The notes under the pieces were generated by a model. The model was not told the origin of the DNA. It worked only from the letters and a program-made list of their open reading frames with translations, and did no database searches. The translations under genes and the position numbers were made by a program. Source: Gammaproteobacteria bacterium (GTDB taxonomy: Bacteria; Pseudomonadota; Gammaproteobacteria; JBCCGL01). From it: a stretch of DNA of 64,000 nt. The stretch's first letter is position 1. Every line of letters begins with the position of its first letter. This document shows positions 1 through 64,000 of the stretch, in pieces. The stretch covers positions 96,001-160,000 of the forward strand of contig OZ255836.1 of the NCBI GenBank assembly GCA_965277715.1. Reading direction: 5' to 3'.

Positions 1-610
1 GCGGCTCAACGATGATCGCGGCAATATCACTGTGCGCCGCCATCAATGACTCAACGGCATCGAGGTCATTGAAAGGAGCGATGATCATCTGCTCGGCAAC
101 GTGTTGCGGAATGCCTGCGCTATCGGGAACGGCCTGCGGGAAATCCATTTCGATACCGGGGGCGAGGCTCATCTGTGCTTCGGCGCTCATGCCGTGATAG
201 CCACCCTCGAATTTGATGATTTTATTACGGCCGGTGAACGCGCGCGCCAGTCTGATCGCGTACATATCGGCCTCGCCACCCGAGGCCACGAACCTTATCT
301 GTTGACAACAGGGTACTGCCTCGCATATGACTTCAGCCAGTTCAATCCCCCTGGTGTTGTTGGCGAAAAAGGTCATTCCTCTGGGGAGTTGTTCAAGCAC
401 GGCTTCGATGACTTCGGGGTGGCCGTGGCCCAGCAACATGGGGCCAGAGCCGATCAGGTAGTCGACATATTCGTTGCCATCCTCGTCCCAGACATGGCTG
501 CCTTCGCCCCGTGCGATGATAATTCCAGGGTCGAAATTGCCGAAGCCGCCTGCTGGTAGCACTTCGCGGGCGCGAGCGATCCATTCATCCTGCGTGCGCA
601 GTTTGTTCAT
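1..610 (-). CDS. Class III PLP aminotransferase (GSA-aminomutase-like), runs off window edge
   Basis: Manual translation from ATG at 610: MNKLRTQDEWIARAREVLPAGGFGNF...GEGSHVWDEDGNEYVDYLIGSGPMLLGHGHP...SGGEADMYAIRLARAFTGRNKIIKFEGGYHG; absent from the ORF track because the stop lies outside the window. Confidence 0.85.
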   Translation of the reverse strand, partial: MNKLRTQDEWIARAREVLPAGGFGNFDPGIIIARGEGSHVWDEDGNEYVDYLIGSGPMLLGHGHPEVIEAVLEQLPRGMTFFANNTRGIELAEVICEAVPCCQQIRFVASGGEADMYAIRLARAFTGRNKIIKFEGGYHGMSAEAQMSLAPGIEMDFPQAVPDSAGIPQHVAEQMIIAPFNDLDAVESLMAAHSDIAAIIVEP

Positions 611-614
611 CGGG

Positions 615-1718
615 TCAGTCCAGTATCAGCTCAGGGCTGCCAAGCAGGTCGAGGTCAGGATTGACTCCGAGACCGGGCGCGGAAGGAGGTGCGATGCGCC
701 CATTCGTGCGCACGGGGGCGCCAGGGTCGAGTCGTGGCGCGACATACGCGGAGAGGTCGCAGACATTCATAAGCTGTTCGGCAGTGGTGGTTGCGCCCAA
801 ATGCAGGGCGGCGGCGGTTGTGATGTCACTGCCCCAGGTGTCTTCGATGCACATCTTCGCGCCGAGGTGAAGGCAGAGATCGCGGGCACGCCGGGCGGCG
901 GACAGGCCGCCAAATTTAGATAATTTCAAAGCGACAGCATCCATAATTCCCAGCCTGTAGCCTTCCAGCAGGGATGCTGTGTCATGAGCGTTTTCGTCGA
1001 GCTTCATAGGCAGGCCGGTTGCGGCCCGCACGGCGGCGCATTCCGCCATGGTCTGGCAGGGCTGTTCAAGCATAACGTCAAGAGGGGCAACTGCTCTGCC
1101 GACTCGGGTGGCTTCGAGCTGCGTTGCGCCGCAATTCCAATCGCCATAGACCAATGGCCCTGGGCCGACTGCTTCGCGCACTTTGCTCAACCGGGCGATA
1201 TCGGCCTGCCAGTCTGCATCCGCGCCCAATTTGACCTGGAATTGTGTGATGCCCTGATATTTTGCCTCACGTGCGATCCGTGCCATTTCGTCCGGGTCGA
1301 TGCAGGTGATCGAGTGATAGATCGGCATATCGGCCTGGCGCTGCCCACCCAACAGGGCGGAGAGTGGCAGCTTTGCTACTTTTGCGGTCAAGTCCCAGAA
1401 CGCAATGTCCAGTGCCGATTTAGCGTAGGCGTGCCCCGGTAGAAAGGCATCGACACGGCTCATCAGCGCTTCCGGGCCAACCGGATCGGCACCGAGAATA
1501 ACCGGGGCCAATTCCTGTAGAGCGGGCGCTACACCGCGGGCAAAGGCGGGCAGGTAGTGCGGGATTGGGCAAACCTCACCCCACCCACAAAATCCGCTGT
1601 CTGTCTCCACACGTAAAATGACGGTTTCGACGGTGTCGCAGGTCTTGCCAGCCGACATGTAATAGGTTTGGTGGCTGGTCAACGGCAGGTGCCAGAGAGA
1701 CAGGTTTGTGATTTTCAT
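615..1718 (-). CDS. Mandelate racemase/muconate lactonizing enzyme (enolase superfamily), hydroxyproline-betaine epimerase/dehydratase-like
   Basis: GWGEVCP, AKSALDIAFWDL, QVKLG, DWN/EQP/DE metal ligands, EDTWG, PGLGV; likely start MKITNL. Confidence 0.85.
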   Translation of the reverse strand: MKITNLSLWHLPLTSHQTYYMSAGKTCDTVETVILRVETDSGFCGWGEVCPIPHYLPAFARGVAPALQELAPVILGADPVGPEALMSRVDAFLPGHAYAKSALDIAFWDLTAKVAKLPLSALLGGQRQADMPIYHSITCIDPDEMARIAREAKYQGITQFQVKLGADADWQADIARLSKVREAVGPGPLVYGDWNCGATQLEATRVGRAVAPLDVMLEQPCQTMAECAAVRAATGLPMKLDENAHDTASLLEGYRLGIMDAVALKLSKFGGLSAARRARDLCLHLGAKMCIEDTWGSDITTAAALHLGATTTAEQLMNVCDLSAYVAPRLDPGAPVRTNGRIAPPSAPGLGVNPDLDLLGSPELILD

Positions 1719-1788
1719 CTGTACCCCGCAACCGGCGGGCACGGCGCCTGGGTGTGTTCGGTATGGGAAACGGTAGTGGTGGGTATCT

Positions 1789-2874
1789 TCATGGGCAGAC
1801 GACGATGTTGCCGGTGTGCAGTTTGGCGATGAAGGCCGCCTGCGCCTCGTGTAGCTGATCCAGCGGGTAGGTGGCTGCGAGGGCAGGTTTAACCGCGCCC
1901 GCTTCGATATAGCGCACGAGGTTGGTAGTGATCCCGGGGGGGATCACGGTTGAGCCGGTGAAGCTTAGGTCACGCAGGTAGAAGGTGCGCAGATCCAGCG
2001 AGACCATTGGGCCGGCAATGGCGCCCGAGCAGGTATAGCGACCACCGCGTTCGAGTATATCGATCAGCCTGGGCCAGTACGGCCCGCCGACAATATCGGC
2101 GACCACAGTCACTTGCGCCTCTCCCAGCGCAGCGCGCAGGTTTTCCGGCGCACGGGGCAGGACGAGGTCGGCGCCAAGCGCGGTTACATCGGCGTGTTTG
2201 GCTTCTGATGCCAGCGCGATCACACGTGCGTGGCGGTGTTTGGCTAGCTGCACGAGTGCGCCGCCCACGCCGCCGGATGCGCCGGGCACCAGCACTGTGT
2301 CCGCTGCTGTTACGTTCGCACGCGTTAACATACCTTCTGCCGTCGAGTAAGCGCAGGAAAAAGTCGCCAGCTCCGCATCCGACAGATCCGACTGGATGGC
2401 AATGGCGTTGTGGGCGGGAATCACTGTGAATTCGGCAAAGCCACCATCGCGTTCCGAGCCGAAATAGCCGGTCTTGTTTTTGTTGAGTGGGTCGTCTGGG
2501 TCGCGCAGCCAGTTGTCGGTAATGACGCGTTCGCCGATACGCACCGGGTCTACGCCTGAACCCACGGCGGCAATTTCACCGCAAACATCTGCGCCCTGGA
2601 TACGGGGGAAGGAAATCGGTGCACTGCCCCAGGTGGGGTCATCCTCACCCACTTCTGCAAATGCATCGCCCGTGGTGGCATCGTTCACTTTTTTTGAGTA
2701 CCAACCGGAGCGCGTATTGACGTCGGTGTTGTTCAGACCGCAGGCACGCACGCGGATAAGTACCTCACCTGCGTCGGGTTCGGGGCGGGGCCAGTCTTCG
2801 TACAGCTTCATTTGTTCAAGGCCACCATGGCCGACTGTGACCATGGCGCGCATTGTTTTTGGTAGGTTGGCCAT
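1789..2874 (-). CDS. MDR-family alcohol dehydrogenase/quinone oxidoreductase
   Basis: ACGLNNTD, PRIQGAD, GASGGVG NAD(P)-binding motif, HTGNIVV. Confidence 0.85.
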   Translation of the reverse strand: MANLPKTMRAMVTVGHGGLEQMKLYEDWPRPEPDAGEVLIRVRACGLNNTDVNTRSGWYSKKVNDATTGDAFAEVGEDDPTWGSAPISFPRIQGADVCGEIAAVGSGVDPVRIGERVITDNWLRDPDDPLNKNKTGYFGSERDGGFAEFTVIPAHNAIAIQSDLSDAELATFSCAYSTAEGMLTRANVTAADTVLVPGASGGVGGALVQLAKHRHARVIALASEAKHADVTALGADLVLPRAPENLRAALGEAQVTVVADIVGGPYWPRLIDILERGGRYTCSGAIAGPMVSLDLRTFYLRDLSFTGSTVIPPGITTNLVRYIEAGAVKPALAATYPLDQLHEAQAAFIAKLHTGNIVVCP

Positions 2875-2885
2875 ATGTTCTCTTT

Positions 2886-5333
2886 TTAAGTGTCTGTGCG
2901 TGGTAGAAGGTTTTTTGGGTCGTAGGCCGCCTCGGCCAGGACACGGGCGGCGCGGGGTTCGCCATGGATTATTACCTGCAAAGCCGTGCCGTGCCTGGCG
3001 GCCTCGGGCTTGATGTAGGCAAAGGCCAGGATTTTGCCGATGGTATGGCCATAGGCCACTGAGGCTGTTGAGCCGACCACCTGTCCTTTGAGGAGCACCG
3101 CTTCGCCGCCATGGCCGTCAATTTTACCGTCCGGCTCGATTTCGAGGTAGGCACAAATCCACGGCAGGTCGGTATTTAACGTTTTATCGCGCCCCAGGTA
3201 TTCCTTGTCGGTGCGGGCAAAGCGCAGCACATCGGCTTCGGCCAGGGTGACTTCGTTGGTCAGTTCACCGGCACCTTTGAAGCCTTTTTCCATCCGCATG
3301 GTATTCATTGCGAAGGAGCCGTAGTCAACGATTCCATGCGCCGCGCCCCCGGCCCAAAGTGCATTGTAGACATCTATACAGGCGGCGAAGGGCATGTGTA
3401 ACTCCCAACCGAGCTCGCCGGCATATGATATTCTGAACGCCCAAATCCGGTGCCCTGCGAGGTTGATTTCCCGTGCCGAGAGCCAACGGAAACCGGCATT
3501 TGACAGGTCGGCAGTTGTGCAGGCGGCCAGTACGTCACGCGCTCTGGGGCCATTCAAAGAAAGCGCGGCCCAGGAAGAGGATAAGGGTGTAATGGTGGCT
3601 TTCCCGGAAGCGCGGTTGTGTGCAAGATGATCCAGTAAGCGCTGTTCAAAAAAGGCGGCACAGACCAGGTAATACCGCTCTGCGGACATGCGCACGATGG
3701 TGGCTTCGAGTTCGATCCGGCCCCGCCGGTTCAGCAGGTGGGTGAGGATGATACCACCGTCTTTTTGTGGCATGCGGTTGGCGACCAGGCGATCCAGCAA
3801 CGTGTGGGCTTCCGGGCCGGACACTTCTACCTTGGTAAAGGCGGTTATGTCCATGATGCCGACGTTGTTACGGACGGTGCGCACCTCTGCACCGACCCTA
3901 TCGAAAACCTCGTTCCGCCTGAACGAATAGTAGTCACGCTGTTCAATGTCGCCCCGGGCAAACCAGCGAGGGCGTTCAAACCCGTAGACTTCTTCGTAAA
4001 CCGCGCCTTTCGCTTTCAGGGTGTCATAAAGCGGGGAGGGTTTGATCGGTCGTCCAGCCGGGCGATTGAAGTGTGGGAAAGGGATTTCATGGCGCAGTTT
4101 GTAGTCCTCGTGTGCCTTGATCACTTGCCAGTCTTTGACGGCGTAGCTGCCGAATCGGCGTGGGTCGTAATCACGCATCGAAATGTCTGCCGCACCGTGC
4201 ACCATCCACCTGGCAAGCTCGCGTGTCAGCCCCGGCCCCCAGCCGATGCCGATTTGTGTGCCACAACAGCACCAGTAATTTTTAACCCCCGGAGCTGGCC
4301 CCAGCATTGGGTTGCCGTCCGGCGGGTGTGAGATTGCGCCATGCACTTCGCGCGCGATACCCAGCTCGGCAAGGACCGGCATGCGCGCCATGGCGTTTTC
4401 CAACCAGGGCATAATGCGGTCGTAATCGGCTGAGAAGAGTTCATTTTCAGCGTCCCAGGGGCAGTGGTCTTCCCAGACGGAGTTGGCGTTCTCTTTTTCA
4501 TAAATGCCAATAAGCCCTTTTTTCTGTTCCATGCGGATATAGCCCGAGACCATTTTATCGTCGCGCACAACGGGCAATTCGACAGGCAAGTTGCTGAACG
4601 CGGGGACATCCTCTGTGACAATGTAGTGATGGGTCATGCTGGTCATCGGTAGCTGCAAGCCCGACCACTCTCCCATTTGCCGGGCATACGTCCCGCCGGC
4701 ATTAACCACGTGTTCGCAAATGACGGTACCTTTTTCGGTCTCGACAACCCATTCACCGGCATTGTTCTGAGTGATATTGGTGGCACGGCAGGAACGGAAT
4801 ATCTGAACACCTTTTTGACGGGCGCCAATCGCCATGGCCATCGTGACATTTGATGGGTCAACGTGACCGTCGTCGGGGGTATAGAGCGCACCGAGCACGC
4901 CATCGAGGCTATAGAAAGGGTGTTTTTTAGCGATGAATTCAGGATCTACCAACGCTATGTTGAACCCCAGAGCCCTACCCACGGAAAGGGTGTGACGCAG
5001 CCAGTCGATCTCGTCTTCGGTGTAGGCCAGGCGGAAGGATCCGCAACCGTGCCATGTGACGGCCTGTCCTGTCTCCTGCGCCAAATGCTTTGAATACAGG
5101 CCAATATTGTAATCGACCATTTTGCCGAGGCTGTAGGCGCTGGTCGAATGGGTAATCTGCCCCGCAGCGTGCCAGGTGCTACCCGAGGTTAGCTCGGCCT
5201 TTTCCAGGAGTATTGTTTCTGACCCCCAGCCCTCATGGCCCAGATGATAGGCCAGCCCAACGCCCATTATACCGCCACCGACGATGACGACACGTGCGTG
5301 AGAGGGGAGGCTTTTTTCGGACATTTTTACCAT
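2886..5333 (-). CDS. Dimethylglycine/sarcosine dehydrogenase-like FAD oxidoreductase with GcvT domain
   Basis: GGGIMG FAD motif, LTSGSTWHAAG, SYAGELGWELH, RMEKG; 815 aa. Confidence 0.9.
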   Translation of the reverse strand: MVKMSEKSLPSHARVVIVGGGIMGVGLAYHLGHEGWGSETILLEKAELTSGSTWHAAGQITHSTSAYSLGKMVDYNIGLYSKHLAQETGQAVTWHGCGSFRLAYTEDEIDWLRHTLSVGRALGFNIALVDPEFIAKKHPFYSLDGVLGALYTPDDGHVDPSNVTMAMAIGARQKGVQIFRSCRATNITQNNAGEWVVETEKGTVICEHVVNAGGTYARQMGEWSGLQLPMTSMTHHYIVTEDVPAFSNLPVELPVVRDDKMVSGYIRMEQKKGLIGIYEKENANSVWEDHCPWDAENELFSADYDRIMPWLENAMARMPVLAELGIAREVHGAISHPPDGNPMLGPAPGVKNYWCCCGTQIGIGWGPGLTRELARWMVHGAADISMRDYDPRRFGSYAVKDWQVIKAHEDYKLRHEIPFPHFNRPAGRPIKPSPLYDTLKAKGAVYEEVYGFERPRWFARGDIEQRDYYSFRRNEVFDRVGAEVRTVRNNVGIMDITAFTKVEVSGPEAHTLLDRLVANRMPQKDGGIILTHLLNRRGRIELEATIVRMSAERYYLVCAAFFEQRLLDHLAHNRASGKATITPLSSSWAALSLNGPRARDVLAACTTADLSNAGFRWLSAREINLAGHRIWAFRISYAGELGWELHMPFAACIDVYNALWAGGAAHGIVDYGSFAMNTMRMEKGFKGAGELTNEVTLAEADVLRFARTDKEYLGRDKTLNTDLPWICAYLEIEPDGKIDGHGGEAVLLKGQVVGSTASVAYGHTIGKILAFAYIKPEAARHGTALQVIIHGEPRAARVLAEAAYDPKNLLPRTDT

Positions 5334-5389
5334 CGGCGCACCGTGAAATTGCTCGACAGCTTAGCAATGTAAATGTACCATCGTCAACC

Positions 5390-6271
5390 ATGAATGATAC
5401 AAATGTATCAAGCGCCGTTATCGGCCGCCTTACTGACGAATGGGACGAGCTGACCCCGGAGACCCAGAAGGCCGCACGCTATATTCTGGAAAATCCTGCC
5501 GAGGTGGGCGTGTCGACCGTGCGTGAAATCGCCAGAGCTGCGCGGGTTAACCCGAACACCGTGGTGCGCATGGCCCGGCAGGTTGGTTATGATGGCTATG
5601 AGGAATTTCGCGCACCTTTCCGCGAAGCCATTCGCCGGGGCACTGCGAGTTTCCCTGATCGTGCGCGCTGGTTACAGGGTATCGCGAAGTCGGACGATCT
5701 GGGTGGGCTTTTTGCCGATATGGTGGGATCGACATTACAAAATATCGAGGCAACCTTCGCGAATATCAGCGCGATCGACCTGAAAGCCGCCGCCGAGGTT
5801 ATCTGGGCCAGCCGCAATGTCTATACACTTGGGGTCGGCGTGAACAACGCCAACGCTCGCAATTTTACCTATCTGGCCTCGACCGGTATGAAAGAATTTC
5901 ACGCCATCCCGCGCCCGGGGTCGACGCCGGTGGATGATCTGGCCTGGGCCGACGACCGGGACGTGCTGATTGCCATGACCTGTCGGCCTTTCAGGGTTGA
6001 AGTGGTCGAGGCGGTGCGTATCGCGCGCGAACAGGGACTCACGGTGATCGCGATTTCAGATAGCCCGGCCAGCCCGGTCATTCTCTCGGCACAACACGGT
6101 TTTGTCGTGTCAGCCGACACGCCACAATTCTTCCCCTCATCGGTTTCGACTATCGCGCTTTTGGAAACGCTCCTGAGCTTTGTTATCTCCGTTGCCTCCG
6201 ACGAAATTGTTGAGCGGGTCGAGACCTTCCATCGACGCCGACACCAATTGGGAATTTACTGCGATGAATGA
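5390..6271 (+). CDS. RpiR/MurR family transcriptional regulator
   Basis: HTH (STVREIARAARVNPNTVVRMARQVGYDGY) plus SIS domain (AISDSPASP). Confidence 0.9.
   Translation: MNDTNVSSAVIGRLTDEWDELTPETQKAARYILENPAEVGVSTVREIARAARVNPNTVVRMARQVGYDGYEEFRAPFREAIRRGTASFPDRARWLQGIAKSDDLGGLFADMVGSTLQNIEATFANISAIDLKAAAEVIWASRNVYTLGVGVNNANARNFTYLASTGMKEFHAIPRPGSTPVDDLAWADDRDVLIAMTCRPFRVEVVEAVRIAREQGLTVIAISDSPASPVILSAQHGFVVSADTPQFFPSSVSTIALLETLLSFVISVASDEIVERVETFHRRRHQLGIYCDE
5395..5410. promoter_or_regulatory. Palindrome TGATAC-AAAT-GTATCA, candidate RpiR operator
   Basis: Perfect 6-bp inverted repeat next to the short divergent intergenic region. Confidence 0.4.
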
Positions 6272-7361
6272 TATGCCCGAACCCGTGCGCTCTCTGGAGG
6301 CGCGGTACTACACCGATCCGGCCATTTATGAAGCGGAAAAAACGGGGCTGCTGGCGCGCACATGGCAATTCGCCGGTCATGCGTCACGGCTCGAAAACAG
6401 TGGTGATTATTTTAGCGTCGAGCTGGCCAGTGAGAGCCTGTTCTGTGTTAAAGGACAGGATGGGGTGATCCGCACATTCTATAACGTCTGCCAGCACCGT
6501 GCGCACCAGATTGTGTCGGGTGAAGGCACTGCCCGTGTCATCGTTTGCCCCTACCACGCCTGGACTTACGCGTTGACCGGCGAATTGTGGGCAGGCCCCA
6601 ATATCAATTCCGTTGAAGGGTTTGACCGGTCGAAAATTTGCCTGACCGAAGTCCGTACCGAAGTATTTCTGGGCTTCGTTTTCGTGAACCTCGATTCTGA
6701 GGCGAAACCGATGGATGACTGGTTTCCCGGTGTGCGGGCGGAACTCGAGGAATTTGTACCGAACTGGTCGGCACTCAAGCCGCTTGAATGGGTGGCGGTT
6801 TCTGAACGCTGCAACTGGAAGGTTTCGGTGGAGAATTATTCCGAGTGCTACCATTGCAAAATCAATCATCCAACCTTTGCTACCGGGGTTATCAAACCAG
6901 AAACCTATGACATCCAGCCCCAGGGTTACTGCCTGCGGCACACCACTGAATGCAACAGCCTGAAACAGATGACGTATGACATCAATTCGGTCTTTGCCAA
7001 TAGTGACAAGTATTCCAGTTGGTTTCTATGGCCTATGTTTTCGTTTCAGGTCTACCCCGGTAACCTGCTCAATACCTATCACTGGCGGGTGGTGGATACC
7101 GATAATGTGGTGGTCTGGCGTGGCTGGTATTCGGTCGGCGGCGAGGAGAACGAGATCGTGCGGCAGATGGCCAGGCAGGACAGGGCAACCACGGTGGAAG
7201 AGGATATTGGCCTGGTTGAAAGCGTTCAGCGCGGGCTGAAGTCCCGGGGCTATGTGCCGGGGCCACTGGTCGTTGACCCTGCTGGTGGTGTCAACTCGGA
7301 GCACTCGATCCTGCATCTGCAACGCTGGATGCGAGAGGCAGTGGATGGAGGGCAGAGCTGA
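6264..7361 (+). CDS. Rieske non-heme iron oxygenase alpha subunit (betaine demethylase/choline monooxygenase-like)
   Basis: CQHRAH...CPYHAW Rieske motif; NWK..ENYSECYHC...H; EEDIGLVESVQRG. Confidence 0.9.
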   Translation: MNDMPEPVRSLEARYYTDPAIYEAEKTGLLARTWQFAGHASRLENSGDYFSVELASESLFCVKGQDGVIRTFYNVCQHRAHQIVSGEGTARVIVCPYHAWTYALTGELWAGPNINSVEGFDRSKICLTEVRTEVFLGFVFVNLDSEAKPMDDWFPGVRAELEEFVPNWSALKPLEWVAVSERCNWKVSVENYSECYHCKINHPTFATGVIKPETYDIQPQGYCLRHTTECNSLKQMTYDINSVFANSDKYSSWFLWPMFSFQVYPGNLLNTYHWRVVDTDNVVVWRGWYSVGGEENEIVRQMARQDRATTVEEDIGLVESVQRGLKSRGYVPGPLVVDPAGGVNSEHSILHLQRWMREAVDGGQS

Positions 7362-8182
7362 TGATGCCCGCCGAATGGCAGCCCGAACACAAGCTTTTTC
7401 CACACCAGGTTGGCTTTACCTGTCCACCATTCGATTTTGACGCGGCGCCGTCGGACTTTCTGCGTATGGCGCCGGAAACCGTCGGCGTGCATGGCTGGAT
7501 GCTGCATGTCCCCGATTACGTGCACGGTTTGGATCAACGAAAGCAGCACTTCACAATGCTCGACGACTTCGTGCATGTCTGCGCCCGTAACGGGATCGAT
7601 GTGGCGGCGCAGGTTGGGTCCAACTGGGTTCACGCCAGCGGGCTAGGGGTCAATGGTATTCGTCAGTACTGTGAGGACCTGTCCGACAAATATGGCCTGC
7701 CGTTCCATATGGCCGGATACGCAATGGTCGAAGCCCTTCGATCAATGAATGTGGAAAAGGTGGCCCTGAATGCAGCCTATCACTGGCCTAACTGGTGGCA
7801 GGGCACGGTCGGTTTTCTTAAAGAGGCCGGTTTTGATGTGCTTTGGGCGGGAAATTTCCACGACCAAGGCTGGTTTACGTCTCAGGATGAAGTAAACAGT
7901 CACCGCTGGGTATTCGAAGGTGATCTGGCCTTGAAGAGTTTCGACTACGTGGCCGAACAGGCTCCACAGGCCGACGCCTATCTGATCAATGGCATGTGTA
8001 ATTTTCGCAGCGGCCCCGGTGGGCAGCCGCAGCGACCCGTTCACCTGACCCAAAAGCTGGAGCAACGCCTTGGCAAGCCCGTAGTTGGTCACGATACAGC
8101 GCTTTACTGGCGGGTATTCAAATCACTGGGCCTGGCGCCTGTCGCAGTTCATGGACAGCTACTGGAGAGCCTATATGCATAA
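7361..8182 (+). CDS. Asp/Glu racemase / maleate isomerase / arylmalonate decarboxylase family protein
   Basis: AMVEALRSMNVEKVAL, ADAYLINGMCN, LEQRLGKPVV..DTALYW. Confidence 0.7.
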   Translation: MMPAEWQPEHKLFPHQVGFTCPPFDFDAAPSDFLRMAPETVGVHGWMLHVPDYVHGLDQRKQHFTMLDDFVHVCARNGIDVAAQVGSNWVHASGLGVNGIRQYCEDLSDKYGLPFHMAGYAMVEALRSMNVEKVALNAAYHWPNWWQGTVGFLKEAGFDVLWAGNFHDQGWFTSQDEVNSHRWVFEGDLALKSFDYVAEQAPQADAYLINGMCNFRSGPGGQPQRPVHLTQKLEQRLGKPVVGHDTALYWRVFKSLGLAPVAVHGQLLESLYA

Positions 8183-8915
8183 AATTGTCGCCCTTTGGGC
8201 TGTGCCGCGTTCTACCTCGACCGCATTTGAATGGATGGTGCGCCAACGCGGTGATCTCGATTGCCTGCACGAGCCTTTCGGCGAGGCCTGGTATCAGGGC
8301 CAGGATCCACTCTGGCATCGCTATGCGCCTGGTTGCAAGACAACGCCGGGGTTGACGCTGGAAAGTGTCTGGCGGGGCATACAGGTGCGCGCCACCAAAG
8401 CCCCTGTCTTCTTGAAGGATTTCCCGCACTATATCAGCCATATGTGGGATGAGGATTTCTTATCGCATTTTACCCATGCGTTCCTGATTCGCGACCCGGC
8501 TAAAACGATTACTTCGATGCATCATAAATGGCCCGATTTCCACGAGGGCGAGGTCGGGTTTCCCGAGCAACGAGCACTTTTTGATCTGCTATGGGCACTG
8601 CACGGCAGGCCGCCTCCGGTTATTGATAGCGACGATTTGCTTGAAAAACCTGCCGAGATGACCGCTGCATTTTGCAAAGCGGTAAGTATCCCCTTTATTA
8701 AAGAGGCGCTGTCATGGGAGCCGGGTGGCGACCCCTCTGCGCATAGCTGGTGGGATGGCGGTTCCTTCCATAAAAACCTGGCTAACTCGACCGGTCTTAG
8801 CCCGCAGACTCGTAGGTATAGTGCATTGGGGGAATTGCCGGATTGGGCTCGGCAAATCTATAGGCGGGTTAAACCACACTACGACCGGCTCTATGCCCAC
8901 AGGATTAAGATCTGA
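8175..8915 (+). CDS. Sulfotransferase-like P-loop protein
   Basis: WAVPRSTSTAF, HEPF, FLIRDP, VIDSDDL. Confidence 0.75.
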   Translation: MHKIVALWAVPRSTSTAFEWMVRQRGDLDCLHEPFGEAWYQGQDPLWHRYAPGCKTTPGLTLESVWRGIQVRATKAPVFLKDFPHYISHMWDEDFLSHFTHAFLIRDPAKTITSMHHKWPDFHEGEVGFPEQRALFDLLWALHGRPPPVIDSDDLLEKPAEMTAAFCKAVSIPFIKEALSWEPGGDPSAHSWWDGGSFHKNLANSTGLSPQTRRYSALGELPDWARQIYRRVKPHYDRLYAHRIKI

Positions 8916-8930
8916 AGCGGGGCATATGGG

Positions 8931-9149
8931 CTAAGGAAAAATGCATTTGATCAGAAACAAAGTAAAGCGTCTAAAAACACAGACATTCACGCTCTGATGT
9001 GCCAACACTTTATCGGACACATGGCCGCAACTGATAAACTTGCCCGTTAGCGGATGTTTATACTGATAATAAAATATATCGTTAACTTTTCTGCGGTACA
9101 GGTTTGCCGGTAAATCGGTGGTACCGCGTTTTCTAGGTCGCGGTGCCAT
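8931..9149 (-). pseudogene. Lambda-type integrase N-terminal arm-binding fragment
   Basis: MAPRPRKRGTTDLPANLY...YYQYKHPLTGKFISCG resembles the lambda Int N-terminus; catalytic domain missing. Confidence 0.75.
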
Positions 9150-9265
9150 GTGTCATCAACTTACTGGCCAAGCCGTTTACCGGAACGATTTTTTCCGGGT
9201 CTACGTAATACCGACCGCCCATAATCTGGTCGTATACCACCCCATTTTGCCTAATTTGAATCGAA
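9133..9265 (-). pseudogene. Excisionase-like remnant overlapping integrase start
   Basis: Frame ...IMGGRYYVDPEKIVPVNGLASKLMTHGTAT* overlaps the int ATG, as in xis-int pairs. Confidence 0.45.
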
Positions 9266-9307
9266 CAATTTGTCGATTGACAATAATACCCACCACGCTA
9301 TTCTGTG

Positions 9308-9500
9308 TTGGCATCGGCAAAATCCGGTGTCAAGATTGAGACCCTGGCTCGAAGCGATTAAAAGGCGGATAGATGCCTTTTAGTCGAGTTTATTGTTATG
9401 GCAGGTCAACGGGGCCGCCTTCAGGTGGGCCGTTCTTTGGGCCGGTAGTCTCAACCCTGTTGGCTTGCCACCAATTGGAAATTGAGGCCTCTTTGGTGGT
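9308..9500 (+). ncRNA. P4 CI / c4-like antisense immunity RNA region (ash leader)
   Basis: GGCATCGGCAAAATCCGGTGTC hairpin; complementary GATTGAGACC / GTCTCAACC / ATTGAGGCC elements; GGGGCCGCCTTCAGGTGGGCCG hairpin. Confidence 0.55.
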
Positions 9501-9525
9501 TAAACATACCGAAGAGGAAACCACC

Positions 9526-9825
9526 ATGCCCAATACCCTCCCGCCCACTAAGCGAGAAATACAACGGTCTATTTTAGCGGTAATAGAAGACAACCCTATC
9601 GACACCTTGCCCTTTATAGCCAGCTCACTACACTTTATTGGTAAGTCACTGGATACCAATCCACAATTAAGTGATTTTGATGGCGCAGAGGCGGGGGGTG
9701 GCTATATTGTCACACTGCTTGCCAATGCCATACAAGATGTGGAAAAGGCGTTGAATAAAAAATACCGTTTCCCTGAAGAAAATCTTGATGGCATTGGGCA
9801 AAATTCTGCGCCCTTAGCGTCATAA
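9526..9825 (+). CDS. Hypothetical phage/satellite protein
   Basis: GAGGA RBS, ATG at 9526, downstream of the ash-like leader. Confidence 0.55.
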   Translation: MPNTLPPTKREIQRSILAVIEDNPIDTLPFIASSLHFIGKSLDTNPQLSDFDGAEAGGGYIVTLLANAIQDVEKALNKKYRFPEENLDGIGQNSAPLAS

Positions 9826-9943
9826 ATAGGAAATATAGAAGAGGCAAGTGCTAATTGATGGTCGTTAGTACGTTAATACACGCATAGGACACGGTAATAC
9901 GAAGCGTTTTCCCATCATTACATTACGCGGGTATAATGCCCTT

Positions 9944-10840
9944 ATGCAGCGATCCCTCGATCATTTACCCACCTCCAAGCAAAATGATATTGCCCATATC
10001 GTCTCGGTAATACGCGACGAATTTGAGCAAGTAACCGGCTTTGCCAACGGCAAAAAAAAGCACAGCCGTATCGCCAAGATTATTCTGTTTGGCAGTTTTG
10101 CCACGGGTAAGTGGGTGAATGACCCGGCCCACGGTTACGTCAGCGATTACGATATTCTGGTGATTCTGAATAAAGCCGAACTGGTTGAGGATTACAAACT
10201 CTGGAATGCCGTTGATGAACGGGTCGCCCTGCGTGTGCGGCCCCCCATCAATATTCTGGTACATACCCTGAAGGAAGTGAATAATGCCTTAATGGAAGGG
10301 CAGTATTTTTTTTCTGATATTAAACAGCAGGGCGTTTTGCTGTATGAATTTGACAAAACTGAGTTGGTGCAAGAGGGTAATTTATCAGCGGCGCAATATA
10401 AAGCCGTTGCGGAAAAGCATTATAAGCAATGGTTTGAGAATGCAAACGAATTTTTTTTGGATTACCAAGCACCCTACCAACGGGGCAACTATAAAAACGC
10501 AGCCTTTTTATTGCACCAAGTAACAGAGCGTCTATATTCCTGCCTGCTATTGGTAGTCACCAACTACAAACCCAATACCCACAATTTGCAACAACTTAAC
10601 TCCCTGGCTATTTTGCAACATGAAGATATTGCCGGGGTTTTTCCGCAAGATACCAAAATACAACGTCGCCGGTTTCAGTTGTTGAAAAAGGCGTATGTCG
10701 ATGCCCGTTATTCTGAGCATTATGAGATTACAGAGGAGGAGCTTAAGTGGTTGGCTGAACGGGTCGAGTGTTTGCAGGAGATGGTGGAAAGGCTTTGTTT
10801 GGCAAAGATTGAGAGCCTCAACAACGACCATTTAATTTAG
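9944..10840 (+). CDS. Nucleotidyltransferase (MNT)-HEPN fusion protein
   Basis: ILFGSFATG...SDYDIL; AAFLLHQ..E, THNL, AYVDARY. Confidence 0.9.
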   Translation: MQRSLDHLPTSKQNDIAHIVSVIRDEFEQVTGFANGKKKHSRIAKIILFGSFATGKWVNDPAHGYVSDYDILVILNKAELVEDYKLWNAVDERVALRVRPPINILVHTLKEVNNALMEGQYFFSDIKQQGVLLYEFDKTELVQEGNLSAAQYKAVAEKHYKQWFENANEFFLDYQAPYQRGNYKNAAFLLHQVTERLYSCLLLVVTNYKPNTHNLQQLNSLAILQHEDIAGVFPQDTKIQRRRFQLLKKAYVDARYSEHYEITEEELKWLAERVECLQEMVERLCLAKIESLNNDHLI

Positions 10841-10896
10841 GTAAGAGAGTTCACATAGTGGTCAGATGGTGAAGAAGAAAAAGCTAAGCAATTCCT

Positions 10897-12098
10897 CTCT
10901 GTACAGGACAGTTATTATAACAATAAGAGGTCGATTTTTAATTGTCTAAAAGGTTGAAGCAGCATTTGCCACTGCAACTGTTGTTCCCCTATGTTCAACA
11001 CAACCCGGGAAACCGTTTCCAATCCTAACCGAAAAACACTTTTACTGGGGCGGCCATGATTTTTCTTTTTGATCGGTGTGGTTTTTTACTGTTCATGGCC
11101 AATCTGATAACACCAACAAAATGTTAGACTCACCAATACCAGTAGTTTTTCAACCCTATCAGGTTTCGTTAAATGTGTCTTTTCCATATCGAACCCTCGA
11201 CCTTTTAATGCCTGGAATAAACGCTCTATTTGCCAGCGCTGCTGATACTCAACTAATGCATTATGGGCGCACCTATCGCTCGCAATAATCACATGTTCCT
11301 GACGAGAACGAAAACACGGTAAATAGACGCTCTCTCCCCAAACAGATCGAGCGTCTGTCAATGCACAGGTTTGTGCTACACCCAGCAAAAGTAGCGCTGA
11401 TGCCTTCACTTCTTTGCCTTTTTTTGTCCTGGCCTGAGTATTGTTAGGAATACGGATAGAAAACGGAATATTCTTCTTTTTCAAATACATAATCCATTCT
11501 TTACCTCGAAATTCACGGTCAGCCAATAAGGCACTGATCGTCTGTACAGGAAAAACAGTCAAATAACGATTAACCAGATCAATTCGCTCCTGAGTATGGC
11601 TGTTTCCCGCTTTGTCCAATTGTGTTCAAAATAGGGGAACCGCTACATTGTGCCAGTCAATGGAAAGAACCAATAGGTTTACATGCGTCATACCCAACTT
11701 CCAGTGGGTTCGGTCAATGCTTACAGTCCAAGGCGGACATTGGGCAATCAACTTAATTAACAACGGGGCAATAGTATCCGGCTTCAAATCAAAATGACGC
11801 AAAAAACGTGGCAAACGTTTATAGGATGAACAAGGTTGCGCTGTTCCGGCGAATCCATCGGCAACACGCATTAAATTGAGTGACCCTACTTTTCCAAGTG
11901 CCAACATAAACTGGGCCAGCAATATCACACGAGCACAGTTCCACTTAAGGTGTGGACGCAGTAAACTTACCAGTTGATAAATCTCTTTCATTTTACGTTG
12001 CTAGGTCTTGTCGTGAAGCTTAAACAACTTGAAAGAGATTTATTTTTACATTTATTCCTTTTATTTCAATGCCTTAATTTATTTTGTCCTGTACAGAG
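10897..12098 (-). mobile_element. IS4-family (ISAba1-like) insertion sequence
   Basis: 14-bp terminal inverted repeats (TIRs) CTCTGTACAGGACA / TGTCCTGTACAGAG; 1202 bp; no TSD seen. Confidence 0.85.
10913..11991 (-). pseudogene. IS4-family transposase, frameshifted into several pieces
   Basis: IDRTHWKLG, LLADREFRG, YQQRWQIERLFQALKGRGF; C-terminal KKNHGRPSKSVFR in another frame. Confidence 0.85.
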
Positions 12099-12340
12099 GC
12101 CAGATGGTTAAAACAACCCACAACAGACGGGAAAACACAAGACACCTCGTTGACCAAAATAGAGGGGTTAAGGTAGCCCGTTGTCTTATGTGGGCGCGGT
12201 GAGATAGATGTAAGAAAATGATGTCTTGGTAACGAGGCGATTTTATCCAGAGGAGTATTGACAGGTAGAAAAATTAATGTTGCAACAACTAAATAAATAG
12301 ATACAATTGGCTACTTCATTAAATGTAAAAGACCGAAGTT

Positions 12341-13225
12341 ATGAGAAAAATAATATTCTTTTTTTTGCTATTATCAAATTTTCTTTCAACAAGTGTAATT
12401 GCTTTACCCAATCACTCTAACGAACTTCAGGTTGGCCCTCTGAATTTGACGCAAGATACCAACGGAGTGTCAGTAACGTCTACTATTATTTCATATTTCA
12501 AGCTACATACTACTGAAAAAGGCATTTTTCTTAAAGCTAGAATAGTAACTGATCTATCTGATTTACAAAGAAAAATCGGCCAGATAATCGATACATTTCC
12601 TCTTCCCAATGATAATTGCCAAAGCTATAGTGGAAACAATCCGGTGGTTAAAATACCACGCAAAGAATTGTCCGCTGAAGGTAGCTTAGCGATACTTAGC
12701 ATCAGCGGTAGCGTCACTATGTGGGATTGCAGAGAAAACCCTGTTCCTAATTCTAAGGTAGAATGGGTAAATGAAACTGTTGTATCCTTCTTTGGTACAA
12801 GAGTAGTGACTCTGTTACCAAAAATAATTACTTGGCCGGGAAATCCTATAAAAAACGAACTTGGAAGTCAATCATTTGACGCAAGTTTACCCGTGATCGT
12901 ATATGCCCCGAACGCTCAGACCGTAGGAATCAGGTTTGGTGATCCAAAAATTAATCTGAAAGGCTCATATGCTTTTATTACAAGAAGTATTCTTAGCATT
13001 GCAGGAATAGATATAAACACTGAAGCTAAAAAATCTCTGGAAAAAGCAATTGAACCGACGTTGCTTCAGCAGGCTATTCCAGAGGAATATGCACAACTTA
13101 ATCCTGTTATCGAAAAGCTAGGTTTCTTTAACAACAATGGAGTGCTAAGTATTTCAATACAGCTAACTGCTGAGGTTCCAGTGGAAAAAATAAATGCATT
13201 TGTACAACTACTACTAAATGAATAG
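12341..13225 (+). CDS. Hypothetical exported protein
   Basis: 294-aa ORF with signal-peptide-like N-terminus; AT-rich. Confidence 0.7.
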   Translation: MRKIIFFFLLLSNFLSTSVIALPNHSNELQVGPLNLTQDTNGVSVTSTIISYFKLHTTEKGIFLKARIVTDLSDLQRKIGQIIDTFPLPNDNCQSYSGNNPVVKIPRKELSAEGSLAILSISGSVTMWDCRENPVPNSKVEWVNETVVSFFGTRVVTLLPKIITWPGNPIKNELGSQSFDASLPVIVYAPNAQTVGIRFGDPKINLKGSYAFITRSILSIAGIDINTEAKKSLEKAIEPTLLQQAIPEEYAQLNPVIEKLGFFNNNGVLSISIQLTAEVPVEKINAFVQLLLNE

Positions 13226-13766
13226 GACTTATGCTATGAGCATGCTTGGATTTCAAAAGGTAGCCCCTATCACTGTGTTTATTTGCGTTTGCGCTATGGT
13301 TGTTAGCAGGGCGCCAACGCTTGTGGATGAATTTAGTATGCTTGGCGTCAAGTTTAATATCAATGTTGGATATGTTGTTATATTTTCCATTCCTATAATT
13401 ATGTTGCTTTTAACCTGGCTCTGGATAGTTAGAGATAAATCTATTATGGAAAAAAATCCTTATTCGAACAATACATGGATATTACCTTTTCTTGCAATTT
13501 TTCCTTCGTTATCGGCATTTTTTTTGTACTGGCAATTTTTGACTGAATTTGCTCCACCTGGTGAGTGCAGCACGTTTTCGGCATCTCAATTTTTTTGGGA
13601 TATAGACCTTTGGGAGATGAAACCGGAGTACTGTTTTAACCTTCCCCAGGAAATACAAAACCTTATGCCTTACATATACCCACCGATACAAACATGGGCT
13701 TATCTAGGTTTTGTTGCAGTTTGTATATTTTTGAGCGTAAAACTTCGGCAATATTATAGTGTCTAG
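13218..13766 (+). CDS. Hypothetical membrane protein (about 4 TM)
   Basis: Overlaps upstream stop; four hydrophobic segments; Cys pair in loop. Confidence 0.7.
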   Translation: MNRTYAMSMLGFQKVAPITVFICVCAMVVSRAPTLVDEFSMLGVKFNINVGYVVIFSIPIIMLLLTWLWIVRDKSIMEKNPYSNNTWILPFLAIFPSLSAFFLYWQFLTEFAPPGECSTFSASQFFWDIDLWEMKPEYCFNLPQEIQNLMPYIYPPIQTWAYLGFVAVCIFLSVKLRQYYSV

Positions 13767-13813
13767 CCAGTTAGATTGATTATGGTTCTCTCAAGGGGTG
13801 TGACCTTAATTGT

Positions 13814-14045
13814 ATCTCTTTTGATGAGGCAAAGACGGTCTTTACTGACCAGTTCGCTCGCTTAATTGCTGACCCCGACCATTCAGATGAAGAAGATAGA
13901 TTTATCCTTTTGGGTACAAGCATTCATTCTAAACTATTGGTTGTTTGCCATTGTATCCGGGTGGATGATTCTATTCGTATTATTTCCGCTCGAAAAGCGG
14001 ATCGACAAGAACGTGAAATTTATGAAGGGTGTCGTCATGCGTAAA
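13814..14045 (+). pseudogene. brnT: BrnT toxin, N-terminally truncated
   Basis: ISFDEAKTVFTD...DPDHSDEEDRFILLG...IRIISARKADRQEREIY; lacks start codon and FEWD..K..N..KHG. Confidence 0.8.
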
Positions 14046-14246
14046 CATTATGATTTTTCTAAGTCTATTCTTAATCCATATGTTCAAAAGCTGAAAAAAC
14101 AAATTACTATCCGTCTTGATGAAGATACTATTGAATATTTCAAGGGTATGGCGGATGAAAAAGGAATACCCTACCAGAGCTTAATCAATCTTTATCTTCG
14201 TGACTGTGCGCAAGCGCATCGTGACCTTAAATTACAGTGGCAGTAG
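14037..14246 (+). CDS. brnA: BrnA/CopG-type antitoxin
   Basis: MRKHYDFSKS..NPY..KKQITIRLDEDTIEYFK...GIPYQSLINLYLRDC. Confidence 0.85.
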   Translation: MRKHYDFSKSILNPYVQKLKKQITIRLDEDTIEYFKGMADEKGIPYQSLINLYLRDCAQAHRDLKLQWQ

Positions 14247-14253
14247 GGTAAGC

Positions 14254-14325
14254 AGTTAACAAGGTGCTATTGCCGGACAAATTTTACGCTTCGCTTCAAA
14301 TTTGCCACAAAGCACGACATTATAT
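14254..14325 (+). other. Degenerate integron attC site
   Basis: GTTAAC start, GTGCT/AGCAC and GGACAAATTT/AAATTTGCC arms, terminal ATTATAT in place of GTTRRRY. Confidence 0.6.
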
Positions 14326-14390
14326 TTCATAGTGGGGCCACTCGTTTTCATGCAAAATGGTAGATGATGTACCTCGAAAACCATGAGAAC

Positions 14391-14855
14391 TCAGACGCGA
14401 CTTATAGCCCATGTACTCAATAGCGCGACTACAGGTAGTACGTCTGCCGGTATCGGACTCCAAGCAAACAACAGACCGACAGTAGCCAGCATCCGCTCCG
14501 CCCGCTCCTGGAAGGGGATTTGCTCAAATGCCTCGAACAGTTCACGATAGCTGCCTGCGGGGATATTAACGACGACCCGCATATCAACCCCCGTAGTACC
14601 AAAAACCCCGGACATTGGCGAGTACGGCACCCTCCGGCACGATAATATGGGGCTGTGAGGGAATATACGTTCAGCCGCTTGCCGATACGATTCCGCACCA
14701 CCACCGGCAATTAATACCAAATCAACCTGAATACTTTCATCGCGCATGGACTGGCGCATGGTAGTGAGTGCAATCGGGGTGATTTCATCCATCGCATTGT
14801 CCAGATAAGGCCTAATATCGATATGCTTGCCGAATATCAATACCTGTACACACAT
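14391..14855 (-). pseudogene. ParM/StbA actin-like partition ATPase C-terminal fragment plus downstream partner fragment
   Basis: VDLVLIAGGGAESY...IFP; then MRVVVNIP...ERAER. Confidence 0.65.
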
Positions 14856-15145
14856 GGTGTACGTTAAGTTGACATCAATCCCGCCTAGGCCGTTTTTTTA
14901 AACATCGGTACACGGGCGGGTTACGTCGATCATTATCCGAAGCTGGGGAGGATGGAATGTGCGGCAAGATCGCCAAAACGTGCATCTATCGATCTATTGC
15001 ATATTCAGGCTTTCATGGTACAGGGCGGCATGGAGTTGTGAGCGAATGGCCCACGCTTCCTTAATTCCCTTTTATCCGTGACTACTACGCGGTAATTTTT
15101 AAAAAAGCAGATGTGCAACTCAACGAAAGCGTTAGTCTCACCCCT

Positions 15146-15174
15146 GTTGAAAAGCGTAGAAATATCCTCACTTA
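15146..15174 (+). promoter_or_regulatory. Sigma-32-like promoter
   Basis: GTTGAAA-N13-CCTCACTT upstream of an Hsp20 gene. Confidence 0.5.
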
Positions 15175-15258
15175 TTGATGACCGGCAATGTGACGATTTT
15201 TATGCAGCACCCGGTATCTTTTGTTTTTGTATGTGTTGCTTCTTTTGGAGAGTATATT

Positions 15259-15734
15259 ATGAATGCAATTGACTTAACCCCCTTATACCGAAACAGTATT
15301 GGTTTTGACCGTCTGGCGTCTATGTTAAACAACCTGAGCACCGACACGGTGGGCAGTGGCTATCCCCCTACAATATCGAGATGCTGGACGAGAACCGTTA
15401 CTGCATTACACTAGCGGCTGCTGGTTTTGATCAGAGCGACCTGACTATTACGGTGGAACGCGGCGTACTGAGTGTGCGGGGCAACTGGAAAGAAACGGCG
15501 GAGCGTAACTACCTGCACCAGGGTATTTCCAACCGCGATTTTGAACGGAAGTTTAACTTGGCCGAGCATGTTGAAGTCACCGAAGCCGATATGGAAAACG
15601 GTTTGTTGGCGATTAACCTGGTCAGAAAAGTGCCAGAAACGCTGAAGCCCAAAACCATTGAGATCCAGTCTTTAAAAGCGCTGGAGAGCGAGGCCCACAT
15701 CGGACAGGTCGGCAAGGCTAAAAAAGCAGACTGA
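15259..15734 (+). pseudogene. ibpA: Small heat-shock protein IbpA/Hsp20, frameshift in C-run near 15364
   Basis: MNAIDLTPLYRNSIGFDRL...GYPP/YNIE...YLHQGIS.RDFERKFNLAEHVEV; one C missing (real or sequencing error). Confidence 0.85.
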
Positions 15735-15747
15735 GTGCTGTTTAATC

Positions 15748-15776
15748 AGGGAGGTCGCCGTTGACGCGACCTCCCG
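15748..15776 (+). terminator. Stem-loop after ibpA
   Basis: GGGAGGTCGC...GCGACCTCCC. Confidence 0.55.
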
Positions 15777-15893
15777 TTACCGCTACACCCCTAAAAACCA
15801 CGAAGCGCTCTACCAGAGGGTAAGCTTATTACCCCGCTTATGGTCTGGTCTTAACTGCTCTGTAGAAAGGTGCTAAAGTTCATACTTGCGCAC

Positions 15894-16679
15894 TTACACC
15901 TCCTCGTCGTCTTCTGCGGTATTGGAAGGAGGTGTCTCGTCCGCCTTAAGTCGCGCCATTTCCGCATACCAGAATGTCATAAAATCCCTTATCAGTTTTT
16001 GTTCAATATCCACGGCTTCCTTTGTAGGGCAGAATATCGTTACGGCAAGTTGATTTTTGCCGAGGTTGGTGGTCGTAATGCGCACGCTCGCTTTCGGGTC
16101 GACAATGTTTACCCCCAAGCGTTTTTCAATCAGTTCGCTGTAACGTTTGGCCACCTCAACGAATGAAGCACAATACTCCTGAGCTTTATTCAGAATAAGC
16201 GCTTTGGCCGCAAACAGATCGACCCCTTCGGCATCGCGTACTATCGAGAACGAATGCGCCACGTATCGGCGCATGTAATTGAGATAATGTATATTGCCAG
16301 CGACAAATTGGTTATTGGGAATGGTAAGCGTTTTGCCGGTATAGGCATAACTCATGGACTCCATATCAATTTCCAACAGCACGGTACTAAACCAGTCACT
16401 GTGCGCCACCTCACCATAGTGCGGCCCCACCTGAACCCAGTCTCCCACCGAGAACGGGCGGGCGGCGGTCACGTACAATGAACCTAAAAAGCACTGGATA
16501 AACTCACGGGTCGCGATCACCAGGGCTACAACAAACGCGGCGATGGACAAGGCCGCCGAGCGTAATTCCGTCAGCCAGATAACCATCAAACCCATCGCCA
16601 TCAAAAAATGAATTGCGTTCTTGGTGTGGTTTATCCAGCGCCGGGGCCGTTCTTCCTCATCCGCCGATAGCTTTTGCAA
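15894..16679 (-). CDS. MscS-family mechanosensitive channel (N-terminus probably lost)
   Basis: RPFSVGDWVQVG...GEV...TIPNNQF. Confidence 0.8.
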   Translation of the reverse strand: MQKLSADEEERPRRWINHTKNAIHFLMAMGLMVIWLTELRSAALSIAAFVVALVIATREFIQCFLGSLYVTAARPFSVGDWVQVGPHYGEVAHSDWFSTVLLEIDMESMSYAYTGKTLTIPNNQFVAGNIHYLNYMRRYVAHSFSIVRDAEGVDLFAAKALILNKAQEYCASFVEVAKRYSELIEKRLGVNIVDPKASVRITTTNLGKNQLAVTIFCPTKEAVDIEQKLIRDFMTFWYAEMARLKADETPPSNTAEDDEEV

Positions 16680-16955
16680 GTACCGAGTTGAACAGTCAGT
16701 AGCCCGTGAGCCAGCTCGGCGCCGGTGACATCCACATGCTCAGCTAGGTGAGACGTGCACTCAAACGCCTTGTGCACGATGCCTCGATGAAGAAACCGGC
16801 CCTCTCCATCACCCGCTTTGTGCCCGGTTATGACCATCGTCCCGTTACCGACTTTGAGTTACAGTTCGTCGAGACTCAACCCGGCGACATCCAACTCGAT
16901 AGTGTAACGGTTCTCGTCAAGACGTTTGATGTTGTAGGGCGGGTGGTCGGACACC
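16680..16955 (-). pseudogene. Second Hsp20 remnant with internal stop
   Basis: DHPPYNIKRLDENRYTIELDVAGLSLDEL*...FLHRGIVHKAF...LAEHVDVTGAELAHGLLTVQL. Confidence 0.75.
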
Positions 16956-17025
16956 AAAGCATCCTGAGTCCGCGAGCGAGGCGACAAGGCATTTTTTCGG
17001 TTGTTCTGAGTGCAATTATTTTCCT

Positions 17026-17391
17026 TTACATACTCCGCAGCCAAGCCGCAAGCTCGACTTCGTCTACAATACCTTGAGTTGCTCGTATAATTTGATCACC
17101 CGCCTCCACAGTCTCATAACTCAACTCAATTCCATTTAATGCCAGGGATATATCCATACATGCAAAGGCAGTACGCTTATTAGCATCATGGAAAGCATAG
17201 CCTACTGCGATATAGCACGCGTAACAAGCTGCTAGCTCGTAGACATCGCGAATCATTCCATAAGAAATACGGTTGTCTATTCTAGCTATTATTGCCTCAA
17301 CCGACTTGTTTTTAGCCAGCCCTTGAAGCTCATTGGGAGAGATTACCAGATCGTGGATATCAATCACGTCGGTGGCCGATATAAATACCAT
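17026..17391 (-). CDS. doc: Doc/Fic family toxin
   Basis: GYAFHDANKRTA (Fic HxFxDGNKR motif with the catalytic His replaced by Tyr). Confidence 0.85.
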   Translation of the reverse strand: MVFISATDVIDIHDLVISPNELQGLAKNKSVEAIIARIDNRISYGMIRDVYELAACYACYIAVGYAFHDANKRTAFACMDISLALNGIELSYETVEAGDQIIRATQGIVDEVELAAWLRSM

Positions 17392-17393
17392 GG

Positions 17394-17642
17394 TTATTTG
17401 TCTTTGAGGTATTCCAGAGTGTCTTTCAGCTGGGCATGTCTTTTCTTTAGCATGGAAGCAGCACGTCCCGCTGCGGCTGGACTAAACTCTATTTTGCCCA
17501 CCGCGCTAGCAGGCACGAAGTATCCCTCAAGCTGATTTCGATTGAGTATAGCCACTGGTTGGTCTCCGGCATTTTCAATAACTTTCTTAGGGTCTCTAAG
17601 CTCAGTCAGCGAGGCCGTTTTATGGGTTAAGAGATTTTCCAT
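17394..17642 (-). CDS. Phd/YefM-family antitoxin
   Basis: TASLTELRDPKKVIENAGDQPVAILNRN; directly upstream of doc. Confidence 0.8.
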   Translation of the reverse strand: MENLLTHKTASLTELRDPKKVIENAGDQPVAILNRNQLEGYFVPASAVGKIEFSPAAAGRAASMLKKRHAQLKDTLEYLKDK

Positions 17643-18231
17643 AGCTTAGTTTCTGCAAAAACAATTGAAGAATAATTTTAACATATATACATTATAATAT
17701 TTATTTAAGTATACATTTTACTCAAACTATTTTTTAATCGCATTTAGAGGATTGAAATATTGGAGGCTCTCACTGGCTTGTTGTGCACTAAGTAGTGGCA
17801 CCCATTCCGGCATACTTAAACTAAGGAATTTAGGTTAAAACACATGGGCAAAACTTAATAGTGACAATATCCTGCCTATCTGCCGTATAAATGGCCTCAT
17901 TTCCCGAAAAATATCCCGGAGTTTGACTTTCAGCGGACAGTGCGTTGGCTACACTTAAGCCCATCTAGAGGGTGTAATCGATAAAGCAGAGCCGCTGTTG
18001 ACCTCGACAATCAGAAACGGCATACCTGACCAAAACCGAACCGGTCGGGCGGGGTTATCTGGGACGGAGCGGATCAAGCCTATGCGTATTGGGAAATCTA
18101 TGGGAAATATTGGGCCGGTAGTGAAAGTGCGATGAAGATGTTGTCCAAATTGTCATAGCTGATCCAGTCAATAAAGCCGTTCCGTTATCATCCCGCAAGA
18201 CTCTTAGCATACGATGCGTGTTTTCTAGATG

Positions 18232-19404
18232 TTATCCAGGTTCACCGTAACCGAGACCTGTCACTTCCGCATGTACACAATTTCTGCCATTTTGCTTGGC
18301 TTGATACAAGGCTATATCCGCCGCACGTAACAGTGCCTCGTGATCGGTAAACGATTCCGCCTGCACCGTCGCCACACCGATAGAGACGGTAATTTGCCCA
18401 TACGGTGACTGGGTGCTGGGAATCGCCAGTTGGCTTACACCGTTCAAGACATTCTGCGCAAAATGCAAAGCACCCGGTAATGGCGTATCAGGAATAATCG
18501 CGCAGAACTCATCGCCGCCAAAACGAGCAGCAAGATCAGCGGGTCGGTTAGCGTGGGTGCGTAGTATAGTCGATACACGCCGTAGGCATTCATCGCCCTG
18601 CAGATGGCCATAGGTATCATTGAATGTCTTAAACCCGTCAATATCCAACATGATGACCGACAATGGCATGCCTGTCCTGACGGCACGCCGCCACTCCCGT
18701 TGTAGCGTATCGTCGAATAACCGGCGATTGGCCAGAGCGGTTAACGGGTCTAATGAAGATAATCGGGTAAGTATCCGGTTGCTGCGCGACAACTCCCTGA
18801 CTTTATGTAAAGTGTCGAGGTGGGCGGTAACTATCGGGTTCCAAAAACGTCTGTAGCCCACAAAAGCGGTAACCAGCATGGTTCCGTACAATAGACAGGC
18901 AGCGAGGATACTGTCGTCCATAGTGTGTACCGCTGTACTGTTTTGTATCACCACCGGAAGCATAAAAACCCCCAGATAACCGTAGAATGCGTGCGGATCA
19001 CCCCAAAAGACCAAAGCTCCCAGTGTGGTGGCGGCAAACCACGCCGCGATAAAGACAGGGTATTCGTGACCCGTCAGCAGCGGGCCGACTATTGTCCCAC
19101 CCGTACCGTATACCGAACCCAGGATCAACGCATAAAGTAACCAACCGTAACGCCTACAGCGGGTGCGCGATTTATACCCGTGACGAAACAACACCTGGCC
19201 GCCGAAACCGCAGCTATTGACCGCAAACAGAATTAACCACCATCCCACTATCGGATACCCTGTCATATAGCTGGAAGCCAACCCTGCAAACCCCGCACCG
19301 TAAAGGGTGTTAGCAACACTGAAGTAGTGTGTGTTGTTGCTCCACAAAGTGCGGCGGACACTAGCGTTGCCGATATATTCAGGGGTGTTTAATGCACTTT
19401 TCAT
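18232..19404 (-). CDS. Membrane-bound diguanylate cyclase
   Basis: Multiple TMs; DPLTALANRR, DIDGFKTFND.YGH..GD, RPAD I-site, GGDEF. Confidence 0.9.
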   Translation of the reverse strand: MKSALNTPEYIGNASVRRTLWSNNTHYFSVANTLYGAGFAGLASSYMTGYPIVGWWLILFAVNSCGFGGQVLFRHGYKSRTRCRRYGWLLYALILGSVYGTGGTIVGPLLTGHEYPVFIAAWFAATTLGALVFWGDPHAFYGYLGVFMLPVVIQNSTAVHTMDDSILAACLLYGTMLVTAFVGYRRFWNPIVTAHLDTLHKVRELSRSNRILTRLSSLDPLTALANRRLFDDTLQREWRRAVRTGMPLSVIMLDIDGFKTFNDTYGHLQGDECLRRVSTILRTHANRPADLAARFGGDEFCAIIPDTPLPGALHFAQNVLNGVSQLAIPSTQSPYGQITVSIGVATVQAESFTDHEALLRAADIALYQAKQNGRNCVHAEVTGLGYGEPG

Positions 19405-19472
19405 AAACCCCGGCTTCCCCTTTATGGTTCAAGGTGTTGTACGTTTTGGTCTCACTTGCCGTGGAGACCCAC

Positions 19473-20354
19473 ATGATTAGATATGCCCATGTATCGGGCA
19501 AACCGATACGTTATTTACATATTCCCAGTGATCGCCCTGCCAGTCTTTTTATTCCTGGAAATCTCCAGGAAATTGAGCGGGTACAGTACTTTAGCGAAGG
19601 TTTGGCAAAACGATTCAACCTGTTTGTACTGGAACCCCCCGGCACCGGAATGACGGCAGCGCTGCACGCGGGTGTGCCCTTTAAAACCATTGCGGATTAT
19701 GTTCACGAGTTTGTGGCGCGTTATGTGGGCGAGAAACACCATCTTTGTGTGTTTTCGTATGCCACGCCCATTGGCATTGAGTATGTGCGTCGTTATCCCG
19801 AAAATATTCTGTCGGTCACCTTGGGTGGCAGTATGGCGGAAATACCCCCAGAACATAGAGACAGCACGATGGCAATACTGGCGGATGTAATTCGTGATAA
19901 ACGCGAATTTGCCCGGCGTTTTATTGATTTGTTGACCGTATCCTCGGCCAATATACCCCGACACTCGGCCATTTGCCGCGCCGCCTTGCAACGGGTAGGC
20001 CGTTATACCAATCAGCAAATCAACTGTTTTAAGGAAAATACCATTCGCATTCTGGCGTATCACTTTGAACCCCTTCGTATTACGGTGCCTGTGGTGTGTT
20101 TTACCGGTGCTAATGACCCTTATGTCACCACACACCGATGTCGCAAGCTGGCAGATCAATTAGGTGCGGAGTTTGCAGCTATCCCGTATGCGGATCACCT
20201 GATGCACATCGAACAGCCCGAAGCCACCTTGCAAGCGATGTTCAAGGCACCCGAGTTAGCGCGGATGGTATCGTGTCAACAGGCTCAAAAGCGGCAAACG
20301 CCAAAAAAAACCGAAAATCCGGCGCTTGCCGTGGCTACGAAAAATGAGCGCTGA
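19473..20354 (+). CDS. Alpha/beta hydrolase fold protein
   Basis: EPPGTG, FSYA nucleophile elbow, GAND, DHLMH. Confidence 0.75.
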   Translation: MIRYAHVSGKPIRYLHIPSDRPASLFIPGNLQEIERVQYFSEGLAKRFNLFVLEPPGTGMTAALHAGVPFKTIADYVHEFVARYVGEKHHLCVFSYATPIGIEYVRRYPENILSVTLGGSMAEIPPEHRDSTMAILADVIRDKREFARRFIDLLTVSSANIPRHSAICRAALQRVGRYTNQQINCFKENTIRILAYHFEPLRITVPVVCFTGANDPYVTTHRCRKLADQLGAEFAAIPYADHLMHIEQPEATLQAMFKAPELARMVSCQQAQKRQTPKKTENPALAVATKNER

Positions 20355-21168
20355 GTTGGGTGATTGATTCGCGCAAGATGCGAATCTGTGCGGGTTTGAG
20401 TTGGGTGATCAGGGGTAGCATAAGTGCTTCACGTTTATCTTGGGCATGACGGTAACGGGCAAAGTCCCGGTACGGACGCATCGAATCCAACAAGAAGGCC
20501 GTATCGTCAAGCTGGAAGTATACCTTCAACCAGGCACCAGCAACCGCCGGTATGGAGTATGGATCATTGATTGTCTCCAATCGACTATACTGACTGGTGG
20601 TTAAGTTCAGTGCCTTGGCCATGTTCGTCGGCGTGAGTTTTTGCTGTTTACGGAATTTGCGAAACTCAATGGCCAGTGAGTTGTAGTAGTCGTCGGCAAA
20701 GTCGTCGATACTGAGTGGTGCTGGAAAATCCGGTGATCGATCCGTAGGATTGAGCGTAGCGATAAGATCGGTGTGCCTGTCAATCTGTTTTATACTGCTG
20801 AGTATCAAAGATATATAGGCACAGAACTGTGCGTGATTACAACGCAGTAACAGCAAACTGAGTTGAATGGTATCGTCATCCAGTCCCGGCCAAACCGTGC
20901 GCACCTTGGAACCCAGATAAAAGGTGGACATAGAAACTCCGTTTAGCCAGGCATAAGCGGCCAGGATATGAATAGGGCGCTGAGACTGATTGCTGATTTT
21001 GAGATAGCGCTCCCATTGGCTGGTAGACATATCACTAAATTTAGCGGCAATATCTTTAGCACTACTTTGGCTCATACGCCGGATATAGACCATCGCATGA
21101 ACGATGGACTCGTTTAAACCGCTGAAAGCCTCAGCAATTTGCGCCAGGCGTTTGGTATCAATGCTCAT
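20335..21168 (-). CDS. XRE-like HTH protein (two HTH-like regions)
   Basis: FRKQQKLTPTNMAKALNLTTSQYSRLE; N-terminal SAKDIAAKFSDMSTSQWERY. Confidence 0.65.
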   Translation of the reverse strand: MSIDTKRLAQIAEAFSGLNESIVHAMVYIRRMSQSSAKDIAAKFSDMSTSQWERYLKISNQSQRPIHILAAYAWLNGVSMSTFYLGSKVRTVWPGLDDDTIQLSLLLLRCNHAQFCAYISLILSSIKQIDRHTDLIATLNPTDRSPDFPAPLSIDDFADDYYNSLAIEFRKFRKQQKLTPTNMAKALNLTTSQYSRLETINDPYSIPAVAGAWLKVYFQLDDTAFLLDSMRPYRDFARYRHAQDKREALMLPLITQLKPAQIRILRESITQLSAHFS

Positions 21169-21392
21169 AAAAATAGATTATAGGGCAAGGATAAATTGTT
21201 ATAAATCCAGCAACGTTACACTACTAAGATAGCACTACAGCCATAACATCAATAGTACCGACCACCCGCAGAAGGTGTTGCCTCAGTGTCCACACCAGAC
21301 ACGCAAAAGGTGACAAAAACTTGCACTTAACCCACCGCTGACCCGACCCAAAATGCCGCACCCTACTCACCTCTAATTAACTTGAGGTCAAC

Positions 21393-21503
21393 ATGGAGCC
21401 GGTATCCATCCTGTCGTATATAGACGATCCACCCCATTTTCTATTGTGGAGTGCTGACGAAATCGCCCCGCTGATGCTCGGCCTGGTGATCGGCATTCTC
21501 TCA
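21393..21503 (+). pseudogene. traL: Conjugative pilus protein TraL N-terminal fragment (F-type, SXT/IncC-like)
   Basis: GAGG RBS; MEPVSILSYIDDPPHFLLWSADEIAPLMLGLVIGILS, then breaks off. Confidence 0.75.
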
Positions 21504-21582
21504 CAGGTCAGGCACTTTTATTGTGATTGAGAGTGTGATATCGGCGATCTTGCCGTTGACGCTAAGTGATCCATCAGCAGCA

Positions 21583-22896
21583 TCAGTGTTTCAAAATTCC
21601 TGGCTGTCGAGGTTTTAAATGCCTCACTAAGCTATGCATAATAGTTCTAAGAGACTTTCTTGTCATTATTGCATTTTGCAGAGAGCGGATGGTGAATGAG
21701 CATATACGGGTAATTCTAGCGTAAAAAAACAATGGATTAACAAAGCCGCCTTTTTTCTGGGCAATTTGTTGTCTCTTATCAAGCATTTTAGTGTATTTTT
21801 TATCAGATGGATGAATACATTCCAGGTTCTTTGTTTTTGATGTTTCTTCAAAAATACGCATGATATTATAGGCCATGGCAGTAAAACGCATTTGACTGTT
21901 CAGCGCATTCAGGTTTGAAGACCAGGCTTTTCTTTCGGTGAAATCACTTTTGCTATTGTTGAATGATTTTTCTATCGTCCAACGCTTGTAATAGAGCATA
22001 GCAATAGTGCCTGGGTTAATTGACTCTGGTAGCGTTGAAATAAATTGGTGTAATTGACCTGTTTCTGGGTCGCGGTATTTAACAATATGAAATTGGACCT
22101 TTTTATTTTTATATACACTATAGCCTTCAACCCCTGTATTAATTTCACTACCCTGGTCATAGGGTATAGAGTTGACAAAAGTTGCAACCGCATTTTCTTT
22201 GAGTACTGAAATCATAAAATTCTGATGCTGTTTTTGCTTTTCCCACCATGCATAATCAGTCACCGCCTTATCGTATATATAGAGATGCTTTTGCCAAGTC
22301 TCTTTTTCGCCACAACGTTGTTCAATATAAGAACGTAACGCGGGTATTTCCTGGTGCCGTTCAGTACCGTTAGTCACGACACAAAGTGGTCTTAGAAGTC
22401 CATTTCTGAGGTTCAAGGCATGAATAAAGCCTGCTGCGAAGACGTTGCCCTGACGATTTTTCTCTGTGTGACAAGCATGCTGTATAAAATGACCATCAGC
22501 TGCTTCTACTCGATATTCTTCAAGTTCAGGAAATTGTTTTAAATAATCAATGTCCAAAGAAGATAATTTCTCACTTTGCAGTTGATAGCTTTGCTTTTCC
22601 ATGGCTTGCATCATCTTCATCCGTCTTGTCGACTTCAATGCGTTAAAATAGCTTGAATGACAAATTGTCTCGTCGTATATTTCATCCGTAACCTGTAGAT
22701 AGTGACGACCACTATGTACAAGACTTATACAGCGAAGTAACCCATGGCGAGAAAAAGCTACATCATCAATGGCATCGCATGATCTTTTCCATAAAGGGAA
22801 GCGTTCAGCAGCAATTGCTTTTTCCATACTTATTTTACAGTGTTCGGTGATATATTCTTCAACGGTCATCATTTCGTTCATATTCAATTTGCCCAT
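21583..22896 (-). CDS. DDE transposase (IS4-like, YREK motif)
   Basis: ADGH, YIYDKA, YYKRWTIEKSFNNSK; partial copies at 55626 and 59562. Confidence 0.85.
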   Translation of the reverse strand: MGKLNMNEMMTVEEYITEHCKISMEKAIAAERFPLWKRSCDAIDDVAFSRHGLLRCISLVHSGRHYLQVTDEIYDETICHSSYFNALKSTRRMKMMQAMEKQSYQLQSEKLSSLDIDYLKQFPELEEYRVEAADGHFIQHACHTEKNRQGNVFAAGFIHALNLRNGLLRPLCVVTNGTERHQEIPALRSYIEQRCGEKETWQKHLYIYDKAVTDYAWWEKQKQHQNFMISVLKENAVATFVNSIPYDQGSEINTGVEGYSVYKNKKVQFHIVKYRDPETGQLHQFISTLPESINPGTIAMLYYKRWTIEKSFNNSKSDFTERKAWSSNLNALNSQMRFTAMAYNIMRIFEETSKTKNLECIHPSDKKYTKMLDKRQQIAQKKGGFVNPLFFYARITRICSFTIRSLQNAIMTRKSLRTIMHSLVRHLKPRQPGILKH

Positions 22897-23244
22897 TTAA
22901 TCAGATATTAAATGGGTATTTTAAAAAAAATTCTGCTGGTGAATGCAAGTGTTTTTTTGGATAATTTTATTTATTTTATGAATTATAAAGCGTGTTATCG
23001 GTTTATAAAAAAACAGTACAAATTTTATAAAAAATACTATTTGTAGCTTATGGTGGTTCTTTTCAGGTGTTATTCATGTAGGATTCTAGTGGTACACCCA
23101 TGATCTATCTTGGAACGTGTGTAACCTTTTGATCCGTTCGCGTAGTGACTGTCCGGGAGCATAATCGATAGCGCTTAACACACGCAAACAGTAGGTTGGT
23201 AAATCACATTCCTGATATGTATTAACTTGCACACAAGTAAATAC

Positions 23245-24562
23245 GGTTCTTCCCCGGTTTGTGTGAGGTTATAGTATTTCATCCTCCTTTGCTATTGAGA
23301 GACTCCGGTGCTATCGAGCCTTGAAGAACACTACAGCCAGCTCCTATGCCTGACAGATGACTGGTCAGTGACATCAGTTGATTTAGACCCTTCAGGGTTA
23401 AAAGTATCCATTTCGTTGGCGTTTAGCGGCAACCACGGCCCTTGCTCGCACTGTGGCGAAGTGAGTCCGTTCTATGATCACCGTTCACAAGAGCGATCCT
23501 GGAGACACCTGGATATTATGCAGTTTGAAACGCGCCTACACAGTCGCATTCCCCGAGTAAATTGTCTGGAGCATGGTGTTAAAAGTATGATGTTACCCTG
23601 GGCAAGCAAGCGCAGTCGTTTTACGTTGTTGTTTGAATTATTTTCCATCAGGGTGTTGCAAGCCTCACGTAGCGTCGAAGAGGCGCGTAAGTTACTGGGA
23701 CTTAGCTGGAACGCAGTGGAAGCCATCAAAGCCCGCGCTGTCGAACGGGGACTTTCGCGTCGGGAATTGGTGACAATTGAGTACCTGGGTATTGATGAGA
23801 AGTCCCACCGTAAAGGGCATGACTATGTGACGCTCATCAATGATATCGATGGAGGGCGAGTATTGGATGGAGTGAAAGATCGCACCCAGGCAGCTTGTGA
23901 GGAGGCGTTGGAGGTTGCGCTGACGGATAACCAGCGAGAACAGGTGAAAGCTGTCGCTATTGATAGGTGGCCTGCGTTCATTAATGCCGTTGAGGTAAAA
24001 CTGTCAGACAGTGCGATTGTTCACGACCGTTTTCCTATTAGCCAACACCTGAATAAGGCGGTGGATCAGGTCCGTCGTGACGAACATAGAGACCTTTTGT
24101 CACAGGGTGATACTCGATTGAAAAAGAGTCGTTATCACTGGTTAAAAAATGAAGAAAATTTGTCTAACAAAGCAGCCGAGCACTTTGAGTCACTCAAGCA
24201 TGATCAGTTATTGACAGCCCGAGCCTGGGCGATAAAAGAACTGTTTCGTGATTTTTGGACGTATAAGACAGCGGGTTGGGCAAAGCGTTTCTTTAGCGCA
24301 TGGTATGCGTGGGCAATTCGGTGCCGATTGGACAGCATAAAGAAAGTGGCCAAGATGATAAAAACGCACATGCCGAACATATTGACATGGTTTAAGCACA
24401 CAATAAGTAATGCCGTATCAGAGGGTTTGAATTCAAAAATTCAGACAGTCAAATCGAATGCAAGAGGGTTTCGTTCGTTTGAAAGTTACCGGCGGAGTAT
24501 TTTGTTTTACTGCGGAAAGCTGGATAGGGAACCAGTGGCTTCACAATAATCGGGGAAGAACC
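23245..24562 (+). mobile_element. ISL3-family IS with 8-bp TSD GTAAATAC
   Basis: TIRs GGTTCTTCCCCG / CGGGGAAGAACC; TSD at 23237-23244 and 24563-24570. Confidence 0.95.
23308..24549 (+). CDS. ISL3 transposase
   Basis: CSHC zinc finger, GIDEK, VHDRF, SEGLNSKIQ...ARGFRSF. Confidence 0.9.
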   Translation: MLSSLEEHYSQLLCLTDDWSVTSVDLDPSGLKVSISLAFSGNHGPCSHCGEVSPFYDHRSQERSWRHLDIMQFETRLHSRIPRVNCLEHGVKSMMLPWASKRSRFTLLFELFSIRVLQASRSVEEARKLLGLSWNAVEAIKARAVERGLSRRELVTIEYLGIDEKSHRKGHDYVTLINDIDGGRVLDGVKDRTQAACEEALEVALTDNQREQVKAVAIDRWPAFINAVEVKLSDSAIVHDRFPISQHLNKAVDQVRRDEHRDLLSQGDTRLKKSRYHWLKNEENLSNKAAEHFESLKHDQLLTARAWAIKELFRDFWTYKTAGWAKRFFSAWYAWAIRCRLDSIKKVAKMIKTHMPNILTWFKHTISNAVSEGLNSKIQTVKSNARGFRSFESYRRSILFYCGKLDREPVASQ

Positions 24563-24600
24563 GTAAATACATGGGGTCTAGCCTTTCTGATAAGCGCTTG

Positions 24601-25191
24601 TCAATGGTAGCTTCTTAACATACCCACCAAAATACCTTGAATGGTAACGCGCCCTGCCGCGTAGTACATCGGCTGCATATCGATGTTCTCCGGGATTAGT
24701 TCAATCTTTTCACTGACCTCCCCAAGGCGCTTTAGTGTCGCCTCGTGTTTATCAATCAGGGCGACGACAATGTCCCCACGCCGGGCAAAGTTTTGTTTTT
24801 GTACAATCACCGTATCGCCATCCATGATGCCCGCACCCGTCATCGATTCACCACGAATACGCAGTGCGTAGCGGTTGGGACCGGCAAAGTGGGTGGCCAT
24901 GTCCAGCGTCGTCGGCTCTTCAATCGCCTCGATAGGCTGTCCGGCAGCAATCGTGCCGAGCAAGGGGATACGCGTGTGTGTATGTTCAGTGTCTGCCAGC
25001 CGGATACCCCGCCAACCGGTTTGCTGCTGCACCAGGTGGCCTTTGTCAATTAAGCTGTGTATATAGCGGTGTGTCAGCGATCTGGCCTGCCCAAGTGCTC
25101 CGGCTATTTCGCTGATAGTGGGGCCTTGTTGATATTCGTTTTGGTAGTTTTCGAAGTATGCCAGCACGCGCTTTTCATTTTCTTTCAGCAT
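24601..25191 (-). CDS. lexA: LexA repressor
   Basis: PTISEIA wHTH, IAAGQPI Ala-Gly cleavage site, GESM catalytic Ser, ATLKR catalytic Lys. Confidence 0.9.
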   Translation of the reverse strand: MLKENEKRVLAYFENYQNEYQQGPTISEIAGALGQARSLTHRYIHSLIDKGHLVQQQTGWRGIRLADTEHTHTRIPLLGTIAAGQPIEAIEEPTTLDMATHFAGPNRYALRIRGESMTGAGIMDGDTVIVQKQNFARRGDIVVALIDKHEATLKRLGEVSEKIELIPENIDMQPMYYAAGRVTIQGILVGMLRSYH

Positions 25192-25227
25192 TCTTGTTCA
25201 CTCGATTAATCGAAAACATAGCATAGT

Positions 25228-25246
25228 GAATGTCCACCGAACGTTC
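25228..25246. promoter_or_regulatory. Candidate LexA operator (GAAY-N7-GAAC / GTYC-N7-GTTC direct repeat)
   Basis: GAATGTCCACCGAACGTTC about 40 bp upstream of lexA. Confidence 0.4.
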
Positions 25247-25269
25247 AACATTTTTCAAACACTTTTATT

Positions 25270-25285
25270 CGGCGCAATTCTTGCT
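25270..25285 (+). promoter_or_regulatory. Sigma-54 -24/-12 promoter
   Basis: CGGCGCAATTCTTGCT upstream of the parA-cheW operon. Confidence 0.5.
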
Positions 25286-25357
25286 GTAATCCGGCTTGTA
25301 TGGGCAGGGTGGTAAATCGATTAATTTAGAGTTGAGCAGGGGATAGATTTAAACGCG

Positions 25358-26164
25358 ATGAAGGTTTGGTCGGTTTGCAACCAGAAAGGTGGGGTGGGTA
25401 AAACCACTACGGTGGTGACACTGGCGGGGTTGCTGGCGCAGTCCGGTGCGACAACACTGTTGGTGGATCTCGATCCACACGGCTCTATGAGCAGTTATTT
25501 TGGTATTAACCCGGATGAGACTGAAGACAGTGTGTACGGTCTTTTTGAGCAGGGCGCCAATACGCTGAGTGTATTGGCGAATATAAGGAATACGGCATTT
25601 GAAGGTATTTCCCTACTGCCAGCCTCGACAGCACTGGCCACGCTGGACCGTCAAATGAGCACGCGCCCCGGTATGGGGCTTATCATAAAACAAGCCTTGA
25701 AACGGGTTGAGGCACACTTTGACTTTGTCATCCTCGACTGCCCGCCGGTGCTCGGTGTGCTGATGATTAATGCCCTGGTCGCCTGCCAGCAGTTGTTGGT
25801 GCCGGTGCAAACGGAGTTTCTCGCTCTAAAAGGGCTGGAGCGAATGCAGCGTACACTGTCGATGATCTGCGCATCGCGCACTATTGAGCCGCAGTGGATG
25901 ATTGTACCCACCCTATACGATCAGCGCACACGGGCTTCGGTGCAAACCCTGGCCACGTTGCGGCAACATTATTCACAGCGGATGTGGAATTCGATGATTC
26001 CGGTCGATACACGATTTCGCGATGCCGCTAAAGCGGGCAAACCACTATCTTATTTTGGTCGCCAGTTTCGCGGTGTGCAGGCGTATGCAGCGCTGTTGGA
26101 TTACCTGTTGATGGATGATATGCCACTTGCCAGAGAAGTTGCGCAGGTGGCCGAGTGCGGGTGA
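25358..26164 (+). CDS. Chemotaxis-associated ParA/Soj family ATPase
   Basis: NQKGGVGKTT, DLDPHG, DCPP, PVQTEFLALKG; precedes cheW genes. Confidence 0.9.
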   Translation: MKVWSVCNQKGGVGKTTTVVTLAGLLAQSGATTLLVDLDPHGSMSSYFGINPDETEDSVYGLFEQGANTLSVLANIRNTAFEGISLLPASTALATLDRQMSTRPGMGLIIKQALKRVEAHFDFVILDCPPVLGVLMINALVACQQLLVPVQTEFLALKGLERMQRTLSMICASRTIEPQWMIVPTLYDQRTRASVQTLATLRQHYSQRMWNSMIPVDTRFRDAAKAGKPLSYFGRQFRGVQAYAALLDYLLMDDMPLAREVAQVAECG

Positions 26165-26874
26165 CCCTGTTCATGGTAAATAAACAGCCTTATCCCACAA
26201 CCTATACGCCAGCGCCTCCCGGTACGCGGGTAGTAGCCACGCAACATTTGGCATTGACTACCTACCTGGATGCTCTACTGGCTAAGGCAACAGAGCCGCC
26301 GGTGCGTGTGATGCCACGTACCTATCGATGTCAGGATAATATTGAGACGTTGTTTGATACGGCCTTATCTGAACCGCAACAACCTGACGATGTGCCCTCG
26401 AAAAAACATAATTTTGACTTACCCACAGCCTGCCTTCAGTTCAGCGTAGCGGGTATAGCGTATGCGCTACCGTTAATTGATATCTACCGTATCACACGCT
26501 GCACACAGCGAATAAGTGCAGTACCTGGCAGATTGGTCGGGTGCGTGGGCACGCTGGTTGAACAGGGAAAAAGAATCGAAGTACTCGACCTCCCGGTGTT
26601 GGTAGGTGGGTGTCAAAATAACGGCTTTAAAGACGAAAATGAAGCGATAGCACATTTACTACAGTTTGGTGGAGGTGGTTTGGCACTGATCGTGGATCAA
26701 CTGGGTGAGGTGATCAACGTGGGTGTGAAAGATATTCAATGGCCGATAGAAAACCATACTGATCGATGGCGGGCTGGCTTTATAAAACAAACGCTTACTA
26801 CACTACTGGACATTGATGGCCTGAGCCTGACGTTGGCTCAGGCACGCCACCGTTGCCCGCACGGTGTGCAATAA
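26155..26874 (+). CDS. CheW-like domain protein
   Basis: CLQFSVAGIAYALPL...; position between parA and cheW; start uncertain. Confidence 0.7.
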   Translation: MRVTLFMVNKQPYPTTYTPAPPGTRVVATQHLALTTYLDALLAKATEPPVRVMPRTYRCQDNIETLFDTALSEPQQPDDVPSKKHNFDLPTACLQFSVAGIAYALPLIDIYRITRCTQRISAVPGRLVGCVGTLVEQGKRIEVLDLPVLVGGCQNNGFKDENEAIAHLLQFGGGGLALIVDQLGEVINVGVKDIQWPIENHTDRWRAGFIKQTLTTLLDIDGLSLTLAQARHRCPHGVQ

Positions 26875-26943
26875 CGCTTACTTTGATTATTCAGGGTCAC
26901 TTTGTAGTGACTGATAAGTGATGAGCTTGGCGCAATGCCTGCC

Positions 26944-26958
26944 TGGCACAGTTGCTGC
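26944..26958 (+). promoter_or_regulatory. Sigma-54-like promoter
   Basis: TGGCACAGTTGCTGC upstream of cheW. Confidence 0.45.
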
Positions 26959-26999
26959 AGTTGCTGACCTCTATCAGTAATGTGTTACCAGTGGAGAAA

Positions 27000-27458
27000 A
27001 TGATGAACAATGTAGCTCAGCAGATTGCCGGCGCTTTTACCCAATGGGTAACATTCAGGCTTGATGGAGAAACGTATGGTGTCAATGTGATGGATGTTCA
27101 GGAGGTGCTGCGGGTTACAGATATTGCCCCAGTACCAGGGGCGCCTGATTTTGTACTCGGCATCATCAATTTACGCGGCAATGTAGTGAGTGTGCTCGAT
27201 ACACGGCGTCGGTTCGGTTTGCCGACAGTTGAAAACAGTGATGCTACGCGCATTATTATCATCGAATCGGGTGGGCAGACTGTGGGTATTCGTGTCGATG
27301 CGGTGGCGGAAGTGCTCGATGTCGATAGCAGCGATATTGAAACCTCACCGGATGTTGGTAACGATGAAGCGTCCAGGTATATTTCCGGCATGGTGAGCCG
27401 TGGTGATGAACTGGTCATTTTGATCGACGTCAATAAGATGATTTCGGGGGATCAGTAG
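27000..27458 (+). CDS. cheW: Chemotaxis protein CheW
   Basis: QWVTFRLDGETYGVNVMDVQEVLR...VPGAPDFVLGIINLRGNV. Confidence 0.95.
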   Translation: MMNNVAQQIAGAFTQWVTFRLDGETYGVNVMDVQEVLRVTDIAPVPGAPDFVLGIINLRGNVVSVLDTRRRFGLPTVENSDATRIIIIESGGQTVGIRVDAVAEVLDVDSSDIETSPDVGNDEASRYISGMVSRGDELVILIDVNKMISGDQ

Positions 27459-27488
27459 CGCCATGAATGACTATAGAGGGCATACACA

Positions 27489-27914
27489 ATGACCACACTT
27501 GAATTGGGGGTTGTCGGTTTTACCTGCTTAATGCTGTTGGGGTGTATTGGCGTATTGTTTAAACTGCACCTGTGTTGGAAACACATTTATCAGCGTGAGG
27601 CACAACGCAATCAGGATTTTGAAAAATGCTGTAAAGAGCTGGAGATGCTGGCCTCGGGCAATATGGGAATAGGGCGGCATGTGGCGCGTATTGGGCGTGA
27701 TATGAATAGCCTGCGGGAAAAAGTTGAACGGCTCGATCAAATCCGCGTTGAACCTGTCGCCTACGATCAGGTTGCCCGCCTGGCGGGGCAGGGCACTGAT
27801 ATTAAAGATTTGGTGAGTGTGTTTGGTATTTCAGAAGCTGAAGCCGAATTGGTTATGAAATTAAACACCGATAGCGAAAAAATCCGTGGGTCTCTCTCCA
27901 CAACCACCCACTAA
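27489..27914 (+). CDS. DUF2802-like protein
   Basis: N-terminal TM, coiled coil, AYDQVARLA..G...GISEAEAELV; follows cheW. Confidence 0.75.
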   Translation: MTTLELGVVGFTCLMLLGCIGVLFKLHLCWKHIYQREAQRNQDFEKCCKELEMLASGNMGIGRHVARIGRDMNSLREKVERLDQIRVEPVAYDQVARLAGQGTDIKDLVSVFGISEAEAELVMKLNTDSEKIRGSLSTTTH

Positions 27915-28024
27915 TCCCTATTTTCTCAGATATTGATAAGCCTATTTAATTATCAGTATTTGCTTTTCCTTGTTAGTTGGTCTACTAGAGTAAGGAACGT
28001 TAACCACAATATGGAAGCCTTGCT

Positions 28025-28984
28025 ATGTTATTCATCACTAACCGATCACCACAGGGTTCAATCCGTACAAAAAAGGGTCGAGCATACAAATTTGATTTGA
28101 ATAAAAATTCACCATCAAATTCAGTTTATTATTGCGAACGACTGGGTAAAGACGACTATATTGAAATAGGGTCAAGTGAACTGATGTCAAAACTTAAGGA
28201 GAGTAGAGCACAGCAAATATTATTTTTTCTCCATGGTTTCTCTAATTTGCCTGAGCCGGATATATTTCCAAGAGTGGCGCAGTTACAGCGATACTTTGAT
28301 TTAAAAGAACCCGATTTAGTACAGGTGGTTCCATTAATATGGCCTTGTGATAATGATTTTGGCATTGTAAAAGATTACTGGGACGACCAGAAATCAGCAG
28401 ATAAAAGTGCGTTTTCATTCGCTCGTGTTCTACAGTTATTTATGGCGTGGAGAGATAAAACACCAGAAGATGAGCCGTGTCTTAAACGCATTAATATACT
28501 CGCTCACTCCATGGGGAATAGGGTATTTAGAGAAACGCTTTCAGTATGGAATCGATGCGATTTGGCAAACGGCGTTCCATTGCTGTTTAGAAACACCATT
28601 TTAATGGCGGCGGATATTGTTAACGAATCACTCGAAGACGGTCAAGAGGGCCTCTTGATCAGTCGTGTGTCTAGAAATGTGTCCGTATATTATGCATCTG
28701 ATGATCTTGCACTTAGGTCAAGTAAACTATCCAATTTGAAAAACAAGGTCGCTTCAAGGCGACTTGGGCACACCGGCCCTGAGGACATGAATAAAGTTAA
28801 ATCCAATGTCTATGCAATTGATTGCGACAATTTTAATAATAAATATGATAGGCCAAAAGGGCACGCCTATTTTTTGGGTGATGGGGGTGGTGAAGTTGGG
28901 CAGGTATTCGAGCATATGTTCAATACAATAAAGACAGGTAGGGTTTCTGTCGATGACAAAATAAATAGAAAACACATACTTTGA
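28025..28984 (+). CDS. Alpha/beta hydrolase (DUF900-like)
   Basis: FLHGF, ILAHSMGNRV, MAADI, DLAL, RLG; AT-rich. Confidence 0.85.
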   Translation: MLFITNRSPQGSIRTKKGRAYKFDLNKNSPSNSVYYCERLGKDDYIEIGSSELMSKLKESRAQQILFFLHGFSNLPEPDIFPRVAQLQRYFDLKEPDLVQVVPLIWPCDNDFGIVKDYWDDQKSADKSAFSFARVLQLFMAWRDKTPEDEPCLKRINILAHSMGNRVFRETLSVWNRCDLANGVPLLFRNTILMAADIVNESLEDGQEGLLISRVSRNVSVYYASDDLALRSSKLSNLKNKVASRRLGHTGPEDMNKVKSNVYAIDCDNFNNKYDRPKGHAYFLGDGGGEVGQVFEHMFNTIKTGRVSVDDKINRKHIL

Positions 28985-29269
28985 AGAACGCTAACATAAA
29001 TACGGTTAAAAAATACATTCACGAGCGTTATTGAAAGACAACTCTCACCCCAACTCCTCTGCCTGAGGGTGAGGGGCTTTTAAGGCGCTCTCTCTGAGAG
29101 AAGGCGATAGTATTTAGTTTTGTGGTTTGGCTGTTAAACACTCCCCATCCTACGGTCTCTGGAGCGAAGAGGCAGCGTCAGACGGTTCTTTAAAGTGTTT
29201 ACAACTGTCTTAGGCAGGAGGATATTCACGAACAGAACAAAGACGTTAGGCTATTTGTAGCAAAAGTGG

Positions 29270-29433
29270 GCTGTGGACTGGCTCAGGAAGATACGTTTGC
29301 AGTTACATGATTTGTTTGCCTATAGACGGGCAGGAATAGGCGAGGGTTTGTCTGATGGGAGCGGTATGAATCGAGAGGTTCACGTACCGTTTTGCGAGGG
29401 GCTGCGGGGGGAGGTTCCCGCAGCCTACTCACC
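29270..29433 (+). mobile_element. Group II intron 3' remnant (RT tail, domains V and VI)
   Basis: Domain V GAGCGGTATGAATCGAGAGGTTCACGTACCGTTT (29359-29392); domain VI GGGCTGCGGG...CCCGCAGCCTACTCACC. Confidence 0.85.
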
Positions 29434-29469
29434 TGCGGGTTCGGTGCGGACACCGAATTTCGATACATA

Positions 29470-29510
29470 ATCCTAAATTCCGCAGTAGATTCAACTGAGG
29501 AATTTAGGAT
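29470..29510. repeat. Inverted repeat hairpin
   Basis: ATCCTAAATTCC-G-CAGT / ACTG-A-GGAATTTAGGAT. Confidence 0.7.
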
Positions 29511-29570
29511 AATTACCATCTGAACCATTAACCCCTTTACCTTTAATAACATCCGGGTATATTGGCAAGT

Positions 29571-29733
29571 ATGAATGACAACATCGCGCACCTACCGGAA
29601 TCCAAACAGGACGAGCTAAGACGTATTGCCGAAGTAGTGCGCAAAGAATGCGATAACGTGGAAATGGTTGTTCTATTTGGCTCCTATGCGCGTGGCGACT
29701 GGAAGGACGGCCCGCACGAACAGGGTCGGGGCC
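29571..29733 (+). pseudogene. MNT-HEPN fusion gene, 5' part (split by composite transposon)
   Basis: MNDNIAHLPESKQDEL...VLFGSYARGDW; rejoins 46496 in frame. Confidence 0.9.
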
Positions 29734-31262
29734 CAATACCGCTACCTCAGGTTTAACCCAATGAATCTTTTAGCCTCTGAGAGGCCTTGATACGAGGTTC
29801 AGTTAACAGTGGGTAGGCTTTTGGTCGTCGTTTAATTGCCCTTGGTTGGGGTGATCGTTTTCTCCTGCCAATTAACGTTGAAGCGATTATCCTTAATAAG
29901 GAAGTGTACGCTTTTTGTATCACACTGGATGTTGAGTGGATGAATTTAATATAAGCAATACCCAGTAGCTGTACCGTTGCCTTAAAACTTATTTGACGTG
30001 CTATTTCACCCTCTGTTTTTGCTGACTCTGCCATGCTACCCCGAATCAGGTTATAAGCCATAAAGGTTGTTGCTATTTCTTTTTCAACCATCTCGGGTGA
30101 ATGGCATCGCAACATATCCATTTTCAAATCTGTTTTAATTGTACGAAAATCCAATTCAACTTTCCAACGTTCCTTATACAGTGTTGAAAGCTCTTTCTTA
30201 GGGTAAGTATCAACCTCCAACAAAGTGCTAACATAGACTGTCCCATCCACTGAAAATTCTCGAACTGTCAGTGTTTTCGGCAATAGATCAAAGTCTGATT
30301 GCGACATCCAAACCGGTTTTCTTTTAGGTTTTTCCCACTCGATAAGATGATCTTTTGCACCAAGCGTTAACCCTGTTTTGTAATCCGCTTTCTTTTGTGC
30401 GTGATTCATTGAGACGAATGCAACCCCTTTCGATTGTAGAGCCGCTAAGACAGCATAAGTACAGTAATAGCGGTCTGCCAGTAATAGATCATTGGCGGTT
30501 AATGACGTCATCAGGGTACTGAATAATGACATTTCCCCTGTTCCCTTTCCTTGATACTCTCCCATTGCATAATCAATAATAGCGCCAGAACTTAAAGAAA
30601 TGAGTCCGACTATTCGAGCAATAGGAAAACCTAAACCCGGTTTTTGAGTCTGTTGCTGGGGGTATTTATGTTGATTTTTCTGGGTATCAGGCATGAGAAC
30701 AGTGGTTCCATCCACAAGCACCACATTATACCCTTTCCATGTCCAAATTTTACCTGCTCTGGCATGTAACGTTGAACCGATTGAACGTACCTCCTGAAGT
30801 ACCCACGACAGAGATAAACGTTGGCGGGCTTTACAGTAAGGACCGCTATTAAAAGAACTTGGAAGCAGGTTTTCCTGTAAACGATCAACTAGCAGACGGG
30901 CGACTGTTTCTTTACAACTGCCATTATCACTTAACACCTGCCAGAGAAATAAACGCAGTGTAACAAGTGGGGTGAATACCCGGTCTCGATAGCTGCCCGA
31001 TAGTTCGCTTAGGTCGTTTAGACGCTTGGAACAGAGTAAATTATTAAAGTCTCCTGTGTTTAACTGAAAAAAAACACGTTTGATCGTTTTAATTTGCTGT
31101 CGGATAGTGAATTTCATAGAATAGGTCAGCGTTAGGTTTTTTGGCGAAGTACTTGTGTGTTTTGTCGCTTACAAGGATACTTCAAAAGGAAACCTAACGT
31201 TACCCATCTATATGACTTTTAACGTTATTTTAGTTCTTCACCAGGCTGAGGTAGCGGTATTG
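29734..31262 (-). mobile_element. IS4-family IS, copy 1 (1529 bp)
   Basis: TIRs CAATACCGCTACCTCAG / CTGAGGTAGCGGTATTG. Confidence 0.95.
29753..31117 (-). CDS. IS4-family transposase
   Basis: VDGT, LADRYY, YKERWKVELDFRTIK. Confidence 0.95.
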   Translation of the reverse strand: MKFTIRQQIKTIKRVFFQLNTGDFNNLLCSKRLNDLSELSGSYRDRVFTPLVTLRLFLWQVLSDNGSCKETVARLLVDRLQENLLPSSFNSGPYCKARQRLSLSWVLQEVRSIGSTLHARAGKIWTWKGYNVVLVDGTTVLMPDTQKNQHKYPQQQTQKPGLGFPIARIVGLISLSSGAIIDYAMGEYQGKGTGEMSLFSTLMTSLTANDLLLADRYYCTYAVLAALQSKGVAFVSMNHAQKKADYKTGLTLGAKDHLIEWEKPKRKPVWMSQSDFDLLPKTLTVREFSVDGTVYVSTLLEVDTYPKKELSTLYKERWKVELDFRTIKTDLKMDMLRCHSPEMVEKEIATTFMAYNLIRGSMAESAKTEGEIARQISFKATVQLLGIAYIKFIHSTSSVIQKAYTSLLRIIASTLIGRRKRSPQPRAIKRRPKAYPLLTEPRIKASQRLKDSLG

Positions 31263-31386
31263 GGGTCGGTGACTGTTGCATCTCAACCCCAGCAGTAGCA
31301 TCCAATTTGTTAACTTGCCCTAAACCCTGTGCCAAGTAGGTGGTCTTGGCGTCGTAAATTTCGTTCTGCCCCAACGGTTTCATCAT
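31263..31386 (-). pseudogene. 5' stub of a gene truncated by the IS
   Basis: AGGTG RBS just after the hlyD stop; MMKPLGQNEIYDAKTTYLAQGLGQVNKLDATAGVEMQQSPTP is open up to the IS end. Confidence 0.45.
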
Positions 31387-31396
31387 GAGCACACCT

Positions 31397-32728
31397 TCAG
31401 CGTTCTCTTAATGCAGAAAGTAAGGTTTCTTTGATTGGTGCAATAAAAAAATCGATCAATGATCTTTGGTCTGTAATGATTTCGACTTGTACGCTCATGC
31501 CAATTTGTACTGTTTGTAAACCATCGTATGTATTAAAAGCTTTTTGACTCAAATTAATGTGGGCAAGATAGAATGATTTACTACCATCCTCTGACTGTAT
31601 AGAATCACTACTCAAGTAGACTAGCTTTCCCGGCAAACTTCCATAACGTGTATAGGGGAAAGCGTCCACCTTGATGCGCACTTTCTGATCGGCGCGTAAG
31701 AACCCAACCTCTCCACTGGGAATCCGAACTTTTGCAATAGGGGACTGACTAGTTGGTACGATAGTAAGCAAAGCATCTCCAGCGTTAACATAGATACCCG
31801 TAGCAGCAACAGACAATTTTTCGACGATACCAGATATCGGATTGAGCAATCGGCTGCTATCCAACTGGGCGACAATGCCTCTATGTTGAGCCTGGAGTTT
31901 CTTTTCCTGTAAATCCAATGCCTGCTGTTGCTCAGCAAATTCAAGCTTAAAGCGCCGAAAAACAGTGGGTATTTTCGCGTTCAATGAAACCATACGAACG
32001 TCCAGTAGCTCTTTGCGCTGGCGGTATTCGATACTGGCAAACCGAGCTTTTTGTAACTCAATAGAACTTTTTGTTATTTCTGCCTTACTTACATAATTTT
32101 TTGCCAGTAAAGCCTCGCGTGCGCTGTGGCTTGCCTGAATTAAGGGTTCTATTTCCTTTGCCTGAAGAGCCTGGGTTTTTGCGTAACGCATTTCAGCTAG
32201 GAGTTCAACTCTCTCTCTCTCCATATTGTCAAGTTGGTCTTTAATAGTGGAGAGGCGCTGGATAATCCAAGCACGCTGAAGTGGCTGTACTGATTCATCT
32301 TCCGGTATTTTTCGGTGAATCTCCACCAAATTAAGCTGTTTAAAATCCTCGAACTCAAAACGATTAACAGCACTATACAAAATCAATTGGGATTGGACAC
32401 TCTGTAGTTCTGCCTCTATTTCACGCAATTGCGCACGTAAGCTACGATCATCCATCTGAATCAGTATCTCACCCTGTTTGATCCGTTGGCCATCATGCAC
32501 TGCCAGCTTTGATACTACACCAGACCGGGCGGCACGGAGGGTTTTTACTTTACCACTGGGAATAATATGCCCTTTAGCTGTAGTAATCACATCAATTGAT
32601 GTAAAAATAGCCATCGTAATCGCAACAATCACAGTGATAATCACCGACACTGGCATAATCGAAGAGCCTGGCAGTATCGGTCGTTGTTGCGTCATTAAAT
32701 GCTCAGGATGGAAATTTAGCTTTGGCAT
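31397..32728 (-). CDS. HlyD-family type I secretion membrane fusion protein
   Basis: AKGHIIPSG, coiled coil, KVDAFPYTRYG, GMSVQVEIITDQRSLIDFFIAP, LRER. Confidence 0.95.
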   Translation of the reverse strand: MPKLNFHPEHLMTQQRPILPGSSIMPVSVIITVIVAITMAIFTSIDVITTAKGHIIPSGKVKTLRAARSGVVSKLAVHDGQRIKQGEILIQMDDRSLRAQLREIEAELQSVQSQLILYSAVNRFEFEDFKQLNLVEIHRKIPEDESVQPLQRAWIIQRLSTIKDQLDNMERERVELLAEMRYAKTQALQAKEIEPLIQASHSAREALLAKNYVSKAEITKSSIELQKARFASIEYRQRKELLDVRMVSLNAKIPTVFRRFKLEFAEQQQALDLQEKKLQAQHRGIVAQLDSSRLLNPISGIVEKLSVAATGIYVNAGDALLTIVPTSQSPIAKVRIPSGEVGFLRADQKVRIKVDAFPYTRYGSLPGKLVYLSSDSIQSEDGSKSFYLAHINLSQKAFNTYDGLQTVQIGMSVQVEIITDQRSLIDFFIAPIKETLLSALRER

Positions 32729-32733
32729 AAGTA

Positions 32734-34485
32734 TCAATCTACCATTGCCAAAATACGCGAAGAAACGCCTGTCTGGTATTGACATAAGCGACTATATACC
32801 CCTTCGTGCTTTATCAAATCCAGGTGTTGGCCTTGCTCAACGATTTCCCCCGCTTGCATAACCACAATACGATCACAGAGACGTGCCAGTGACAAACGGT
32901 GAGTTACGATAATAACCGTTTTTTGCCGCCCTAAAGTCTGCAAGTTATCGATCACTTTCGCCTCAGTTTCATAGTCTAGCGCACTACTCGCCTCGTCTAG
33001 TATCAAAAGCGGTGTATCGGCGGCAATAGCACGCGCCAGCGCAATACGCTGTACTTGGCCGCCGGAAAAGTTATGCCCACCTTCCATCACCGGGCTGTAA
33101 TAGCCTTTCGGCAATGTATCAACAAACTGATCAATGCAGGCGATACGTGCAGCCCTGCGCATTACTTCATCATTTGGTGCGTCACAGGCATAGAGAATAT
33201 TACTGGCAATCGTGCCACTGAAGAGTATATTGCGCTGCAACACATAAGAAACTTGTCCACGAACCGATGCGATATCAAGCGTGCGTATTTCATGACCATC
33301 AAGATAGATCCCTCCTTTATACTCATCGTAAGCCAATGATAAAAGTTTTACCAACGTACTTTTACCTGCGCCTGATTCGCCGAGTAGGCACACGCGTTCG
33401 CCGTGGTGAATCTCCATATTAATATTTTTTAACGCCGATGACGAATGTTCAGGATAAGTAAAAGAAAGCTGCCTGAACTCTATAAGACGCTGAAACTTAT
33501 CTGCCATCCGGTAAGAGGTCTGTGTAGCGCTTTGTTCAATCTGGTGTGCAAGCACAGTATTCAAACGTTCGACAGACAGGCGAAAAGCCAGTATCTCCTC
33601 CCAGATGGAAGCGAGCCGGATAAGCGGACTGGTTACCCGGTCTTTCAGCATATTAAAAGCCACCAGCGCGCCAAGCGTGAGGTTCTGTTCCAACACCAGA
33701 GTAGCGCCAACATACAAAACAAATACCTCGGATACCACTCCAATAAACTCCGAGGTACGTTCCGACCACATGCCTACCTGCGCCAACCTGTACGACTTTC
33801 GCAGACGCTTATCCAGTGTTCTGAAAATACCATCCACTCCAGCGGCCGTTTTATTGCTCGCACGAACGGTTTCAATCCCTTGCAAACACTCGATTACCCA
33901 GGATTGATGTTGTACACCGGCTGCAAAATTTTCCTTTTCGCGATGCTTTAGTGTTTTACCGAATAAAAAATACTGACCCGCATGTAAAGGAACGGTTGCC
34001 AATACTATCAGCGACAGTGGCATGCTCAAAGAAAGCATCACCAGTAAAAAAATGAGCATAAAAAGCAAGTCCACAGCCAGTGACAATACCCAGCTACTGA
34101 GTATGCCGCGAATGGCATCCAATTCTGCCGAGCGCGATACGATCTCACCTACTGGCGTGCGATCAAAATATGATTTTTTGAGTTTAAAGAGGTGGCGATA
34201 AAATACACCGGCTGACTCGCTGCCCATGCCGATTCCAACCCATTGAGACACGCGAAACTGCGCCACTTTCAGCAGCTGTGTCAACACTGCCGTAGTCAAC
34301 AGTATTATCAAGATAACGGTTAAAGTCGCATAACCTTCAGACACCAACACACGGTCAATTACCGCCATAAACGACAATGGTGTCGCTAATGACAGAGTAT
34401 TTAGGACAACGCCAATTAGCGCGGTCCAAGCAAGCAACCGGGCATAGCGACGAAATAGACCAGCAAAGAGGCTTTTGGATCCCAC
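32734..34485 (-). CDS. HlyB-like type I secretion ABC transporter lacking the C39 domain
   Basis: TM domain starts at residue ~15; GESGAGKST, FSGGQVQR, ILDEASSALD; 583 aa. Confidence 0.92.
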   Translation of the reverse strand: MGSKSLFAGLFRRYARLLAWTALIGVVLNTLSLATPLSFMAVIDRVLVSEGYATLTVILIILLTTAVLTQLLKVAQFRVSQWVGIGMGSESAGVFYRHLFKLKKSYFDRTPVGEIVSRSAELDAIRGILSSWVLSLAVDLLFMLIFLLVMLSLSMPLSLIVLATVPLHAGQYFLFGKTLKHREKENFAAGVQHQSWVIECLQGIETVRASNKTAAGVDGIFRTLDKRLRKSYRLAQVGMWSERTSEFIGVVSEVFVLYVGATLVLEQNLTLGALVAFNMLKDRVTSPLIRLASIWEEILAFRLSVERLNTVLAHQIEQSATQTSYRMADKFQRLIEFRQLSFTYPEHSSSALKNINMEIHHGERVCLLGESGAGKSTLVKLLSLAYDEYKGGIYLDGHEIRTLDIASVRGQVSYVLQRNILFSGTIASNILYACDAPNDEVMRRAARIACIDQFVDTLPKGYYSPVMEGGHNFSGGQVQRIALARAIAADTPLLILDEASSALDYETEAKVIDNLQTLGRQKTVIIVTHRLSLARLCDRIVVMQAGEIVEQGQHLDLIKHEGVYSRLCQYQTGVSSRILAMVD

Positions 34486-34508
34486 TTAGCAAGCAACCGT
34501 CGGTAGAA

Positions 34509-37277
34509 TTAAGGCAACCATATAAAGCGCGACTGCGCACTCCGCTTGCCCACCAGAACCTGGAGCACACGTTGTAATGCATCGGGAGCAGGTGCCACTG
34601 TTCTGGCTGCTATGTTAAATATATAGCGAGGTGTAAATCCGGTTATTGTCGTTGAGGCTACTTCTTGCGCAACTATAGCCGGATTTTTATAAAGCCTCTT
34701 CAACCTGTTGAGTTGATTTTTTTTCCATTGTGCTAACTGCGTTGGTTCTGGGGTTGTTTTCGCTAATTTCCTCAATAAGATGTCGATAGTATCAATGATC
34801 TCGTCGACATTTCCTGGGTCGCAGGCAAAGCGGATTATCAGTGTATAAACATCCTGCTCCGATGCAGCACCATCTATAGTAGTGTTAATGGCGTACACAA
34901 GGCTTCGTTGCTCGCGTATCTCAGTTAATAGCACACCCTGAAGCCAGAGCCTGATAAAATCCATTTTATCTGAATTCATATCAGGCAAGGCTGGCTTTTC
35001 GATCTCATAGCGTAACATGACACTGGCTTCTTTTTGTCCGCTACCACTCACCCGGATATCTGCATTATTTTTCGGTCGCGGAAAAAAGCGAACGCTGTCT
35101 TTTTCAATCATGTTGGTAACAACTGGCAATGTTGCGAGACTCCGCAAAACTGCTGGTCGGAGGGTTGGCTCCAGAATATCGCCGACGATGGCTATACGAT
35201 AATTTTGCGCACCCTTGAAATAACGTTGATAAACAGTGCTCACAGCTTGCATATCAATCGAGTTTAGCTCGTCTAGTGTCATCACACGCAAGGCCGCATC
35301 GCGGTTGAAAAGTTCAACTCCCAGTGCATCCTGCCAAGGCTTGGCTGGATTTCGTAGAAACCGCTCAAGGTCGGCACGGTTTTTCGCTTTGTAGTGTCGC
35401 CACGCAGTTGAATCGATCCGCGCTTCGGTTAGAGCGATATGTAGTAGCCGTAGGAGTGTATCGATATCTTCGCTTTTGCCGCTGCCGTTAATACCCCGGT
35501 TAAAGTAGGCAAAGTAAGGCTGTAACCCGGCATTATGATTGTTTAGCCAGTCATTGAATTCGGCCGCGTTTTTATCACGTAAACCACTGGCAGCAATGGT
35601 ATCCAACGCCAACCTCGCGTGCAGGGTTTGAGCTTCTGACAATCGATTCAGCCCACCTGCACCCGCTAGGCTGTAGTGCACTCTGCCGGGGGACCCACCG
35701 CTATATTGGTGCCATACGACAATACCATTACTCAAAGTCCACTCGGTCACCCCTCCAGGCAGTACACGCGTACCAACAATACTACCCTTCACAGCCGGAG
35801 AAATAGACCAGTCTTCGCTCGCTTGTATGGGCACCTGCGCAGCGGAAAATCGGGTTTTATCGACGCTTAGCCACCGTTCAACATGCGCCTGCTCTGTCGG
35901 ATCGGGCCTATCGGCGTGTACCAACAGGACGTGTGGATGACTATCCATAACCTGTGAGACTGCGTTATCGATATCCTCAATCCGCACATTTGCCAATTGT
36001 TCTTCTATTAGCGAGTACCATTGTCTGGCACGAACGATGGGGACACCATAGAGAAAGTTGTGCATGGCGGCGTCGGCCAGGCTGTGCGCGGAATCCCATT
36101 TCACGCGTTGCTCCGCCAAGTAAGCAGTCCGCCAATTATCCAGTTCGATCTGTGTAATGCCTTGCGACAATAGTTGCGCTCGCTCTTCCGCTAGAATGCG
36201 TGTTGCGGTTTCAAAATTTCCCGACGACAATATCGCCTTGAGCGAAACACGCAGCACCTCTGGCGATTCTTGCCGCCACTGGGTATAAAAGTTGCCCACC
36301 GCGCCCTCGGTCGCCTGCAATCGATGATTCAGGCGTCGTCTGAGTATCTTTAAGCCTGCCTGCCAAAGCGCAGCCCTGTAGAGTTTGTCGTGCGTTGTAG
36401 GTCGTGCCATGCGACTAAAGTGATCGAATGATACAGACTCCTCATGCGTGTGTTTATCATTGATAATGAGTGTTTCCGGAAGAGTGTCGATATTGATATT
36501 GTATACTCCAGGGCTGCCGGATAGCTGGGGTGCCCAGTCGGAGAATTTTTCTTTTATCATCTCGATTATTTTGGAAGTGCTGGAAATATCGCCTGTTACG
36601 ATTATTGCGGCATTGTCGGGGCGATACCAACGCTGGTAGTAAGCCCGTAGTGTGCTTGGCTTGGCCGATTCGATACTTTCTAGGGTACCGATGGGATAGC
36701 GCTCAGCGTAGCGACTGTTGCGGTACAGTGCCTGCCAGCGTGCATCATTATCTTCTCGTAAGCGCCACTCCTCACGCACAATCGGTATCTCGCTGGCAAG
36801 CACGTCGGGGGGGAAGCGGATATACCTTGCCCATTGAGTCAACAGATCAATTGCGAAGGCTATATCGCTGTCAGTCGGATCTTCAAGCCTCAGCCAGTAG
36901 GTTGTATGGTCAAAATAAGTGGCGGCATTACTGTGCTGGATAAACGAGATGCCCCGTTTTTTCAACTGTTCGAACAACTGTTGATTAGGGTAATCACGAG
37001 TTGAGTTAAATGCCATATGCTCAACGATATGAGCATGGCCTTGTTGCTCATCCGTTTCGTGTAATGAACCAGATTTTATTACAAGACGAGCTTCCACTAC
37101 TCTAACACTAGCACTTGAATATTTGTTTTTTAAGACTGTAATCGTCATTTTATTGCGAAGAACTCCGGAGTAATCTCCGGCGAACGCCTCTTTGTTTGCT
37201 TTAAATAATGCGAAGGAAAAGATCGTTAGGATGAAAAGTAAAAAAGTAAAAAATTTGATATTTATTTTTAGTTTCAT
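34509..37277 (-). CDS. M16 (PqqL/pitrilysin-like) zinc protease, exported
   Basis: Signal/TM N-terminus; GHAHIVEHMAF (HxxEH), NAATYFDHT, EEWR, RYPIG, YQRWYRPDN, IREQRSLVY. Confidence 0.92.
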   Translation of the reverse strand: MKLKINIKFFTFLLFILTIFSFALFKANKEAFAGDYSGVLRNKMTITVLKNKYSSASVRVVEARLVIKSGSLHETDEQQGHAHIVEHMAFNSTRDYPNQQLFEQLKKRGISFIQHSNAATYFDHTTYWLRLEDPTDSDIAFAIDLLTQWARYIRFPPDVLASEIPIVREEWRLREDNDARWQALYRNSRYAERYPIGTLESIESAKPSTLRAYYQRWYRPDNAAIIVTGDISSTSKIIEMIKEKFSDWAPQLSGSPGVYNINIDTLPETLIINDKHTHEESVSFDHFSRMARPTTHDKLYRAALWQAGLKILRRRLNHRLQATEGAVGNFYTQWRQESPEVLRVSLKAILSSGNFETATRILAEERAQLLSQGITQIELDNWRTAYLAEQRVKWDSAHSLADAAMHNFLYGVPIVRARQWYSLIEEQLANVRIEDIDNAVSQVMDSHPHVLLVHADRPDPTEQAHVERWLSVDKTRFSAAQVPIQASEDWSISPAVKGSIVGTRVLPGGVTEWTLSNGIVVWHQYSGGSPGRVHYSLAGAGGLNRLSEAQTLHARLALDTIAASGLRDKNAAEFNDWLNNHNAGLQPYFAYFNRGINGSGKSEDIDTLLRLLHIALTEARIDSTAWRHYKAKNRADLERFLRNPAKPWQDALGVELFNRDAALRVMTLDELNSIDMQAVSTVYQRYFKGAQNYRIAIVGDILEPTLRPAVLRSLATLPVVTNMIEKDSVRFFPRPKNNADIRVSGSGQKEASVMLRYEIEKPALPDMNSDKMDFIRLWLQGVLLTEIREQRSLVYAINTTIDGAASEQDVYTLIIRFACDPGNVDEIIDTIDILLRKLAKTTPEPTQLAQWKKNQLNRLKRLYKNPAIVAQEVASTTITGFTPRYIFNIAARTVAPAPDALQRVLQVLVGKRSAQSRFIWLP

Positions 37278-37340
37278 GCGACAATTTACTGTATTTTTTA
37301 ATGAAAAACCAATTGTTTAAAAATTAAAATTATTTCCTGA

Positions 37341-38582
37341 TCATCGAATAAAAACAATATTAGGTATCTCCTCTGTCCTGGATATAGCCCTGATTAATTC
37401 GCGGCATGAGTCTTCCTTTGAGCAGTCATATCTGTTGCTGATAAATATTGTAATCATGTCAGAAGTTGAAAAATATGCAGACATTATAACTTGCGAAGCC
37501 AAGTAAGCCTGAGCAAAAATCCGAGGCGGCAACTTGGAAAGGTTGGAACGATCTACAGCGCTTGAGCTAACCTCAAAACCACCTAAGTCGGATTGAATAT
37601 CAGAAATCCAGTTGTTAATCGAATTTAATAAGTCGTTGTTGGAGGATTTCTGCTGTTCCGTATCGATAATATTTGCAAAATGCAAAGATGTGTTTTTTAA
37701 ATCTTTTTTCAATATTTCGATAATTTTTAATCTGTGTCGCTGCGCTCCATCCCAGATAAGGTAATTTCTAGCATCAATCTCTTGTTGTTTGTCCTGAATC
37801 TCTATTGAATTAAATTTCAATTTTTGACGGCAAGCAAGACAGACTGACTGATAATAATCAGCCTCCGAAGGTGAAAACCATTTCAACTGTTTAAAGCCAG
37901 CGGCACATAATCTCTGAGACAGTTCCGCAGGTGTGATAGCTCGCCGTTTCATGGAGATAATTTTCGCGGGTGCCATGGACTTGTCTGGAACCACGAAATA
38001 ACTGCAATCGTGTATTGGAGATCTCGGTGAGCCTTGCCAAATTCGTCTTTGAAAATACAGTATGTTGCCTTTTTCACGACTAACTGGAGCAACATTTGAT
38101 AGGGCAATATCCGGCTCCTCAATCATTAGTTTTCCATAGTCATATATTCCAATAACAGCTATGCCATCTGGTTTTAAACAGTTAAATATCTTTTCTATAC
38201 AGGTTTCCAACTCTGTATCTTCAAGAAAATGAGTGATAAAACTTGAGAGAACAAAAGCAATATCATATTTCTCTTTAAATTCTCTTTCTAAAAAATCTGT
38301 GCACTCTAACTGGATATTTAGATTCTGTTTTTTTGCAAGCTGTCTCGCTACTGCCAAACTCTTTTTACTAAAATCGATCCCTGTGACTTTATGGCCCATC
38401 TGTGCAAGGGCAACGGTGACCTGCCCCGTTCCACATCCAACTTCTAAAATTCGTTGCCCGGCAGGTAAATCTGAGAATATACGAAAGTACAATCTATGTA
38501 CCTCATCAATACCTCCATTTTCTTGGCGGTGCATTAAGTCGTAGTCCTCTGACCAGTCATCATATATATTTTTATACGACAT
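37341..38582 (-). CDS. Class I SAM methyltransferase with C-terminal degenerate QueC-like domain
   Basis: ILEVGCGTG, GIDFS, LKPDG; C-terminal ~150 aa aligns by eye with ORF 39608-40270. Confidence 0.85.
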   Translation of the reverse strand: MSYKNIYDDWSEDYDLMHRQENGGIDEVHRLYFRIFSDLPAGQRILEVGCGTGQVTVALAQMGHKVTGIDFSKKSLAVARQLAKKQNLNIQLECTDFLEREFKEKYDIAFVLSSFITHFLEDTELETCIEKIFNCLKPDGIAVIGIYDYGKLMIEEPDIALSNVAPVSREKGNILYFQRRIWQGSPRSPIHDCSYFVVPDKSMAPAKIISMKRRAITPAELSQRLCAAGFKQLKWFSPSEADYYQSVCLACRQKLKFNSIEIQDKQQEIDARNYLIWDGAQRHRLKIIEILKKDLKNTSLHFANIIDTEQQKSSNNDLLNSINNWISDIQSDLGGFEVSSSAVDRSNLSKLPPRIFAQAYLASQVIMSAYFSTSDMITIFISNRYDCSKEDSCRELIRAISRTEEIPNIVFIR

Positions 38583-39027
38583 GTCGTTTTGTCCCAAAGA
38601 TAGTGTCCCATAGACGAAAATACAGATCATAGTTTACTGAACAGTCCTGATGATGAATAAGGTGGTAGCGCCCCATCGCAAGTCCAGGTATGTTAATTCG
38701 TGGGTTATGATCAACGATGCCTTCGGCAAGAATGAAACCATCAATGTAATATAATACAGCAATCGGCCACGCCTGTGGCCACACCACCATTATGGCTAGT
38801 AAAGGTAAAATTTCAGTTATCCACTGATCTGTGGTAGCTTTCCAATCACCAAACCACCCAATAAGATTAAGCCAACTGAACTCACAGTCACCGGCATAAT
38901 TTACCACATGATGGCTTTTGTGAAACTTCCACAGAAAACTAAAACTGTGTGCTGCTCTATGCGTCCAGTAAATGATAAATGTAAAGAGAAAAAAACAGAT
39001 CGTTAAATTCAAAATGTATGAAATCAT
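38572..39027 (-). CDS. Fatty acid hydroxylase/sterol desaturase family protein
   Basis: His boxes YWTHRAAH, FHKSHH, DHN, YHLIHH; NY...WDTIFGT. Confidence 0.88.
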   Translation of the reverse strand: MISYILNLTICFFLFTFIIYWTHRAAHSFSFLWKFHKSHHVVNYAGDCEFSWLNLIGWFGDWKATTDQWITEILPLLAIMVVWPQAWPIAVLYYIDGFILAEGIVDHNPRINIPGLAMGRYHLIHHQDCSVNYDLYFRLWDTIFGTKRHVV

Positions 39028-39036
39028 AGTAGTATA

Positions 39037-39621
39037 TCAACCCCACTTACACCAAGTATCAGTAAAAACCACTTCGCAGCTATGGTGCCTGGTTAAAATA
39101 TTTCCGCGATTGAAATCCAAAGCATAATTGTAATTTCTAGCGCGTTCTCCCAGTGAGGTAGCGATATTTTTAAGTTCGGAATTTGAAGGAGGGTAATATT
39201 TAGGCCGGTCATCCAGTGATGCGTAGGCATAATTGATCGCCAAGTTTGTCTCTCCCCAAAAGGAACCATCTTTAGGTGCTGGAAATAAGCGTTCCATAAT
39301 AGTCATTGCCGAGATCCCATCATCATGATGGCTTAGGATGTTGGGAAGATATTTGCAATTGTTTTTTTTGGCAAAATCTACAAATCTAGTAAAAGCCTCA
39401 CAGCTTATGCCTATTCGGACTACCGTTCTTTCATCTAATCTGTCGAAAACAATAGCATCGTCCCCTCTACCAATTTCAGAAAAAGATTGCTTGTATATAT
39501 CTTCCAGCTGTGAGGCAGCAACAAGCCAAGCTGGATGTAGTGAAGTCTTCTGTGTTGCCTCGTCGTTAGGTAGTAGCCTGGTGGTGTTATCACAAGTAGA
39601 AATTAGTTTACTGGAGTGCAT
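39037..39621 (-). CDS. Minimal protein-kinase-like fold protein
   Basis: IGRGDDAIVF Gly-loop, IMERL hinge, LDFNRGNIL catalytic loop, VFTD. Confidence 0.65.
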   Translation of the reverse strand: MHSSKLISTCDNTTRLLPNDEATQKTSLHPAWLVAASQLEDIYKQSFSEIGRGDDAIVFDRLDERTVVRIGISCEAFTRFVDFAKKNNCKYLPNILSHHDDGISAMTIMERLFPAPKDGSFWGETNLAINYAYASLDDRPKYYPPSNSELKNIATSLGERARNYNYALDFNRGNILTRHHSCEVVFTDTWCKWG

Positions 39622-40270
39622 CTTTTATCCTTTCATTATGAGAGACAGAACTTAAAGTGATACATTCAGGACATCTCTGGCAACTAGAGAATGTATCTAC
39701 TTCATCATCATAGGAAGGGTTTCTGCAACTTGCAGTAAATTTAAAGATATCATCTGGCAAATAATTCACCTCTTCCTGTTTTGTTGGGGGATAAGGCCAC
39801 AAAAAACACTGTGGATGATCTTCGTTCCCCCAGATCAACCTTAAAATACGCACTGTGTAAGCGCGAAGAAACTGATAAATCTCGCTACCAGGATTCCAAC
39901 TCTTGTCTTCATCACTGTTCATGCTCAATAAAATGCGATCTTTACGGCAGAAAGAATGTGAAAGCGCTGAGTGTGCAGAAAAAAACATGGCGGTGGAGGT
40001 GTCTCTCGCAAAGTTCCTGAAACTTGTTAAGTTCACACTACTGCTGTCAAAGTGAAACTCCCTATATCTACTTAATAAGATAGGATGCATAAAGGAAATT
40101 GCCCGATCTTCGTAGGGTGCTGTATATGTCTTTTTCTTTCCGGTATCATCCAAAGCATATCGACTAATGTGGTGAGCATAAACATCGTCGTTAGTTTCGC
40201 GGAGAAGGCGAACCAATCCATAAGTACTGTCCAGTCCACCGCTCCACATTACAAGCGTTTTACGTTTCAT
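39608..40270 (-). CDS. QueC-like PP-loop ATP pyrophosphatase
   Basis: VMWSGGLDST PP-loop; C-terminal SC...CQRCPEC Zn site. Confidence 0.8.
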   Translation of the reverse strand: MKRKTLVMWSGGLDSTYGLVRLLRETNDDVYAHHISRYALDDTGKKKTYTAPYEDRAISFMHPILLSRYREFHFDSSSVNLTSFRNFARDTSTAMFFSAHSALSHSFCRKDRILLSMNSDEDKSWNPGSEIYQFLRAYTVRILRLIWGNEDHPQCFLWPYPPTKQEEVNYLPDDIFKFTASCRNPSYDDEVDTFSSCQRCPECITLSSVSHNERIKDALQ

Positions 40271-40452
40271 TTCCTGAGCTCCTCATTTATACAACTCGAT
40301 TAGGTTAAATAGCACTTGACATAGCTTTTCTGCCACGATTTGTGAAAACACAATCGAAAAGTATGCGTGAGACTAATTTGACTTGCTTTTTACCCTAGCA
40401 TATTCGTCTATATAGTGATGTTTTTACAGTAATTAAGTATTGCGATGAAGCA

Positions 40453-40647
40453 TCAGCGTGTGCTAAGCCAATTGCTCAGAGGGTTAATTATCATATAAAA
40501 TACAACCAAATAAATGAGAAAAAATGTAACTAACTCCACATAGGACAAGCTTTTTTCTGACATGAAAAGGACCAAAATAAAATAAATAACCGTAGAAATA
40601 ATCGTACTAAGAAGTGACATATATATATTTTTTCTTTTGATAAACAT
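40453..40647 (-). CDS. Small 2-TM membrane protein, candidate immunity protein
   Basis: GGAG RBS; 64 aa, two hydrophobic helices; follows the precursor. Confidence 0.6.
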   Translation of the reverse strand: MFIKRKNIYMSLLSTIISTVIYFILVLFMSEKSLSYVELVTFFLIYLVVFYMIINPLSNWLSTR

Positions 40648-40951
40648 TTTGATTCTCCAATTTTCATTTGGCTTTAATTATAGATGCGGAATAATCATTA
40701 AATTTAATTTTATGCAACTATTTTACACCTGAAAGCCAGGTTAACTAAAAACTAAAAATATTTAGTAACATAGCTATAAATAATGTCTTGCTTATATTTA
40801 TATTACTTAGTTTTCCGTATTATAAACTAGTAAAAAATTTCTGCATAACTAGAGACACTAACAAGAGTTTAAGGGTTAACCTATTCATTTTCAGGCGAAC
40901 GATTAGCTGTCTATTCACTAATATCCTGTTCTTGAAAAAAATTATCGCAAA

Positions 40952-40971
40952 GGGCATCTAAATTGATGCCC
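40952..40971 (-). terminator. Stem-loop after precursor gene
   Basis: GGGCATC-N6-GATGCCC followed by T-rich sequence on the minus strand. Confidence 0.5.
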
Positions 40972-41025
40972 ATTACCAGAAATACCCAAACTTAGTGCTT
41001 AAAAAAACGCCTCATTAATCCGCCA

Positions 41026-41364
41026 TTATTGACCCCCGCCACCATAACCGTTGCCGTTACGACCAGCACCGGCATAGCCGCGGGGATTACTAAGGCCAGA
41101 GGGATCACCAAAACAATTATCTGATCCGAGAGCGCCGACTACACCACCGCTCACCCCGCCAGCCACCGCGCCTGATAAAGCACCAGGTCCGCACCCGACG
41201 CCACCAGCAAGCGAACCTGCGGCACAGCCACCGGCTGCACCACCAATGGCTCCCTGCGCAGCAGCTGTTCCAATGTCACCGGCGCAGCTTCCACCACCTC
41301 CACCGCCCCCACCAAAACTGGTGGGTTCAAAAAGATCATCAAAACGAACATTTTCTAATTTCAT
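41026..41364 (-). CDS. Gly-rich bacteriocin/microcin-like RiPP precursor
   Basis: GAGGAG RBS; leader-like MKLENVRFDDLFEPTSFGG; poly-Gly; GxxxG-rich hydrophobic core; 4 Cys; Gly/Asn/Tyr tail. Confidence 0.85.
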   Translation of the reverse strand: MKLENVRFDDLFEPTSFGGGGGGGGSCAGDIGTAAAQGAIGGAAGGCAAGSLAGGVGCGPGALSGAVAGGVSGGVVGALGSDNCFGDPSGLSNPRGYAGAGRNGNGYGGGGQ

Positions 41365-41519
41365 TTACTCTACTCCTCAAAAATTACGAAGTGATTTGTA
41401 ATGCACCTCATTTAACTGGCCGAGAACAACCCGACCACCTTATTGAGTGTGATGGAAAAAACCACACTCAGCAATTGTCAACATTGCTGACAACTACATT
41501 CCTTACACTGAAGATATAT

Positions 41520-42656
41520 TTAATATCTCCAGAAATAACTGACCGACATGTTATGACTGTCAAGCGCATGCGCCTGATAAAACCAGCCAACGGGTTGAAT
41601 AAATAAATCACCAGGGTTCAGTATTATCGATAAGCATTTACTAGATTTCGACAATGGAAACAGTTGATAATCAGGTATCTCAGGTTTAAACCAACACGTC
41701 TGATAACTGTTATATCCCAGCATAGGGTAGAGCAGTTCTGATTGATCAGCTGAATATAAATCCAGTCGTTTACGCCCAATTACCTGACCCAGAAATTTGT
41801 GAAAGGGGTTGCGATGTAGATCTGATACTAGTAGGCGTGTCGGTATTATCCCCAACGATAACTTTGGAGGAGTGAAATCACCGTGATCAAAGTACGGTGG
41901 CCCAAAATCGGCAAACATTTCCACAGGCAAATTGACATTTTCGACATAAAGTTTCGAGAAAACATTGACCGCAACCTTCCGGGAGCTAGGTTTCAAACTC
42001 TTAAGCTCTTTGGCGAGTTCCCGAATAGTCTGCTGCGAAAACGTTGTGTGGAAGGGAATAACAACATCAGCATAGCGCTCAACTAAACATTCAAACGTCC
42101 AGTTCCTATATGGAACAATATTTTGTATTCCGTGAACTATCGTTGGCATACCTGCTTCCATCTGCTCTAGCACTTGCATTTGCGTTGGGCTTTCCAAATT
42201 AGTGGGCTGTTCAAGCTTTGCGTACCCCTTCAACATGTGTGTTTTTTCCGCACAACGCAGTCGCCTTTGCGTCTGTATCGACGGTCTCAAACAGGCTTTT
42301 GATAAATGTTTGACGAGATTAAGATCCCCCGAGAACTCCACTGCACCAACAATATCAGGCGCACACCAGTCAAAATACTCGCATTCATCAACAATTTGCC
42401 TGAGTGTTGTGATCGGCATACCAATCTCGGCTGCCACAGGAATACCCTGCTCCAGTTTCGACATAATACGCAGATGCTGCTGGTCAAATATGGCGAAAAA
42501 AGTGCTCTCAGGATATTCAAATATCCGAAACTGAACTGCCCCTCGTATACCGTAAGGGTTTTCAAAACCCTCCTGCAATAATTGGGCAAAAAGTGATATA
42601 GCTTCAACATTTGACTGCTGCACTTGTTCATGAGATAGATGACTCATGCATGACAC
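41520..42656 (-). CDS. SCP2-like plus JmjC/cupin domain protein
   Basis: VEFSGDLNL (SCP2-like); LHRNP...QVIGRKR..LY, LNPGDLFIQPVGWF...MSVSYFW (JmjC). Confidence 0.8.
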   Translation of the reverse strand: MSCMSHLSHEQVQQSNVEAISLFAQLLQEGFENPYGIRGAVQFRIFEYPESTFFAIFDQQHLRIMSKLEQGIPVAAEIGMPITTLRQIVDECEYFDWCAPDIVGAVEFSGDLNLVKHLSKACLRPSIQTQRRLRCAEKTHMLKGYAKLEQPTNLESPTQMQVLEQMEAGMPTIVHGIQNIVPYRNWTFECLVERYADVVIPFHTTFSQQTIRELAKELKSLKPSSRKVAVNVFSKLYVENVNLPVEMFADFGPPYFDHGDFTPPKLSLGIIPTRLLVSDLHRNPFHKFLGQVIGRKRLDLYSADQSELLYPMLGYNSYQTCWFKPEIPDYQLFPLSKSSKCLSIILNPGDLFIQPVGWFYQAHALDSHNMSVSYFWRY

Positions 42657-43093
42657 TCGCGGGAAAATGTACGAACTTTACTGCCTGTCCAGCGATTGAC
42701 CTTGCGCACTGAACCGTCTGAATTTCGGCGTAGGCTACTTGCAACCTGATTGGGGAATACGTTATTAGTCATGTCGCGTACGATGTCCTTGATGTTGCCG
42801 TGAGGCGTGATCCAGTCGTTAAAAAACAGCCTGTCACCACACTGCCATTCGCCACTGCAGAGTGAACGGCCCGTGATACAAATCGCTTGCTCAATACTGG
42901 TTGATAGCCACGCCCAGGTGACCATAGCGGTTGGCAAACCATCGCCATTTAAATAGATTCGTGCCTGATTAACGTTAAGCGCAGGCAATATTTCGGTGCG
43001 CATATACTTCCCTAGTTGAAATCGGCTGTGGTAACTGGATTGCGCCAGCAATTCGAGGGCATAGGCGGTGCTAGTGTAGTAGTCGAGGATCAC
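42644..43093 (-). CDS. HlyC/RtxC-family toxin-activating acyltransferase
   Basis: SSYH, ILPAL..NQ, VTWAWL, EWQCGDRLFFNDWITPHG, FP....SLRR. Confidence 0.9.
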   Translation of the reverse strand: MILDYYTSTAYALELLAQSSYHSRFQLGKYMRTEILPALNVNQARIYLNGDGLPTAMVTWAWLSTSIEQAICITGRSLCSGEWQCGDRLFFNDWITPHGNIKDIVRDMTNNVFPNQVASSLRRNSDGSVRKVNRWTGSKVRTFSRECHA

Positions 43094-44250
43094 CAGATCA
43101 CCTGCTTTCTTTGTCCACCATGCCGATCAACAAACATTGCCGACACGACCTTGTTACCAAACTGTTTACGCAGTGATTTAAGCAAACTTAAATGATCACC
43201 GAATGGTGCCGATAGTTTTGTTACATATAATCTATCCTGCGGATATCCACCAACTTCCCAAGCTATATAGCCGACAGGTTTACCTTTGTCAAAATGGATA
43301 AAAATCCTATTTTCGAATAGTTTTTCGCGAGCACTCAAGTAGTATTCATATATGGTCTTTTCTGGCTCTCCATGTGCATAATCCGTATCCAGCAGCAACA
43401 TTGCACCCAAACGTCGATAAATTTCACAAGTAGATATATCACCCACTGATTGTAGGGGGAAGTCCGGCAAATAATTTTCCCGATTACAACTGATTGATGC
43501 ATAGGGAATTATATTGCCCAAAAGTTCACTTAAGGCTTGCCCCGTGTATAGAGACCAAAGACTGGCAGCGTTACATTCTCTGTTCAGAACAATCGCGGCA
43601 ACACGTGCTAAGGGATAGTTCCAACGATATAAGTAAGTTTTGCCCGCCGATTTTAGTGCACTACGCAAACATTGTGCATCATCCAACAGATAAGCCCTAT
43701 TATCCCTCTCCCAGACAATACACATACTAGCATATAGTGCAGGCTGGTCATTTTTGACATAATCCATTAGTGCCTGTTCACCAATAAATGCACAAATTTC
43801 ACGATCAACTGGTGAAGCTACTGCAATTGGAGACACAATAGACTGTACTGCATGCGAAAATTCATGCGCCAGATTGAGTAGATCTCTTGCACTACCTCGA
43901 TAAGGGCAATAAATACGGGGGCGAGAAGTATCCGAATGATCAGTAAAAGGCTGCTTTATCACAGTAGCCTCACAACCGTATTCAACCAATGTCGAAGATT
44001 GCACATTTTGAATAGCTGCCGATTGATGTGGAAACCGTGCCGCAAGCGTAGTTGCCACAAAATCCAAAGCATCCGGCATGCGAATATTGGTAAGCTGAGC
44101 TGTGTTTTGAGTACTATAGTTTTCTTTTTCCTGCTCTTGAACGAGGCTCGCTGCTTCCGCTAGAAGATCCACACAATCTAGAACACTCAAACCCGTAAGC
44201 GACAACCAATCCTCAAGTGTAAATCGCTTTCCGTTATTTTCATCATTCAT
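43090..44250 (-). CDS. Minimal M3/gluzincin-like metallopeptidase fused to a divergent HlyC-like domain
   Basis: PRIYCPYRGSARDLLNLAHEFSHAVQ...REICAFIGE; C-terminal GKPVGYIAW...LSAPFGD...LRKQF. Confidence 0.75.
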   Translation of the reverse strand: MNDENNGKRFTLEDWLSLTGLSVLDCVDLLAEAASLVQEQEKENYSTQNTAQLTNIRMPDALDFVATTLAARFPHQSAAIQNVQSSTLVEYGCEATVIKQPFTDHSDTSRPRIYCPYRGSARDLLNLAHEFSHAVQSIVSPIAVASPVDREICAFIGEQALMDYVKNDQPALYASMCIVWERDNRAYLLDDAQCLRSALKSAGKTYLYRWNYPLARVAAIVLNRECNAASLWSLYTGQALSELLGNIIPYASISCNRENYLPDFPLQSVGDISTCEIYRRLGAMLLLDTDYAHGEPEKTIYEYYLSAREKLFENRIFIHFDKGKPVGYIAWEVGGYPQDRLYVTKLSAPFGDHLSLLKSLRKQFGNKVVSAMFVDRHGGQRKQVIW

Positions 44251-44589
44251 AGCAATCCTAACTTCACTAAAATTCCAAATAAACCTTCCCCAAAATATTA
44301 GATTCGTTAATCGATTTTGTCAACAGTCAGTTTTGTTTAATAGCAATTTTCACAGAAAAATAAATTTAAATAATTGATTTTATGAGATAATTTTTTAACG
44401 CAACAACAAAATCAACAGTTTATACGATCATGGCGTGTCAAAAAAACAGCTTGACGGTTTTAGCCTATCTTTGACAATTTATGCCTTATTTATTCACATT
44501 ACTATGCATGCTAGTTGGTTCCTGTGGGTTAAAGGGTGCTTGTGCTGGCAACAAATAACCTACCATAGAACCAGCTTTTTTTGTAATTA

Positions 44590-44623
44590 CTTCAAATGCT
44601 TACAGCATAAGGAAGTGCCATTC
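44590..44623 (-). repeat. Orphan MITE/IS end
   Basis: Reverse complement of the first 34 bp of the MITE at 44736, with 1 mismatch. Confidence 0.75.
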
Positions 44624-44735
44624 GAGTATGAGATCATGATTACAAATCACTAGGAAATAATGAGGTAATTATTCCTTGCAGATCATATAAAATACCACTG
44701 CTGTCCCGTTAAGAGGAAATAAAGAGATCTGAATA

Positions 44736-44944
44736 GAATGGCACTTCCTTATGCTGTAAGTATTTGAAAGTATTGGTATTATGTGCTTGGTTCAGATAAC
44801 TTGGCATATGGTTCTTGAAAGCAATATTTGTAAAACTATCCCGGTTATCATTGGCGGCAACTTTCAAAATATCATTTTTGTTTCTTAGAAAAAATAAATA
44901 AACTCTTTACTATCAGTTGCTTACGCCTTAAGGAAGTGCCATTC
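44736..44944. mobile_element. 209-bp MITE with IS4-like TIRs
   Basis: 16-bp TIR GAATGGCACTTCCTTA / TAAGGAAGTGCCATTC; flanks AGATCTGAATA / AGGTCTGAATA (11 bp, 1 mismatch). Confidence 0.8.
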
Positions 44945-44955
44945 AGGTCTGAATA

Positions 44956-46484
44956 CAATACCGCTACCTCAGGTTTAACCCAATGAATCTTTTAGCCTCT
45001 GAGAGGCCTTGATACGAGGTTCAGTTAACAGTGGGTAGGCTTTTGGTCGTCGTTTAATTGCCCTTGGTTGGGGTGATCGTTTTCTCCTGCCAATTAACGT
45101 TGAAGCGATTATCCTTAATAAGGAAGTGTACGCTTTTTGTATCATACTGGATGTTGAATGGATGAATTTAATATGAGCAATACCCAGTAGCTGTACCGTT
45201 GCCTTAAAACTTATTTGACGTGCTACTTCACCCTCTGTTTTTGCTGACTCTGCCATGCTACCCCGAATCAGGTTATAAGCCATAAAGGTTGTTGCTATTT
45301 CTTTTTCAACCATATCGGGTGAATGGCATCGCAACATATCCATTTTCAAATCTATTTTAATTGTACGAAAATCCAATTCAACTTTCCAACGTTCCTTATA
45401 CAGTGTTGAAAGCTCTTTCTTAGGGTAAGTATCAACCTCCAACAAAGTGCTAACATAGACTGTCCCATCCACTGAAAATTCTCGAACTGTCAGTGTTTTC
45501 GGCAATAGATCAAAGTCTGATTGCGACATCCAAACCGGTTTTCTTTTAGGTTTTTCCCACTCGATAAGATGATCTTTTGCACCAAGCGTTAACCCTGTTT
45601 TGTAATCCGCTTTCTTTTGTGCGTGATTCATTGAGACGAATGCAACCCCTTTCGATTGTAGAGCCGCTAAGACAGCATAAGTACAGTAATAGCGGTCTGC
45701 CAGTAACAGATCATTGGCGGTTAATGACGTCATCAGGGTACTGAATAATGACATTTCCCCTGTTCCCTTTCCTTGATACTCTCCCATTGCATAATCAATA
45801 ATAGCGCCAGAACTTAAAGAAATGAGTCCGACTATTCGAGCAATAGGAAAACCTAAACCCGGTTTTTGAGTCTGTTGCTGGGGGTATTTATGTTGATTTT
45901 TCTGGGTATCAGGCATGAGAACAGTGGTTCCATCCACAAGCACCACATTATACCCTTTCCATGTCCAAATTTTACCTGCTCTGGCATGTAACGTTGAACC
46001 GATTGAACGTACCTCCTGAAGTACCCACGACAGAGATAAACGTTGACGGGCTTTACAGTAAGGACCGCTATTAAAAGAACTTGGAAGCAGGTTTTCATGT
46101 AAACGATCAACTAGCAGACGGGCGACTGTTTCTTTACAACTGCCATTATCACTTAACACCTGCCAGAGAAATAAACGCAGTGTAACAAGTGGGGTGAATA
46201 CCCGGTCTCGATAGCTGCCCGATAGTTCGCTTAGGTCGTTTAGACGCTTGGAACAGAGTAAATTATTAAAGTCTCCTGTGTTTAACTGAAAAAAAACACG
46301 TTTGATCGTTTTAATTTGCTGTCGGATAGTGAATTTCATAGAATAGGTCAGCGTTAGGTTTTTTGGCGAAGTACTTGTGTGTTTTGTCGCTTACAAGGAT
46401 ACTTCAAAAGGAAACCTAACGTTACCCATCTATATGACTTTTAACGTTATTTTAGTTCTTCACCAAGCTGAGGTAGCGGTATTG
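44956..46484 (-). mobile_element. IS4-family IS, copy 2 (1529 bp)
   Basis: Same TIRs; near-identical to copy 1. Confidence 0.95.
44975..46339 (-). CDS. IS4-family transposase
   Basis: 454 aa; a few substitutions relative to copy 1. Confidence 0.95.
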   Translation of the reverse strand: MKFTIRQQIKTIKRVFFQLNTGDFNNLLCSKRLNDLSELSGSYRDRVFTPLVTLRLFLWQVLSDNGSCKETVARLLVDRLHENLLPSSFNSGPYCKARQRLSLSWVLQEVRSIGSTLHARAGKIWTWKGYNVVLVDGTTVLMPDTQKNQHKYPQQQTQKPGLGFPIARIVGLISLSSGAIIDYAMGEYQGKGTGEMSLFSTLMTSLTANDLLLADRYYCTYAVLAALQSKGVAFVSMNHAQKKADYKTGLTLGAKDHLIEWEKPKRKPVWMSQSDFDLLPKTLTVREFSVDGTVYVSTLLEVDTYPKKELSTLYKERWKVELDFRTIKIDLKMDMLRCHSPDMVEKEIATTFMAYNLIRGSMAESAKTEGEVARQISFKATVQLLGIAHIKFIHSTSSMIQKAYTSLLRIIASTLIGRRKRSPQPRAIKRRPKAYPLLTEPRIKASQRLKDSLG

Positions 46485-46495
46485 GGGTCGGGGCC

Positions 46496-47202
46496 GAATG
46501 CTTATTCATAAAAAAAGTGACTACGATATTCTTGCTATTACCCGCAACGAGTACATCGCCAAAGATGTCACGCTTTGGCACAAGATCAAAGATGAATGCA
46601 CCAAGCTGAACGTCAGCGCCTATGTTCGCATTCTCGCCCGTGATATTGAGTTTATTAATTACAAGCTTCATCAGGGACAGTACTTTTTTACCGAGATCAT
46701 ACAACAGGGTATCGCGCTTTATGACAGTGGAAATGTAGAGCTGGATGAAAAGCGACCGCTTGACCCTGCTGAAGAAAAGCGGATCATTCAAGCGGATTTG
46801 GATGAGGCTTTTTCAGCCGCTAAAGAATTTTATGAAGGCTGCGAATGGAATATGACAAAAGAGTACTTCAAGAGAGCTGCTTTCAATCTTCATCAGGCGT
46901 GTGAACATGCCTACAAAACTATTCTGCTGATTTTTGCAGGAGAAAGCCCACAAGAACACCATCTGAATGTTTTGGGCGATATGGCGGCAGACTACTGCCC
47001 AGATTTAGTTGGTGTAATACCCCGTGAAACCCCCGAACAAAAAGCGCTGTTTGAATTGTTGGACTATGCGTATATTGGTGCTCGTTATGATCGGAGTTAT
47101 AAAATTACCCAAGAGCAGTTGGCAGTTTTGATTCCCTGTGTGAAAAAACTGCATGAAGTGGTCGAGAAATGTAGTAGTGAGCGTATGGCGGGTTTTTGTT
47201 GA
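46496..47202 (+). pseudogene. MNT-HEPN fusion gene, 3' part
   Basis: KSDYDIL...GQYFFTEI...AAFNLHQACE...EHHL...AYIGARY. Confidence 0.9.
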
Positions 47203-47223
47203 TATATTGTCGATTGCATTTAT

Positions 47224-47943
47224 TTAATCTTTCAGCCAATCCGCATATGCCTCGACATCAATCATTGGTACCGTCCCGGCCATTTGTAATTGGGAGATCA
47301 GGCGAAATAGAAAACCCGTAGCTGCTGTTCTATCAGTATTGATCTGATATTTATCTGTTTTTTGATTCAAATAAAAAAAACCGTGTGAAGCAATACAGCC
47401 TAAATCAAGGTGTCCGCCCTCACTAGAACTGAGCGATTTGTCAAAGGAGTCACCGAATGGCGGTTTCCACTCAGATTCAAAAGTCAGCATCCCACCCAAG
47501 ATGTGGAACGGTTTTTTTGCCGGATATTTACCTCCAGCGTGTGGGATGGGTAAACTTGTTCGCTTCAGCCTACGAACGCTTGCAATTTTTTCCCGAGAAT
47601 AAGCGACGAGGCTTGCATTCATTGTCTGCTTGGCTTCAAAAACACCGTATACACTCTCAGCAGGGATGACCGTTGAGCCTTTGAATTTTTGAATAAATGG
47701 TGAGTATTGGCGATCAAAGATCACGACATCTATCTGATCGCTAAAGGTTCCCTCGCTATCTACAACGTGAGCTTTCTTTGCGTGATACCTAGCCGGAAGG
47801 TATTCCTGAAGCAACTCAAGCCAGACGCCTTCACTAGCATCTCCTTTCTCTGAAGGATGACCAATGCCCCTAGCTCGACACAACTGCCCCTGAATGTCGC
47901 TGTGCAGATGACCCAAGATTGTTTTGAGATTCCACTCTGTCAT
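47224..47943 (-). CDS. nucC: NucC cyclic-oligonucleotide-activated endonuclease
   Basis: KGDASEGVW, SDQIDVVIFDRQYSPF, PAESVYGVFEAKQ, RTSLPIPHAGG.YPAK, GTVPMID closely match CBASS NucC. Confidence 0.92.
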   Translation of the reverse strand: MTEWNLKTILGHLHSDIQGQLCRARGIGHPSEKGDASEGVWLELLQEYLPARYHAKKAHVVDSEGTFSDQIDVVIFDRQYSPFIQKFKGSTVIPAESVYGVFEAKQTMNASLVAYSREKIASVRRLKRTSLPIPHAGGKYPAKKPFHILGGMLTFESEWKPPFGDSFDKSLSSSEGGHLDLGCIASHGFFYLNQKTDKYQINTDRTAATGFLFRLISQLQMAGTVPMIDVEAYADWLKD

Positions 47944-48235
47944 ACTGGCATGTCCTCTATTTTCTTTTCAATACGTATGGGTTGCGGGCTAGTAAATATC
48001 TAAATGGGGTGTGAAGTATGAAATCCCACTCAAATGCTACCACCGTCAGCGAAAATGGGAAGCATGACATTTTACCTAATAAGACCTAAATAATGGGCTT
48101 ATTTTAGCTTGTTTTGACCGGCTCTTTCCATAATCACTGTACGCCAGTATCAACAGGGATAGCTGTCGAGTCAGGTACGTTTTTGCACATGGCTTAGCGC
48201 CAATCCGGCCAACAGTGCCAGGCCCATCATCCTCA

Positions 48236-49990
48236 TTAATCCACATCACTGGTGACGCGAATCACTTCGTCGATGGTGGTGACGCCCTGCTGTGCCATGT
48301 GCAGGGCACGACGCGACAGGTTGGTGTAGTCCTGCTGTTGTCCGATGGCGTGGGTGAACCTGCGCAGGTCATCGTTGCGCAGCGCGACTTTGGCGTCGTG
48401 GCCGAGGATTAACAGTTCGTAGGTGCCGGTTCGACCGTCGAATCCGCTATTGTTACAGCGTGGGCAACCGTCGCCACGAAAAAACGACAGGGTGTTGCTG
48501 TCCAGATCGGGGAACAGGGTTTCCAGCCACACGTGCTGGGCATCCTCAATGCTGTGCGGTACTCGGCACTTTTCACAAATGCGGCGCACCAGGCGCTGCG
48601 CCAGAATACCGGAGAGCGAGGTCGCCAGCAGGTATCCTTTGGCGCCAATGTCGATCAGGCGGGCGATGGTACTGGCGGCACTGTTGGTGTGCAGGGTGGA
48701 CATCACCAGGTGCCCGGTGATCGATGCGCGCACGCCTATCTCGGCAGTTTCCAGGTCGTGCATTTCACCGATCAGGAGCACATCCGGGTCCTGGCGTAGC
48801 GCGGTACGCAGCACCCGTGAAAATGTCAGGCCAATTTTTTCGTTGATCTGCACCTGATTGATCCGCGCCATTTGGTTTTCGATGGGATCTTCGACAGTAA
48901 TGATTTTTCGATCCGGTGTGTTCAATTCCTGTAGGCAGGAATACAGGGTGGTGGTTTTACCGCTGCCCGTTGGCCCGGTGACCAATATCAGGCCGTGGGG
49001 TTGATTGATCAGACGGCGGAGTTTTTTGATCATACCCGTGGGTATGCCGAGCTGATCCAGCGTCAGTTGCCCGGCGGTTTGGTCGAGCAGCCGCATGACC
49101 ACTGATTCACCGTGCTGCACGGGCATGGTTGAGAGCCGCACATCGAGGTTGTGGCGTTTTACTTTGATATGGAAACGGCCATCCTGTGGCAGGCGCTTTT
49201 CTGCAATATCCAGTTGCGCGAGGATTTTCAGGCGTTGTACCAGCGCCGGGGCAATGCGTGTTTCACTGACAATGTGTTCATTCAGTATGCCATCGACGCG
49301 TTGGCGTAGGCGCAATACCTGCTCGTCTGGCTCGATATGAATATCGGAGGCGCCCGCGTGTACGGCGTCTTCAAACATGGATTGCAGCAGTCGGAATACC
49401 GGGGTTTCAGAGGTTTTGGCACTGCGTATCAGCTCGTCGAGGTCGAGCTTGATACCACTGGCAGATAACTGCTCGTCGAGTGCTTCAGCGAGGCTGTCGA
49501 TTTCCTCTGTGCGCCGGTAAACGCTGTCGATACTGTGCAAAACATCGGTTTCGCGCACCACTGCCTGGTGCACACGGCGCTTTAGCTGGCGGCTGATTTC
49601 ATCAAAGGCGTACAGGTTGGTGGGGTCGGCCATGCCCACCAGCGCCTGTGTGTCATCCATCTCCAGCACCAGGGCGCGGAAGCGGCGCGCCGTGCTCTCG
49701 GGCAGTTTTTTGACGGTTCCGGTATCGAGCTTGTAATCGACCAGTTCTATAAACGGTATTTTGAGCTGCTGCGAGAGAAAATTGAGCAGATGGGTTTCCT
49801 GGATAATACCCAGTTCGATCAGTGTGTTACCGAGTTTGTTGCCGGTTTTTTCCTGCTCGACGAGGGCGCTTTGCAGTTGTGTCTGTGAAATGATTTCGTT
49901 CTGCACCAGCATATCGCCAAGGCGCAGTTTCTTTGCCAGTGGGGCTGTTTTTCCGTGGGTAATTAAACCGGGCGTTATTTCAGAGGTCAT
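48236..49990 (-). CDS. mshE: MshE/GspE-family pilus ATPase with MshEN c-di-GMP-binding domain
   Basis: RLGDMLV...QLQSAL..Q...GNKLGNTL; RLPQDGR; GPTGSGKTT; LRQDPD; TGHLVMSTLH. Confidence 0.88.
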   Translation of the reverse strand: MTSEITPGLITHGKTAPLAKKLRLGDMLVQNEIISQTQLQSALVEQEKTGNKLGNTLIELGIIQETHLLNFLSQQLKIPFIELVDYKLDTGTVKKLPESTARRFRALVLEMDDTQALVGMADPTNLYAFDEISRQLKRRVHQAVVRETDVLHSIDSVYRRTEEIDSLAEALDEQLSASGIKLDLDELIRSAKTSETPVFRLLQSMFEDAVHAGASDIHIEPDEQVLRLRQRVDGILNEHIVSETRIAPALVQRLKILAQLDIAEKRLPQDGRFHIKVKRHNLDVRLSTMPVQHGESVVMRLLDQTAGQLTLDQLGIPTGMIKKLRRLINQPHGLILVTGPTGSGKTTTLYSCLQELNTPDRKIITVEDPIENQMARINQVQINEKIGLTFSRVLRTALRQDPDVLLIGEMHDLETAEIGVRASITGHLVMSTLHTNSAASTIARLIDIGAKGYLLATSLSGILAQRLVRRICEKCRVPHSIEDAQHVWLETLFPDLDSNTLSFFRGDGCPRCNNSGFDGRTGTYELLILGHDAKVALRNDDLRRFTHAIGQQQDYTNLSRRALHMAQQGVTTIDEVIRVTSDVD

Positions 49991-49994
49991 GGCG

Positions 49995-50354
49995 TTATGC
50001 TTTTGATCGTGGTGTTTATGGCGTCTACACGCCGCTGTGCGTGGCGGCGTAATTCAACCGACAGGTAAGGGGTGCTGAATACTGTTGCTGTATCTGGGAT
50101 CACTGCCAGCGCTGCCGGTAGGCGAGGTGTCTGCGGTATTGTGCCCGGTATTGTGCCTGTCCCGACAAAGTAGTCCCGACAAAGTATTTTGCATCGTCGA
50201 ATACCTGTTGGGCCGGTTTATCCGGGGCCATACTGAGGCAATGCGCTTCGAGCAATTGGGGTTGCGCGTTTTTGCCGTGCTCGATCACGACCGTCAGCGC
50301 GTTGTCCTGAATACTCAAGCCAACCTGAAGTGTGTTGTTGCGCCGTTTAAACAA
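49995..50354 (-). pseudogene. Possible msh operon remnants (MshI-like start, MshN-like end)
   Basis: MFKRRNNTLQVGLSI... and ...LSVELRRHAQRRVDAI directly before mshE. Confidence 0.4.
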
Positions 50355-50689
50355 TGTTGTCGTCCAGAAAATTATCGATAAGCCTACTGATTATCTATAA
50401 CGGCCATCGCGGTAGTAGGTTTAACCTATTTTTCAGGTCTGGTCGCTCGTCTAACAAGACGTGACTGAAGATCGATAGATTCTGTGTTTGTCTGCATGAA
50501 GAGAATATGCCGTGAAATTCCTTGATCAAAAATTGTGCCAGGTGCGCCATTGTTCGGGGTGTGCGGGGAATCGCTATTGGAGGCTGCGCAGAGCAGATAA
50601 GCACGTATCTACGGCATGGCTGTTAGGTCAGGTTGGATTAGGCTACGTTAGGGTAGGTCGGGTGAGATTTAAGCCGGGTGAGGTTTAAA

Positions 50690-51592
50690 CTAGGCCAAAT
50701 CGGCCTCGGTTTTGTAATCGAGTAAAAACTGGAGGAAGGTATTGGCTACCCGCGACAGCTGTTTGCCCTTCATATAACCGACATACCAGCGCCGCAATAG
50801 CGGGAAAGCCTCAACATCAAGAGTGATAAGCTGGCCCGTTTTAAGTTCGGTGTGCAAATTATTGGTAGACAGAATAGACAGGCCCAGCCCTGCCATTGAG
50901 CCTTGCTTGATCGCCTCGGTACTGCCCAGCTCCATATAGGGCTCTACACTGAGTTGGTGTTCGGTGAAGATACGCGTGACTGCCAGGCGCGTTCCCGAGC
51001 CTTGTTCGCGCATCAGCAAACGCTCTTTGGTGATACGCTGCAAGGGGATATTTTTTTCACTGGCCAATGGGTGTTGTGGGTTGGCGACTACCACCAGTGG
51101 GTTATCCATAAAAGGGTAGGCTTGCATTTCCATCGAATCGGGGATTTTTCCCATAATCACCAGGTCATCGCTGTTGTCGTTGAGCCGTTCGATGAGTTTG
51201 GCGCGGTTGACGACCACCATACTCGGCTCGACTTGTGGGTACGCCTGGACAAAACGGCCCAGCAGATGCGGCATAAAGTGCTCGGCGGTGGTGACGACAG
51301 ACAAGCGCAATTTACCCTTGATAGAACCCTGTAACTCACCAATCGCTGCACTCAGGTGATCGATGCGTTCGAGTATGTCGATACAGGCGGCGTGCATTTC
51401 TTTACCGGCATCGGTAAGGTAGTTACGCTTGCCGATTTTTTCAAATAATGGCAGGCCAATATTATCTTCCAGGCGTTTAACCTGAATGGAGATAGCGGGC
51501 TGTGTGAGGTGCATCTCCCTGGCGGCACGGGTAAAACTGGCGTGCCGGGCCACCGCGTCGAATACTTTCATTTGTTGAAGGGTGAGGTGCAT
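50690..51592 (-). CDS. cbbR: LysR regulator, CbbR-like
   Basis: MHLTLQQMKVF...SFTRAAREMHLTQPAISIQVKRLE; NPLVVVA...HPLA; REQGSGTR; GSTEAIKQ; FPLLRRWY. Confidence 0.75.
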   Translation of the reverse strand: MHLTLQQMKVFDAVARHASFTRAAREMHLTQPAISIQVKRLEDNIGLPLFEKIGKRNYLTDAGKEMHAACIDILERIDHLSAAIGELQGSIKGKLRLSVVTTAEHFMPHLLGRFVQAYPQVEPSMVVVNRAKLIERLNDNSDDLVIMGKIPDSMEMQAYPFMDNPLVVVANPQHPLASEKNIPLQRITKERLLMREQGSGTRLAVTRIFTEHQLSVEPYMELGSTEAIKQGSMAGLGLSILSTNNLHTELKTGQLITLDVEAFPLLRRWYVGYMKGKQLSRVANTFLQFLLDYKTEADLA

Positions 51593-51702
51593 GGTTTAAA
51601 ATTAACATAATTTTATTAGCTTTATAAAATTTATTATTTTTGTTTATGATAAGTTTGCCCAGAACGCCTATTTACTTACCGTCAACGATGAGAAACACCT
51701 GT

Positions 51703-52383
51703 ATGAATAAAGACGTGATCGCGCCCTCAATCCTCGCCGCTAACTTTGCCCGCCTGGGTGAAGAGGTCGACAACGTACTCGCCTCTGGCGCTGATATGGT
51801 GCACTTTGATGTGATGGATAATCACTATGTACCTAACCTCACGATTGGCCCGCTGGTGTGTGAGGCCTTGCGTAAACACGGTGTGCAGGCACCTATCGAT
51901 GTTCATTTAATGGTCAAGCCGGTTGACCGTATCATCCCCGATTTTGCCAAAGCAGGTGCCAGCTATATCACCTTTCACCCGGAGGCCAGCGAGCATATCG
52001 ACCGCAGTCTACAACTGATCCGTGAGTGCGGTTGTAAATCGGGGCTGGTATTTAACCCCGCCACATCACTGGATTATCTGGATTACGTACTCGATAAAGT
52101 GGATATGGTGTTATTGATGTCGGTTAACCCCGGATTTGGCGGGCAGCAGTTTATACCCTCGACGCTGGACAAACTGCGGCGGGTGCGCAAGATCATCGAC
52201 GCCAGTGACCACCCGATTCGTCTTGAAGTGGACGGTGGTGTGAAGATCGATAACATCGCTGAAATAGCCGCAGCGGGGGTGGATACGTTTGTCGCCGGTT
52301 CGGCGGTCTTTGGTGCTGGGCGAGATGCGGACCCCCATCGCTACGATACGGTTATTGGGCAGTTTCGGGAACAGTTGGGGTAG
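51703..52383 (+). CDS. rpe: Ribulose-phosphate 3-epimerase
   Basis: [45 protein letters not shown]. Confidence 0.95.
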
Positions 52384-52555
52384 CTTGGTGCTGGTAGGGG
52401 AGGAATAGCGTGAGCGGGTGCTTATATCAGTGGTTCGGTTCGTGTACCCTGATTTTCTCAAACAACCAGTTTCTGAATTTTTGCAACTGTCGGTTTGATC
52501 GTATGCATGTCTTACGCCGTGCCATTCAATCATAGTCGAAAAGATAAATTAACAA

Positions 52556-53203
52556 ATGCACAACGTCTTACAATTTCAAGAAGACACACTGAAGAGTGAA
52601 AGTGCCGCTTGGGAGCATTCAATATCAGACAAGGGGCAGGTTTATACCCGCCCGGAAGTTGTCGAGTTCATGCTTACCGCATTGGGTTTGAACACATGCG
52701 ATGATTTTAAAAATACCCGTATTCTTGAACCATCGTGTGGTGAAGGTGAGTTTGTCGTCGCCATTGTAGACAGGCTTGTCAACCTTCCGAAAAACCGTCC
52801 TACTGTTAAACAACTTGGCGGTAAGCTGCTCGCGATAGACCTTGTGGCAAGCAGCCTTGAAATAACCAAGAAGAAGGTGGCCACATTACTTGAAACAAGA
52901 GGTTATAGTACTATTGAAGTAACCTTATTGCTGAATCAATGGTTTCTATCGACTGACTTTCTACTTGCAGATATAACACCGGGTTTTACACATGTTATTG
53001 GTAACCCTCCGTATATCAGGGTTGAAAATATTCCTAAAAGTCTTTTAAACGAATATAGAAGACAGTTTGCGACAATGACTGATCGTGCTGATTTGTATAT
53101 TCCATTTTATGAAAAGTGCCTTTCACTGTTAAAAGATAATGGAAGACTCTCATTTATCTGTACAGATCGCTGGACAAAAAACACCTATGGTAAGAGATGT
53201 TAA
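52556..53203 (+). pseudogene. Adenine DNA methyltransferase (Eco57I-like), C-terminally truncated
   Basis: GQVYT, LEPSCGEGEF, GNPPY, ADLY; ends at 215 aa without a target-recognition domain. Confidence 0.8.
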
Positions 53204-53295
53204 GGGAGATTTTCCAGTTTCGCTGCACCCCCGGCTGCGCTTCAAGTGGGGCTGATTACAAGGCGTGAGGCATAATAAACACAAGAGGAAAAACC

Positions 53296-53724
53296 ATGAT
53301 TGAAATTATTGCAACTTTATGCGCCGGTACTTTTTTCGGTGCCGCCGTATATATAAACCTTGCTCAACATCCGGCCACGTTGGAAACGGGAGGTGAATTC
53401 GCGGGTAAATTTTTTCCACCAATGTACGCCAAAGCGTCTGTATTACAAATTGCTCTTGCACTTTGTGGTACAGCTCTAGGTGTCATTTCCTGGTTTCTTT
53501 CTGATGATACATACTGGCTTATCGGTGCTGTTTTTCTTGTGTCAGTTGTTCCGATTACACTACTCTTTATCAAACAAATAAACGATCAGCTACTACACCC
53601 TAAGCACCAACTTAAACCGGAAGAGGTAATCGCTTTACTTGCGCAGTGGAACCCTAGGCATTGGGTTAGAACAGGCGTTAGTCTTGTCGCTTTTGTTTGT
53701 TATCTTTTAGCCGTTGCAGGGTGA
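53296..53724 (+). CDS. DUF1772/anthrone oxygenase-like membrane protein
   Basis: GAAVYINLAQHPA; IN..L; LAQW...HWVRT. Confidence 0.8.
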   Translation: MIEIIATLCAGTFFGAAVYINLAQHPATLETGGEFAGKFFPPMYAKASVLQIALALCGTALGVISWFLSDDTYWLIGAVFLVSVVPITLLFIKQINDQLLHPKHQLKPEEVIALLAQWNPRHWVRTGVSLVAFVCYLLAVAG

Positions 53725-54104
53725 GCCGTACCAAGCAGGACTATTAAATTTTCTACCGTTGATCGCCGGGCGCCCAACTACTGCGCTCGCCGTTTATGGC
53801 AGCGTTAGGCAAATATAGAGAACCATGCCATAACATAATGTATACCCGTGCTATTGTTGTGAGAGAAACAGGTATCAGGCATATTTCATTGTATAAAAAG
53901 AACTTATACGAGTAGGAAAAAAATCGGGTGGACGATTTTTCATAGCAATGCCCTGCTGGATACGGTTTAGATATGATCGTTTCTTTTTTGTGGCATTTTT
54001 AACATGATAATTATGACGGGCTGTAAGGTGACACACGGCTTGAAAGTTATTAGTGGTCAAGGCACACTGGTAAATTCAAAATAACTTCACCACTCGGGGG
54101 CTTT

Positions 54105-55379
54105 ATGAAGCTGGAATCTATTGCACTACACCATGGGTATGAGTCGGAAGCCACGACTAAAGCGGCGGCGGTACCGATCTACCAGACTACATCTTACACT
54201 TTCGATAATACCCAACATGGCGCGGATCTGTTCGATCTCAAGGTAATGGGGAATATCTATACCCGTATCATGAACCCAACCCAGGATGTTTTAGAACAAC
54301 GGTTGGCAGAAATGGAAGGCGGTATCGCTGCCCTGGCTACTGCTTCTGGTATGGCGGCAATCACTTATGCAATTCAATGTATCACCCAGGCTGGCGATAA
54401 TATTGTCAGTACCAGTGAGCTTTACGGCGGCACTTATAATTTATTTGCTCACGGACTGCCTAATCAGGGTATTGAGGTGCGAATGGCCTCCGGTGATGAT
54501 ATCGGCGCCCTTGAAGCGTTGATTGATGATAAGACCCGTGCAGTATTTTGCGAATCAATTGGTAATCCCCTTGGCAATATTGTGGATTTAGCGGCCCTGT
54601 CAGAAATGGCGCATCGCCATGGTGTGCCGGTAATTGTCGATAATACTGTTCCTACCCCTTATCTGTGCCAACCCTTTAACCATGGCTGTGACATCGTTGT
54701 TCACTCGCTTACCAAGTATATTGGTGGTCATGGCACGACTATTGGTGGCGTCATTATTGATTCTGGAAAATTCGATTGGGTGATCAATAAGGATCGATTC
54801 CCGATGCTTAACCAGCCCGATCCGTCTTATCATGGTGTGGTCTATACGGAAGCCCTGGGGCCTGCCGCCTATATTGGGCGTTGCCGCGTAGTGCCGTTAC
54901 GAAACACCGGTTCTGCCATCGCGCCCCATAGCGCTTTTATGGTGTTGCAGGGTTTGGAGACATTGGGGTTACGCATTGATCGCCATTGTGAGAATGCGCT
55001 GGCTGTGGCCAGTTATTTGTCGGACCATGATCAGGTCAGTTGGGTTAATTACGCGGGCCTTGAAAACCACAAACACCATGGGCTTTGCCAAAAGATTACC
55101 AGCGGCAGGGCGTCGGGGATTTTGAGCTTTGGTATTCAGGGTGGCGAAGCAGCGGGTGCAAAGTTTATTGACGCTTTACAAATGATTCTGCGGCTAGTCA
55201 ATATCGGTGACGCCAAATCACTCGCTTGCCATCCAGCATCCACCACTCACCGCCAGCTCGACGATGCCGAACTTGCAACTGCGGGTGTGAGCCGGGATAT
55301 GGTGCGGATATCGGTGGGTATTGAGCATATCGACGATATTATTGCGGATATCAGTCAGGCGCTGGATACGGCTGCATAG
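54105..55379 (+). CDS. metY: O-acetylhomoserine aminocarboxypropyltransferase
   Basis: PIYQTTSY, GNIYTRIMNPT, HSLTKYIGGHG, NIGDAKSL..HPASTTH. Confidence 0.92.
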   Translation: MKLESIALHHGYESEATTKAAAVPIYQTTSYTFDNTQHGADLFDLKVMGNIYTRIMNPTQDVLEQRLAEMEGGIAALATASGMAAITYAIQCITQAGDNIVSTSELYGGTYNLFAHGLPNQGIEVRMASGDDIGALEALIDDKTRAVFCESIGNPLGNIVDLAALSEMAHRHGVPVIVDNTVPTPYLCQPFNHGCDIVVHSLTKYIGGHGTTIGGVIIDSGKFDWVINKDRFPMLNQPDPSYHGVVYTEALGPAAYIGRCRVVPLRNTGSAIAPHSAFMVLQGLETLGLRIDRHCENALAVASYLSDHDQVSWVNYAGLENHKHHGLCQKITSGRASGILSFGIQGGEAAGAKFIDALQMILRLVNIGDAKSLACHPASTTHRQLDDAELATAGVSRDMVRISVGIEHIDDIIADISQALDTAA

Positions 55380-55625
55380 GGCGCGGTTGTTTGGTGAAAT
55401 TTGAAAAATGATGCCTATAGAATTAGTTTTGGGATAAAATATAGTAGCCTTAATATGTTTTTGGCTAGGGCCTGTTGACGTTTGGCTATAAGCTTTTGAA
55501 ACAAAAGGCAAACTCGTATCATTAAGTTTAAACCGGCGTGCAAAAAGCGTGCTTGGCTTAGTTCGACGTTATGTGCAAAAAGAATTCATCCTTTTGGTTG
55601 AATCCCGAAAACCCTATATTTGTCA

Positions 55626-55963
55626 TCAGCGTTCCAAAATTCCTGGCTGTCGAGGTTTTAAATGCCTCACTAAGCTATGCATAATAGTTCTAAGGGACTT
55701 TCTTGTCATTATTTTTTGCAGAGAGCGGATGGTGAATGAGCATATACGGGTAATTCTAGCGTAAAAAAACAATGGATTAACAAAGCCGCCTTTTTTCTGG
55801 GCAATTTGTTGTCTCTTATCAAGCATTTTAGTGTATTTTTTATCAGATGGATGAATACATTCCAGGTTTTTTGTTTTTGATGTTTTTTCAAAAATACGCA
55901 TGATATTATAGGCCATAGCAGTAAAACGCATTTGACTGTTCAGCGTATTCAGGTTTGAAGACC
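55626..55963 (-). pseudogene. 3' fragment of the 21583-type transposase
   Basis: Near-identical to 21583-21922. Confidence 0.9.
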
Positions 55964-56648
55964 GAGTATGACCTTAATTTGATGTTGTATTTAAGCGGCG
56001 ATAAGCAAACTAAATTGACCGACCTTTTGCCAAAACTGCTGCCATCTGCCAGTACTATAGTTTATGCAGCGTAAACCTAACACGGCTGCCGCCCCTTTTT
56101 CTTTCCACTTTATTGCAGAACCACATAACCGTTGTTTCATAATCACCTTGCAAGCCGCTTCCGTTACACCCGAACCAATGGGTAAGCTATTTTTTACATT
56201 ATGAGCATATTTCATCTTATCTTTGTTGTTTGTAAAATAGGTGATAACAGAATTAAGGGCATTTCGTTTCTCTTTCGATAGATCACTGTTATTGCCAAAA
56301 GCCACCATTTCGTTCAGTAACCGCGTTGCCGAACCCACACAGTGCTTTAGCTTATGGCAAGATTGATCAAGCCATTCACTCCTATCTAACGCGTTTCTTT
56401 TTCCATGAAACATCACATGAGCGGCTTTTCCAAGGTATTCGCTCACATGCCAAAAGTCGATTGTTTGGGTATGAGTATGTCGCTTTAAAAAAGGCCAATT
56501 ACATTTCGCACCATCAGCAATTCCTACATAGTGGGCATCAGGGTAGTACTTCTTTACTTTGATGATCGCCTGTTCAAAACGCCCCAAAAAGGTCTCCTTG
56601 CCATACTCAGGCGTAGCCGCCATATAGATGGTATGTTGTCTATCACCC
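55964..56648 (-). pseudogene. ISKra4-family transposase 3' half with IS end
   Basis: IADGAKCNW, IDFWHVSEYL, PIGSGVTEAACK...QRL; end sequence GAGTATGACC. Confidence 0.8.
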
Positions 56649-58208
56649 CAATGGCACTAAGTTAAGCCGCTTTAGCTTGCCAATATTCAGTTTTTAAAAC
56701 GTTCCTTGGTCGAGTCATTAATGCCCGTGGTTTAGGTCGCCTTTTTACCACTCTTGGTTCAAATCTAAAAGGTCGATGAAGCACACGATCATCCGCAATC
56801 GCTGCATATAAATAATCAAGATATTGCCGTCTTTTTTGTGCTGGACTCTGCCCACTACCAAGTGATGAAGTGCTTTGTCGGAGTGTTTGCAAAACACCTT
56901 TAAGACTTAGCCGATCAACCGGTGTGTCATGTCGGTATGAAGCGACACACATGATGTGCCTGATCGTGTTGTAAACAATCATGTGCATGATGATTTCCTT
57001 ACGAACCATATCAGGTGTTTTACAGCGTAATATATCCATACCCATGGTGGTTTTAATATTGCGAAAATACAGTTCCACATTCCAGCGCTGTGCATAGAGG
57101 TCGATAATTTCTATAGCGGGATATTGCTGAGCATCAAGTAGTGTCGTGATGATATAAAAATGGTTCGTCCTAAATCCTTTTCGTACAATACTGACGTGTA
57201 TTTGTCGTAAAGTTAAGGTCTTTGGAAGGTCGCTATGCTGCTCTTTTGTGTAACGGGTCGCTTTTGTGTGTTTAGGTTTTTGCCATTCAATATGAAGGTC
57301 ATTATCGGCTATCTTCTTTTTGGCCTGGGAGGCAGTGCTGGGCGTTCTCCGCGCCAATGTAACGACACTGTCAACCGTTCGTCGAGAGAGGCAGTCAATA
57401 TCGTAGAAGCTGCAAAAACCTTTATCACCTAAGAAAATGTCACCTTCATTGAAGGTATCCCATTGTTCTTCTAAAAGTCTTAGCTCATGACTTTTTTTAT
57501 TTCCTAGTGCATAGCTCAGAATTAAACCGCTATAAAGATTAAAACAAGCTAAAAGCCGTGCTTGAGGAAATCCGCATCCCTGTTTTTGTGATTTCGGTTG
57601 TGGGTAAGTTTGTTGATTCGCGGGCGTATCGGGCATGGATAGGCCTGTCCCATCGGCAACGATAACCGGTCGACCTTGGAGCGCTTTGGGTTGAGGTGGC
57701 GATAATCGACACGTCCCTGAAAATACGTTTTTAAGATCGTCCATGGGTAGTTTTTTACGTGCTTGGCAATAGGCGGAGGTGGATGATGAAGGTATGGGAA
57801 TGCCTTGGTTGTGGGCGACATTTTGCAGTTGTCTAACGACTTCTTTACAGCCACCATCGGCGTTCATTATTTGTGAAAAAAACAACCAGAAAGTATTTTC
57901 TTTACTGAAAATACGTCGACGACTATTCACACCAAAATCATTCGGTTTAAGAATATTCGTGGGTATAATATCGCCAAGAAAAACAGGTAGTTCACTCAGT
58001 GATTTGTGACGTATTTTTGCTATCTTATCGTGCAAGATTTGAATGGCTGAACGGGGTGTTTTGCGGAGTGTTTGGATGTTGAATCCGGGTAGAAATAAGG
58101 TTGTATTTTTCATACAAAATTATAACATTTCAGCCTTTTTTATTGGGTTTATTACAGTTATTTTTTCGTTTATTTTACCCGCTAAAACCGCTTAACTTAG
58201 TGCCATTG
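56649..58208 (-). mobile_element. IS4-family IS (1560 bp), no TSD
   Basis: 19-bp TIR CAATGGCACTAAGTTAAGC / GCTTAACTTAGTGCCATTG. Confidence 0.92.
56662..58113 (-). CDS. IS4-family transposase
   Basis: ADGT, GDKGF, YAQRWNVELYFRNIK. Confidence 0.92.
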   Translation of the reverse strand: MKNTTLFLPGFNIQTLRKTPRSAIQILHDKIAKIRHKSLSELPVFLGDIIPTNILKPNDFGVNSRRRIFSKENTFWLFFSQIMNADGGCKEVVRQLQNVAHNQGIPIPSSSTSAYCQARKKLPMDDLKNVFSGTCRLSPPQPKALQGRPVIVADGTGLSMPDTPANQQTYPQPKSQKQGCGFPQARLLACFNLYSGLILSYALGNKKSHELRLLEEQWDTFNEGDIFLGDKGFCSFYDIDCLSRRTVDSVVTLARRTPSTASQAKKKIADNDLHIEWQKPKHTKATRYTKEQHSDLPKTLTLRQIHVSIVRKGFRTNHFYIITTLLDAQQYPAIEIIDLYAQRWNVELYFRNIKTTMGMDILRCKTPDMVRKEIIMHMIVYNTIRHIMCVASYRHDTPVDRLSLKGVLQTLRQSTSSLGSGQSPAQKRRQYLDYLYAAIADDRVLHRPFRFEPRVVKRRPKPRALMTRPRNVLKTEYWQAKAA

Positions 58209-59561
58209 CGATCAAACGTGTTTTTTTTCAGTTAAACACAGGAGACTTTAATAATTTACTCTGTTCCAAGCGTCTAAACGACCTAAGCGAACTATCGGGC
58301 AGCTATCGAGACCGGGTATTCACCCCACTTGTTACACTGCGTTTATTTCTCTGGCAGGTGTTAAGTGATAATGGCAGTTGTAAAGAAACAGTCGCCCGTC
58401 TGCTAGTTGATCGTTTACATGAAAACCTGCTTCCAAGTTCTTTTAATAGCGGTCCTTACTGTAAAGCCCGTCAACGTTTATCTCTGTCGTGGGTACTTCA
58501 GGAGGTACGTTCAATCGGTTCAACGTTACATGCCAGAGCAGGTAAAATTTGGACATGGAAAGGGTATAATGTGGTGCTTGTGGATGGAACCACTGTTCTC
58601 ATGCCTGATACCCAGAAAAATCAACATAAATACCCCCAGCAACAGACTCAAAAACCGGGTTTAGGTTTTCCTATTGCTCGAATAATCGGACTCATTTCTT
58701 TAAGTTCTGGCGCTATTATTGATTATGCGATGGGAGAGTATCAAGGAAAGGGAACAGGGGAAATGTCATTATTCAGTACCCTGATGACGTCATTAACCGC
58801 CAATGATCTGTTACTGGCAGACCGCTATTACTGTACTTATGCTGTCTTAGCGGCTCTACAATCGAAAGGGGTTGCATTCGTCTCAATGAATCACGCACAA
58901 AAGAAAGCGGATTACAAAACAGGGTTAACGCTTGGTGCAAAAGATCATCTTATCGAGTGGAAAAAACCTAAAAGAAAACCGGTTTGGATGTCGCAATCAA
59001 ACTTTGATCTATTGCCGAAAACACTGACAGTTCGAGAATTTTCAGTGGATGGGACAGTCTATGTTAGCACTTTGTTGGAGGTTGATACTTACCCTAAGAA
59101 AGAGCTTTCAACACTGTATAAGGAACGTTGGAAAGTTGAATTGGATTTTCGTACAATTAAAACAGATTTGAAAATGGACATGTTGCGATGCCATTTACCC
59201 GAGATGGTTGAAAAAGAAATAGCAACAACCTTTATGGCTTATAACCTGATTCGGGGTAGCATGGCAGAGTCAGCAAAAACAGAGGGTGAAATAGCACGTC
59301 AAATAAGTTTTAAGGCAACGGTACAGCTACTGGGTATTGCTCATATTAAATTCATCCATTCAACATCCAGTATGATACAAAAAGCGTACACTTCCTTATT
59401 AAGGATAATCGCTTCAACGTTAATTGGCAGGAGAAAACGATCACCCCAACCAAGGGCAATTAAACGACGACCAAAAGCCTACCCACTGTTAACTGAACCT
59501 CGTATCAAGGCCTCTCAGAGGCTAAAAGATTCATTGGGTTAAACCTGAAGTAGCGGTATTG
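58209..59561 (+). mobile_element. IS4 copy 3 (same element as the transposon arms), 5'-truncated
   Basis: Starts at codon ~11 of the transposase; ends ...GTAGCGGTATTG. Confidence 0.92.
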
Positions 59562-60334
59562 GTACCTGGGTTAATTGACTCTGGTAGCGTTGAAATAAAT
59601 TGATGTAATTGACCTGTTTCTGGGTCGCGGTATTTAACAAACTGAAATCATAAAATTCTGGTGCTGTTTTTGCTTTTCCCACCATGCATAATCAGTCACC
59701 GCCTTATCGTATATATAGAGATGCTTTTGCCAAGCCTCTTTTTCGACACAACGTTGTTCAATATAAGAACGTAACACGGGTATTTCCTGGTGCCGTGTTC
59801 AGTACCGTTAGTCACGACACAAAGTGGTCTTAGAAGTCCATTTCTGAGGTTCAAGACATGAATAAAGCCTGCTGCGAAGACGTTGCCCTGACGATTTTTC
59901 TCTGTGTGACAAGCATGCTGTATAAAATGACCATCAGCTGCTTCTACTCGATATTCTTCAAGTTCAGGAAATTGTTTTAAATAATCAATGTCCAAAGAAG
60001 ATAATTTCTCACTTTGCAGTTGATAGCTTTGCTTTTCCATGGCTTGCATCATCTTCATCCGTCTTGTCGACTTCAATGCGTTAAAATAGCTTGAATGACA
60101 AATTGTCTCGTCGTATATTTCATCCGTAACCTGTAGATAGTGACGACCACTATGTGCAAGGCTTATACAGCGAAGTAACCCATGGCGAGAAAAAGCTATG
60201 TCATCAATGGCATCGCGTGATCTTTTCCATAAAGGGAAGCGTTCAGCAGCAATTGCTTTTTCCATACTTATTTTACAGTGTTCGGTGATATATTCTTCAG
60301 CGGTCATCATTTCGTTCATATTCAATTTGCCCAT
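59562..60334 (-). pseudogene. 5' part of the 21583-type transposase, frameshifted and internally deleted
   Basis: Near-identical to 22000-22896; interrupted by IS4 copy 3. Confidence 0.9.
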
Positions 60335-60444
60335 TTAATCAGATATTAAATGGGTATTTTAAAAAAAATTCTGCTGGTGAATGCAAGTGTTTTTTTGGAT
60401 AATTTTATTTATTTTATGAATTATAAAGCTTGTTATCGGTTTAT

Positions 60445-60675
60445 AAAAAAACAGTACAAATTTTATAAAAAATACTATTTATAGCTTATGGCGGCTCTTT
60501 TCAGGTGTTATTCATTTCGTTATTAGCTTCCTGGTAGGATTCTAGTGGTACACCCATGAAAAAAACAGTACAAATATTATAAAAAATACTATTTATAGCT
60601 TATGACGGCTCTTGTCAGGTGTTATTCATTGCGTTATTAGCTTCCTGGCAGGATTCTAGTGGTACACCCATGAAA
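60445..60675. repeat. Tandem duplication, 114-bp period, 2 copies
   Basis: AAACAGTACAAA...GGATTCTAGTGGTACACCCATG twice; a shortened single copy at ~23010-23102. Confidence 0.85.
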
Positions 60676-60838
60676 AAGACTGTAAAATCGAAACTGGGAG
60701 TCTTATTTAAACTAGGTTTTGTCGGTTTCCCACATTCAACTGAGGTCGGAATCTTCGGCCTAACAAGCTCTGGGGCGTTGCCTTCCGCCTCGCGATGCAT
60801 AACATGGCGAAGGCTTTCTTAATTTAGAGGATTAGAGT

Positions 60839-61936
60839 ATGACCAAACTAAAAACTATTGCTGCCAGTGCAGCAGCCTTGACCCTCATGGCATCGTCTGC
60901 CATGGCGGCTGACAAGGTCTTGCGTATCCAGTCGGTACTACCCGGTTCAGCTGACGAAGTCGTTATGTTGAAAGAGTTCGGTAACGATGTCGCAGCGTTG
61001 ACTGATGGCTCGCTCACCATCGAAGTTTTGCCAGCAGGTGCTGTTGTTGGACCACGAGACATCATGGATGCCGTTGACGCGGGTCTGGTTGAAGGTGGTT
61101 TTGCCTGGACACACTATTGGGGTGGCAAGCACGTTGCAGCTAACCTGTTCGGCGCGCCTGTTGCGGGTGCCGGTGTAGGTCTCGATAACATCGCGTTCCT
61201 GAGCTGGTTTCAGTACGGTGGTGGTAAGGAGTTGTATGATCGTCTGTGGGATGAAATGGGTGTGAACGTCAAAGGATTCATGCTGCAGCCAGTGGGTCCT
61301 GAGGCACTCGGTTGGTTCCCAAAGCCAATCGAATCGATGGATGACTTTCGTAAATTGCGCTTCCGTGCACCTCCGGGCATGGTTGGTGCTGCATACGCTG
61401 AAATCGGTGTTCCAGCGGTTGCTATGGGCGGCGGTGACATCTTGCCAGCGCTTGAGAAAGGCACGATCGATGCAGCCGAGTGGTGCTGCCCCAAACCAGA
61501 TTCCGTCTTTGGTTTTCAGAAAGTGCTAAAGCACTACTACCTCCAAGGTCTGCATCAGGTGGTCGTGAACGCAGACTTGTATGTGAATGGCGATTTCTAC
61601 AACTCGCTGAGCACGATTGAGAAGAAAGCACTGGAAGTGGCGGCAAACGCGTCTCTGTCAAAATCCATGTCTTACCGAATCTTTGAGAACGGTAAGGCGC
61701 TGAAAGATTTGACGGATAATCACAGTGTTATCCTGGAAGATACTCCAGCGGATTACTTCACAGAGTACATGGCGGCCGCTAAAAAGTCGCTTGAAGCCGC
61801 TGCGGCAGAAAACGAGTTCTTCGCAGAAGTGTGGCAGTCGCAAAAAGATTTCGCCGACATCGTGGTCCCATTCTGGGCAGGTGCACAGACCTCAAACGCA
61901 GGTTTGGGCCGCGCACACGCAGAAACACTGAAGTAA
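60839..61936 (+). CDS. dctP: TRAP transporter solute-binding protein (DctP, TakP-like)
   Basis: Signal peptide; EVLPAGAVVG; GWF.KPI; LRFRAP; ALEKGTIDAAEW. Confidence 0.9.
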   Translation: MTKLKTIAASAAALTLMASSAMAADKVLRIQSVLPGSADEVVMLKEFGNDVAALTDGSLTIEVLPAGAVVGPRDIMDAVDAGLVEGGFAWTHYWGGKHVAANLFGAPVAGAGVGLDNIAFLSWFQYGGGKELYDRLWDEMGVNVKGFMLQPVGPEALGWFPKPIESMDDFRKLRFRAPPGMVGAAYAEIGVPAVAMGGGDILPALEKGTIDAAEWCCPKPDSVFGFQKVLKHYYLQGLHQVVVNADLYVNGDFYNSLSTIEKKALEVAANASLSKSMSYRIFENGKALKDLTDNHSVILEDTPADYFTEYMAAAKKSLEAAAAENEFFAEVWQSQKDFADIVVPFWAGAQTSNAGLGRAHAETLK

Positions 61937-61944
61937 AAAAGGAA

Positions 61945-61978
61945 TTCGAAGCGAGGCCTGTCAAAGCCTCGCTTCGAA
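61945..61978 (+). terminator. Intercistronic stem-loop
   Basis: TTCGAAGCGAGGC...GCCTCGCTTCGAA. Confidence 0.55.
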
Positions 61979-62054
61979 GTTTGTTAAGGGCCTTGGCCCT
62001 GTTTAAATAATTAGAGCCCAAAATGGGTACAAGCGTAAGTAGGGGAGAAGGGGC

Positions 62055-64000
62055 ATGGCTGAAGAAGAGGTAAATCCAGAAGATCTCGAAATTGCAGACG
62101 AACTGATTGCGGAGCGTCGTGCCGAAGCCCCTGGCGAAACGCCGGAGGATATGACACCTTGGCAACGTCCGATAACCGCAGCGATTGACGTCATTAATTA
62201 TCGGGCGGGCCAGATTATTGCCCTGCTCATGGTGCCGCTCATTGTTGTCGTGGTGCTAGAAGTTCTTTCACGCAACTCCTTTGCGATCTTGCAAGATGCC
62301 GGGTTCGCAGATCTCGCCCGAAGCCTTGGACTTGGCCCCACGCTCTGGGTGTATGACACCAGTCGTATGATAGCCGGGGTGCTCTTCATGGCGGCTGCGG
62401 GCTATGGTCTGATGCGCGGAGTTCATATCCGTGCCGACTTCCTCTACCGAAATTGGTCGGCAAAGACACAAGCGACAGTGGATGCAACACTGTACCTTCT
62501 GTTCTTTATGCCTTCGATGATCTTCTTCACCGTTATCGCCTCAGACTTCTGGTGGCTCGCCTTTTCAAGAGGTGAAACCATGCAGGTCGACAGTGCATGG
62601 GGACCACTCTTGTGGCCCGCGCGCCTAGCGATGCCCGTCGGTGCCTTCCTCTTGATGCTGCAGGGCATCCCTGAGATTTTTCGCGCATTTCACAAGATGG
62701 GTAAGGAGCGAGAGCGTTTGTTCGTACAGGCCTTGCCTGTCTATTTAATCGCACTGATCTGGCTCGTTCTGGCGGTGTTCCAACCGGGCATGGTCCCCGG
62801 TGGCGAATTGTTTTCTGACCTCATGTCTGCCCGACCGAATATGGATAAAGCTACCATCGGATTGATCATGCTGGGAGCCATGCTCTTCGTGATCTTTATC
62901 GGTTTTCCAATTGCGTTCACGTTGATCTTCCTTGCCTTTGTCTTCGGTATTTGGGGCGCCAACTTCAAGCTGACCACGCTGTTGATGACGCTGAACACAA
63001 ACTCCACTATGTTGAACGATCAGCTCATGGCCGTGCCACTTTTTGTACTGATGGGGATTGTGATGGAAGCGGCGGGTTTGATGGATCGGCTGTTTGTGTC
63101 GATCCAGATGATCATGTCGCGCGTTCGCGGCGCGTTGTTCATCGCCGTGCTGATTGTATCCACGATTTTTGCAGCAGCCACTGGCATTGTGGGCGCTTCT
63201 GTGACCCTGCTTGGGATCATGGCTGGCGCGACCATGACCAGATCCGGCTATGACGTCAAGCTTGCGGCTGGAACCATCACTGCGGGCGGTACATTGGGGA
63301 TTCTGATACCGCCTTCAATTATGCTGATCGTCATGGGACCTGTTCTGGAAGTTTCAACCCTTGACCTCTTCCGTGGCGCCTTTATTCCCGGTGCCCTGCT
63401 GGCTACCCTTTATCTGGTCTACACGCTTGGACGCTGCTGGCTGAATCCGAACCTAGGGCCAATTTTGGCAGAAGAGGATCAACCTCAAACGTCCACATTT
63501 TATGGTGCTGAGGTAGCGCTGATCTGCCTGGGTGTTTTGACTGTTTGCCGAGTTTTTGGCCTTGGCATGGTTGGTGTTTTTGGCGGTGTGATTCCATTTG
63601 GTGGCTTGATCGTTTTGGGCATTACTTGTGCTGCCGCCTATGCTGCATACCGTCATTTGAATGTACTTAAGATCGTGCTTCCGATCACGTTGGTCTTCCA
63701 CTTCTATATGATCGTTGTGAATATGGGCGAGGACGGTGGCCTGCCGATCTGGTCGATCACCTTTGCTGTATTCACCTTGTTTCTGGCGTATCTGGGACGG
63801 CCAATTTATAGCACCTCTACAGATAATGGTTTCTATTTTTCTGATCTCTGGAATGAGTTCTTTGCAGGGCTCATGCCTCCCACGATTCTGATTTCTTTTG
63901 CTTTGGGGTCGATTCTCCTTGGCCTGGCAACACCTGCTGAAGCCGCAGCGATGGGTGCCTTTGGTGCTATCTTGTTATCTCTCGTTTACGGCAAGTTCAC
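62055..64000 (+). CDS. Fused DctQ-DctM TRAP permease, runs off window edge
   Basis: Manual translation MAEEEVNPEDLEIAD...HIRADFLY (DctQ)...GFPIAFTL...AVPLFVLMG...AATGIVGASV...GGTLGILIPPS (DctM). Confidence 0.88.
   Translation, partial: MAEEEVNPEDLEIADELIAERRAEAPGETPEDMTPWQRPITAAIDVINYRAGQIIALLMVPLIVVVVLEVLSRNSFAILQDAGFADLARSLGLGPTLWVYDTSRMIAGVLFMAAAGYGLMRGVHIRADFLYRNWSAKTQATVDATLYLLFFMPSMIFFTVIASDFWWLAFSRGETMQVDSAWGPLLWPARLAMPVGAFLLMLQGIPEIFRAFHKMGKERERLFVQALPVYLIALIWLVLAVFQPGMVPGGELFSDLMSARPNMDKATIGLIMLGAMLFVIFIGFPIAFTLIFLAFVFGIWGANFKLTTLLMTLNTNSTMLNDQLMAVPLFVLMGIVMEAAGLMDRLFVSIQMIMSRVRGALFIAVLIVSTIFAAATGIVGASVTLLGIMAGATMTRSGYDVKLAAGTITAGGTLGILIPPSIMLIVMGPVLEVSTLDLFRGAFIPGALLATLYLVYTLGRCWLNPNLGPILAEEDQPQTSTFYGAEVALICLGVLTVCRVFGLGMVGVFGGVIPFGGLIVLGITCAAAYAAYRHLNVLKIVLPITLVFHFYMIVVNMGEDGGLPIWSITFAVFTLFLAYLGRPIYSTSTDNGFYFSDLWNEFFAGLMPPTILISFALGSILLGLATPAEAAAMGAFGAILLSLVYGKF

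Follow-up and report, generated by a model that had tools for sequence, protein, structure and literature searches.

The Interrupted MNT-HEPN Gene

The window, meaning the entire 64-kb stretch of DNA that was analyzed, contains two separated fragments of an MNT-HEPN gene, both on the forward strand. The 5' fragment (29571..29733) consists of 54 codons plus 1 nt, is 100% identical to residues 1-54 of an intact protein (P0121) and aligns with the N-termini of intact homologues. The 3' fragment (46496..47202) matches the Pfam families HEPN and Polbeta and is 100% identical to residues 52-289 of P0121. When 29571-29733 is joined to 46496-47202, the resulting 870 nt are in frame and encode 289 amino acids (aa). 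The rejoined ORF is 100% identical to P0121 over all 289 aa, and it is collinear and gap-free with six intact homologues at the junction, which reads ...EQGRGR[LM].... The original prediction that removal of the intervening element would restore a 289-aa MNT-HEPN ORF is, therefore, borne out by P0121, as well as by the six homologues. The two fragments should be marked in the annotation as one broken gene. The gene is of the defence type and is one of several paralogues; two further ones (P0001 and P0002) are 93% and 89% identical, respectively.

No relative of the MNT-HEPN fragment was found in the genome contigs (20 pattern matches, none of them confirmed). A search with the flanking MshE gene returned 80 loci, and no empty site was gained from the best of these (L001, MshE 76% identical at the aa level), where synteny is limited to the far side of MshE.

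The Flanking IS Copies

The DNA between the two fragments begins and ends with a copy of the same insertion sequence (IS). Copy 1 (29734..31262, transposase ORF 29753-31117) and copy 2 (44956..46484, transposase ORF 44975-46339) are both on the reverse strand, i.e., in direct orientation. Each is 1529 bp long with perfect 17-bp terminal inverted repeats (CAATACCGCTACCTCAG), and the outer ends of the pair are both intact. As originally predicted, both full-length transposase ORFs are also intact, at 454 aa each, and the enzymes are presumably active. A third copy (58209..59561, forward strand) is inverted and truncated; its 1353 bp are 99% identical to the same IS, and about 176 bp are missing, among them the start of the transposase gene and one of the ends. 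The CAATACCGCTACCTCAG motif has five matches in the window where none are expected (100 shuffles), and the fifth match is part of this truncated copy.

Copies 1 and 2 differ by 10 substitutions in 1529 bp and by six residues in 454 aa, and with 10 differences, the two copies are not the product of a fresh duplication. At the nine variable sites that the third copy covers, it reads as copy 2 six times and as copy 1 three times, and it has seven private changes; the pattern of divergence among the three sequences is star-like. On the 4,294,796-bp contig from which the window is taken, the 90% cluster of the transposase contains seven distinct sequences, one of which is a 394-aa truncated form.

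Directly outside the outer end of copy 1 (29723..29733) and the outer end of copy 2 (46485..46495) is the same 11-bp sequence, GGGTCGGGGCC, and so the perfect target-site duplication that had been claimed is present. The inner flank of copy 1, GGGTCGGTGAC (31263..31273), is identical to the outer repeat at nine of 11 positions, and we read it as a relic, one half of the duplication that copy 1 itself had made at an earlier insertion. The possibility that GGGTCGG is part of the IS itself was ruled out: elsewhere, the IS continues as ...TATTG GGTTACG... or ...TATTG GTGCTAG... (metagenome runs X2 and X6, respectively; see below), and the ends of its relatives start with [TC]AATAC.

Family Assignment of the IS

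Because of its YREK motif, DDE spacing, NCBIfam match and size of 1529 bp, the IS is assigned to the IS4 family, IS4 subgroup, of which it is a new, previously unnamed member. The transposase scores 215.3 bits against the NCBIfam model for IS4 family transposases (NF033592, cut-off 115), in agreement with the predicted pair of IS4-family copies around the cluster; its scores with the IS701, IS1634 and IS5 models are far under their cut-offs, and its Pfam match is DDE_Tnp_1. The enzyme is encoded by a single ORF, and residues D136, D215 and E321 are invariant in an alignment of 16 transposases; their spacings, 79 and 106, fall within the D(60-110)D(100-150)E pattern that was applied. From their motif contexts (VDGTT, ADRYY and WKVELDF), we infer that these three are the catalytic residues. 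The YKERWKVELDFRTIK sequence at residue 314 matches the Y(2)R(3)E(6)K signature.

The sections of PMC2266710 on the IS4 subgroup give it a size of 1400-1650 bp, direct repeats of 10-13 bp and the Y(2)R(3)E(6)K signature, and Table 1 of that paper lists -AATR- ... WTW as the end signature. The ends of the present IS read CAATAC, which satisfies AATR, and positions 14-16 are TCA, so that WTW is matched only partly; the ends of close relatives read TAATACTGCTTACTTAAG, which is a full fit.

Relatives of the IS were searched for in several collections. Its DNA has no near match among the plasmids searched, and at the protein level, all 606 plasmid records are less than 60% identical to the transposase. 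The IS DNA is absent from the one genome examined (G001), and relatives of this genome have only distant homologues of the transposase (five of 60, best 41%). A scan of metagenome contigs with the single transposase protein gave 56 pattern matches, none of which was confirmed, and an alignment-based scan gave 80 loci with transposases that are 49-68% identical. In an Aeromonas relative (L088), neither an IS end nor a repeat could be called.

Target Duplication and Target Preference

Of the 80 metagenome loci, 41 include the two termini together with 13 nt or more of flank. Seven of the 41 have perfect 11-bp direct repeats, one has a perfect 10-bp repeat and six more have one or two mismatches at 11 bp. 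The 11-nt flanks differ at three or more positions in 27 of the 41 loci, which we tentatively attribute to chimeric assemblies or IS-IS recombination. The flanks begin with G[GA]GTC in 20 of the 41 loci on the left side and in 17 on the right, as tallied by eye. Two other relatives fit the same picture of repeat length: an IS in another genome (L081, 41% aa identity) has an 11-bp duplication, GGGTCAGTGTA, and an IS on a Piscirickettsia plasmid (L089, 43% aa identity) has a 10-bp repeat.

These observations show that the IS clade makes 11-bp duplications at a near-palindromic target starting with G[GA]GTC, a habit that is read from the composite and from the relatives. The hint of a target preference in the original prediction has, thus, become a bias of the entire clade. 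The GGGTCGGGGCC sequence matches the clade consensus at eight of the 10 specified positions, and it is one of 13 such 11-mers among the 63,990 in the window.

The clade target explains the similarity between the inner flank of copy 1 and the outer repeat. With such a strong specificity, independent insertions could share similar flanks, as the 9/11 inner flank shows, so that the identity of the two outer repeats counts for less than a perfect match of this length would otherwise do. The case is carried by the restoration of the ORF rather than by the identity of the repeats alone.

"Spectacular apparent insertion specificity" is ascribed to some IS4-subgroup elements in PMC2266710. In the portion of the paper that describes it, the specificity resides in target arms outside the duplication, whereas the bias of the present clade is inside the duplicated 11 bp. 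Other portions of the same paper may already record the near-palindromic 11-bp target.

The Cargo Cluster

The cargo between the IS copies is 13.7 kb, and all of the genes named here are on the reverse strand. Two of them encode proteins of an export system: an HlyD-family adaptor (31397-32785; TIGR01843, 246 bits with a cut-off of 209, and Pfam HlyD_3) and an ABC permease/ATPase of the type I secretion kind (32734-34485; Pfam ABC_membrane and ABC_tran). The latter lacks an N-terminal peptidase domain, and TIGR01846 aligns with it only from profile position 128 and under the cut-off. Next to it is the gene for a 922-aa M16 (insulinase-type) peptidase (34509..37277; Pfam Peptidase_M16 and Peptidase_M16_C). 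Pfam matches also identify a SAM methyltransferase (37341-38630), a fatty-acid-hydroxylase-family protein (38572-39027), a Cupin_8 protein (41520-42656) and an HlyC-family acyltransferase (42644-43093), as well as an HlyC-like stretch at the C-terminus of a 386-aa protein (43090-44250). Apart from its own record, this 386-aa protein has two relatives (36% and 26% identity) among the 5032 candidates scored. A 194-aa ORF (39037-39621) has no assigned family, and the translation of a 220-aa ORF (39608-40270) contains an SGGLDS motif, a putative PP-loop. A 112-aa glycine-rich ORF (41026..41364) has no Pfam or NCBIfam match and is a candidate precursor peptide.

This combination of genes is rare, and we read the cargo as a gene cluster for a modified, exported peptide. 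The word HlyC does not occur in the 10 papers examined of the 94 found by a literature search, which is no proof that clusters of this kind are undescribed.

The right end of the cargo also contains a 209-bp MITE-like element (44736..44944) with the ends of a related IS type of the IS4 subgroup, an end type that is also found in L081. The element is flanked by AGATCTGAATA (44725-44735) and AGGTCTGAATA (44945-44955), a repeat with 10 of 11 positions identical. The call is made because of its 37-nt arms and this flanking repeat and not because of the number of inverted-repeat motifs, since three matches were found with 0.56 expected, three of 100 shuffles reached three and the count alone is weak.

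The Locus in Other Populations

Four metagenome runs were compared with the window, all of them as contigs from short-read assemblies. X1, X2 and X3 are three independent sponge metagenomes from three studies, and X6 is source-like. In X1, X2 and X3, a contig connects position 29722 directly with 46485; the two sides share 11 letters, and the shorter one is 61 letters long. The empty-site comparison that had been proposed, thus, gave uninterrupted sequence in three other populations; what it did not give is an assured empty allele, since the uninterrupted form may derive from the identical paralogue P0121.

The same joint is not listed in X6, which holds the insertion. X6 also has an uninterrupted form, in which a contig runs 15 letters beyond 29737 and reads as 46500-46514. 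X6 contigs match all of the unique segments with no other letters, and one of them begins 25 letters inside IS copy 1 and continues into the cargo. The depth of the X6 flank contigs is 410-426, and that of the cargo contigs is 257-288. Because short-read contigs are unable to span the 1.5-kb IS, the long-range order is that of the deposited assembly alone.

X1 and X3 have cargo-like contigs of 13.7 and 15.6 kb that start at 31264 and 31486. They are preceded by 54 letters like 29455-29508, with no IS. The cargo-like locus of X1-X3 is shortened and is without IS copy 1 at its left edge. Cargo parts that are uncovered in X1-X3 were used as evidence only where a contig joins across them. Four joints with fewer than 31 letters on the shorter side are weak and may be repeats, among them 29466 to 29509 (25 letters), 29508 to 35537 (25 letters, X6) and 37323 to 44696 (30 letters, X1). 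In X1-X3, about 0.2-1.0% of the letters per piece differ in the cargo and about 1.4-2.0% in the flanks.

Origin of the Insertion

The segment 29734-46484 (16,751 bp) is best read as a composite (compound) transposon, in which two direct IS copies enclose the cargo. A single target duplication, of a length typical for such an IS, surrounds the unit, and removal of the unit restores the target. That a native cargo simply received two independent IS insertions is excluded, because the halves of one ORF lie outside the unit. Transposition as one unit is the most likely event, and we hold it with moderate confidence.

Studied members of the IS4 family move by cut-and-paste according to the mechanistic part of PMC2266710. 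In a single step of this kind, the transposase would pair the two outer ends of the unit, one from each IS copy, which correspond to the two ends of a lone IS. All of the DNA between them would then move into GGGTCGGGGCC, a preferred 11-bp target at the place where one MNT-HEPN paralogue encodes the conserved QGRGR motif, and the staggered cut would duplicate the 11 bp. At an earlier time, each IS copy would have inserted beside the cluster into a site resembling the target: GGGTCGGTGAC in the case of the left copy, and for the right copy AGGTCTGAATA, which is part of the duplication around the resident MITE.

The cluster was originally said to be recently mobile. The perfect repeat and the zero aa differences to P0121 are the basis for this; a second site of the same IS-cargo-IS unit was not found, and movement as a unit was not observed. 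A further point against transposition as a unit is that textbook IS4-family composite transposons, including Tn5 and Tn10, have inverted IS copies, and the present copies are direct.

The original prediction cautioned that recombination into a pre-existing IS would give the same structure, and this caveat stands. A single IS would have inserted in the MNT-HEPN gene first, making the 11-bp duplication, and an IS-cargo-IS segment or a circle with the cargo and one IS copy, donated by the same strain or by a sister strain, would then have integrated by homologous recombination inside this resident IS. We consider this a possible but less probable course. The observed structure is exactly what would result, the genome is rich in this IS (the seven distinct transposase sequences noted above, with three copies in the window) and the smaller divergence of the cargo than of the flanks in X1-X3 would fit a recent exchange of the cargo between strains. 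However, it needs three events where transposition needs one. The single-IS allele that would favor it was also not seen in X1-X3, although this is weak evidence as contigs drop rare variants. The uninterrupted contig in X1-X3 runs 50 letters past the repeat; the one in X6 stops at 19, which is presumably the point of merging with the IS junction in a graph of 31-letter words.

It is improbable that the structure is an assembly artefact or a mixture of haplotypes, in which the cargo or an IS is misplaced or occupied and empty alleles stand in one genome, with P0121 as the empty allele. The depth gap in X6 could point to a mixed sample, P0121 does not differ from the rejoined ORF and short contigs do not bridge the IS. 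However, the source record is one 4.29-Mb contig, long reads would find anchors in the 10 positions at which the copies differ, and the X6 contigs have both the exact unique segments and the crossing from copy 1 into the cargo. The true paralogues P0001 and P0002 also indicate that gene duplication in the MNT-HEPN family is real. Finally, a replicative cointegrate or an IS26-type translocatable unit would produce the direct orientation, but it is very improbable that one IS copy was made during integration, since copies made in the event would be identical, the difference between copies 1 and 2 is as large as that of either one from the third copy and the transposase belongs to the IS4 family and not to the IS6 family.

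Comparison with Known Systems

The composite transposon resembles Tn5 and Tn10 in that two IS4-family copies (IS50 and IS10) mobilize the intervening DNA via their outer ends; PMC2266710, where it treats these elements, names IS10R and IS50R as parts of composite transposons. The IS copies of Tn5 and Tn10 belong to the IS50 and IS10 subgroups and not to the IS4 subgroup, the duplication is 11 bp here as compared to 9 and 8-9 bp for the IS10 and IS50 subgroups (Table 1 of PMC2266710) and the genes carried are for the biosynthesis and export of a peptide rather than for resistance. Our knowledge of how composite transposons work is unchanged by this clear but textbook-style example of cluster mobility, which also defines a new IS4-subgroup element with a strong near-palindromic 11-bp target.

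The literature search found no paper on this IS element; IS-flanked clusters have already been described. For example, Tnces of Bacillus weihenstephanensis (PMC4057527) likewise has an entire biosynthetic cluster, that for cereulide, between two IS copies, and it differs in being an NRPS cluster in a Firmicute. The enterocin cluster of a sponge-derived Streptomyces is also IS-flanked, and its movement is only proposed, whereas here an insertion that took place is documented by its site, by the target duplication and by the gene that is restored on removal. Such clusters are often named composite transposons merely from their flanking IS; in the present case, the identical intact paralogue and the uninterrupted sequence in other populations add to this documentation. 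The composite would offer a tangible means by which a rare peptide cluster could spread among sponge-associated bacteria of one population.

A broader reading, which joins these results, is tentative and rather doubtful as a whole. An active shuttle would keep a very rare peptide-lipidation and export cluster alive in a sponge-symbiont population; the older chromosomal copy would be decaying by deletions in the sister populations (X1-X3), the intact IS-flanked copy would have jumped into the sequence-specific target at the conserved QGRGR motif and the expanded MNT-HEPN family would offer ready-made landing pads for the IS clade. In the cluster in question, type I export genes occur together with those for HlyC-type acyltransferases, a glycine-rich precursor and an M16 peptidase.

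Structure of the Unit and the Interrupted Gene

Two distinct copies of an IS4-subgroup insertion sequence (IS), both with intact outer ends and transposase ORFs, enclose 13.7 kb of DNA. A single 11-bp duplication of the kind typical of such elements bounds the whole unit (29734-46484), which lies at a target-like site within a gene, and excising the unit restores this gene exactly. Copy 1 (29734-31262) and copy 2 (44956-46484) are 1529 bp each and in direct orientation, as found by repeat search and direct alignment. Both terminate in the perfect 17-bp inverted repeat CAATACCGCTACCTCAG, a motif with five matches in the window and none expected from 100 shuffles. The aligned copies differ by 10 substitutions (99.3% identity) and so are not identical; on the minus strand of each lies an intact 454-aa ORF, with six residue differences between the encoded transposases. 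The direct repeat GGGTCGGGGCC adjoins both outer ends (29723-29733 and 46485-46495). The original prediction had described this target site duplication and two intact transposases; both are present, and all of its coordinates were recovered by repeat search, alignment and ORF joining.

The prediction that removal of the unit restores a 289-aa MNT-HEPN ORF also holds. When 29571-29733 is fused to 46496-47202, a frame of 289 codons stays open. Of 403 candidates scored, 226 are related to the 234-aa 3' fragment at E <= 1e-5, and proteins of 273-290 aa with Polbeta and HEPN domains make up most of these. The two fragments align with six intact homologues without a gap, with a single residue R, the product of the split codon, between them (...HEQGRG/R/MLIHKK...). 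Moreover, the rejoined ORF is identical at 289 of 289 residues to a protein, P0121, recorded on a 4,294,796-bp contig. The 234-aa fragment (P0122) and the transposase (P0124) are on record from a contig equal in length; all three are presumably on one replicon, so that the interrupted gene would have an intact twin in this genome. The twin is absent from the window, where the only relative is another MNT-HEPN-type ORF, about 34% identical, at 9944-10822. Further paralogues show 93%, 89% and 62% identity; the genome carries an expanded set of these genes, of which at least four that are closer to the interrupted gene than the ORF at 9944-10822 are on record beyond the window. The restored ORF is a stronger argument than the identity of the outer repeats, which, because of the target bias of these elements, is weaker evidence alone than 4^-11 would imply.

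Identity of the IS

The transposase scores 215 bits against the IS4 family model NF033592 of NCBIfam (cut-off 115) and far under the cut-offs of the IS701, IS1634 and IS5 models. Its Pfam domain is DDE_Tnp_1, and its motif YKERWKVELDFRTIK is the Y(2)R(3)E(6)K signature. D136, D215 and E321 are invariant in 16 aligned relatives; the spacings of 79 and 106 fall inside the range D(60-110)D(100-150)E stated for the family in PMC2266710. Table 1 of the same paper lists the IS4 subgroup with lengths of 1400-1650 bp, ends -AATR...WTW and 10-13-bp repeats; our IS, at 1529 bp and starting CAATAC, agrees with AATR and partly with WTW. The closest transposase beyond its own 90% cluster is 73% identical and the best in plasmid records 43%, and this is therefore a new IS in a very large family. 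That cluster has eight sequences, seven recorded on the 4.29-Mb contig, including a 394-aa form that matches a truncated ORF, and one on a 2486-nt contig. The window has at least three copies of the IS; the third, at 58209-59561, is a truncated copy that sits in inverted orientation inside another IS.

The 11-bp Habit and Target Preference

The 11-bp habit is deduced from relatives, as no complete single copy of the exact IS with both flanks was among the sequences examined. An IS in another genome (locus L081, 41% aa identity) has the 11-bp duplication GGGTCAGTGTA, and one on a Piscirickettsia plasmid (43%) has a 10-bp duplication. An alignment-driven scan of metagenome contigs gave 80 loci with transposases 49-68% identical; eight passed a strict screen (ends matching at >=13/18 positions plus a perfect repeat >=8 bp), seven with 11-bp repeats and one with a 10-bp repeat. 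A motif-anchored pass that required both termini and >=13 nt of flank qualified 41 loci. Their repeats were perfect at 11 bp in seven and at 10 bp in one; two had one mismatch, four had two, and 27 differed at three or more positions. In a tally by eye, G[GA]GTC opens 20 of the left and 17 of the right flanks at these 41 loci, and many flanks end GAC[CT]C. Judged from these flanks, the target of the IS clade is a near-palindromic 11 bp; flanks that are unequal yet target-like would be expected from chimeric assemblies or IS-IS exchange. The consensus GGGTCNGACCC is matched at 8 of 10 positions by only 13 of the 63,990 11-mers in the window, the duplication itself accounting for two of them. 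The section of PMC2266710 on some IS4-subgroup elements speaks of "spectacular apparent insertion specificity".

A hint of target preference had originally been seen in the inner flank of copy 1, and the G[GA]GTC-type bias among the relatives explains it. This flank, GGGTCGGTGAC, resembles the outer repeat because of the target bias of the clade; it represents another site like the target, not a degraded version of that repeat. Among IS relatives in metagenomes (L112, L115, L117 and L121; L134, L151 and L162), the same flanks recur across different contigs, and a left arm ...tttcaatc before the duplication is common to three of these loci. Such recurrence suggests insertion into repeated host sequence.

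Other Populations

All of the population data are short-read contigs, compared over 28500-48400. The 3.5-kb flank 46485-49990 has a word share of 0.98-1.00 in runs of organism A and 0.65-0.70 in X1-X3, sponge metagenomes from three other, independent studies. X1, X2 and X3 each have one contig with the joint 29722->46485, with 11 letters that fit both sides and a shorter side of 61 letters. This joint was not found among the contigs of X6, a source-like run that holds the insertion. One X6 contig, however, departs from the window at 29737 and its next 15 letters are 46500-46514; therefore, the uninterrupted form is in X6 too, ending 19 letters beyond the repeat. The end of this contig probably reflects the 31-letter word graph merging with the IS junction, and the continuing contigs of X1-X3 suggest that those runs have no IS junction. 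The suggested check for an empty site thus found an uninterrupted joint, but the twin gene P0121 could be its source in all of the runs, and the joint therefore falls short of cleanly proving an empty allele. The joint contig and the flank contigs have depths of 1355 versus 553-712 in X1, 53.5 versus 21-23 in X3 and 6.5 versus 6-10 in X2; such depths would agree with X1 and X3 having the uninterrupted form twice, contig depth being a poor measure.

Contigs that match the cargo are also present in X1 (13.7 kb from 31264) and X3 (15.6 kb from 31486). Ahead of the match, both contigs have 54 letters resembling 29455-29508 (12 nt and a 42-nt hairpin element) and no IS. Both have internal joints at 32459->32813 (also in X2) and 33170->34345, and X2 and X3 have a joint 39306->44608. 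With these joints the export genes would be disrupted and the acyltransferase half of the cluster missing. Divergence from the window in X1-X3 is about 0.2-1.0% for the cargo-like pieces and about 1.4-2.0% for the flank pieces. In our reading, this locus is a relative of the cluster, reduced in length and located elsewhere in sister populations, possibly a donor-type locus with the copy 1 site unoccupied. Depths in X6 are 410-426 for flank contigs (28500-29213, 47076-48400) and 257-288 for cargo contigs (31238-44575), a gap for which a mixed population or a second, partial cargo copy may be responsible. A 328-nt X6 piece (35537-35864) of depth 345 is weakly joined to the hairpin element.

How the Unit Arrived

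We consider it somewhat probable that the unit transposed as a whole. The transposase would pair the two outer ends, one from each copy, which in direct orientation would be the natural end pair of one IS, and a single cut-and-paste step would move everything between them. In its statements on mechanism, PMC2266710 gives cut-and-paste for IS231A and implies it for IS10 and IS50.

Recombination into an existing IS was originally named as another source of the identical structure, and this is so for an IS-cargo(-IS) segment recombining with a resident IS. Such recombination is a possible but less likely route, as it takes more steps than transposition of the unit and the population contigs, which are thin data, contain no single-IS allele at the site. 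An artefact of assembly or haplotype is improbable. Replicative routes, either a cointegrate or an IS26-like one, are very improbable. The third copy covers nine of the ten variable sites, is like copy 2 at six of them and like copy 1 at three, and has seven private changes; the three copies are about equidistant, and therefore the pair was not made by the integration event, which speaks against these routes.

The Cargo and Known Systems

All of the cargo genes are on the minus strand. They encode an HlyD-family adaptor, a type I secretion-type ABC exporter that lacks a peptidase domain, an M16 peptidase (922 aa), a methyltransferase, a fatty-acid-hydroxylase-family protein, a Cupin_8 protein, two ORFs without a family match (one with an SGGLDS motif) and a glycine-rich 112-aa ORF (41026-41364). 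An HlyC-family acyltransferase and a 386-aa protein with an HlyC-like C-terminus are at 42644-44250. We regard the cluster as a candidate system for a modified, possibly acylated, exported peptide. The glycine-rich ORF adjoining two HlyC-family acyltransferase genes is an unusual pairing. For the 386-aa protein, the 5032 candidates scored include just two relatives (36% and 26% identity) apart from its own record; it is nearly relative-free in 5.8 billion proteins.

Composite transposons are textbook elements. Tn5 and Tn10 are, like this unit, composites of IS4-family elements, as listed in PMC2266710. Biosynthetic clusters flanked by IS, as here, are described for cereulide (Tnces, in the account of PMC4057527) and for enterocin in a sponge-derived Streptomyces (in that of PMC13500778). 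Our literature search found no paper on this IS or composite element. IS-flanked clusters are thus already known, and what is new is the IS, the cargo and a well-documented insertion. The unit reveals nothing new about mechanism; it is useful as a clean example and because it points to an IS4-subgroup clade with strong target specificity.

Inner Junctions and Neighboring Elements

The inner end of copy 2 adjoins AGGTCTGAATA (44945-44955), which is also the right repeat of a 209-bp MITE-like element (44736-44944) that has 37-nt terminal inverted repeats of the L081 IS end type; its left repeat is AGATCTGAATA, a match at 10 of 11 positions. Copy 2 therefore occupies a site duplicated by an earlier, related insertion. 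One relative has the same habit: at locus L167, the end of another IS copy precedes the repeat. A solo end of the L081 type lies at 44592-44623, 113 bp upstream of the MITE-like element, and the joint 39306->44608 ends within it. We rejected GGGTCGG as a part of the IS, as copies elsewhere continue differently past ...TATTG (GGTTACG in X2, GTGCTAG in X6).

A second IS type has two copies, at 21581-23103 (437-aa DDE_Tnp_1 ORF, 21583-22896) and at 55624-55963 plus 59562-60672. The latter is split by a 3.6-kb nest, with 83 bp replaced; the nest holds an IS4-like transposase (56662-58113, Nterm_IS4 and DDE_Tnp_1) and the third, truncated IS copy. Two tandem 114-nt units, 96% alike, are at the edge of the second IS type (60445-60672), and a single unit at 23007-23120 is 67% identical to them.

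The hairpin element (29467-29508, CCTAAATTC...GAATTTAGG) occurs only once in the window and looks like a small multi-copy palindromic repeat. Several different sequences come after it in the runs, and a joint 29466->29509 (side 25), a variant without the element, is present in all four runs.
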